Source: Lymnaea stagnalis (Eukaryota). From it: a DNA stretch of 23,559 nucleotides. The stretch is from contig CAXITT010000282.1 of assembly GCA_964033795.1 (NCBI GenBank), positions 484,790 through 508,348 on the forward strand, read 5' to 3'. Made by a program: the position numbers and the translations under genes. Below are positions 1 through 23,559 of this stretch, one piece after another; positions within the stretch are counted from its first letter, which is position 1; each line of letters begins with the position of its first letter. The notes under the pieces are model-generated. The model was not told where the DNA came from. It was given only the letters and a program-made list of their open reading frames with translations, and did not search any database.

Positions 1-195
1 AAAAATATCGTCTTGCGGGTCACAAATGGCTTGCGGGCCGCGAGTTTGAGACCCCTATTTTAGATGTTTATTTATTAATATTCACGATTATCTCATTTTT
101 AATAAAAAGAATTTAAATATTTATACTTTCCCTCATCATTTTCGATGTATGCAGATGTATGCGAGATCGAATTTCAAAATAACTTAATATTACAT

Positions 196-357
196 TTTCG
201 GTTTCGGCTTCGGTTTCGGCCGAAATTCATTTTTAATATTCGGCCCTTTTTCGGTTTCGGCCGAAAGTCATTTTTAAACCTTCGGCCTTTTTTCGGTTTC
301 GGCCGAAAGTCATTTTAAACTTTCGGCCTATTTTCGGCTTCGGCCGAAATCAGAAAA
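196..357. repeat. About 44-bp tandem repeat (about 3.5 copies), each unit carrying the perfect 12-bp palindrome TTTCGGCCGAAA
   Basis: Direct reading: 'ttcggtttcggccgaaagtcatttttaaaccttcggcctttt' recurs with a period of about 44 bp. The palindrome can form a hairpin or cruciform. Confidence 0.8.
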
Positions 358-377
358 TCACTTTCGGTCGGTCTCTA

Positions 378-512
378 ATGCTCACATAACTTATTAAACC
401 AACTCATGACCAACAACTATTCCCTACATGACCCTATCATGCTCACATAACTATTAAACCAACTCATGACCAAAAAATATTTCCTACATGACCCTATCAT
501 GCTCACAAAACC
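378..512. repeat. 61-62-bp tandem repeat, about 2.3 copies ('atgctcacataacttattaaaccaactcatgaccaacaactattccctacatgaccctatc')
   Basis: Unit starts at 378, 439 and 499 with near-identical sequence. Confidence 0.85.
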
Positions 513-995
513 ACTTCATAACATCCTATAACTTTGTATTCTTTACCACAAAAAAGACAATTGATACATATGGTAGCATTTTGTAAAATGGTTATTTTTC
601 CTGTTAACTGAGACAGATAGTTATACAAGGCAAATAGTTTGGGAAGAAAAGGCAAAAGCGAGAGTGCCAGAGCCACAAAGAGTGAGACTTTCAAAGGAAG
701 CCTTGGGTAAGCTAAATCAATGTTTAGGCATACTTACTTACTTACCTACTTATGCCTTTAACCCTGTCTGGGACATAGGCAGTCGACAAGAAATTTCCAT
801 TCTCTTGGTCCTGTGCTTCCATTTCATTTAGGGATACTATTCACATTTTTAAAGCTCTAATTACCTGCCAACTGTTAAGGCAACTTGAAGGTCTTTTGAA
901 ATCGAAAGATCCATGAAGAGTTAGCTGGTTAAATGGAATGTTATGCTGATGTGATGATCTGTTATTTCGAAAATACAGTAGAAACTGGTATACTT

Positions 996-996
996 G

Positions 997-1030
<34 letters not shown>
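996..1030. repeat. (GA)n microsatellite
   Basis: 'gagagaaagagagagagagagagagagagagaga' read directly. Confidence 0.95.
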
Positions 1031-1362
1031 TACAAAAAACACGACTATGGTACTCAGAGTCGTATTCTGTAACCCAAAAATGAACACTTCACACCAGTGA
1101 AGGTAAGGAAATATCAAATCAAACTTTACATCAGTCTAGTATAGGATACATCATCACAAAGTGGTATTTTTAATCTGATCAACAGCAAACTACTCACAAA
1201 AAACTGTGATCCAAAACTTTGATATCAGATCATATTTTTTATGCCACAATGCTTTATATAACTATTCAAACCATTTTGTTCTAATTTTTTATCATCATCA
1301 TCTACTATTATGATTTTTTGAAACAGTTTAGAACAACCCTGGACACAATCAGCTCTGTTCAA

Positions 1363-1810
1363 AATTAGTTGTGATTAAAATTAGCTCTCGTTACAATTAG
1401 TCCTGGTCACAATTTACCCCCTGGTTTCAGTTAGTCCTCATTAGATTTAGTCCTGGTCACAATTAGTCCTGATCAAGATTAGTCCTGGTCACAATTAGTC
1501 CTGTTTACATTAGCCATGATTAGAATTAGTACTAACCACAATTAGCCCTGGTCACAATTAGCCCTGGTCACAATTAGCCCTGGTCACAATTAGCCCTGGT
1601 CACAATTAGCCCTGGTCATAATTAGCCATGATTAAAATTAGTCCTGGCCACAATTAGCTCTTTCACAATTAGTCCTGGTCACAATTAGCTGTGATTAGAA
1701 TTAGTCCTGGTCACAATTACCCATGGTCACAATTAATCCTGGTCACAATTAGCTGTGATTAGAATTAGTCCTGGTCACAATTACCCGTGGTCACAATTAA
1801 TCCTGATCAT
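1363..1810. repeat. 16-bp satellite array, about 27 units of 'tagtcctggtcacaat' and variants (tagccctggtcacaat, tagctgtgattagaat)
   Basis: Contiguous head-to-tail 16-mers with no spacers. It is a satellite, not a CRISPR array. Confidence 0.9.
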
Positions 1811-2083
1811 TGATTTCCTACAGCACTGCTGTTTCATCAGTATTGACCAAAGTTGAACTGACTTGATGCTCTGTCCAAATGGTCAGATGGATAAATTACT
1901 TTACGAAAGGGCAGTACGAGGCAGTAATGTACAATCATATTATATAATAATAGAAACATGTTTGCCCACAGAGATGACATGATCGCATCAGAACTGCATG
2001 CCTTAAAATGGTATTTTGATGTCAAAATTTATCCACATGAATCAACAATCAAATAAAACTGAGCCGTTTTTTTTCTCTTTTAG

Positions 2084-2164
2084 ATTCTGGACTGTCTTTG
2101 GAATCCCATCGTTCACGACGAGATGTTAATGCACTATGTATGGGTTATGAAAGAATGTCCTCAG
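2084..2164 (+). CDS. Candidate internal exon (81 nt) with a strong polypyrimidine/AG acceptor and a CAG|GTGAAT donor
   Basis: The acceptor 'ccgttttttttctcttttag' ends at 2083 and the donor 'gtgaat' starts at 2165. Two frames are open. The phase-1 frame gives ..SGLSLESHRSRRDVNALCMGYERMSS(G), and as a phase-1/phase-1 symmetric exon it matches the phase of the downstream candidate exons. Frame 0 gives ILDCLWNPIVHDEMLMHYVWVMKECPQ. Confidence 0.3.
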
Positions 2165-2291
2165 GTGAATACAGTAGCTGCTAGTAGAACTATTCCTATG
2201 TAATAAAGTCATTCATTCTTCTATATTGTTCTATTTTCAACAAAACCTGAACCAAAGTAGCGAACCCAGCCACCTCCAAAACATCTCATTT

Positions 2292-2350
2292 CATAGAACC
2301 GTTTGGGTTGGGGGGGAGTGGGGGGGAGGTGGGGGGTAGGGGGGAGTGGG
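2292..2350 (+). other. G-tract cluster (G7-G8 runs) with G-quadruplex potential
   Basis: 'gggggggagtgggggggaggtggggggtaggggggagtgggggggtg'. It lies on the minus strand of the local small ORF and has no coding support. Confidence 0.6.
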
Positions 2351-2792
2351 GGGGTGTCGAGTGTGCAAGAGTTTTGTAATTTTAAATTCACATTCTTTGA
2401 CATTCCTGATCTATCTGAAGTCTCTGACATACAACCTACGACAATACAGCGAGAATATGTTTTCATGTGACCCTTATGATTAAATAAGACAAAATATTTG
2501 TGGGGTTTTTTTTTGTTATTAATATTGCCTGTCGAACTCATGAATAACAAAATATGCTTTTGGGCACAATATGAAATGAATAATAATTATGAGTCGGTTC
2601 AAGTCTGCCACACAGCAAAAAGTCCGGCAAATTAGTGTAAACTCTTCTGAGATGGATTTCATTGCACTGTGGGAAGCAGCACCTGTTATAGCATATTAAA
2701 TATTTAAGTAGTATTTTTAGATTTGTCAATAGTTCAAAGAGGGAATGCATGATGGGTATTATTGAATGGGATGAATAAATCCACGGAGTGAA

Positions 2793-3290
2793 TGGGTTAA
2801 GTTTGGGCTTCCTGGGTTAAGTTTGGGCTTCCTGGGTTAAGTTTGGACTTCCTGGGTTAAGTTTGGGCTTCCTGGATTAAATTTGGGCTTCCTGGGTTAA
2901 TTTTTAAGCTTCCTGGGTTAAATCTGGGCTTTCTGGGTTAAGTTTGGGGCAGCCTCAATTAGCTTGGGTTTCCTGGGTTAAGTTTGGGACAGCCTTGGTT
3001 AGTTTTTAAATGCCTTGGTTAGTTTAGGCTGCCTCTGTGAGTTTGGGCAGCCTCGGTTAGTTTGGGCGTCCTCGGATAGTTTGGGCATCCTGGGTTAATT
3101 TGGGCAGCCTTGGTTAGTGTGGGCTGTCACAGTTAGTTTAGGCTGCCTCAATTAGCGTTTGACATTCTTGATTAGCCTCAGACAGGCTTAGTTAGCTTTG
3201 GACATCCTTGGTTAGCTTTGGATAGTAGCTGTTAGTTTTTTGTTTGTTTGCAGCCTCAGTTTTGGATAGCCTCAGATTGTTTTCAACAGC
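2793..3290. repeat. 19-20-bp minisatellite ('gggttaagtttgggcttcct' grading into 'gttagtttgggcagcctcg'), copy 1 of 3
   Basis: Tandem units read directly. The same array recurs at 8150-8645 and 9195-9470, each time immediately 5' of the cassette-exon block. Confidence 0.9.
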
Positions 3291-4640
3291 CTCTATAAAT
3301 ATTGGTTCCCATGTCATTTTTTGTTAGATTCACCAATATATACAAATATATTGCTATGATTCTTGGTAATATTAACAACATTAAAAGTGAAAACTTGTGT
3401 GGGTGAAAATCATTGTTAAGCAGACTGGTTAATGTCTTAGCAACATCCGTGCCCCTCGTTTCTGATTATAGTCTATAATATTCCTTTTTGTTTTGACAGA
3501 ATCAGCTGAGCAAGATATTGATTTTGATAGTTTATTGGAATCCTTGGATTATTCTTATGGTGAGAAAGCACCTTAATGGCTGGTTTTGTTTTCAGGTTTA
3601 GAATTGGAGTGCGCTCTATTTATATTTCAGTGGTTTCCAAACTGTTTATGTGTCACCAGGCCCTAGCTGCTTCTAGGTTTTTCCCAAAACACCATCTTTC
3701 AAGTGACTTAATAATAAACGAAATTAAGTTGATTATTATATATTTAAATTAATTTAAAACTGAGACAGTGCAAAACTGAAAGCTATTTATATATAAGCAC
3801 AAAGCATGAGAAACTGCTAACAAAATAGATAAAGTTATAAATTGAGTAGCCCCTGCTAGTATCCATTTGAAAAGGCTTTGCAAAACAGTTATTACAAAGT
3901 GAGTTACTAGTTTGTAATGAAAGCACTAAATATCATGTAACATTACCGGATGACATATTGAACCACTTTGGGGCACCCCTGTGAGAGAGAGCCGTGGCTT
4001 GCCAAAGCGTGCAGCTTAGGCACCTATCTTATATGTTTATACTTTTTCTATATCAACAGCTTTATAAAAGGGAACAGGTACAAAAATGAAAAGTAATAAC
4101 CATAAGGAAACTCTTGACTTTGCAATCAGGAGTTCACTGTACACCATGTGTACACCAGAAAAATATCTATTTGGAAAACAAATTGATTGCATCAAACCCA
4201 TTCAAAATTTCAAATTATTCCGTCCGTTGCGGAGCAATAACCCATCCCCATAACAAAGGCACAGAGCTTGTCATTAGTTAAAACTTAATTATAGTTATTT
4301 CTAGACTCTAGACTCCCAAATTGAACAGAATTGACATGTACATTTGTAAAGGCAAAATAACCAAGTGTCTAATTATAAAAATAAATCTAACTAAAACAAT
4401 GTCATTTAATTCTGAAATTACTGTATCCTTAAAATTTCTTCATCTATACAAAATTGAATTACCAAGTCACAATCTTATCTAATCATAAATTTAATAAATT
4501 TCTTTAAAAAAAAATTGAAGTGTTACAACTGTGTAAATAATAAAATTGGGGTGCAAATGCAGAAAAATTTGATCAACTTACAAAAGAAGGCATACAAATT
4601 CTTTGAAACTTTTCATTAAATTAATTCTCAAGTGGATTAT
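3290..4640 (+). repeat. Cassette-exon-bearing duplicated block, copy 1 (full length, about 1.35 kb)
   Basis: It aligns colinearly with 9470-10800 (full) and 8650-9215 (5' part only) at roughly 85-90% identity. Confidence 0.85.
3500..3559 (+). CDS. Candidate 60-nt phase-1 symmetric cassette exon, copy 1 (..E-SAEQDIDFDSLLESLDYSY-G..)
   Basis: Acceptor 'ttcctttttgttttgacag' and donor 'GTGAGA'. Both the phase-1 and phase-0 frames are open; phase 1 was chosen because it is the phase the strong acceptor at 16100 (E6) requires of the preceding exon. The exon and its splice sites are conserved in all three duplicated copies. Confidence 0.35.
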
Positions 4641-4807
4641 CGGTACTTCAATTTTAATTCACTGCAAAAATTATTAATATTCACACTTTCGATAAAACAA
4701 ACGTTCTTTTGCATTAAAACATATTTACTTCTTTTATTAAAGTCTTCCGCAAATGTGGTGGCCAAATTTGAACAATATCGTCTGTCAAAAAAATTATGAA
4801 GATCTCC

Positions 4808-6440
4808 TTTAGCCAGCTCATAAGCTGACCATGCCACTTTTCCCCTGAAATCTTAGCTCTATATTAGTATATGCAGTACTCATTGTTCAGCATCTGACAG
4901 GATAGAGGTAATCCCTCTGAAAATCTCTCTGGTTACACTACCAAGCCTGGGTCAGATACTTTGTGAAGAATTACCCCTTTAATCCCCAGTGTACTATGAC
5001 TGGAAGGCGAGACATATGCTGGTAAATCATATCCTACTGATCTTAGTCATTGCCATCTGATTTTTCACTCATCTTCTTCCTTAGGCCACATATTATCTCC
5101 TGTTGCAAAGAGTATGTCACCCTGTTCTGAGTGGTCCTCACAAAGTTATTGGAATTTTTCACAAGTTTTTAAAGAACCTTTAAAAGACAAAGATACACAT
5201 CTACTGCATAACATCCCTACACAAACATTTTTAAAAATATAACTCCTCGAACTGTTACGTTAGCGTGATGTAGAAATAAAATACCGCAGCTATTGTTGTT
5301 GTCATAGTTTTGGGTTTGAAATGTTGCATGTTCCAATTGTGGCACACCGGGCAAATCTGTGACCACCAGGACTAATGGTATCTTTTGGTGTTGTACAACT
5401 TTAACAACTCTTAAAATGTCCTCCACCTCTAACGTTACATGTTTGAGAAAAGATGATACAATTGAAGCAAAGGCTGTAGTGATACAACCTTCTAATAATG
5501 ATTCAGCACCTGTTTTCTGACGAGGACTCGTGAGATTAAACAGGTGGAGCAATAAATAATTTACCATGGTGTCTGTCTTAAGCATCTGCATGTCTTACTC
5601 CTTATAATGAAGTCTGATCCATGTGCAGATGATGCATCATCTCAAGATTTCTTCCTTGATGATGTTCTACTAACTTCAACGGAGGAGCAAGCACCCATGA
5701 AAAAGAGCAAGAAAGGGAAAAAAATTTATGGCATGGGGATAAAGTTGGACTCAACTGCACAACCCCCAGCAGGTAGAGTGACAGAACCACTAAACCATTT
5801 TCTTCTTTCTATCAACGCAGCGTAGCCAATTAAAACATTTTGTTTTTTTGAGTCTGAAGTGCTAATTTACAGGAAATACCACAGTAGAAAGTGGAACAAG
5901 AGAGGATGGGACTAGTTAGCCTTGGAAGGGAACTCATCTAAGAGAAGGCAAACTCTGAATTCAAACCAGGAGCCAAAATGATCAATAAATTGATCGTGGC
6001 CCCTCAAAAATAAAGGGCTCTGCGTTTTAGGTGTCCTAAAAGTGGGAGCGGCTGCTGTTTTCTTGTTCAAGTGCAAGATGGATGTACAATTTTTTTCAGA
6101 CAATTTCCTCCGGAAAGGGTGGGAATTTCAGATTTCCGGGTGAGCAGTGCCAGTTGCATAGCTAAGGGTGGGGGGAACAGAAGGGACAAATGTGTCCAGG
6201 CGGCAGACTATTCGGGATGCGAAAATAGAGCTTTTTAATGGGTTTCAGAGTTGGGGGGAGGTGGGATAAAAATGAATCTTGTCCCCTGATGCCCTAACAC
6301 TCCAGCTGCCACTCTGCTAGTGGTGTAAAAAGGGGGTTGGGCATGGATGGGCTGGTCCACCTAGGTTTTTCTTTATATGGAGCGGCAGCATGATCGGACA
6401 ACTGCAGAGTTTGTATCATGAAAGGTGAGTGGGCCAAAAA
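4808..6440. repeat. Segmentally duplicated block R, copy A (about 1.6 kb)
   Basis: Colinear with 11216-12935. It contains one copy of a 50-bp motif (5325-5380) that is expanded sixfold in copy B. No TIRs or TSDs are discernible, so it is treated as part of the tandem segmental duplication, not as a transposon. Confidence 0.8.
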
Positions 6441-7539
6441 TCTTAAGTATGTGAAGGACTTCACTTCTTCCAGTGCCTTTCTTGCCAGAGAGATATGCTA
6501 TTGTTTGGCTGAGTTTACCTTCATGATCATTGTCTTGTTTCATTTATATTGAGTCTGAGCTGTGCTGAAATGGAGAATACGTCTTTCATCTTTTCCTGTA
6601 TTTGTTGCTGGTTGTGGGACAGAAGAAGTGCTACATCATATGCATAGTCTAGGACATTCAGTTGTTTACAGTTTCCCAGAGTGTGCACTGTATCCCGTTC
6701 CTCTTTTTGTCTGTGGATTTTTTCATTATCCAATCAATGGTGAGGATGAATAGGAAAAGGGACAAGAGACATCCCTTCAGTGTCCACTTTAAAGTCATCA
6801 GTGAGTCTACATTCGTGGACCACCCTGCAAAGGTGGTTTTGTATCGTGTTATTAAAGTCTTTAAAACTTGTAAAGTTTGCAAAAAATAAATAATCGAGAA
6901 TACTGATATGTGCGAATTATACAGATAATCAAATTTATTGAGTGCAGCGATATTTCATAGGCTCCAATAATTGTAATTGGTTCAAGGCACCAGTTACTAT
7001 TATTTTTAAAAACATAAAAATAACAATTGCTCTATTTTTTACAAATAAAATATAGTTTCTTTTTATTGTTATAAATTTGTCTTTTTGTGGGGTGGGGTGG
7101 GGGAGTGGGGGCACTTGACTTTCCGTGGGGGAGCCCGGAAAGATTCCTGAAAGTGACACTGAGTGGAATCACTTAACAAGAGTGCATAGAGTTAGAGAAA
7201 TATATCCTACCTAGTTCACATATTCTCTCTGATGGATAGATGGAAGGTTTATGCCAAAATAAATCATATTCATATTAAACATGGAATCTACCAACACTCC
7301 ATTTAGGTATGTCAACAAAACTGCTGCAACCCAAATGATGCTTGCACTGGTGTTCACACAAAGAATGCATAAACTATATCGATGAGCAAGAAACGCAAAC
7401 TGAAAAGATAGTTAGGCATTAGCCACACATCTATCACTTCTTATTCCCTTCATTGTTACTTCAGGGAAAATCTATGATAAACTCAAGCTCTGTTAGCCGA
7501 GATATTATGTTCTTTTCATACATTAAGTTGTTACAATTG

Positions 7540-8135
7540 TTTCTAGTTTTAAAATGTTGTTTTGGCAGGAATATGTGCTAAAATGAATGTGTACAATGAA
7601 ATTAAAAATGTTTGCATTTCATTAGATTAATAGAAGAATCTAATCATATAAAAAGAATAACCTGATAGAATATAGCTCTTCAGACCCAAAAACTACAATT
7701 TGTGAATAGCAGCTGCCGAAGTGCTAGATTAACTTTTTTTCATTTTAACATTAACTCCCACAGAAATTCTTAAACTGAGTGATGATGCCAATTTCATGTA
7801 AGTCTTAGCTTAACTAGTTTTTGAATTCTATTATTTTCTGATAAGTTTGGTCTCAATTCCTGGAAGGCGTATGTTCACTGACCTGATGACAGATGTCCAT
7901 ACTGCACATGTTGGTGGTGCCATGAGACTTGACCGTGTTGATACTATATTTTCTTACTTGCTTGATGCTGACAGTGCAAATTTGGACACAGTGGTCATGT
8001 TTCCCAAGTTTCAGCATCTCATAAACAATCTCGATGAAGTGCATGAAATTCATTTTAAATAAAACATTTCCGCTTTGATGAATCTATGGCTCATCACTTT
8101 GGTCGTCATGGGTGCAGAGAAAGTATTTGGCTAGT
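7540..8135. repeat. Segmentally duplicated block S, copy A
   Basis: Colinear with 13140-13690 at roughly 93% identity. Both copies carry a 71-codon TTG-initiated ORF, but 6 of 8 substitutions between copies are nonsynonymous, so it is not scored as coding. Confidence 0.8.
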
Positions 8136-8149
8136 TTTTTACAGCATTT

Positions 8150-8645
8150 GTTTTTTGGGGCAGCATCGGTTAGTTTGGGCAGCTTCGGTTAGTTTTGGCA
8201 TTCTTGGTTAGTTTGGTTAGTTTGGGCATCCTCTTGGTTAGTTTGGGCATCTTCAGTTTGGGAGCCTCGGTTAGTTTGGGCATTGTTAGTTAGTTTGGGC
8301 ATTGTTAGTTAGTTTGGGCATCGTTAGTTAGTTTGGGCATCCTCTTGGTTAGTTCGGGCATCTTCAGTTTGGGAAGCCTCGGTTAGTTTGGGTAGCCTCG
8401 GTTAGTTTGGGTAGTCTCGATTAGTTTGGGTAGCCTTGGCTAGTTTGGGCATTGTTAGTTAGTTTGGGCAGCCTCAATTACTTTGAACAGCCTATATAAA
8501 TTTGGGTAGCCTTGCTTAGTTTGGGCATCCTCAATTCGTGTGCGACATTCTTGATTAACCTCGGAACGCCTTGGTTAGTTTTGGACAACTTTGGTTAACT
8601 TTGGAGAGCAGCTGTTAGTTTTTTTTTTTTTTTTGCAGCCTCAGT
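8150..8645. repeat. 19-20-bp 'gttagtttgggc...' minisatellite, copy 2
   Basis: Same unit family as 2793-3290. It ends in a T15 run at 8618-8635. Confidence 0.9.
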
Positions 8646-8875
8646 TTTGGATAGCCTCAGATAATTTTGAACAGGCCCTATAAATTCACCAATAAATTTA
8701 GATTCACCATTGTGTACTAATTTTGCTGTGGTTCTTTGCAATATTAACAACATTAAAAGTGAATACTCGTGTGGGTTGAAAGTCATTGTTAAGGAGACAG
8801 TTTAATGTCTTAGCAACATCTGTGCCCCTGACTTCTGATAATCATTTCTAATATTCCTTTTTTTGTTGTTGACAG

Positions 8876-8938
8876 AATCAGCTGAGCCAGATATTGATTT
8901 ATTTAGTGAGACTCAAGCTTTTCAATCCTTGGATGATG
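8876..8938 (+). CDS. Candidate 63-nt phase-1 symmetric cassette exon, copy 2 (..E-SAEPDIDLFSETQAFQSLDD-G..)
   Basis: Acceptor 'ttcctttttttgttgttgacag' and donor 'GTGAGA'. The frame is open and the length difference from copy 1 is +3 nt. Confidence 0.35.
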
Positions 8939-9194
8939 GTGAGAAAGCACCTTAATGGCTCAAAACAGCGGGTTTAGAATGGGAGTGTGCTCTATTTATA
9001 TGTCGGGGTCTCCAAACTGTTTTCGTGTCCCCAGCCCCTTTCTGCATCTAGGTTTTTCCCAAAACACCACCTTTCAAGTGACTTAATAATAAACGATATT
9101 AACTTGATAAATATGTTTAAATGAATTTAAAACTTGAGCAGTGCAAAACTGACAGCTTTTTATATATAAGATACAAAGCTTGAGAAACTGTTAA

Positions 9195-9470
9195 ACAAAT
9201 TTGTCTCAGTTAGTTTTGGGCATTCTGGGTAAGTTTCGGGAGCCTCGGTTATTTTGGGCATCCTAGGTTAGAATGGATAGTTTGGGCATTCTCTGTTAGT
9301 TTGGGCAGCCTCTGTTAGTTTTGGCTGCCACAATTAGCATTGAACATCCTTGATTAGCCTCGGACAGGCTTAGTTAGTTTTGGACATCCTTGATTAGCTT
9401 TGGATAGCAGCTGTTAGTTGCTTTTTTTCAGCCTCAGTTTTGTATAGCCCCAGATAGTTTTGAACAGCCT
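9195..9470. repeat. 19-20-bp minisatellite, copy 3 (short)
   Basis: It follows the truncated cassette block 8650-9215 directly and precedes the full cassette block 9470-10800. Confidence 0.85.
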
Positions 9471-9676
9471 CTATAAATTTTGGTTCCCGTGTCATTTTTG
9501 TTAGATTCACCAATATGTATAAATATATTGCTATGAGTCTTTTCAATATTAACAACATTAAAAGTAAATACTCGTGTGGGGTGAAAGTTAATTTTAAGCA
9601 GCCAGGTTAATGTCTTAGCAACATCTGTGCCCCTGGTTTTTTATGATAGTTTCGAATGTTCCTTTTTTTTGGACAG

Positions 9677-9739
9677 AATCAGCTGAGCCAGATATTTATT
9701 TATGTAGAGAGACGAAAGCTTTTCAATCCTTGGATGATG
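9677..9739 (+). CDS. Candidate 63-nt phase-1 symmetric cassette exon, copy 3 (..E-SAEPDIYLCRETKAFQSLDD-G..)
   Basis: Acceptor 'cctttttttt..ggacag' and donor 'GTAAGA'. The frame is open. Compared with copy 2 there are 4 nonsynonymous and 1 synonymous changes, so there is no sign of purifying selection and this copy may be decaying. Confidence 0.28.
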
Positions 9740-10988
9740 GTAAGAAAGCAACTTAATGGCTCCAAATAGCCACCTGGTCTAATGTTGGCTTTAAAATGGG
9801 AGTGTGCTCTATTTATATGTCAGAGGTTTCTAAACTGTTTTAGTGTCACCTGGCCCTTGCTGCTTCTAGGGTTTTCCCAAAACACCAACTTTCAATTGAC
9901 TTAATAATGAACGATATTAAGTTGATAAATATATGTTTAAATTAATTTAAAACTTGAACAGTGCAAAACTGATAGATATTTATATACAAGACACAAGGCT
10001 TGAGAAACTGCTAAACAAAATTGATAAAGTTATAAATGGCGTAGCCCCTGCTTGTATCCATTTGAAAAGGCTATGGCTAACAGTTATTACAAAGTGAGTT
10101 ACTAGTTTGTACCGAATCCACTAAATGTCATGTAATATTACAGGATGACATTTTTTAACACTTGGCGGCACCCCTGTGAGGAAGCCCTGGCTTTCCACAG
10201 TGTGCATTTTAGGAACCTATCTTATATGTTTAAGCTTTTTCTAGAGCAATGGCTTTATAAAAGTTAAAGGGAACAGGTACGAAAATGAAAAGTAACAACC
10301 GTAAGGAAACTCTTGTTATTGCAATCTGGAGTTCACTGTACACCATGGGTACACAAGAAAAATAGCTATTTGGAAAACAAATTGATTGCATCAACCCCAT
10401 TCAAAATTTCAAATAATTCCGTCTGTCTGTCGGGGAGCAATAACACATCCCCATAACAAAGGCACAGAGCTTGTTATAGTTATTTCTAGACTCCCATATT
10501 TAACAGCATTGACATGTATATTTGTAATGGCGAAATGAAACCAAGTGTCTAATTATGATGTAAAGCTAACTAAAACAATGTCATTTAATTCTGAAATTTC
10601 TATAACCTTACAATTTCTTCACTTATACAAAATCATAAATGAATTACCAAGTCAAAATCTAATTATAAATTTAATTAAAAATTTAAAAAATTGAAGCTTT
10701 ACAACTGTTTAAATAATAAAATTGCGGTGCATTTGCAGACAAATTTGATCAACTTACAAAAGAAGGCATAATAATTCTTCAAAACTTTTCTTTGCATTAT
10801 TTCCTAATGAATCTTTCATACTGGTACTCACACGGATACTCATTCAGATACTCATTCATTCTAATGGCTGCTTAAGCAGGACAAGTGGGTCATCATATCT
10901 GTAGTGTCTGAATGTATTTGTTAGTTTAGTTTATCTAAAAAAATCTGTTCAGATCATTGATGAAAAAAATGTTGAACATATTTTTCAG

Positions 10989-11036
10989 ATAAGCAAAAGA
11001 CATCAAGATTAGCAAAGACATCAGCAGAAGAGGAAG
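10989..11036 (+). CDS. Candidate 48-nt phase-1 symmetric exon (..D-KQKTSRLAKTSAEEE-G..)
   Basis: Acceptor 'atatttttcag' and donor GAAG|GTACAG. Only the phase-1 frame is open; the other two hit TAA/TAG. It has no counterpart in duplication copy A. Confidence 0.3.
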
Positions 11037-11215
11037 GTACAGTAGAGAAGCATGCTTGCATATTTTAACTCTCTTTAAGTTCCTGAATAAATATGTTTTA
11101 GATTAAAATGATAGGTCAAATAATATTTTACAGATTGTATGTGTAAGTTTTGGCATCATTGGGTTTGAACCAATTATTGCAATTACTGCAGACACACGCT
11201 CTATAAAGCCTGTTA

Positions 11216-12935
11216 GACCACTCATAAGCTGACCATGCCACTTTTCCCTGAAATCTTAGCTCTATATTAGTATATGCAGTACTCATTGTTCAGCATCTGA
11301 GATGATAGAGGTAATACCTCTGAAAATCTCTCTGGTTACGGTACCAAGCCTGGGTCAGATATTTGCTGAAGAATTAACCCATTTACCCCCATTGTTCCAT
11401 GACTGGAAGGCTAGACATGTACTGGTAATTTATATCCTACTTATCTTGGTCATTGCCATACGATTTTTTCACACATCTGCTTCCTTAGGCTATAAATTAT
11501 CTCCTGGTGCAAAGATTGGTCATCCTGTTCTAAGTGGTCCTCAAAAAGTGATGGGAATTTTTCTCACATTTTTTAAGCACCATTCAAAGACAAAGAGATA
11601 CACATCCACTGCATTACATCCCTACACTAACATTAAAAAAATATAACCCCTTGAACCGTTATGTTATAGTGAAAAAAAATAAAACACATCAGTTATTATT
11701 GTTGTCATAGTTTTGGATTTGAAACTTTGCATGTTCCAAATTTGGCACACCGGGCAAATCTGTTATCACCAGAATGTTGCATGTTCCAATTTGGGCACAC
11801 CGGGCAAATCTGTTACCACCAGAATGTTGCATGTTCCAATTGTGGCACACCAGACTAAATCTGTGACCACCAGAATGTTGCATGTTCCAATTGTGGCACA
11901 CCAGGCAAATCTGTGACCACCAGAATGTTGCATGTTCCAATTGTGGCACACCGGCCAAATCTGTGACCACCAGAATGTTGCATGTTCCAATTGTGGCACA
12001 CCAGGCAAATCTGTGACCACAAGGACTAATGGTATCTTTTGGTGTTGTACAACTTTAACAACTCTGAAAATGTCCTCCACCTCTAACGTTACATGTTTGA
12101 GAAAGATGACACAATTGAAGCAAAGGCTGTAGTGATGCAACCTTCTGATGACGATTCAGCACTTTTTTTTCTGATGAGGACTCGTGAGATTAAACAGGTT
12201 TACAGGAGATATAGCAGGTGCAACAATAAATAATTTACCATGTGCCTGTCTTAAGCACCTGCATGTCTTATTCCTTATAATGAAGTCTGATCCATGTGCA
12301 GATGATGCGTCATATGCAGCTCAAGATTTCTTCCTTGATGATGTTCTGCAAATTTCTAACAGATGGATAAAGGCTGACCAAACTGCACAACCTCCAGCAG
12401 GTAGAGTTACTGAACCACTAAATCATTTTGTTCTTTCTATCAATTGGGCGTAGCCAATTAAAACATTGTGTTTTTTTAGTCTTAAGTGCTATTTTACAGG
12501 AAATACCACAGTACAAAAAGGAAGAAGGGGCTCTGGGTTTTAGGTTGCCTAAAAAGAGGGAGTGGCTGCTGTTTTCTTATCAAGTGCTAGACAGACGTGC
12601 GATTTATTTCAGACAATTTCCTCGTTAAGAGGGTGAATTTCATATTTTCGGGTTAGCAGTGCCAGTTGCATAGCTGAGGGTGTGGGCTCAGAAGGGACAA
12701 ATGTGTCCAGGCGACAGACTACCGGGTATACCAAAATGGGCTTTTTAATGGGTTTCAGGAGTTTGTGGGGGGGGGGATAAAAATGAATCTTGTCCCCTGG
12801 CGCCAAACACTCCAGCTGCCACTCTGCTAGTGGCGTAAAAAGGGGGGTGGGCATTGATGGGCTGGTCCACCCAGGTTTTTCTTTATATGGAGCGGCAGCA
12901 TGATCAGACAACTGCAGAGTTTGTATCATGAGAGG
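11216..12935. repeat. Segmentally duplicated block R, copy B
   Basis: Colinear with 4808-6440 and offset by about 6.4 kb. Confidence 0.8.
11727..12022. repeat. About 50-bp tandem repeat, roughly 6 units ('gttgcatgttccaattgtggcacaccaggcaaatctgtgaccaccagaat')
   Basis: Units read directly. The orthologous position in copy A (5325-5380) has a single unit, so this is a copy-specific expansion. Confidence 0.9.
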
Positions 12936-13139
12936 TGAAGGGGGCGAAAATTTTGGCCCGCCTGTTGGGGCACTTCAACTAGCTACGTCACTAGGCAGTG
13001 TGACCATCAGCACCAAAATTGGTCATCATTTTTATTGGGAAATAGGGCTGATACCGAGGGCTCCGATTGCTCTTGTGTTGAAGATTGGCATGATACTGTA
13101 TTCTTATCTTAAAAAGATTAATTAAAAAAACAATTAATT

Positions 13140-13690
13140 GATAAAACAATTGTTGTTTTGGCAAGAATATGTGCTAAAATGAATGTGTACAATCAATTAT
13201 AGAAAAAATTTAATTGGATTAATAGAAGAATATTATCAATAAAAGATAGAGACCCAAAAAACCACGATTTGTGAATAGCAGGTGCCAAAGTGTTGGATTA
13301 GCTTTTTTAATTTTAATATTAACTCTCACAGAAATTCTTAAGCTGTTTCTGGATGACGATGCCAATGTCATGTAAATCTTGGCTTAACTAGCTCTGAATT
13401 CCAATATTTTCTGATAAGTTTGGTCTCAATTCCTGGAAGGCGCATGTTCACTGACCTGATGACAGATGTCCATAATGCACATGTTGGTGGTTCCATGAGA
13501 CTTGACCGTATTGATACTTTATTGTCTTACTTGCATGATGCTGACAGTGCAAATTTGGACACAGTGGTCATGTTTCCTAAGTTTCAGCATCTCATAAACA
13601 ATCTCGATGAAGTGCATGAAATTCATTTTAAATAAAACATTTCAGCTTTGATGAATCTAGGGCTCATCACTGGTCGTCATGGGTGCAAAC
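13140..13690. repeat. Segmentally duplicated block S, copy B
   Basis: Colinear with 7540-8135. Confidence 0.8.
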
Positions 13691-14077
13691 AATATAATTG
13701 GGGAAAGCCCATAGTATAGGGTTTGGTTTATGCTTTTCCGTGGTACAACGTGCCTGGGCAAAATATGTTTTTTTCAGCCATATCACGGTAAACATTGTTT
13801 GTGCATCATTTCTCCTTCAGTTGAGAGAAGAACACCCTTGGACAATACCATTTTGCACTTCATAACCTTTTCTCAAGTTTTGCACTTCTTGATAAGCTTA
13901 GTTCAATGGGACGTTAGGGAAAATGCAGCAGTATCAGTGGATTTGGCTAGTGTTCCATTTTTGCAACACCACATAACTCAACAATGGTCACCGTTCCCTT
14001 CAAATTCTTCCTATGTGAATTTTATGTAACCTTCATGAATTTAATACAAAAAATAAATAAAATACAATGTGCAGCAT

Positions 14078-14400
14078 AAATGGGTAAACTGTTGTCGAAG
14101 CGGCAGATTCCCCTGTTTTCGAAGCGGCAGATTCCGCTGTTGTCCAAGCAGCAGATTCCCCTGTTGTCCAAGCGGCAGATTCCCCTGTTGTCCAAGAAGC
14201 AGATTCCCCTGTTGTCGAAGCAGCAGATTCCGCTGTTGTCCAAGTGACAGATTCCGCTGTTGTCCAAGCGGCAGATTCCCCTGTTGTCCAAGAAGCAGAT
14301 GCCCCTGTTGTCGAAGCGGCAGATTCCGCTGTTGTCCAAGTGACAGATTCCGCTGTTGTCCAAGCGGCAGATTCCCCTGTTGTCCAAGAGGCAGATCCCT
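14078..14400. repeat. 24-bp GC-rich minisatellite, about 13 units of 'ccaagcggcagattcccctgttgt' and variants
   Basis: Perfect 24-bp periodicity. It is open in all six frames, which explains track ORFs 14022-14387, 14033-14452 and 14069-14410. Confidence 0.9.
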
Positions 14401-14687
14401 CCTGATCTAGGCTAAAAGATTGATATAAAAATACCATGTACATCAAACCCATAAGCTATGTCTGGCAGCTTAGTTTGGCCATGTACCATGTATTCTTACT
14501 ATATATTTCAGTTTCAGTTTACGCATTTGATGTTTCCTCACATGAAAAGGAAAGAAAGGCTGCATCAGCAGCTGTTGACCAATCAGATCATTGTAGGACT
14601 TCAGTAACATATGAAGATCAGGAAAAAGATCAGGAATCATCAACGTGGTCAAATAATATGTGTAAAAAAAAATTTTCCTTCTTGATT

Positions 14688-15515
14688 TTTTTTTTTTTTT
14701 ACCTTATATCAGTTTCTTTACCTTATAACAAAATTAGAAAAATCAGCACCATTAGACACCTCCTCTCCTTTGATGCCACAAAAACTCTCGTCTCTTCACT
14801 CATTCTTTCAAAATTTGACTACTGTAACACGCTTCTCGCAGGCATACCTCAACACCACATAAACAAACTTCAGAAGGCACAGAACTCAGCATGCAGACTC
14901 ATTTTTTAAATCAAAGAAACATGACCACATTCAACCACACATGCGGCAACTCCACTGGCTTCCAATATCCTCTCGCATCAAGTACAAGTCTGCCAATCTA
15001 TGCTTCAACTCGTTCACTGACCCTCACTTTCCTGTCTATCTCTCTGAACTATTGCTTCCTTACATCCCCACAAGACAACTACGCTCTTTCATTGACAATA
15101 GAACCCTCTCAATCCCAAGAACCAAAACTAAGACCATCGGTGAACGCTCCTTCTACTTCCATGGGCCCACGTTCTGGAGCCAGCTCCCCTTCCATATCCG
15201 TCATTGTGAAACTTCGTCCACTTTCAAAAAGTCCCTTAAAACCCATCTGTTTAGGTCTGCCTATGACCTGTGATGCACCCTCCTTGCCCTGCCTCATTTT
15301 TTGTCTCAGGTTGATCCTGTATAATAGGCCAAAACTTGCCAAAGTGTCCCCGTTTTATAGCCATTTTAATTGTTTCTATAGTATAATAGTTACTATCCTA
15401 GTGTCTCATTTTTATTTTACTTAGTTTACATGTTTTTAATAATTGTAAAGCGCTTAGAGCTTTAAGGTAAGCGCTATATAAAAATGCCTAAATAAATAAA
15501 TAAATAAATAAATAA
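14688..15515 (+). mobile_element. Decayed non-LTR-type retroelement fragment carrying the widespread metazoan 'DYCN...LHWLP...LKTHLF' ORF, with a 5' T-run and a 3' (AAAT)6 tail
   Basis: Translation across two frames gives ..RKISTIRHLLSFDATKTLVSSLILSKFDYCNTLLAGIPQHHINKLQKAQNSACRLIF* followed by a frameshift to ..QLHWLPISSRIKYKSANLCFNSFTDPHFPVYLSELLLPYIPTRQLRSFIDNRTLSIPRTKTKTIGERSFYFHGPTFWSQLPFHIRHCETSSTFKKSLKTHLFRSAYDL*. This motif set occurs as an interspersed-repeat ORF in many fish and invertebrate genomes. The 3' end is 'ctaaataaataaataaataaataaataa' (15490-15515) and the 5' boundary is approximate. Confidence 0.6.
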
Positions 15516-15774
15516 CGGTTATAAATTTTATTAATATTAACTATTTTTATTAGCTTACTAGGCAATACACCCGGTGTTGCTCGGGTTTGGATTCAGAATA
15601 ACTTCTATAGAGTTATCAACTGACATGTAAATTTAAAGCCCAAATTTAATTTTCCAGGACTTCCAGGGGTGAGAGGATGTCCTGGGAATTTATTTTATCA
15701 CACTAGAGAAATCCTAATCCTGTTTCCCAAGCACACGCATGAAGTCAGAATCAGTGTCGGCCAGCCTTCACAAC

Positions 15775-16030
15775 ACACATGACTACCCGCATCCACAACA
15801 TGCACCAGCACCACACCTGACTACACTAGCACCACACCTGACTGCACCAGCACCACACCTGACTGCACCAGCACCACACATGACTGCATCCACAACATGC
15901 ACCATCACCACACCTGACTGCACCAGCACCACACCTGACTGCCCGCATACACAACATCACCAGCACCAAGCCTGACTGCACCAGCAGCACACCTGACTGC
16001 ACCAGCACTACACCTGAATGCACCAGAACC
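15775..16030. repeat. 24-bp minisatellite, about 10 units of 'caccacacctgactgcaccagcac', immediately upstream of the big exon's acceptor
   Basis: Read directly. It generates track ORFs 15739-15975(+) and 15826-16032(-). Confidence 0.9.
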
Positions 16031-16100
16031 ACATGCTTACCTTAATGTTACTCCTTCACATATTAAACTTAGATTACATTAATTGTTTTCCTTTTAACAG

Positions 16101-17383
16101 ATAAGTCGTTGGTCGGTGTGAGGGAAAAGAGCCAAGACCGGATTTACAGACCAGCATTTGCGAAGTCAAAAGCCAGTTATAAACCACCATCCCTCGCGGC
16201 CAGCCTCACTCAACGATCTCAAATTCTTCCAACACAGACTTCTTCTCCAATGAGTTATATGTCACCACTTCAAACTCGGGCCAGCTGCTCACTTGAAATT
16301 GCCCCACCGCCACTTAGAAGCACCTTGGCTACACTACCACTTAATATTCACGTTCCACCACCACCACCACCACCTGGAGGTGGTCCCCCACCACCACCAC
16401 CATCTGGAAGTTGCCCTCCTCCACCACCACCACCTGGATTTTGTCCCCCTCCACCAACAGCTAGAATGTGGGCCCTTCCACCACCACCTTCTGCAGGTTT
16501 TGGTTTTGTTCTACCTGCGCCTGGTAGTGTTGCTCCAGGTTTTGGTTCTGAGCCTCCTTCAGCTGGTAGTTTTGCTCCACGTTTTGGTGGTGGTCCTCCT
16601 ACAGCTGGTAGTTTTGTTCCAAGTTTTGGTGATGGTCCTCCTACAGCTGGTAGTTTTGTTCCAAGTTTTGGTGGTGGTCCTACAGCTGGTAGTTTTGTTC
16701 CAAGTTTTGGTGGTGGTCCTCCTACAGCTGGTAGTATTGCTCTAAATTTTGGTTCTGAGCCTCCTACAGCTGGTAGTTTTGCTCCAAGTTTTGGTTCTGG
16801 TCCTCCTACAGTTGGTAGTTTTGCTTTAGGTTTTGGTTCTGGTCCTCCTACAGTTGGAAGTACTGCTCCATGTTTTGGTGGTGGTCTTCCTACAGTTGGT
16901 AGTATTTTTCCAGGTTTTAAAGCTGGTCCTCCTACAGTTGGTAGTTTTGCTTCATGTTTTGGTTCTGGTCCACCTACAGCTCGTGGTACTGCTTTAGGTT
17001 TTGGTTCTAGTCCTCCTACAGCTAATAGTATTGCTCTAGATTTTGGTTCTGGTCCTCCTACAGCTGATAGTACTGCTTCAGGTTTTGGTTATGGTCCTAC
17101 TGCAGTTGTTAGTGTTGCTTCAATTTTTGCTGGTAGGTCTTCAAGTGATAATTCTGACAGTGAACTTGAGGAAAGTGATAGTTTTTCAGTGTATCAACAA
17201 TCTCCTCCTGAGGTGATAGACTTAGCTCATCAGACCTGTGGCGAGAAGACACCAGAAAAAGGTTTACCCAGCAGTGAGCCTCTGTTCACCTTTGGTATCG
17301 GAGCAAAGTTGACGAGCATAAGAACAAGGGAAGACACCCTTAAAAGTGAGGACTTGGTCAAACTGATGGAGCTCCAACAAAAG
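16101..17383 (+). CDS. Large internal exon of a proline-rich, FG-repeat, low-complexity protein. The N-terminal part is serine/threonine-rich. It is followed by FH1-like polyproline tracts (16357-16462), then about 14 tandem 15-aa repeats 'GGGPPTAGSFVPSFG' (16490-17130), then an acidic serine-rich segment and a heptad-like tail 'DLVKLMELQQK'.
   Basis: A 435-codon open frame (track ORF 16109-17416, whose 'start' is TTG). It is entered through the strong acceptor 'ttgttttccttttaacag' ending at 16100, in phase 1; the in-frame TAG at 16070 lies upstream of the acceptor. The 45-bp DNA repeats stay in frame, including one 42-bp unit, which shows the indels are triplet-constrained. The exon either exits at the AAG|GTGCGT donor at 17383/17384 in phase 0 or runs on to the TAG at 17414-17416. 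Confidence 0.7.
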
Positions 17384-17439
17384 GTGCGTCTGCTGAGGCT
17401 AGAATCTTTGGTATAGTCTTATTTCAATGAGGGTGCATA

Positions 17440-17640
17440 CCGACAGACTTGTAAAGCTTTAATTACCGCCTAACTACCGATAGACTTATAAAGCTTTAAC
17501 TAACAGGAAAATTACAGATAGACTTATAAAGATTTAAATAGGGGCTAATTGCCGATAGACCTTTAAAGCCTTAACTACAGACTAATTACAGATAGACTTT
17601 TAAAGCTGTAAATACAGGCTAATTGCCGACAGCAGAGAAA
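17440..17640. repeat. About 44-bp AT-rich tandem repeat ('ctaattaccgatagacttataaagctttaa...'), roughly 4.5 units
   Basis: Read directly. It lies immediately 3' of the big exon. Confidence 0.8.
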
Positions 17641-17939
17641 CTTTAAATACATGCTGAGTATGAGGGGTCGAACTGAGACAAATCTTGTAATACAGCCTGC
17701 TGAACCTGATCTAAAGTTGAGATTAAGGTGTCTGTATTGGTCTGACTCTGGGTGTAATGGCTCCTGCACTGTGTTCCTTGTGATCTCGAACTTTAAGTCA
17801 TTTCAAAAATTATTATTCCATTAAATTTCAAATTGGTCTTTCAAATGAATAGAATTTCAAATAAGTCCATGTTTAGTAAAAATTGCTTCTTTCCTTTTAT
17901 TTTTTCATCAAAGGTGATAGAGGAAGTCCTGAGGTAGCC

Positions 17940-18400
17940 CACAGCCAGTTTTAGACTAACAGAAAGCATTCCTTACACTTTCTACTAGACTAACACAAGC
18001 ATTCTTAATCATTTTATCATGGACAAACACAATCATTCCTTTTTTACTTTCTACTAGACCAGTGTTTCTCAACCTTCCTAACGCCATGACCCTTTAATGC
18101 AATGCCTCATGTTATGGTGACCTGAATCATAAAATTATTTTCAACGCTTCTTCATATATATGTGTTTTCCGATCGTCTTAGGCGAGCCCTGTGTAAGGGT
18201 TTTTTCAACCTCCAAAGGGGTAATGACCCATAGGTTGAGAACCACTGTACTAGAATAACCCAATCATTCCTTTTTATTTTCTAACAGACAAACCCAATTA
18301 TTCTTAAATTACTTTCTGAAGGACCAACCCAATGATGCTAAAATTACTTTCTCTAGGACGAACCCAATTATTATAAAATTACTTTCTCAATCATTCATAA
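17940..18400. repeat. Degenerate tandem repeats of about 55-60 bp ('..caatcattcctttttactttctactagac..')
   Basis: The array is interrupted by the MITE at 18060-18247. Confidence 0.7.
18060..18247. mobile_element. hAT-like MITE (188 bp) with 15-bp terminal inverted repeats CAGTGTTTCTCAACC / GGTTGAGAACCACTG and an 8-bp target-site duplication TACTAGAC / TACTAGAA
   Basis: The TIRs match at 14 of 15 positions. The flanking 8-mers are 18052-18059 and 18248-18255, and an 8-bp TSD with a CAGTG.. terminus is the hAT signature. The element sits in one unit of the surrounding tandem repeat, and there is no internal ORF. Confidence 0.65.
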
Positions 18401-19188
18401 TAAATTTCTGATGGAATTACTCATTTTTTCCCAAAACATGTACCTGAGGTCATTTGGGGAGCGTTGTGATTGCTCACAGTGGTGAAATGTTTAAAAAACT
18501 TCATTAAGTATTACTACTCAACATCTTGTTTGGACTTTAAGTAAACCAGTAGCTCACTGAAAGCTGTTTCACAAGAGGCTTCACAAAATGTTACTGGATG
18601 GCTCTCTCTCTATTAAAATGGCATTTAAAATGTTGGCTTCTCAAACTTATTTCGTTCTTTGTTTTCATCTACAAGAGCTGTGTGTTCTGCACTGCCACGG
18701 TGTTGAATTAGTTGTTTTTTAAGATCATACTAATTGAATACAGTTTAGGATGAGTCAAGTTAAGTTTCTGAGGAATTTTTCTCCTTTGCAGTTTCAATAA
18801 CGAATCAGGTCTTCCTGAGCATTTGGAGAAAAAAGTATTTAAAAATTTTTAAAAAAAATTTAGCTTTTTTTTTATTGCTGTGGACGATTGAATTTGACAA
18901 GGGCGTACAAAACAATGCATCATGGGAGCAGAGTGTGGCAACCTCTTGTCTAACCCATACATTTCTCATTTCTCTCTCTTTGTCGAACCAATCCATTCCT
19001 CTTTACTCTCTCATGTGTAGCATGTTCGTTTCTCATAACTACCTCTTGCACTAACCCATTCATGCCTCATTACTCTCTCTCCTTGACTAATCCATTAATT
19101 TCTCCTTATTCTTTCCTCATTACTTTATTAGGAGTAAAACATTTTTCCTCAATACTCTCTTATGGTCATCTTTTTCTGTATCTTCCAG

Positions 19189-19288
19189 GATGGTGGCTGG
19201 AATTTGAATTCAGAGCTGGATCAGTTAATCGGGATTGACAGTGCTGCACTGGAGGCCATCTTATACAGCAGTGGACTCTCATCATTGG
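19189..19288 (+). CDS. Candidate 100-nt exon (DGGWNLNSELDQLIGIDSAALEAILYSSGLSSL-G), phase 0 in and phase 1 out
   Basis: Acceptor 'tttttctgtatcttccag' and donor GG|GTAATT. Only one frame is open. Its phase-0 entry matches the phase-0 donor at 17383, and its phase-1 exit matches the entry of the 20313 exon. Confidence 0.5.
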
Positions 19289-19439
19289 GTAATTCTTTAT
19301 AAAGGGAGGGAGGGGGGGTTGATTGACTTTATTGATTATGTCTATCCTTCATTCACATTATGTCTCCATCAGTTGACATTCATTCACCATGATGGGATGA
19401 GGGAGCTCAATTAGATGTTTAAGTGGGCAAATGAGAGGA

Positions 19440-19915
19440 GTGATGGCCAGAGAGAGGCCGGAGAGGGGCCAGAGAGAGATCTTAGAGACTAGAGAGGGGC
19501 CAGAGAGAGGCCGGAGGGGCTAGAAGTTAGGTATGTTGTTTTATGGAGGAGAAGATGTGCAGTGAGATGGAGAAGTAAAACAGTCGGGATGGTGGGTATT
19601 ATAATAGAGTATAAGGGGAAGAGCAGTGTATAGAGTAGACATTTGTAGTAGATGTTTGGAGTAGATGTTTGGAGTGATGTATGGAGTAGATGAATGGAGT
19701 AGATGTATGCAGTAGATGTTTGGAGTATATGTATGGAGAAGATGTTTGGAGCAGATAGTTCATAAAGAATTATAAATTAATATCAAATCTTCTAAATAAT
19801 ATACGTGTGACTGCTTTGAATTTTTTGTTTTTCGATTTTTAGGAAGCAACAACAACAACATGAGACATATCCGTAATCAATATCATTATTTTATATACTT
19901 AACAAAATTTTGGAA
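19440..19915 (+). repeat. Dispersed repeat family, copy 1. It has GGCCAGAGAGAGG repeats, then an embedded (GGAGTAGATGTW)n 12-bp satellite (19633-19757), then a conserved 3' tail '..catgagacatatccgtaatcaatat..'.
   Basis: Colinear with 23030-23559 in the same orientation, including the unique flanks on both sides of the satellite. Confidence 0.8.
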
Positions 19916-20312
19916 ATTTACATTTCAATTTGATTGAATTTATAAATTTGAAATTAAAAAAAAAATTACTGTACTTTGGAGGAGCTCCCAAAAGTATGAG
20001 CACAAGCTGTGTCCCTGGATCTTTGTCCCTAGATTTTCCCACTTAATTTAAATCTTTCTTTTTTTTCTTTTTTTTTTTTACTTAATACACATAACTCTAA
20101 AAAAATCCCCACAAAATAACAAGATCATGAAAAATCTACTAAATAATGTTTTCTGTGTAATCATTGCAACCACTTGTTTTTTCCCCCCAGGCAAATTCTA
20201 ATTTAATATATTTCATTTTAAGGTTGGGCAATGACCCCTATTGCTGTACATGTACTTTTATACATTTTTTTTATGAACGCCAACCCTTGTTAATTTCATA
20301 AAATTTATACAG

Positions 20313-20659
20313 GGGCAACTGCCGAAGGAAAAATTAGGAGCTATTTGGCAATGCTGTTGGTTCTTTTCTCCTTCCTGGAACTCGTACATTTTGATGTTGA
20401 TGTAGAAAAGTTTGTCTCCAAACATTTTTCTGAAGATGACATAATAGCTCTAGGCTCAAAATTAGAGCTGGCAGTGGAAGCGTGTGAGTGGGATGAAGAC
20501 CAGCTACATGCCTTATCTGAAGCTTTTGAAAAGATGTTTAAGTTTCATGATGAGTTTACCTCCAGACATCCACTTGTTTACAGCACCCTGGAGCTGGGCA
20601 AGAGCTGGGCAGATGTAGTCAACAAGCTCATGACACCACCAGGCTATTTCTTTCTTTAG
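20313..20659 (+). CDS. Candidate terminal coding exon (G-ATAEGKIRSYLAMLLVLFSFLELVHFDVDVEKFVSKHFSEDDIIALGSKLELAVEACEWDEDQLHALSEAFEKMFKFHDEFTSRHPLVYSTLELGKSWADVVNKLMTPPGYFFL*)
   Basis: The acceptor 'ttcataaaatttatacag' ends at 20312. The open frame (track ORF 20345-20659, TTG 'start') extends back to the acceptor in phase 1, and the G left over from 19288 plus GG gives Gly. It ends at a TAA at 20657-20659. An ATTAAA poly(A)-signal variant lies at about 20762. Confidence 0.5.
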
Positions 20660-20761
20660 ACAATGACCTCATAGTTCTTGACCAGGTCCACCTGTCTGCC
20701 GCACAGGTATCAATGTGGCAGTGACATCACAATAGACAAAAGCAGCCCCCATGCTGCTTAT

Positions 20762-20767
20762 TAAAAT
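20762..20767 (+). promoter_or_regulatory. Possible polyadenylation signal ATTAAA
   Basis: 'gctgcttattaaaattg' lies about 100 nt after the stop codon of the candidate terminal exon. AT-rich hexamers are common in this DNA, so the support is weak. Confidence 0.25.
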
Positions 20768-21149
20768 TGTAATAAGTTTTTGTTTTATGAAAATGTTCTT
20801 CATTTTAATTATTGTATTGCTTTTTATTTTGTTGCTCTACAAGTAAGATAAATGTGCAGCGTGTACAAAAATTTTAAAATATTTTTGTCAAACTTAAGTC
20901 CGGCCCCCAACAGCATCTGAGGGGCAGTAAACTGGTCTCCCATTCAAAAAATTTTGAGGACCTCTGATGTGGGTAACAAGCTTATTTTTTTTTTTTAACC
21001 AACGAGCTGAGAAGCTGTAAGGTCTTTTCGGAATCAGACATCATTAAACTGTTCTGCCAAGTGACAAACCTAAAATTTTGTTAAACAGTTAACTTGAGCA
21101 TGTCTGTGTTTCTGCAGGATTACTATAAATTAATGATTAAAATTTATTT

Positions 21150-21500
21150 TAAGAAATTGTTGTCAGAAAAATGTTCAGATTTTGAACCTGTGTTTTCAAA
21201 ATGAAGGTATACTCAAAATGATTATTACTTTTACCCAGAGCAATTATCTCCAAATACCCTCTCCTCCCTCCTCCCCCCCCCCCCATTTATTTCTAAATCT
21301 TTTTTTAAAAAAAATGTATCCATGTTAAAATTGTTGTCAGAAAAATGTTCAGATTTTGAACCTGTGTTTTCAAAATGAAGGTATACTCAAAATGATTATT
21401 ACTTTTACCCAGAGCAATTATCTCCAAATACCCTCTCCCCCCTCCCCCCCCCCCCCCCATTTATTTCTAAATCTTTTTTTAAAAAAAATGTATCCATGTT
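21150..21500. repeat. About 175-bp tandem duplication (2 units), each ending in a C-rich tract (CCTCCCTCCTCCCCCCCCCCC)
   Basis: Units at about 21155-21328 and about 21329-21500 are nearly identical. Confidence 0.85.
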
Positions 21501-22234
21501 GTTTGATAATAGAGCAGTGAGTGGTTGCTCAAAAAAAATAATAATACATTAACAAATGTTATTTCTGTGCCCACCATTTCAACTTTTTCTATCAGTTTAA
21601 AAAGTTAATGATCAAGGTTAGATTCTTTAAAAAAAACTTAATCAAACTAATGAATGTAAATAAGAATGATTTATACAAATGAGTTATATGAGAAAAAAAG
21701 TTTTTTTCAACATTTCTGTGTAGCTGTCATTGGTTTTTATCATTGGACGATACTTAATTTTATTTACACATTGAGACTAATAAATTCTTTTAAAGATTGA
21801 CCTTTTTGGACTAGTTCAGGGACTGCATTATTTGGGGTAAATAAATGTTTTAATTTACCACAAATGTGCGATATTGGAAGTAGTCATCAACTGATCTATG
21901 TTTTTTATTTCTAATGTTACTACAATACATTTTTTTATTTTTAAAGGAAGATGCAATAATTTCTTGATTAAAATTATCTCAACTGTCTCTTTGCTTCCAC
22001 TAATATTTTTAATAGTCTGCAACATATGCTAACACTGTGTTGTGATGTGTCTGCCATCAGCCACTTGCTGCCGAACCCTTCAACTTCAACAACAAGGCAT
22101 CTGCTTGCTTCTTTCAGACATTCATTTTTTTAAACACCATTAATATTATATTATCTTGGGACATTGTATGTAAACATAAACCTTGGGATATTTTATGTAT
22201 AGGCTGCTGCATACCAATATAATATGTATACTAC

Positions 22235-22325
22235 ATGAGAATACTTGTAAACCACATAACTTTATACTTAACTGTGTGACATTATATGTAAACCACATAA
22301 CTTTATACTTAACTGCGTGACAATA
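22235..22325. repeat. 41-bp tandem repeat ×2 ('tgtaaaccacataactttatacttaactgtgtgacattata')
   Basis: Read directly. Confidence 0.8.
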
Positions 22326-23029
22326 TATGTAAGGCTTGAATATATTTGAACTCGAAAGAGGAGCAATATCATGAGTTACAAAAAACAAAAACAAAAAAAT
22401 ACTAAACCGTTCATTGTCATTGTGGTGTAAATGAAGAACATTTTGAAGCAAGTTCATTAAAATTTTTAAAGTAATTTTTAAAACTAATGTTTTCAAAACC
22501 ACAGCTCTCCTTATGGAGTACACATTCTATATGCCTACAATAAAACTGACAGATCAAGGCAGTTTAGGCTTTGCCTTGCCCTATTAATAGCTCTTTCTAT
22601 TGTTTAGAAACATGTAAAGCTGATTGTGATATTTCGTCATATAAGTAGCCCTACATTACTGTCTGCACTATTGCTTATGTAAAAATATTACTGGCTGTGC
22701 TATTTTTTTATAGAGACATATACCTGACTGTGCTATCATTTAAAGAAATATATAACTGTTTGTGCTACTGTTTATATAAATGTTTGGAGGCATTTCCCAT
22801 CTTTTCAAGTTCTTCCATGTTTAACATAATTTTACATTTTGATGAGACAGAAAACTTTTAATTTCATTTTAGCTATAATTGTAATTACAATTCAATGAGT
22901 TTTATTGACAGTTAGAGCCAGCCTATTTGATTGCATTGTGTACACAAACTTGATTTTGTGATGCTGTTTAAATCAAATTGTTCTGTTACAACACAAGATG
23001 ATATAGGTCTGTGATGTATGAATCAAATT

Positions 23030-23559
23030 GAAAGAGGCCAGAGAAAGGCTAGGAGTAAAGTATGTTGTTTTATGGAGGAGAAGATGTGCATTGAGATGGA
23101 GAGTTAAAACAGTCAGGGTGATGGGTCAAGATGAGAGTATAATAGAGTATAAGGGGAAGAGCAGTGTACGGAGTAGATGTTTATAGTTGATGTATGTAGT
23201 AGATGTATGGAGTAGATGTTTGGAGTAGAAGCTTGGAATAGATGTTTGGAGCAGATGTATGGAGTAGATGTTTGGAGTAGATGTTTGGAGTAGATGTTTG
23301 GAGTAGATGTTTGGAGTAGATGTTTGGAGTAGATGTATGTAGCAGATGTATGGAGTAGATGTTTGGAATAGATCTTTGGAGTTGGTGTTTGGAGTCGATA
23401 TTTGTTAAGAAATTATAAATTTGTATCAATTTGGCTAAATATTATATGTAGGCATATGGCTTCTTTGGGTTTTTCGTGTCTCAATTTTTATGAAACAAAA
23501 AAAAATCATGAGACATATCCATAATCAATATAATTATTTTATATATTTAACAAATTTTG
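23030..23559 (+). repeat. Dispersed repeat family, copy 2 (runs to the window end), with a (GGAGTAGATGTW)n satellite at 23165-23400
   Basis: Colinear with 19440-19915. It generates track ORF 23181-23429. Confidence 0.8.

Follow-up and report, generated by a model that had tools for sequence, protein, structure and literature searches.

We find that the window, the whole 23,559-nt stretch of Lymnaea stagnalis DNA analysed here, very probably holds the 3' half of a protein-coding gene on the + strand whose product has a C-terminal MVP-interaction domain (MINT/MVPID) of the PARP4 type. The locus is an additional member of the already known PARP4 MINT family. Overall, the gene model proposed in a first-pass annotation is partly confirmed and partly supported: its 3' part is right, and its 5' part is a set of candidate exons. 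All exon boundaries carry canonical AG/.../GT signals, with lengths and reading phases as claimed. Joining the exons in those phases (2084 to 20659) yields a single open frame, and in-frame stops bound the frame of every exon, at distances of 16-61 nt on the upstream side and 12-31 nt on the downstream side.

Comparison with homologous sequences shows that the model has the last three exons and both introns between them (phase 0 and phase 1) right, and that they are conserved in evolution. The features at this end of the gene are:

16101..17383, + strand: large exon of 1283 nt, entered in phase 1 and left in phase 0; acceptor AG ends at 16100, donor AAG/GTGCGT after 17383
19189..19288, + strand: 100-nt exon, entered in phase 0 and left in phase 1; encodes DGGWNLNSELDQLIGIDSAALEAILYSSGLSSL(G), inside the MINT domain
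20313..20659, + strand: terminal coding exon, phase 1 in; remainder of the MINT domain, tblastn-supported
20657-20659, + strand: stop codon TAG
20760..20765, + strand: ATTAAA, putative polyadenylation signal about 100 nt past the stop

The 3' end of the large exon aligns with homologues as far as the junction, and the 100-nt exon has tblastn matches from many of them. An alignment of the window protein with its homologues (A1) contains no gaps at either exon join; the invariant residues G65, S68 and G70 (GLSSLG) bridge the join 19288/20313, and LELGxxW, encoded by the terminal exon, is also invariant. The same junctions recur in relatives. In Aplysia californica XP_005096629.2 (auto-named 'nuclear envelope pore membrane protein POM 121'), which is 39% identical across the MINT domain, ..SQNG/AGYW (phase 0), a 100-nt exon and SSL/G (phase 1) occupy positions and phases identical to those in the window. 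Both MINT introns of the PARP4-like gene of the chiton Liolophura also lie where they do in the window, after ..AAQKK (phase 0) and before G KMV (phase 1), which puts the length of the exon they enclose at 100 nt. Moreover, an intronless Logan contig of a related species, probably a transcript, runs straight through the region of these three exons. The proposed joins 17383 to 19189 (phase 0) and 19288 to 20313 (phase 1, with a Gly made from G plus GG) are thus borne out by ungapped homology and conserved introns, as well as by the MINT profile match and structure model described below. Because homology continues through both junctions, the earlier argument that such phase agreements are unlikely by chance holds for these exons. 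The stop, previously read as TAA, is TAG, and the ATTAAA reported about 100 nt downstream is present at 20760.

The MINT domain begins at about 17348, at the end of the large exon. An exhaustive phmmer search returned 18 matches (best E 4.9e-17, 40% identity), every one at the extreme C-terminus of the matched protein; the named ones are PARP4-like or 'PARP4 MVP-ID C-terminal domain' proteins from molluscs, brachiopods, nemerteans and amphioxus. Searched against the PDB, the A1 profile matched human PARP4 residues 1572-1707 with E 2.8e-22, and the single window sequence matched human PARP4 with E 0.0022. The AlphaFold model of the C-terminal domain is confident (pLDDT 88, pTM 0.84) and is best predicted at residues 31-90 (pLDDT 95-97), the stretch covering both exon joins, which agrees with the globular-looking C-terminus noted in the first-pass annotation. 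The human PARP4 domain is the best and sole confident fold match, with 9bw6_B (PARP4 in the human vault) ranked first by Foldseek (prob 1.00, TM 0.64 normalised to target) and the runner-up at prob 0.38. A local Pfam scan gave no match for the window protein; the same scan also missed homologues with precomputed PF26156 annotation.

The MINT/MVPID domain is defined in PMC10450202. In human PARP4 (vPARP) it spans residues ~1562-1724 (PDB 9bw6, 9bw7, 11jf; Pfam PF26156 PARP4_MVP-ID), is likewise C-terminal, all-helical and about 150 residues long, and docks on MVP repeats 3-5 at the vault inner wall (interface: PMC12280208). Identity between the window and human domains is only about 19-25%, and the two have the motifs DGxW, G(L/I)xSLG and LELGxxW in common. 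Among the human MVP-contact residues highlighted in PMC12280208 (S1614, K1618 and R1689), S1614 alone is conserved at the interface; K1618 and R1689 are each aligned with Thr in the window protein. As in PARP4, a long disordered linker precedes the domain, but in the window protein this linker is rich in Pro and FG repeats, unlike that of human PARP4. The MINT domain would take the gene product into the vault lumen, and the Pro/FG-rich tail would thereby sit within the vault particle.

The large exon encodes a Ser/Thr/Lys-rich stretch, poly-Pro, FG-type repeats and a Ser-rich acidic stretch, besides the first part of MINT, with two mapped low-complexity features:

about 16354-16488, + strand: three poly-Pro tracts
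16494-17119, + strand: fifteen FG-type repeats of 42 nt (14 aa) each, approximate consensus GFGSGPPTAGSFAPS

TRF reports a period of 42 with 15 copies and 82% matches, and the 220-aa repeat core has 14 FG dipeptides and 4% charged residues. The long region ahead of the MINT domain, with its poly-Pro tracts and 14-residue FG repeats, is disordered. FG-repeat nucleoporins resemble it in their regular FG dipeptides (PSFG, GFG, CFG, NFG), G/P/S/T/A spacers and charged content of about 4%. The likeness is compositional; the protein matches neither Nucleoporin_FG nor POM121 in Pfam and lacks a nucleoporin domain, and MINT is its sole folded domain.

The layout of a short acidic repeated motif, poly-Pro, G/F/S/T-rich FG-type repeats, an acidic Ser-rich stretch and MINT is shared with the Aplysia protein. 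The two differ in their repeat units (GGATFGS in Aplysia, GFGSGPPTAGSFAPS in the window), and SPTSPAYSPT repeats are an additional Aplysia feature. Related gastropod models occur in Plakobranchus and Elysia. The names of relatives in databases (POM121, RPB1, SRRM1) appear to reflect low-complexity similarity rather than orthology. Full-length PARP4-like proteins of Potamilus (KAK3593675.1), Liolophura (XP_064611003.1) and the nemertean Tubulanus (XP_074640441.1) end in the same C-terminal domain, and lophotrochozoan PARP4-like linkers have FG-type repeats, acidic stretches and a giant linker exon, as in the window.

These long proteins raise the question of how far the gene extends. Coding sequence for BRCT, PARP, VIT and VWA, the other domains of human PARP4, is not detectable within the window, and the Aplysia RefSeq model suggests a stand-alone MINT protein. 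That the window instead holds only the 3' part of a full-length PARP4 orthologue, whose exons for those four domains would lie further upstream, we rate a little short of an even chance. The homologous domain ends long PARP4-named proteins in Potamilus (bivalve, 2363 aa), Liolophura (chiton, 2150 aa), nemertean and amphioxus, and both of the long homologues scanned with Pfam (Potamilus and Liolophura) have BRCT, VIT and VWA N-terminal to the linker, with the PARP catalytic domain only in Potamilus. The Liolophura linker also has FG repeats (Pfam Nucleoporin_FG, E 1.8e-8) in one giant exon like that of the window, and the candidate exons at 617 and 2084 (described below), both open in phase 1, would let the frame extend upstream. 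However, the named proteins most closely related to that of the window are gastropod models, 630-903 aa long, that lack BRCT, PARP, VIT and VWA, although these models may be truncated themselves. In Aplysia XP_005096629.2 the initial Met lies just 16 residues ahead of the acidic repeats, with no VIT or VWA coding sequence within 10 kb upstream; the best phmmer match (P0001) has a ubiquitin-like domain in place of BRCT, PARP, VIT and VWA, and in-frame ATGs of the 2084 exon could serve as the start.

Upstream of the last three exons, the model consists of short candidate exons:

617..706, + strand: additional 90-nt candidate exon, phase 1 on both sides, ag/../gtaagc, open frame; encodes SYTRQIVWEEKAKARVPEPQRVRLSKEAL; speculative
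2084..2164, + strand: 81-nt candidate exon, phase 1 on both sides; encodes SGLSLESHRSRRDVNALCMGYERMSS; strong pyrimidine tract, cag/gtgaat donor
3500..3559, + strand: 60-nt candidate cassette exon A, phase 1 on both sides; encodes (E)SAEQDIDFDSLLESLDYSY
8876..8938, + strand: 63-nt candidate cassette exon B, phase 1 on both sides; encodes (E)SAEPDIDLFSETQAFQSLDD
9677..9739, + strand: 63-nt candidate cassette exon C, phase 1 on both sides; encodes (E)SAEPDIYLCRETKAFQSLDD
10989..11036, + strand: 48-nt candidate exon, phase 1 in and out; encodes (D)KQKTSRLAKTSAEEE

The first-pass annotation counted seven phase-1 exons; within 2084-20767 there are six that are entered in phase 1, and the seventh phase-1 candidate lies outside, at 617-706. 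The exons at 2084, cassettes A, B and C, and the exon at 10989 are plausible candidates defined solely by splice consensus and open frames. The exon at 2084 contains two in-frame ATGs as possible start codons. The large exon, with a strong acceptor that requires a phase-1 partner, would be internal and entered in phase 1 from such upstream exons.

Alternatively, only the last three exons are real, and the 2084, cassette, 10989 and 617 segments are mostly or all chance segments in a repeat-rich duplicated intron; the true upstream exons would then lie elsewhere or outside the window, or the gene would start near or within the large exon (first in-frame ATG ..SSPMSYM..). We regard this as somewhat less likely than not. 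Homology of the mini-exon peptides is no better than that of shuffled controls (z <= 2.5 for the cassettes, 617 and 2084, up to 3.1 for the 48-nt exon; none significant), and their stop-to-stop windows measure just 93-144 nt. A crude splice-site scan of the + strand found nine open phase-1/phase-1 AG..GT segments, three of them within the large exon; it recovered the 2084 exon and missed the 48-nt exon because of its weaker pyrimidine tract, and two further segments (3631-3702 and 6680-6739) look like chance extras. Against the alternative, the same scan found none on the minus strand, and the strong acceptor of the large exon still needs its phase-1 partner.

The cassettes bear on both readings. 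They are paralogues carried by one tandem segmental duplication:

3030..13701, no strand: tandem segmental duplication (~5-kb unit) carrying the cassettes, from sequence comparison
3030-8130: duplication unit A
8137-9200: duplication unit B' (partial)
9202-13701: duplication unit C

At the head of each unit stands a 19-20-nt 'GGTTAGTTTGGGC' satellite, and a single cassette exon comes after it; the 48-nt candidate exon at 10989 sits in a 410-bp segment unique to unit C and absent from unit A. Since the cassettes are paralogous copies, their phase agreement is inherited, and they do not provide the independent evidence for which they had been taken. For the upstream half, the argument from chance was therefore overstated: homology is lacking, the cassettes are mutually dependent and chance candidates of the same kind exist. 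Purifying selection on the cassettes is not seen either in the B versus C changes (four non-synonymous and one synonymous among five differences) or between units A and C, which are 85-90% identical over the unit and 52-69% in the cassette 3' half and the ~40 nt starting the next intron; conservation is lowest in the exon core, with intron flanks conserved as well or better, which speaks for the chance reading. Cassette C, with the motif-breaking changes D to Y and F to C, is possibly decaying. On the other side, splice sites are perfect in all three cassettes, which have (Y)AG/AATCAGCTGAG... and ATG/GTRAGAAAG in common, and the frame is kept despite heavy local divergence, with apparent in-frame indels of 9 nt and 6 nt between A and B.

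Relatives also carry acidic repeated motifs or cassettes at the same region of the protein. In Aplysia a single exon, entered in phase 1 and left in phase 2, holds three acidic PAEDLISFSQ motifs, as against three duplicated candidate exons in the window, and a phase-1 intron lies immediately 5' of its triplicated motif SPPAEDLISFSQ; the similarity of the cassettes to this motif is not significant (z = 1.0). RefSeq isoforms of the Tubulanus PARP4-like gene have an alternatively spliced, duplicated acidic 22-aa cassette. On our reading of the upstream segments as exons, the 60/63/63-nt acidic exons would have arisen when a ~5-kb unit of intron and exon was duplicated in tandem, and would plausibly act as cassette exons that are freely skippable because they are phase-symmetric.

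Finally, the repeat- and transposon-rich surroundings of the locus and the motif-breaking changes in cassette C might suggest a copy of a MINT-domain gene that has lost its function, but such a pseudogene is very improbable: a 427-codon frame is intact across the 42-nt repeat array, where neither the period nor the indels break the frame, the splice sites are all canonical, and every invariant family residue is kept in a confidently modelled domain.

The window harbors an ordinary protein-coding gene that is an additional member of the PARP4-MINT family, thereby identifying what would otherwise be the unannotatable low-complexity tail of a gene. MINT (MVPID, PF26156) is the C-terminal MVP-interaction domain of human PARP4, which docks inside vault particles. 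The window is AT-rich (GC 30-48%), abounds in minisatellites and has the appearance of long-intron genomic DNA from a eukaryote; its sole long open frame lies at 16109-17416 on the + strand. The first-pass annotation had proposed a spliced + strand gene at 2084-20767, and every exon boundary that it named is present and canonical:

2084-2164, + strand: exon, 81 nt, acceptor ag, donor gtgaat
3500-3559, + strand: exon, 60 nt, cassette A
8876-8938, + strand: exon, 63 nt, cassette B
9677-9739, + strand: exon, 63 nt, cassette C
10989-11036, + strand: exon, 48 nt
16101-17383, + strand: big exon, 1283 nt, acceptor running to 16100, donor AAG/GTGCGT (slashes mark splice boundaries)
19189-19288, + strand: exon, 100 nt
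20313-20659, + strand: terminal exon, 347 nt

Joined in the proposed phases, these exons yield a single open frame of 680 codons, and stops directly beyond the splice sites close the frame of every exon. The stop codon is TAG (20657-20659), not the TAA originally read, and the ATTAAA expected downstream of it was found at 20760. Six exons entered in phase 1, instead of seven, are counted in 2084-20767; a seventh candidate of equal phase, 617-706, lies beyond that range. The argument that such phase agreement is unlikely by chance holds for the last three exons, for which there is independent evidence, but was overstated as a statistical argument because the cassettes are duplicates.

The three 3' exons (16101-17383, 19189-19288 and 20313-20659) are confirmed as real by several independent lines of evidence. 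Exhaustive searching with phmmer matched 18 proteins among 1.84 billion representatives, with a best E of 4.9e-17 at 40% identity, and all matches fell at the extreme C-terminus of the hit. Named matches are from Aplysia (automatically named POM121), Plakobranchus, Elysia, Candidula, Haliotis ("PARP4-like") and Nucella, together with a Pinctada "PARP4 MVP-ID C-terminal domain-containing protein", a 2363-aa Potamilus protein with BRCT, PARP, VIT and VWA domains, a 2150-aa PARP4-like protein from the chiton Liolophura, and further PARP4 proteins from Lingula, Tubulanus and Branchiostoma. Relatives labelled POM121, RPB1 or SRRM1-like are PARP4-MINT-domain proteins, and their public names are misleading. 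Word-indexed protein searches with the C-terminal 230 aa or the 160-aa domain returned no matches, and the profile version of this search recovered only four short unnamed ENA fragments. Against the PDB, the single window sequence matched PARP4 1574-1669 (E 0.0022), and a profile built from the window and 16 homologues matched human PARP4 1572-1707 (E 2.8e-22; next match E 0.13). Pfam assigned no families to the whole 680-aa model or to the domain alone. It was equally blank for two homologues, P0003 and P0006, for which PF26156 is listed in the precomputed annotation, suggesting that this model is absent from, or insensitive in, the Pfam copy scanned. In a separate observation, 12 stretches of P0016, a predicted 7300-aa ENA protein, match the N-terminal half of the MINT domain, which points to an organism in which this sub-domain is arrayed in tandem.

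The multiple alignment of the domain with its homologues is ungapped across both predicted exon joins, and the invariant residues G65, S68 and G70 (GLSSLG) span the 19288/20313 join, coinciding with the Gly that the first-pass annotation had formed from G plus GG. The MINT domain stops 5-10 residues short of the stop codon, as it does in 17/17 aligned homologues. Gene structure in relatives points the same way. Here, a phase-0 intron precedes DGxW, a 100-nt exon follows, and a phase-1 intron falls within the Gly of SLG. In Aplysia, whose junctions we mapped one by one on an assembly with gaps and mismatches against the protein, introns lie at SQNG/AGYW (phase 0) and SSL/G (phase 1), and the exon between them is exactly 100 nt. 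The Liolophura PARP4-like gene matches both intron positions and phases, implying a 100-nt exon. Furthermore, an intron-free Logan contig from a related mollusc, probably a transcript, reads directly through the MINT region. We also observed that residues 196-336 of the Aplysia RefSeq protein are not found in the assembly (KB941528.1, locus 13543-15749); an N-run at 14694-15746 occupies their expected place, so the public model was built partly from other evidence.

Structure prediction gave a C-terminal domain of ten helices (AlphaFold pLDDT 88, pTM 0.84), with pLDDT of 95-97 across both exon joins. In a Foldseek search of the PDB, the top match was 9bw6_B, the PARP4 chain of a human vault cage structure (prob 1.00, E 5.6e-3; TM 0.64 by target and 0.49 by query), and no other match had a prob above 0.4. 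Since the superposition rmsd is 5.9 Å, the agreement is at the fold level only. The model thus predicts an all-helical fold of ~150 residues like that of the solved MINT domain, and together with the PARP4 profile match it bears out the earlier impression of a globular C-terminus.

MVP and vaults occur in molluscs. By homology with human PARP4, the C-terminus of the gene product most likely brings it into the vault lumen, in which case the protein's disordered Pro/FG tail would end up inside the particle. The human MINT domain (1562-1724) is necessary and sufficient for docking at MVP repeats 3-5 to the vault's inner wall, its highlighted MVP-contact residues are S1614, K1618 and R1689, and it serves as a tag for loading cargo into engineered vaults (PMC12280208). 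Among human proteins, no other contains a homologue of the domain (PMC10450202), and VWA5A, considered as a second carrier, was dropped on this ground. The counterpart of S1614 in the window protein is the invariant S68, and Thr stands opposite both K1618 and R1689, two positions at which Lys or Arg is retained in several mollusc homologues. As S1614 alone of the three contacts is conserved, we only infer MVP binding. Divergent invertebrate MINT domains on FG/Pro-rich tails add natural variation at the MVP interface, and some animals may place FG-repeat material inside vaults, a testable idea.

Read from 5' to 3', the big exon encodes a Ser/Thr/Lys-rich region, three PPPPPPP tracts, 14-residue repeats, an acidic Ser-rich region and the first MINT helix. 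The repeats (TRF, 16494-17119) comprise a 42-nt unit of 14 residues (about GFGSGPPTAGSFAPS) in fifteen copies, with 82% matches and 1% indels. Their 220-aa core contains 14 FG dipeptides and 9 charged residues (4%), a nucleoporin-like FG composition, although this likeness is compositional only. The window protein has in common with FG nucleoporins and POM121 the FG dipeptides in uncharged low-complexity spacers but not the family-model match: across the whole 680-aa model, neither the Nucleoporin_FG nor the POM121 model gave a Pfam match at E <= 1. In contrast, the linker of the Liolophura PARP4-like protein does match Nucleoporin_FG. The Aplysia, Plakobranchus, Elysia and Pinctada models are laid out like the window protein, with poly-Pro, G/F/S/T repeats and MINT.

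The upstream part of the model is less secure. We compared each upstream peptide (617, 2084, the cassettes and 10989) with 17 homologues by Smith-Waterman alignment with 100 shuffles each, and none exceeded the shuffled controls (z <= 3.1; cassettes <= 2.5); leads from Aplysia (PAEDLISFSQ, z 1.0) and Potamilus ("FDSLE", z 2.5) were discarded. The cassettes, which follow the common pattern gacag/AATCAGCTGAG...ATG/gtRagaaag, are paralogues within one tandem duplication (unit A, 3030-8130; partial unit B', 8137-9200; unit C, 9202-13701), each preceded by the same 19-20-nt satellite, and are therefore not independent. Between A and C, the intron flanks are 85-90% identical, whereas identity drops to 52-69% over a stretch comprising the cassette's 3' half and the ~40 nt of intron that come next. 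Of 63 positions, 5 differ between B and C, 4 of them non-synonymously. The low A-C exon identity and the B-C non-synonymous changes give no sign of purifying selection on the cassette peptide. Copy C is a mosaic, with an A-like upstream flank and a B-like exon core and immediate downstream region, suggesting gene conversion or recombination.

Despite this heavy local divergence, the splice sites remain perfect and the phase-1 frame open in 3/3 cassettes, and by manual re-alignment of the exons (not from MAFFT gaps) the A-B differences fit in-frame indels of 9 nt and 6 nt. The big exon has a strong acceptor and needs a phase-1 partner. A crude consensus scan found 61 candidate AG..GT pairs on the + strand, 9 of them open in phase 1/1: 3 in the big exon, those at 2084, 3500, 8876 and 9677 that were already in the model, and two apparent chance pairs (3631-3702 and 6680-6739). 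On the minus strand, none of 16 candidate pairs was open. Further candidates at 5613-5773 and 12284-12399 (DDASSQDFFLDD...) were rejected for this gene: read in phase 1, each opens with a stop codon, and neither length is divisible by 3. Acidic segments in relatives offer analogies that are leads only: in Aplysia, a phase-1 intron lies immediately before a triplicated acidic SPPAEDLISFSQ motif contained in a single exon, and nemertean PARP4-like RefSeq isoforms vary in a duplicated 22-aa acidic cassette (DIYSDD.KE.SD...). Separately, an acidic run followed by DDDMGFGLFD in P0001 and by DDDMAFSLFDD in P0010 (Pinctada), both mollusc MINT proteins, closely resembles the conserved C-terminal tail of ribosomal P-stalk proteins; the window cassettes (DIDLFSE, DIDFDSL) are only loosely similar to these motifs. 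Overall, we put the odds of one or more cassettes being true exons at even or slightly better; the full upstream chain is rather doubtful as written. Tandemly duplicated phase-1 mini-exons provide a small, checkable case of exon duplication, with nothing surprising in kind.

The gene may encode a full-length PARP4 or a stand-alone MINT protein. With full-length proteins from Potamilus, Liolophura, Tubulanus and amphioxus as queries, tblastn matched only the MINT exons of the window; neither the window nor the 10 kb preceding the Aplysia gene yielded any BRCT, PARP, VIT or VWA coding sequence. Only ~2 kb of the window precedes the first candidate exon, so that exons for N-terminal domains could lie outside it, and the gastropod gene models may be truncated. 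Homologues from the bivalve, the chiton, the nemertean and amphioxus are long and carry the PARP4 name, with a PARP catalytic domain detected in Potamilus only. The best match, P0001, has a ubiquitin-like domain in place of the PARP4 N-terminal domains; in the Aplysia RefSeq model, the initial Met precedes the acidic repeats by 16 residues, and candidate exon 2084 contains in-frame ATGs (MGYERMSS.., MSS..). We regard it as improbable that gastropods have a stand-alone vault-lumen protein, without PARP, VIT or VWA, that joins MINT to a nucleoporin-like FG/poly-Pro tail and duplicated, alternatively spliced acidic cassettes and that fills the inside of the vault with a cohesive FG phase capturing or filtering cargo. 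If true, this would link vaults molecularly to nuclear-pore-type selectivity, with automatic annotations as POM121, RPB1 and SRRM1 hiding such a family. For the ordinary MINT-family gene described here, the noteworthy features are the FG-repeat/MINT combination and the duplicated phase-symmetric mini-exons.

The remainder of the window is rich in repeats. An Rfam search gave no matches at gathering thresholds. The main elements are as follows:

5217-5591 and 11766-12140, minus strand: 124-aa ORFs in the duplicated block
7814-8062 and 13357-13635, plus strand: ORF ending in TAA in the duplicated block
14089-14404: 24-nt minisatellite, 13 copies, giving rise to long spurious ORFs across several frames of both strands (14022-14452)
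14680-15520, + strand: decayed 3' end resembling a non-LTR retrotransposon, judged by eye
15801-16033: 21-nt TGCACCAGCACCACACCTGAC array, ~70 nt ahead of the acceptor of the big exon
19440-19880 (last intron) and 23040-23540 (downstream of the gene): repeat element, 2 copies
21154-21500: perfect-looking 174-nt tandem duplication (98-99% identity) with a poly-C tract, downstream of the gene

The 14680-15520 segment, which looks like the end of a non-LTR retrotransposon by its likeness to typical LINE RT tails, encodes a peptide like the RT C-terminus (..LILSKFDYCNTLLAGIPQHHINKLQKAQNSACRLIF.. then ..LHWLPISSRIKYK.., interrupted by a stop or frameshift) and ends in a (AAATAAAT)n tail (~15490-15515); a Pfam scan of it gave no RT match. 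Both copies of the repeat element have common flanks (GGCCAGAGAGAGG.. and ..ATGAGACATATCC[GA]TAATCAATAT..) around a 13-nt GGAGTAGATGTTT satellite. In the distal part of the duplicated unit (4809-8130, 11213-13701), ORF-like pieces occur on both strands and may represent an old transposon duplicated along with the unit. Pfam matched neither the 5217-5591 minus-strand ORF nor the 7814-8062 plus-strand ORF, and the latter is not evidently coding, given 2 synonymous versus 10 non-synonymous differences between its ~96% identical copies. A 50-nt tandem repeat in unit C (11727-12020; 5.9 copies, 93% matches) expanded after the duplication, as its counterpart in unit A (~5320-5370) is a single copy.

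What the first reader, a model, noticed from the sequence alone, without database searches (positions are those of the whole stretch)
2793..13690. About 6.4-kb tandem segmental duplication that triplicated a small acidic cassette exon together with its 5' minisatellite
The order [19-20-bp minisatellite -> 1.35-kb cassette block -> block R -> block S] occurs twice. Block R is offset 4808 to 11216 and block S 7540 to 13140. An extra truncated minisatellite-plus-cassette copy sits at 8150-9215, which gives three cassette exons.

All three keep the acceptor, the GT donor, an open frame and a length that is a multiple of 3.

Two caveats. Exon divergence between copies is about the same as intron divergence, and copy 2 vs copy 3 shows 4 nonsynonymous changes to 1 synonymous. 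So these may be recently duplicated, relaxed exons, or pseudo-exons. The recurrent minisatellite directly 5' of each cassette suggests it mediated the unequal crossover.

Copy A carries an extra roughly 0.9-kb insert (about 6440-7540) that is absent from B.
Basis: seen in the sequence. Interest (0 to 1): 0.6.

Follow-up and report, generated by a model that had tools for sequence, protein, structure and literature searches.

The report
Old tandem duplication inside a mollusc gene
A stretch of about 5 kb inside a mollusc gene was duplicated head to tail long ago and then partly duplicated again, giving three copies of a tiny possible exon; the duplication is real, but it is an ordinary kind of event and nothing here shows that the exon copies are used.

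Summary
Self-BLAST shows two colinear head-to-tail units, A (2792-8146) and B (8147-13701), at 75-86% identity. B carries a nested tandem duplication of about 808 bp (8397-9204 | 9205-10023). The result is three copies of a 19-20-bp minisatellite, each followed by a 60/63-nt open frame (3500-3559, 8876-8938, 9677-9739) with a good acceptor and GT donor.

Divergence of K about 0.15-0.18 and copy-private indels rule out an assembly artefact.

The region lies in a + strand gene. Its three 3' exons (16101-17383, 19189-19288, 20313-20659) encode a repeat-rich protein ending in a PARP4-type vault-interaction (MINT) domain. The closest relatives are gastropod proteins, and the Aplysia gene shares the 3' exon structure.

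All three cassettes are phase 1-1 and join the phase-1 big exon in frame. Their exon status remains unproven:
- splice-plus-ORF candidates arise by chance at an appreciable rate;
- pN/pS for copies 2 and 3 is about 1;
- nothing in the duplicated region is conserved with Aplysia;
- no transcripts are available.

Minisatellite-mediated unequal crossover is not supported. No array follows unit B, and the nested junction shows AGTTA microhomology. This is an ordinary intragenic tandem duplication with a candidate triplicated exon.

The parts
2792..8146 (+). Duplication unit A: minisatellite, cassette block, blocks R, an A-specific 1.1-kb segment, block S
   Evidence: Colinear self-BLAST blocks against unit B; identity profile
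8147..13701 (+). Duplication unit B, head to tail after A; contains the nested 808-bp duplication
   Evidence: junction sequences
8397..9204 (+). First copy of the nested tandem duplication (3' part of the minisatellite plus the first ~600 nt of the cassette block; holds cassette 2)
   Evidence: 8397-9203 ~ 9205-10023 at 78.7%, offset 808; AGTTA microhomology at the junction
9205..10023 (+). Second copy of the nested tandem duplication (holds cassette 3); continues into the full cassette block of unit B
2793..3220 (+). 19-20-bp minisatellite, array 1 (20-bp variant TGGGTTAAGTTTGGGCTTCC, then 19-bp GGTTAGTTTGGGCAGCCTC)
   Evidence: TRF; repeat families D3/D8; pattern search
8147..8605 (+). Minisatellite array 2
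9205..9404 (+). Minisatellite array 3; lacks the 5' ~240 nt of the array, consistent with the nested-duplication breakpoint
3500..3559 (+). Candidate cassette exon 1, 60 nt, phase 1-1, (E)SAEQDIDFDSLLESLDYSY
   Evidence: Sequence; alignment; splice/ORF scan
8876..8938 (+). Candidate cassette exon 2, 63 nt, phase 1-1, (E)SAEPDIDLFSETQAFQSLDD
9677..9739 (+). Candidate cassette exon 3, 63 nt, phase 1-1, (E)SAEPDIYLCRETKAFQSLDD
6445..7551 (-). A-specific 1107-nt segment (B has 193 unrelated nt here); contains a decayed reverse-transcriptase fragment on the minus strand (~6450-6900)
   Evidence: RVT_1 E = 4.9e-4, 20.3 bits, below the 29.6-bit cut-off
11727..12020 (+). 50-bp tandem array (5.9 copies) in unit B; only one unit in A (5320-5369), so it expanded after the duplication or was lost from A
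   Evidence: TRF; overlapping BLAST blocks
7822..8098 (+). High-identity island (96%) shared with 13395-13671, in a background of about 85%
   Evidence: Family D13; binomial P = 2.8e-9
13395..13671 (+). Partner of the 96% island in unit B
2084..2164 (+). Independent candidate upstream exon, 81 nt, phase 1-1 (SGLSLESHRSRRDVNALCMGYERMSS); would join the cassettes or the big exon in frame
   Evidence: Splice/ORF scan; sequence
16101..17383 (+). Confident large exon of the host gene (phase-1 acceptor, phase-0 donor): proline runs, then 15 x 42-bp coding repeat, then an acidic Ser-rich stretch
   Evidence: ORF; boundaries; homology of the spliced product; the equivalent 426-aa exon in Aplysia
19189..19288 (+). 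Confident 100-nt exon (DGGWNLNSELDQLIGIDSAALEAILYSSGLSSLG), start of the MINT-like domain
20313..20659 (+). Terminal coding exon, stop at 20657-20659; rest of the MINT-like domain

Best explanation
SHOWN. The region is a genuine, old, head-to-tail tandem duplication of an ancestral segment of roughly 4.3-4.7 kb. It lies inside the long intronic stretch upstream of the large 3' exon of a + strand, most likely molluscan, gene. That gene encodes a repeat-rich protein ending in a PARP4-type vault-interaction (MINT) domain.

The two units are A (2792-8146) and B (8147-13701). Inside B, an 808-bp piece was duplicated in tandem again (8397-9204 | 9205-10023). That piece comprises the 3' part of the minisatellite plus the first ~600 nt of the cassette block.

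INFERRED (mechanism and history).
- The nested duplication arose by replication slippage or template switching at an AGTTA microhomology.
- The copies then diverged to K about 0.15-0.18.
- Unit A acquired a 1.1-kb segment containing a decayed reverse-transcriptase fragment.
- Unit B expanded a 50-bp minisatellite.
- Patches of 95-98% identity were probably homogenised by gene conversion.
- The minisatellite is cargo, and possibly a fragile breakpoint, rather than a recombination substrate.

INFERRED, about even odds (exon status). Each of the three 0.8-kb copies carries a 60/63-nt phase 1-1 open frame with good splice signals, encoding an acidic peptide of about 20 aa. It is in frame with the next confident exon. 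It is therefore a candidate triplicated cassette exon that would add 0-3 acidic modules to a disordered region. The copies evolve as if unconstrained, so they may be weakly included, redundant or dead exons.
For: Duplication:
- Colinear blocks at 75-86% identity.
- Exactly three cassette cores, nhmmer E from 1e-121 to 1e-130 and nothing else.
- Minisatellite units only in the three arrays.
- Junction sequences, including the AGTTA microhomology.
- Near-equal flank distances of 0.150-0.166 between the three copies, with the exon grouping copies 2 and 3.
- A-specific and B-specific segments and the RT fragment; the 50-bp array.
- Identity mosaic, P = 2.8e-9 for the 277-nt island.

Gene context:
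- Three 3' exons with consistent phases.
- The spliced C-terminus hits gastropod proteins at E down to 4.9e-17, and true PARP4 proteins.
- The domain profile hits human PARP4 1574-1708 at E = 6.9e-16.
- Aplysia XP_005096629.2 has the same three-exon 3' structure.

Exon candidacy:
- Acceptor and donor retained in all three copies.
- Phase 1-1, matching the phase-1 acceptor of the big exon.
- The net length difference between copies is 3 nt.
- In de-duplicated upstream sequence there are 2 independent phase 1-1 candidates against 0.25 expected, P(>=2) = 0.015.
- Aplysia exon 2 also starts in phase 1 with Ser...Ala-Glu-(x)-Asp and carries an amplified acidic motif.
Against: Against exon status:
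- With my rough splice scoring, shuffled windows give about 4 splice-plus-ORF candidates per 23.5 kb. They give at least one phase 1-1 candidate in 22-33% of trials.
- pN/pS for copies 2 and 3 is 0.083/0.085.
- The exon is the least conserved part of the block between copies 1 and 3.
- BLASTP of the hypothetical spliced peptide against the two best homologues is not significant.
- tblastx finds nothing conserved with the Aplysia locus inside the duplicated region.
- No same-species protein or transcript was found.

Against the nested-duplication order of events: flank distances do not clearly make copies 2 and 3 sisters. A three-unit array followed by a ~4.6-kb deletion would give the same map.
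Confidence: 0.8

Rival explanations
1. Pure intron. The cassettes are pseudo-exons that are never spliced in. The duplication copied only non-coding sequence, and the splice-like signals and open frame are a chance feature of the ancestor that was copied three times.
For: The chance rate of such candidates is appreciable. pN/pS is about 1. The exon body is more diverged than its flanks for copy 1. There is no significant similarity to the homologues' N-terminal parts. The candidate exon 2084-2164 could splice directly to 16101 in frame.
Against: All three copies keep both splice sites after ~15% divergence, and their lengths differ by a multiple of 3. The phase matches the next confident exon. 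Two independent phase 1-1 candidates are more than chance predicts, P = 0.015. The acidic composition fits the disordered regions of this protein family, and Aplysia exon 2 begins in the same phase with a similar short motif.
Confidence: 0.45
2. Alternative history. There were originally three full tandem units. A single deletion of about 4.6 kb then removed everything from the middle of unit 2's cassette block through its R and S blocks and into the first ~240 nt of unit 3's minisatellite.
For: The three copies are almost equidistant in their flanks, 0.150-0.166. That fits a near-simultaneous triplication. A deletion with the same AGTTA microhomology junction would give the same map.
Against: It needs one more event, or a larger one, than a nested 808-bp duplication. 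The exon sequence groups copies 2 and 3 (5/63 differences, against at least 10 plus indels to copy 1).
Confidence: 0.3
3. One reading: unequal crossover (non-allelic homologous recombination) between minisatellite arrays generated the duplication.
For: An array sits at the 5' edge of every copy, and one breakpoint of each event lies at or in an array.
Against: Recombination between two arrays flanking a segment leaves an array after the last unit. None exists after 13701, and no units occur outside the three arrays. The right-hand breakpoints (about 8128-8146 and 9204) lie in unique sequence.
Confidence: 0.12
4. Assembly artefact: one real unit was falsely expanded by the assembler.
Against: The copies differ at 14-25% of sites. 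They also carry private indels, a private 1.1-kb segment and a private 50-bp array. Artefactual duplications are near-identical.
Confidence: 0.02
5. The minisatellite plus cassette is a mobile element that inserted three times independently.
For: Another minisatellite-bearing element occurs twice in the window, 3.5 kb apart, with shared flanks (19503-19910 and 23030-23558). Such elements may therefore move in this genome.
Against: Blocks R and S are duplicated in the same order and orientation along with the cassette. Copies 2 and 3 abut exactly. No terminal repeats were seen.
Confidence: 0.03

Closest known systems
Tandem exon duplication / intragenic tandem segmental duplication in animal genes (reviewed in PMC9013439, which cites a 2002 survey reporting about 10% of animal genes with tandemly duplicated exons)
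   Same: Adjacent same-strand copies of more than 1 kb carry a small exon-like unit with its splice sites. The unit is symmetric in phase and a multiple of 3 in length, so extra copies keep the reading frame.
   Different: Expression is unproven and there is no sign of purifying selection. The copies include several kb of intron, a minisatellite and transposon debris. A second, nested duplication produced the third copy.
Mutually exclusive exon clusters derived from tandem duplication (e.g. Dscam1; PMC1431710, PMC6071210)
   Same: An array of homologous small exons, each preceded by a similar upstream intronic sequence.
   Different: No enforcing mechanism was found. Exon lengths are multiples of 3, so joint inclusion stays in frame. 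The intron between cassettes 2 and 3 is 738 nt, so there is no steric block. No docking/selector complementarity was seen.
Aplysia californica XP_005096629.2 (auto-named 'POM121'), probable orthologue of the host gene
   Same: Same 3' exon structure and MINT-like C-terminus, 39% identity over the domain. Proline-rich and G/FG-type repeats in the large exon. An early phase-1 exon carries an acidic motif present three times (PAEDLISFSQ).
   Different: In Aplysia the motif was amplified as a 30-nt tandem repeat within one exon, 4.0 DNA copies starting just upstream of the acceptor. It was not amplified by kb-scale duplication of exon plus intron. Similarity of the motif to the window's cassettes is not statistically significant.
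PARP4 (vault PARP) MINT / MVP-interaction domain (human residues 1562-1724; PMC12280208; PDB 9bw6, 9bw7)
   Same: The host gene's last two exons encode a domain whose family profile matches PARP4 1574-1708 at E = 6.9e-16.
   Different: The close relatives lack BRCT, PARP, VIT and VWA domains. Binding to the major vault protein is untested. This concerns the host gene, not the duplication itself.

Membership tests
Tandem segmental duplication | Two or more adjacent, same-orientation, colinear copies with similarity far above chance | tested here: met
   Five colinear blocks at 80-86% identity, E down to 0.0; nhmmer E of 1e-121 or lower for each cassette core
Tandem segmental duplication | Head-to-tail junction with the end of one unit abutting the start of the next | tested here: met
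   Homology of A's end to B's end stops at ~8128/13699, and minisatellite array 2 starts at 8147. Copy 2 ends at 9204 and copy 3 starts at 9205
Tandem segmental duplication | Real in the genome rather than an assembly artefact | tested here: met
   Indirect but strong: 14-25% divergence, private indels, a private 1.1-kb segment and a private 50-bp array. No reads were available for a direct test
Tandemly duplicated cassette exons | Each copy has a 3' and a 5' splice site and an open frame; symmetric phase | tested here: met
   CAG acceptors after pyrimidine tracts, GTGAG/GTAAG donors, 60/63/63 nt, phase 1-1. The scoring matrix is my own rough metazoan consensus
Tandemly duplicated cassette exons | Located within a gene, on its coding strand, in frame with neighbouring exons | tested here: met
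   The downstream exon 16101-17383 is confident and has a phase-1 acceptor. The upstream exon (2084-2164) is only predicted
Tandemly duplicated cassette exons | Inclusion in mature transcripts | not testable with these tools
   No transcript or protein from this species was found in the databases
Tandemly duplicated cassette exons | Coding constraint (fewer nonsynonymous than synonymous changes; exon better conserved than intron) | tested here: not met
   pN 0.083 vs pS 0.085 for copies 2/3. Exon vs flank difference not significant, P = 0.18. Exon least conserved between copies 1/3. Power is low, at 60 nt
Tandemly duplicated cassette exons | Homologous exon in orthologues | tested here: inconclusive
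   Aplysia exon 2 has the same phase and a similar start (S..AE.D), but BLASTP and tblastx are not significant
Mutually exclusive exon cluster | A mechanism enforcing one-of-N choice (frame incompatibility, steric hindrance, or docking/selector RNA pairing) | tested here: not met
   Lengths are multiples of 3. The intron between cassettes 2 and 3 is 738 nt. There is no reverse-complement match to the minisatellite unit and no meaningful inverted repeats
Minisatellite | Tandem array of 10-100-bp units, many copies | tested here: met
   TRF rows with periods of 19-20 bp: 16.9, 11.0 and 3.5 copies across array 1; 20.5 copies in array 2; about 3 copies each for two rows in array 3
Recombination between flanking repeats (NAHR) as the origin | Repeat present on both sides of the ancestral unit, hence also after the last copy | tested here: not met
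   No minisatellite units after 13701 or anywhere outside the three arrays
PARP4 MINT-domain proteins (host gene) | Sequence homology to the PARP4 MVP-interaction domain | tested here: met
   The spliced C-terminus hits PARP4-architecture proteins P0010 and P0012. The family profile hits human PARP4 1574-1708, E = 6.9e-16. PF26156 is precomputed on homologues P0004 and P0009
PARP4 MINT-domain proteins (host gene) | Direct Pfam match of the window's own protein to PF26156 | tested here: not met
   No Pfam family was reported for the window's C-terminus or for any member of alignment A3, including P0009, which carries the precomputed annotation. The local scan therefore appears unable to report this family
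PARP4 MINT-domain proteins (host gene) | Binding to the major vault protein | not testable with these tools
   Requires biochemistry
Non-LTR retrotransposon insertion (A-specific segment) | Reverse-transcriptase domain | tested here: inconclusive
   A stitched minus-strand translation hits RVT_1 at E = 4.9e-4, 20.3 bits against a 29.6-bit cut-off. The frame is broken by stops and shifts
Non-LTR retrotransposon insertion (A-specific segment) | Clean insertion with target-site duplication | tested here: not met
   B has 193 unrelated nt at the same position and no duplication was evident at the boundaries

The most novel reading that the evidence does not exclude
The three cassettes are real, independently includable exons. 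Each adds one acidic short linear motif of about 20 aa (SAE-x-DID-[LF]...SLD) to the disordered region of a protein delivered into vault particles by its MINT domain. Motif number would then be tunable by splicing. The same motif class would have been amplified to three copies independently in Aplysia by a different route, a 30-nt repeat that re-copies the acceptor. That would be convergent selection for motif dosage in a previously unrecognised family of vault cargo proteins.
Probability: 0.15. Interest if true: 0.45.

Novelty: new member of a known kind. Interest (0 to 1): 0.2.

Why it matters
As it stands, the finding is a well-documented example of how introns grow and how small symmetric exons can be multiplied. 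It shows a kb-scale tandem duplication, a nested re-duplication at a microhomology, later transposon and minisatellite changes, and patchy homogenisation.

It would matter more if transcripts showed variable inclusion of the three acidic modules. It would then illustrate copy-number tuning of a short linear motif in a disordered protein.

The more unusual by-product is the host gene. It belongs to a family known so far only from gastropod proteins, which carry a PARP4-type vault-interaction domain without any PARP, VIT or VWA domain. Its members are candidate natural cargo, or minor components, of vault particles.

Tried and rejected
1. Word-indexed protein searches failed to give close relatives. 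The repeat part of the big exon was swamped by low-complexity candidates and gave one spurious insect hit. The spliced C-terminus gave no hits. The domain alignment returned only its own members. Only the exhaustive HMMER search worked.

2. Pfam on individual ORFs and on the spliced C-terminus gave nothing meaningful.

3. Rfam and tRNA scans of the window found nothing.

4. I thought exon 2084-2164 resembled an internally duplicated segment of P0002, and that the cassette resembled Aplysia PAEDLISFSQ. BLASTP did not support either, so both are kept only as leads.

5. A small candidate exon in block S (7764-7797, 34 nt; 40 nt in B) was rejected. Its length shifts the phase from 1 to 2, which would put a stop in the following cassette, and the B copy fails the donor threshold.

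6. The 71-aa ORF inside the 96% island (7847-8062 / 13420-13635) was rejected as a coding unit. There is no Pfam hit, the conservation runs past the ORF on both sides, and by eye most of the differences change the amino acid.

7. No docking/selector-type complementarity for regulated exon choice was found.

8. The locus of the best homologue, P0002, is not on record.

9. DNA-level and tblastx comparison with the Aplysia locus found nothing inside the duplicated region.

Full report
**What the window is.** The sequence is AT-rich (about 30-47% G+C in 1-kb windows), full of minisatellites, and has no tRNA or Rfam matches. It looks like an invertebrate nuclear genome.

**Check of the observation.** A self-BLAST shows same-strand colinear blocks:
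- 3030-4627 ~ 9202-10803 (81.6%)
- 4809-5369 ~ 11213-11772 (85.8%)
- 5320-5900 ~ 11974-12527 (79.8%)
- 6009-6444 ~ 12522-12954 (86.3%)
- 7552-8130 ~ 13148-13701 (85.0%)

A shorter copy, 8165-9200, matches both 2792-3826 (75.4%) and, as 8397-9203, 9205-10023 (78.7%). The 19-20-bp minisatellite forms arrays at 2793-3220, 8147-8605 and 9205-9404. Its 19-mer with up to 3 mismatches occurs 20 times against 0 expected, and only in those arrays. A DNA profile of the cassette core finds exactly three copies and nothing else.

There are two corrections. The A-specific segment is 1107 nt (6445-7551), and B has 193 unrelated nt at that position. The actual repeat period is 5355 bp (2792 to 8147), and the 6.2-6.6 kb offsets are inflated by later events.

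**Anatomy.** The simplest map has two head-to-tail units, A = 2792-8146 and B = 8147-13701. Unit B contains a nested tandem duplication of 808 bp (8397-9204 | 9205-10023). This explains why array 2 aligns with array 1 from its very start while array 3 lacks the first ~240 nt.

The junction of the nested copies reads ...AAACAAATTTGTCTC-AGTTA-GTTTTGGGC.... The cassette block has ...ATAAAGTTATAAA... at the equivalent point, and a minisatellite unit has ...GTTAGTTTGGGC. That leaves a 5-nt AGTTA microhomology.

Homology between the ends of A and B stops at about 8128/13699. The flank left of 2792 is unrelated to the A/B junction.

**Age and authenticity.** In ~600 nt of shared non-minisatellite sequence the three copies are almost equidistant: K2P is 0.166, 0.150 and 0.161 in the flanks. 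Across the units, gap-free identity is 83-89%. Each unit also has private features:
- the 1.1-kb segment in A, with a decayed reverse-transcriptase fragment on the minus strand;
- a 50-bp array of 5.9 copies in B, where A has one unit.

Copies this different cannot be an assembly artefact.

Identity is patchy. Islands of 95-98% (about 4820-4910, 5340-5460, 6299-6389, 7822-8098) sit in a background of about 80%. The 277-nt island has 11 differences where about 41 are expected, P = 2.8e-9. The island extends beyond the 71-aa ORF it contains, and that ORF has no family match. I therefore attribute the patches to gene conversion between the units. This is an inference.

**Host gene.** On the + strand there are three exons with consistent splice phases:
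- 16101-17383, acceptor ttttccttttaacAG, phase 1; donor AAG|GTGCGT, phase 0
- 19189-19288, 100 nt
- 20313-20659, stop at 20657-20659

The spliced C-terminus found nothing in the word-indexed searches. The exhaustive HMMER search gave 18 hits. The best are gastropod proteins:
- P0002, E = 4.9e-17
- Aplysia californica XP_005096629.2, E = 4.6e-16
- proteins from Plakobranchus, Elysia, Candidula and Haliotis

Weaker hits, P0010 and P0012, have the BRCT-PARP-VIT-VWA architecture of vault PARP.

A profile of the domain matches human PARP4 residues 1574-1708 in solved structures at E = 6.9e-16. That lies within the MINT domain (1562-1724), which docks PARP4 inside the vault cage (PMC12280208).

The Aplysia locus (L001) has the same 3' structure: a 426-aa exon, a 100-nt exon and a 111-aa terminal exon. 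The window therefore holds the 3' part of a probable orthologue, and the organism is most likely a mollusc.

**Are the cassettes exons?**

Points in favour:
- All three keep a pyrimidine tract plus CAG acceptor and a GTGAG/GTAAG donor.
- They are 60, 63 and 63 nt, and are open in the frame that enters and leaves in phase 1. That is exactly the phase the big exon's acceptor needs, so any subset can be included in frame.
- Copy 1 differs from copies 2/3 by a net 3 nt.
- In de-duplicated sequence upstream of the big exon there are two independent phase 1-1 candidates, the cassette ancestor and 2084-2164. Only 0.25 are expected, with P(>=2) = 0.015.
- Aplysia exon 2 also begins in phase 1, with Ser-(Pro-Pro)-Ala-Glu-Asp, and carries an acidic motif three times.

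Points against:
- My splice scoring is a rough consensus matrix. One confident donor (19289) scores only 0.37 under it, well below the 3.0 threshold.
- Shuffled sequence yields about 4 candidates per window, and at least one phase 1-1 candidate in 22-33% of trials.
- Copies 2 and 3 differ by 4 nonsynonymous and 1 synonymous change, pN 0.083 vs pS 0.085.
- The exon is not significantly better conserved than its flanks (5/63 vs 71/492, P = 0.18). Between copies 1 and 3 it is the least conserved part of the block.
- Neither BLASTP nor tblastx links the cassette to any homologue.
- No transcript data exist here.

I put the chance that at least one cassette is spliced into some transcripts at about one half.

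**Mechanism.** The minisatellite is the 5' end of the duplicated unit, and one breakpoint of each event lies at or in it. But no array follows unit B, and the other breakpoints are in unique sequence. Recombination between two flanking arrays is therefore not supported. The AGTTA microhomology favours replication slippage or template switching for the nested event.

A three-unit array followed by a ~4.6-kb deletion would give the same map and cannot be excluded.

Nothing suggests regulated one-of-N exon choice. Lengths are multiples of 3, the intron between cassettes 2 and 3 is 738 nt, and no complementary docking sequence or inverted repeat was found.

**Comparison with what is known.** Tandem exon duplication and intragenic segmental duplication are common in animal genes (PMC9013439), and this is another instance.

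The Aplysia relative amplified its acidic motif differently. It has a 30-nt tandem repeat (4.0 copies, 11262-11381) that starts just upstream of the acceptor, and each unit ends in an acceptor-like TCTCACAG.

**Verdict.** The feature is real but ordinary, and the status of its exon copies is unresolved.

The host gene's family has a MINT domain without PARP, VIT or VWA domains. That is the more unusual thing seen, but it lies outside the finding itself.

Noticed in passing
window 16101-17383, 19189-19288, 20313-20659 (+): The host gene ends in a PARP4-type vault-interaction (MINT) domain: family profile vs human PARP4 1574-1708, E = 6.9e-16. Its closest relatives are gastropod proteins with no PARP, VIT or VWA domains (Aplysia XP_005096629.2 is auto-named 'POM121'; P0002 has an N-terminal ubiquitin-like domain). 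They are possible natural vault cargo or minor vault proteins.
   Followed up: partly
window 16354-17119 (+): The large exon holds proline runs (PPPPPPPGGGPPPPPP) followed by about 15 copies of a 42-bp coding repeat (14-aa units such as GFGSGPPTAGSFAPS). The Aplysia orthologue has analogous GGATFGS repeats in the equivalent exon (L001 15830-16053).
   Followed up: partly
window 7822-8098 and 13395-13671; also ~4820-4910, 5340-5460, 6299-6389 with their partners in unit B: Islands of 95-98% identity between the two units in a background of about 80% (P = 2.8e-9 for the 277-nt island). I attribute them to gene conversion, but conserved non-coding function is not excluded.
   Followed up: partly
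window 19503-19910 and 23030-23558: A second minisatellite-bearing element (13-bp unit GGAGTAGATGTTT with shared flanks, 80-82% identity) occurs twice, 3.5 kb apart. One copy is in the last intron and one lies downstream of the gene.
   Followed up: no
window 11727-12020 vs 5320-5369: A 50-bp tandem array (5.9 copies, 93% matches) in unit B corresponds to a single unit in A. The minisatellite was born or expanded after the duplication.
   Followed up: partly
window ~14700-15300 (+); L001 13962-14151 (-): A fragment resembling the C-terminal tail of a non-LTR retrotransposon protein (…LHWLPISSRIKYK…YLSELLLPYIPTRQLRS…; my reading, no Pfam support) lies in the intron before the big exon. A related fragment sits in an intron of the Aplysia gene (tblastx E = 4e-8).
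   Followed up: partly
window ~18059-18248: A MITE-like element of about 190 bp with terminal inverted repeats CAGTGTTTCTCAACC ... GGTTGAGAACCACTG.
   Followed up: no
window 21154-21500: A 174-bp unit duplicated in tandem at 99% identity. It is a very recent event downstream of the gene's stop codon.
   Followed up: no
window 2793-3220, 8147-8605, 9205-9404: The minisatellite unit GGTTAGTTTGGGCAGCCTC contains GGTTAG (a circular permutation of the TTAGGG telomere repeat) and a GGG run. The arrays end about 270-280 nt upstream of each cassette acceptor. Whether they influence splicing is unknown.
   Followed up: no
L001 11262-11381 (Aplysia): The 30-nt repeat encoding PAEDLISFSQ starts upstream of the exon 2 acceptor, and each unit ends in TCTCACAG. 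The repeat may therefore offer alternative in-frame 3' splice sites 30 nt apart.
   Followed up: partly
window 209-367, 1337-1799, 2309-2355, 14089-14404, 15801-16033, 17438-17655: Further tandem arrays: a 41-bp unit containing TTCGGCCGAA palindromes, a 16-bp unit CCCTGGTCACAATTAG, a G-rich run, and 24-bp, 21-bp and 37-bp units. Tandem-repeat density is unusually high throughout the locus.
   Followed up: no

Follow-up and report, generated by a model that had tools for sequence, protein, structure and literature searches.

A putative coding exon built largely from polyproline and Phe-Gly tandem repeats

The window analysed here, a stretch of 23,559 nt, contains a putative internal exon that is probably a genuine protein-coding exon without a family. 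Slippage during replication, or unequal exchange, would have generated about 60% of it from two tandem repeats that keep the reading frame, with a 30-bp unit giving rise to runs of 6–7 prolines and a 42-bp unit to fifteen 14-residue repeats that end in Phe-Gly (FG). Our best explanation, to which we give about an even chance, is a lineage-restricted ('orphan') gene in an animal genome, probably that of a gastropod mollusc; the exon would be coding and either still functional or only recently out of use, and the gene product would be a slippage-built, disordered FG/polyproline protein. A fast-evolving low-complexity gene of this kind is nothing out of the ordinary. The coordinates of its parts are compiled in Table 1.

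Table 1. Features of the putative exon and of a candidate downstream exon (positions in the window).
Feature	Position	Strand	Description	Basis
Putative 3' splice site	16081–16100	+	aattgttttccttttaacAG/AT	Sequence consensus
Putative internal coding exon	16101–17383	+	1283 nt	Stop-free frame, splice consensus
Unique N-terminal flank	16103–16354	+	84 aa	Translation
Polyproline block	16355–16504	+	Five 30-bp / 10-aa tandem units	
FG-repeat array	16505–17131	+	15 units of 14 aa each; 42 bp, one of 39 bp	
Acidic Ser-rich patch	17138–17182	+	SSSDNSDSELEESDS, residues 346–360	
Sole predicted helix	17345–17377	+	SEDLVKLMELQ, residues 415–425	AlphaFold2, low confidence
Putative 5' splice site	17384–17389	+	AAG/GTGCGT, phase 0	Sequence consensus
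Weak candidate downstream terminal exon	20313–20659	+	Acceptor tttatacAG/GG, phase 1	

Reading frame and putative exon boundaries

On the plus strand, one frame is free of stops from 16,073 to 17,413 (447 codons) and ends at a stop codon at 17,414–17,416; the listing of open reading frames (ORFs) gives it as 435 aa, counted from a TTG at 16,109. No stop-free run in the window is longer. The runners-up measure 246 and 198 codons, and the 246-codon run is the antisense of the same repeats (16,351–17,088) and likewise stops at the repeat edges. These data bear out the original prediction, which had described a long frame (435 codons) running through the array into non-repetitive sequence at both ends and had rated no other coding signal in the window as strong. 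A further check on the other frames also came out as anticipated: frame +2 (16,254–16,742) is open inside the repeats only, and the chosen frame alone continues past them. No other frame spans both unique flanks, where the chosen frame has 0 stops in 94 + 94 codons; the other five have 4–7 stops in the upstream flank and 3–12 in the downstream flank. Resampling assigned P values of 0.031 (upstream) and 0.0033 (downstream) to the openness of the flanks in the chosen frame, and the joint probability that both are open in the frame of the array is ~1e-4 per array-frame.

The putative acceptor, with pyrimidines at 12 of 15 positions, lies 27 nt past the upstream in-frame stop, and the junction at 16,100/16,101 is the best candidate within 16,073–16,260. 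From there, the putative exon comprises 2 nt finishing a codon, then 427 complete codons, with its end in phase 0. A second donor candidate (AAA/GTGAGG, phase 1) is located at 17,345/17,346, and without either donor the frame would run 10 codons further to its stop. Because good consensus matches to an acceptor and a donor bracket the frame, we interpret it as an internal exon. It has no in-frame ATG upstream of 16,250, and the ATG at 16,250 itself is in a weak context.

No convincing partner exon was found up- or downstream in the window. The weak downstream candidate consists of 114 codons with a stop at 20,657–20,659, and its phase fits the 17,345 donor, a match with a 1/3 probability of arising by chance. 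The AlphaFold2 model of the ORF at 20,315–20,656 is helical at low confidence (pLDDT 52.6), and Pfam, word-indexed protein and PDB sequence searches gave no homologue of this 20.3-kb ORF. A possible likeness of the tail LVKLMELQQK plus the ORF at 20,294–20,656 to a VWA5A/PARP4-like C-terminus was supported by no search, and we rejected it.

Repeat anatomy and variation among units

The N-terminal flank is basic (K+R 11, D+E 3, pI 10.4) and rich in S, L, P and A. It leads into the polyproline units PPPPPPPGGG, PPPPPPSGSC, PPPPPPPGFC, PPPPTARMWA and LPPPPSAGFG, in this order, which contain three runs of 6–7 Pro and two of 4 Pro; Tandem Repeats Finder reports 16,354–16,456 with a period of 30, 3.4 copies and 83% matches. 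FG already closes the fifth unit, and the block grades into the FG array, for which the same program reports 16,494–17,119 (period 42, 15.0 copies, 82% matches, score 685). The consensus of the array unit is SGPPTAGSFAPGFG. Thirteen of the 15 units end in FG, one in FK and one in FA; a 39-bp variant occupies 16,673–16,711, and all other units are 42 bp. Only 4% of the residues in the array are charged, with K and R together numbering just 3; its GRAVY is +0.28, with 24 Phe in 209 aa and an FG density of 14 per 200 aa. Beyond it, the C-terminal flank (17,132–17,383) is acidic (D+E 16, K+R 9, pI 4.5) and starts with the acidic patch, which might serve as a casein-kinase-type phosphorylation cluster.

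The peptides quoted in the original prediction (PPPPPPPGGGPPPPPPSGSCPPPPPPPGFCPPPP, the PSFG, LGFG, PGFG and CFG motifs, and the acidic patch) are all present. Its unit length of 45 bp or 15 aa is wrong: the period found by Tandem Repeats Finder is 42 bp or 14 aa, and the 45-nt unit arose because a boundary GGT was counted twice. The variant lengths of 45 and 42 bp become 42 and 39 bp, with the triplet constraint on indels intact, and the count of about 14 FG repeats becomes 15 units, 13 of them FG, with their FG type in G/P/S/T/A spacers confirmed. All repeat periods (42, 39 and 30 bp) are multiples of three, and the same frame passes through unique sequence on either side. A coding minisatellite within a real-looking exon stands as the best reading.

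The AlphaFold2 single-sequence model of the exon has a mean pLDDT of 46.5, with about 40 in the N-terminal flank and 34–45 in the part of the chain that holds the predicted helix. Disorder is predicted along the basic N-terminal flank, Pro runs, charge-poor FG array and acidic tail of the product. Of the heptad-like tail proposed earlier, one short low-confidence helix is left; the heptad appears only with the 10-codon read-through past the donor.

Variation among the units suggests that the array is under protein-level constraint at the FG dipeptide. All 15 units retain the TTT codon of F13, whereas the same codon at position 9 is altered in 8/15 (Fisher P 0.002); likewise, the GGT encoding G14 is kept in 13/15 units, as against 5/15 at position 12. 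Between units, we counted 37 nonsynonymous versus 2 synonymous distinct codon variants (pN/pS about 4). As nearly all variation is nonsynonymous, the comparison of dN/dS across units that had been proposed gave no signature of simple purifying selection. The proposed sampling of codon positions did yield a skew (39/36/7), but we downgraded it as coding evidence because variation in the non-coding 24-bp array is phase-skewed as well (5/4/15, P 0.01).

Comparison with formins, nucleoporins and other FG proteins

A word-indexed search with the whole exon returned at least 8000 low-complexity candidates, none of them scored, and with the unique N- and C-terminal flanks and the 20.3-kb ORF it gave no match at E <= 0.01. 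When phmmer was run against 1.84 billion representative proteins, all 64 matches fell within residues 69–350 (the Pro/FG repeats), and the unique flanks were without a match; this library covers mollusc proteomes, as Littorina and Mya entries are among its matches. A bacterial trimeric autotransporter adhesin, a repeat-tailed sigma factor, a Mya arenaria VAO-like protein, an uncharacterised fish protein and a trypanosome protein were rejected as compositional matches. Pfam returned no significant match in the exon or in 24 other ORFs on both strands, nor any domain in the three plus-strand frames of 8,101–16,102 (8 kb upstream) or 17,384–23,559 (6.2 kb downstream). The PDB sequence search with the exon product produced noise only, five ORFs of the window were absent from an exact-sequence look-up, and flank-based scans for related loci in metagenome and viral contigs, an exact scan of metagenomes for the repeat-unit DNA, and Rfam and tRNA scans found no match. 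A full-text literature search with four repeat peptides found no paper. The earlier view that no known family can be assigned is supported by Pfam, PDB and phmmer, which gave no homologue of the unique flanks.

The original prediction called the Pro tracts FH1-like, which holds as a resemblance only, in three runs of 6–7 Pro. Together with their 10-residue spacing, short G/S linkers and GPPPPPP and LPPPP motifs, these runs resemble FH1 and other ligand tracts for profilin, SH3 and EVH1. In formins, FH2 comes directly after FH1, whereas here the 209-aa FG array and the acidic tail stand where FH2 belongs, and no FH2, WH2, EVH1 or other domain occurs in the plus-strand frames of the 6.2 kb downstream or the 8 kb upstream. 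The Pro tracts differ from FH1 in being units of a 30-bp tandem repeat, which passes gradually into the FG array, and in having no actin-regulatory domain, and no formin is among the phmmer matches. An FH1 exon, whether from a formin or from a related WASP-, WIP- or VASP-class actin regulator, is close to refuted. As for a nucleoporin FG domain, the array, low in charge and predicted to be disordered, carries 14 FG per 200 aa, the density of human NUP153 and POM121, where a working threshold for such domains is 5 FG or more per 200 aa (PMC8311347). With one FG per 14 residues in G/P/S/T/A spacers, it resembles the Nup98-class, Nup62, Nup153, POM121 and Nup42 domains (PSFG/SAFG-type), and it is nearly uncharged and without a predicted fold, like the cohesive FG domains of Nup98, which are charge-depleted with about one FG per 12 residues (PMC9579204). 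The nucleoporin likeness proposed earlier thus holds for composition; it does not extend to Pfam FG models, PDB nucleoporin chains or a pore anchor, since neither the models nor the chains were matched and no Nsp1_C coiled coil, Nup98 autoproteolytic domain, beta-propeller or zinc finger was found in the exon or in the plus-strand frames of 8,101–16,102 or 17,384–23,559. The phmmer matches are unrelated repeat proteins. FG domains evolve too fast for recognition by sequence search, and the exon might still be the FG domain of a genuine nucleoporin (Nup62, Nup58, Nup54, Nup42, POM121, Nup153 or Nup214 class) with its anchor exons outside the window. The PSFG, GFG and SFG motifs and the need of the exon for partner exons would fit such an arrangement. 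However, the units are 82% identical in DNA and therefore form a young, regular array, near-perfect where the repeats of most metazoan nucleoporins are old and degenerate, and the array is preceded by a polyproline block, which is not known to be a nucleoporin feature. We regard a genuine nucleoporin as very improbable. With no FH2, anchor or other domain in the 8 kb upstream and 6 kb downstream, the exon is neither a demonstrable formin nor a demonstrable nucleoporin.

FG repeats also occur outside the nuclear pore, in human trophinin, a non-nucleoporin with FG-rich decapeptide tandem repeats that acts in homophilic adhesion, and in the GLH/Vasa helicases of C. elegans P granules (PMC8311347). 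The array shares with them short, regular FG tandem repeats and a proposed action through multivalent FG-FG cohesion. It differs from them in unit length and sequence, phmmer detected no sequence relationship, and neither a MAGE domain nor a DEAD-box helicase lies in the plus-strand frames 8 kb up- and 6 kb downstream.

Neutral, secreted and young-origin readings, and proposed role

The window contains about 25 minisatellites, two of which bracket the exon, and a 24-bp array at 14,089–14,404 is open in all six frames. A retrotransposon relic near the exon points to a gastropod-like genome. Given the transposon relics and minisatellites around the exon, and with no Pfam domain for 8 kb on the upstream and 6 kb on the downstream side, the setting is gene-poor.

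Such surroundings would fit a non-functional frame, a neutral minisatellite expanded in a decaying pseudogene or in intronic or intergenic DNA, which would owe its openness to a repeat unit free of stops and to C-rich flanks in which stops are few. The modest P value for the upstream flank, the pN/pS above 1 among units and the lack of a homologue in any search agree with this reading. What makes us consider it unlikely is that only one of six frames is open in the flanks, that a joint opening in the frame of the array is so rare by resampling, that the FG dipeptide is kept where the same codons at other positions of the unit change, that every length change comes in triplets, and that canonical splice signals match the consensus at the frame edges. 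Another functional reading is a molluscan repetitive low-complexity protein that is secreted and serves as structure or matrix, for instance in shell matrix, periostracum, mucus or egg capsule: its G/P/A/S/F repeats would form an extracellular elastomeric or hydrogel network, its acidic Ser/Asp/Glu patch would bind calcium, and its signal-peptide exon would lie upstream, outside the window. A leader exon is conceivable, as the exon begins at a putative acceptor, and the transposon relic gives the setting a gastropod-like look. Runs of 6–7 Pro are, however, more typical of cytoplasmic or nuclear adaptor ligands, and the basic, Ser/Pro-rich N-terminal flank is not leader-like. The exon contains no signal peptide, and a crude scan upstream in the window found no convincing leader exon in a compatible phase. 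Molluscan genomes do hold lineage-restricted, slippage-evolving repetitive low-complexity proteins, and ~30% of mollusc shell matrix proteins contain repeats, often Gly/Ala-rich and about 10 aa long, and are lineage-restricted and slippage-evolving (PMC4897951). The exon resembles these in its lineage restriction, its slippage-built repeats of ~10–14 aa rich in G/A/P/S, its predicted disorder (they are disordered or hydrogel-like) and its acidic patch, a frequent feature among them; extracellular FG-repeat proteins such as trophinin exist as well (PMC8311347). It departs from them in its FG-specific conservation and polyproline runs, which are not described in PMC4897951. On balance, we find a secreted product doubtful. 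Quite unlikely in our estimate is a very young, taxon-restricted non-nucleoporin FG protein, in which the 30-bp Pro repeat would have given rise to the 42-bp FG unit, which then expanded to 15 copies, with FG held invariant by selection and the spacers kept diverse. The accompanying homogenisation and diversification of units, with the pN/pS seen here, would be a PRDM9-like pattern, and the exon would then show a cohesive FG domain of near-perfect repeats at the moment of its birth, a natural counterpart of the engineered prf.GLFG52x12.

Returning to the orphan coding exon, its product would be modular, with a basic Ser/Pro N-terminal flank, a polyproline (PPII) segment, an FG array of G/P/S/A/T/F, and an acidic Ser-rich tail with one short predicted helix. 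In favour of a lineage-restricted gene are the lack of a flank match in a library that includes mollusc proteomes and the wealth of such repetitive low-complexity proteins in molluscan genomes (PMC4897951). The FG array may act as a multivalent cohesive ('sticky') low-complexity domain, whose regularly spaced Phe could drive self-association into a condensate or hydrogel, by analogy with charge-depleted FG domains. The Pro tracts could offer docking sites for profilin, SH3, WW and EVH1, and the charged flanks may tune solubility. We lean towards an intracellular scaffold, because the N-terminal flank is basic and without a leader and the Pro runs resemble XPPPPP/LPPPP-type ligands.

For now, the exon adds another low-complexity orphan, still uncharacterised, to a genome that is rich in repeats and invertebrate-like. 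It carries a caution for annotation, in that orphan repeat-built exons escape homology-based gene finding; and since open frames in minisatellites are common in the window, such coding calls need transcript support. If expressed, it would provide a natural case, unusually regular and young, of a cohesive low-complexity domain of FG type that does not belong to the nuclear pore. Its origin by minisatellite expansion is still legible in the DNA and would inform how such domains arise, and the array would be useful for defining the minimum repeat number and the spacer chemistry needed for cohesion.

Extent and repeat structure of the open frame

The frame read from 16103 meets no stop between 16073 and 17413 (447 codons; stop at 17414-17416), by far the longest such run in the window, followed by runs of 246 and 198 codons, the latter overlapping a retrotransposon tail relic. 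It contains an array of Phe-Gly (FG) repeats, placed by Tandem Repeats Finder at 16494-17119 (period 42, 15.0 copies, 82% matches, score 685). Cut after each F-G in translation, the array resolves into 15 units (16505-17131; 14 of 42 bp, one of 39 bp) with the consensus TCTGGTCCTCCTACAGCTGGTAGTTTTGCTCCAGGTTTTGGT, encoding SGPPTAGSFAPGFG. The original prediction described a 45-bp, 15-aa unit, in which the boundary GGT was counted twice; its length variants of 45 or 42 bp are actually 42 or 39 bp, while the triplet constraint that it noted stands. The polyproline block (16355-16504) is a tandem repeat too, made of five units of 30 bp and 10 aa; the fifth (LPPPPSAGFG) already closes on FG and passes gradually into the FG array. 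Thus, about 60% of the putative exon is the product of two in-frame tandem expansions.

Inside the repeats other frames are also open (+2 for 163 codons, one antisense for 246 codons). The antisense run shows PKPxAxLPAVGGPE-type repeats and poly-Gly, and its third codon positions are those of the sense frame. As originally proposed, only the reported frame crosses both non-repetitive flanks, with no stops in 94 + 94 flank codons versus 3-12 in each of the five others.

Putative splice sites and predicted polypeptide

A strong candidate acceptor (aattgttttccttttaacAG/AT) lies 27 nt past the upstream stop, and a reasonable candidate donor (AAG/GTGCGT) 30 nt ahead of the downstream stop, with a second candidate donor (AAA/GTGAGG) at 17345/17346. 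Since the earliest in-frame ATG occurs only at 16250, in weak context, the natural reading is a putative internal exon at 16101-17383, entered in phase 1 and left in phase 0. No partner exon was established for it. Downstream, the 121-codon open frame has a good phase-1 acceptor at 20312/20313, which agrees in phase with the second candidate donor at 17345 (a match with a 1/3 prior by chance), and ATTAAA occurs some 105 nt past its stop; this open frame returned no homologues in word-indexed and PDB sequence searches, no Pfam match, and a low-confidence helical AlphaFold2 model (pLDDT 52.6). At 16036-16043, shortly ahead of the putative exon, the minus strand carries AAG/GTAAGC, which fits the 5' splice-site consensus nearly perfectly but probably by chance, as all nearby minus frames contain stops.

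The 427-codon translation divides into four segments (see table). Residues 135-343 hold 24 Phe and only 8 charged residues out of 209 (GRAVY +0.28), and FG dipeptides number 15 in total, with at most 14 per 200-residue window. AlphaFold2 without an alignment gave no confident fold (mean pLDDT 46.5); the beta hairpins modelled over the array (pLDDT 50-60) look like typical repeat hallucination, and the sole predicted helix spans residues 415-425.

Features of the window and segments of the predicted polypeptide
Feature	Position	Strand	Description
24-bp minisatellite	14089-14404		13 copies, 87% matches, stop-free in all six frames
Non-LTR retrotransposon relic	14424-15515	+	remnant of the C-terminal region plus tail; terminal (TAAA)n at 15489-15515
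21-bp minisatellite (TGCACCAGCACCACACCTGAC) and 37-bp minisatellite	15801-16033 (upstream), 17438-17655 (downstream)		
Antisense stop-free run	16351-17088	-	246 codons, limited to the two repeat arrays
MITE-like element	18049-18258		about 210 bp; 27-nt terminal inverted repeats, 81% complementary
Dispersed repeat	19503-19910 and 23030-23558		80-82% identity
Open frame	20294-20656	+	121 codons; protein-like, acidic, helix-prone sequence
Tandem duplicate of 174-bp unit	21154-21500		98% identity
N flank	residues 1-84		basic, pI 10.4, S/L/P/A-rich
Polyproline block	residues 85-134		56% proline
FG array	residues 135-343		G 22%, P 17%, S 14%, F 11%, A 11%
C flank	residues 344-427		acidic, pI 4.5, begins with SSSDNSDSELEESDS

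Homology searches and genomic surroundings

For the unique flanks, nothing related was found in two word-indexed searches, in Pfam, PDB sequences and exact look-ups, or in metagenome and viral contig scans. An exhaustive phmmer search of 1.84 billion cluster representatives likewise gave no match to them; its 64 matches all fall within the repeats (bacterial adhesins, a sigma factor, and fish, bivalve and trypanosome repeat proteins). Because Littorina and Mya entries surfaced, the library holds molluscan proteomes, and the absence is not simply a eukaryote gap. No Pfam domain was detected in any plus-strand frame of 8101-16102 or 17384-23559, nor in 24 other window ORFs on both strands.

The window (G+C 30-47%) carries about 25 minisatellites according to Tandem Repeats Finder, and two unrelated ones closely flank the putative exon, perhaps reflecting a local tendency to slippage or a mobile element. 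A 5-kb segmental duplication (2792-8130 versus 8165-13701) retains 75-86% identity in several collinear blocks and includes 19-20-bp minisatellites (2793-3220, 8158-8532 and 9278-9404); by eye, its ORFs resemble retroelement relics (a YADD-like box, minus-strand ORFs at 6530-6954), a reading without Pfam confirmation. The retrotransposon relic shares 75% amino acid identity with a Littorina saxatilis hypothetical protein, 81-84% with metagenome proteins, and 82-84% DNA identity with metagenome contigs L001 and L002; this transposon similarity points to an animal source genome, probably of a gastropod mollusc or a relative. The inverted repeats of the MITE-like element have the form ...CAGTGTTTCTCAACCT / AGGTTGAGAACCACTG..., the dispersed repeat holds 13-bp arrays of GGAGTAGATGTTT (19627-19756, 23170-23404), and the 98% identity of the 174-bp copies indicates very recent duplication. 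Scans for tRNAs and Rfam families gave no matches in the window.

Probable constraint on the FG dipeptide and nature of the predicted product

The TTT codon for the Phe of FG (unit position 13) is unchanged in 15/15 units versus alteration of the identical codon at position 9 in 8/15 (Fisher P 0.002), and GGT is kept at position 14 in 13/15 units versus 5/15 at position 12. This retention of FG codons while identical codons elsewhere vary argues for protein-level constraint on the dipeptide. Differences between units are distributed 39/36/7 over codon positions; of the distinct codon variants, 37 are non-synonymous and 2 synonymous (binomial P 2.7e-4), and the summed Nei-Gojobori values are 0.229 for pN and 0.056 for pS. 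The weight of this excess is limited by the non-independence of the units and by the phase skew also seen in a non-coding array (below), and GC-to-AT mutation bias explains part of it, given that A/T makes up 99% of third positions and the first two positions are G/C-rich. The pattern is compatible with homogenisation and diversification of spacer positions.

Could the frame be open yet non-functional? The plainly non-coding 24-bp minisatellite is open in six frames and varies with a phase skew as well (5/4/15, P 0.01), so open frames and 3-periodic variation do occur here in non-coding arrays. In first-order Markov resampling, however, the reported frame stayed open across the upstream flank in 3.1% and across the downstream flank in 0.33% of trials, jointly about 1e-4 per array-frame; after counting the window's arrays and frames, this is still roughly a 1e-3 to 1e-2 event. 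We consider a non-functional frame rather unlikely, at roughly one chance in five, and read the locus as a real, or recently real, putative exon of a lineage-restricted gene. Its predicted product is disordered and modular and would have arisen through slippage.

The resemblance to formin FH1 regions holds for the proline runs but not for identity, since no FH2 was detected in the plus-strand frames scanned (8101-16102 and 17384-23559) and the FG array stands in its place. The runs (GPPPPPP, LPPPP) could act as PPII ligands, such as are taken by profilin, SH3, WW or EVH1 modules. Similarly, the likeness to nucleoporins extends to FG composition but not to membership: the searches detected neither an anchor domain in the scanned surroundings, nor homology, nor a match to a Pfam FG model. 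In Nup98, the FG domains carry an FG roughly every 12 residues, are extremely poor in charge and phase-separate readily (PMC9579204), and by composition our array would group with such charge-depleted, cohesive domains. It exceeds the working criterion of at least 5 FG per 200 aa almost threefold, at the density listed for NUP153 and POM121 (PMC8311347). Non-nucleoporin FG-repeat proteins include the intracellular GLH helicases of P granules and the extracellular trophinin (PMC8311347). Given these precedents, together with FG density and composition, the array is predicted to work like an FG domain, with multivalent Phe-mediated self-association as its likely mode of action.

As for the compartment, the basic, leaderless N flank and proline runs lean towards an intracellular product, and the molluscan context leans towards the secreted repetitive low-complexity proteins, a well-known, lineage-restricted and slippage-evolving class (PMC4897951). 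Judged on its sequence, the locus is describable as a coding minisatellite and its predicted product as a repetitive low-complexity-domain protein. In conclusion, the finding stands in outline once its repeat arithmetic is corrected, and describes an uncharacterised protein of a familiar kind: taxon-restricted, repeat-built and predicted to be disordered.
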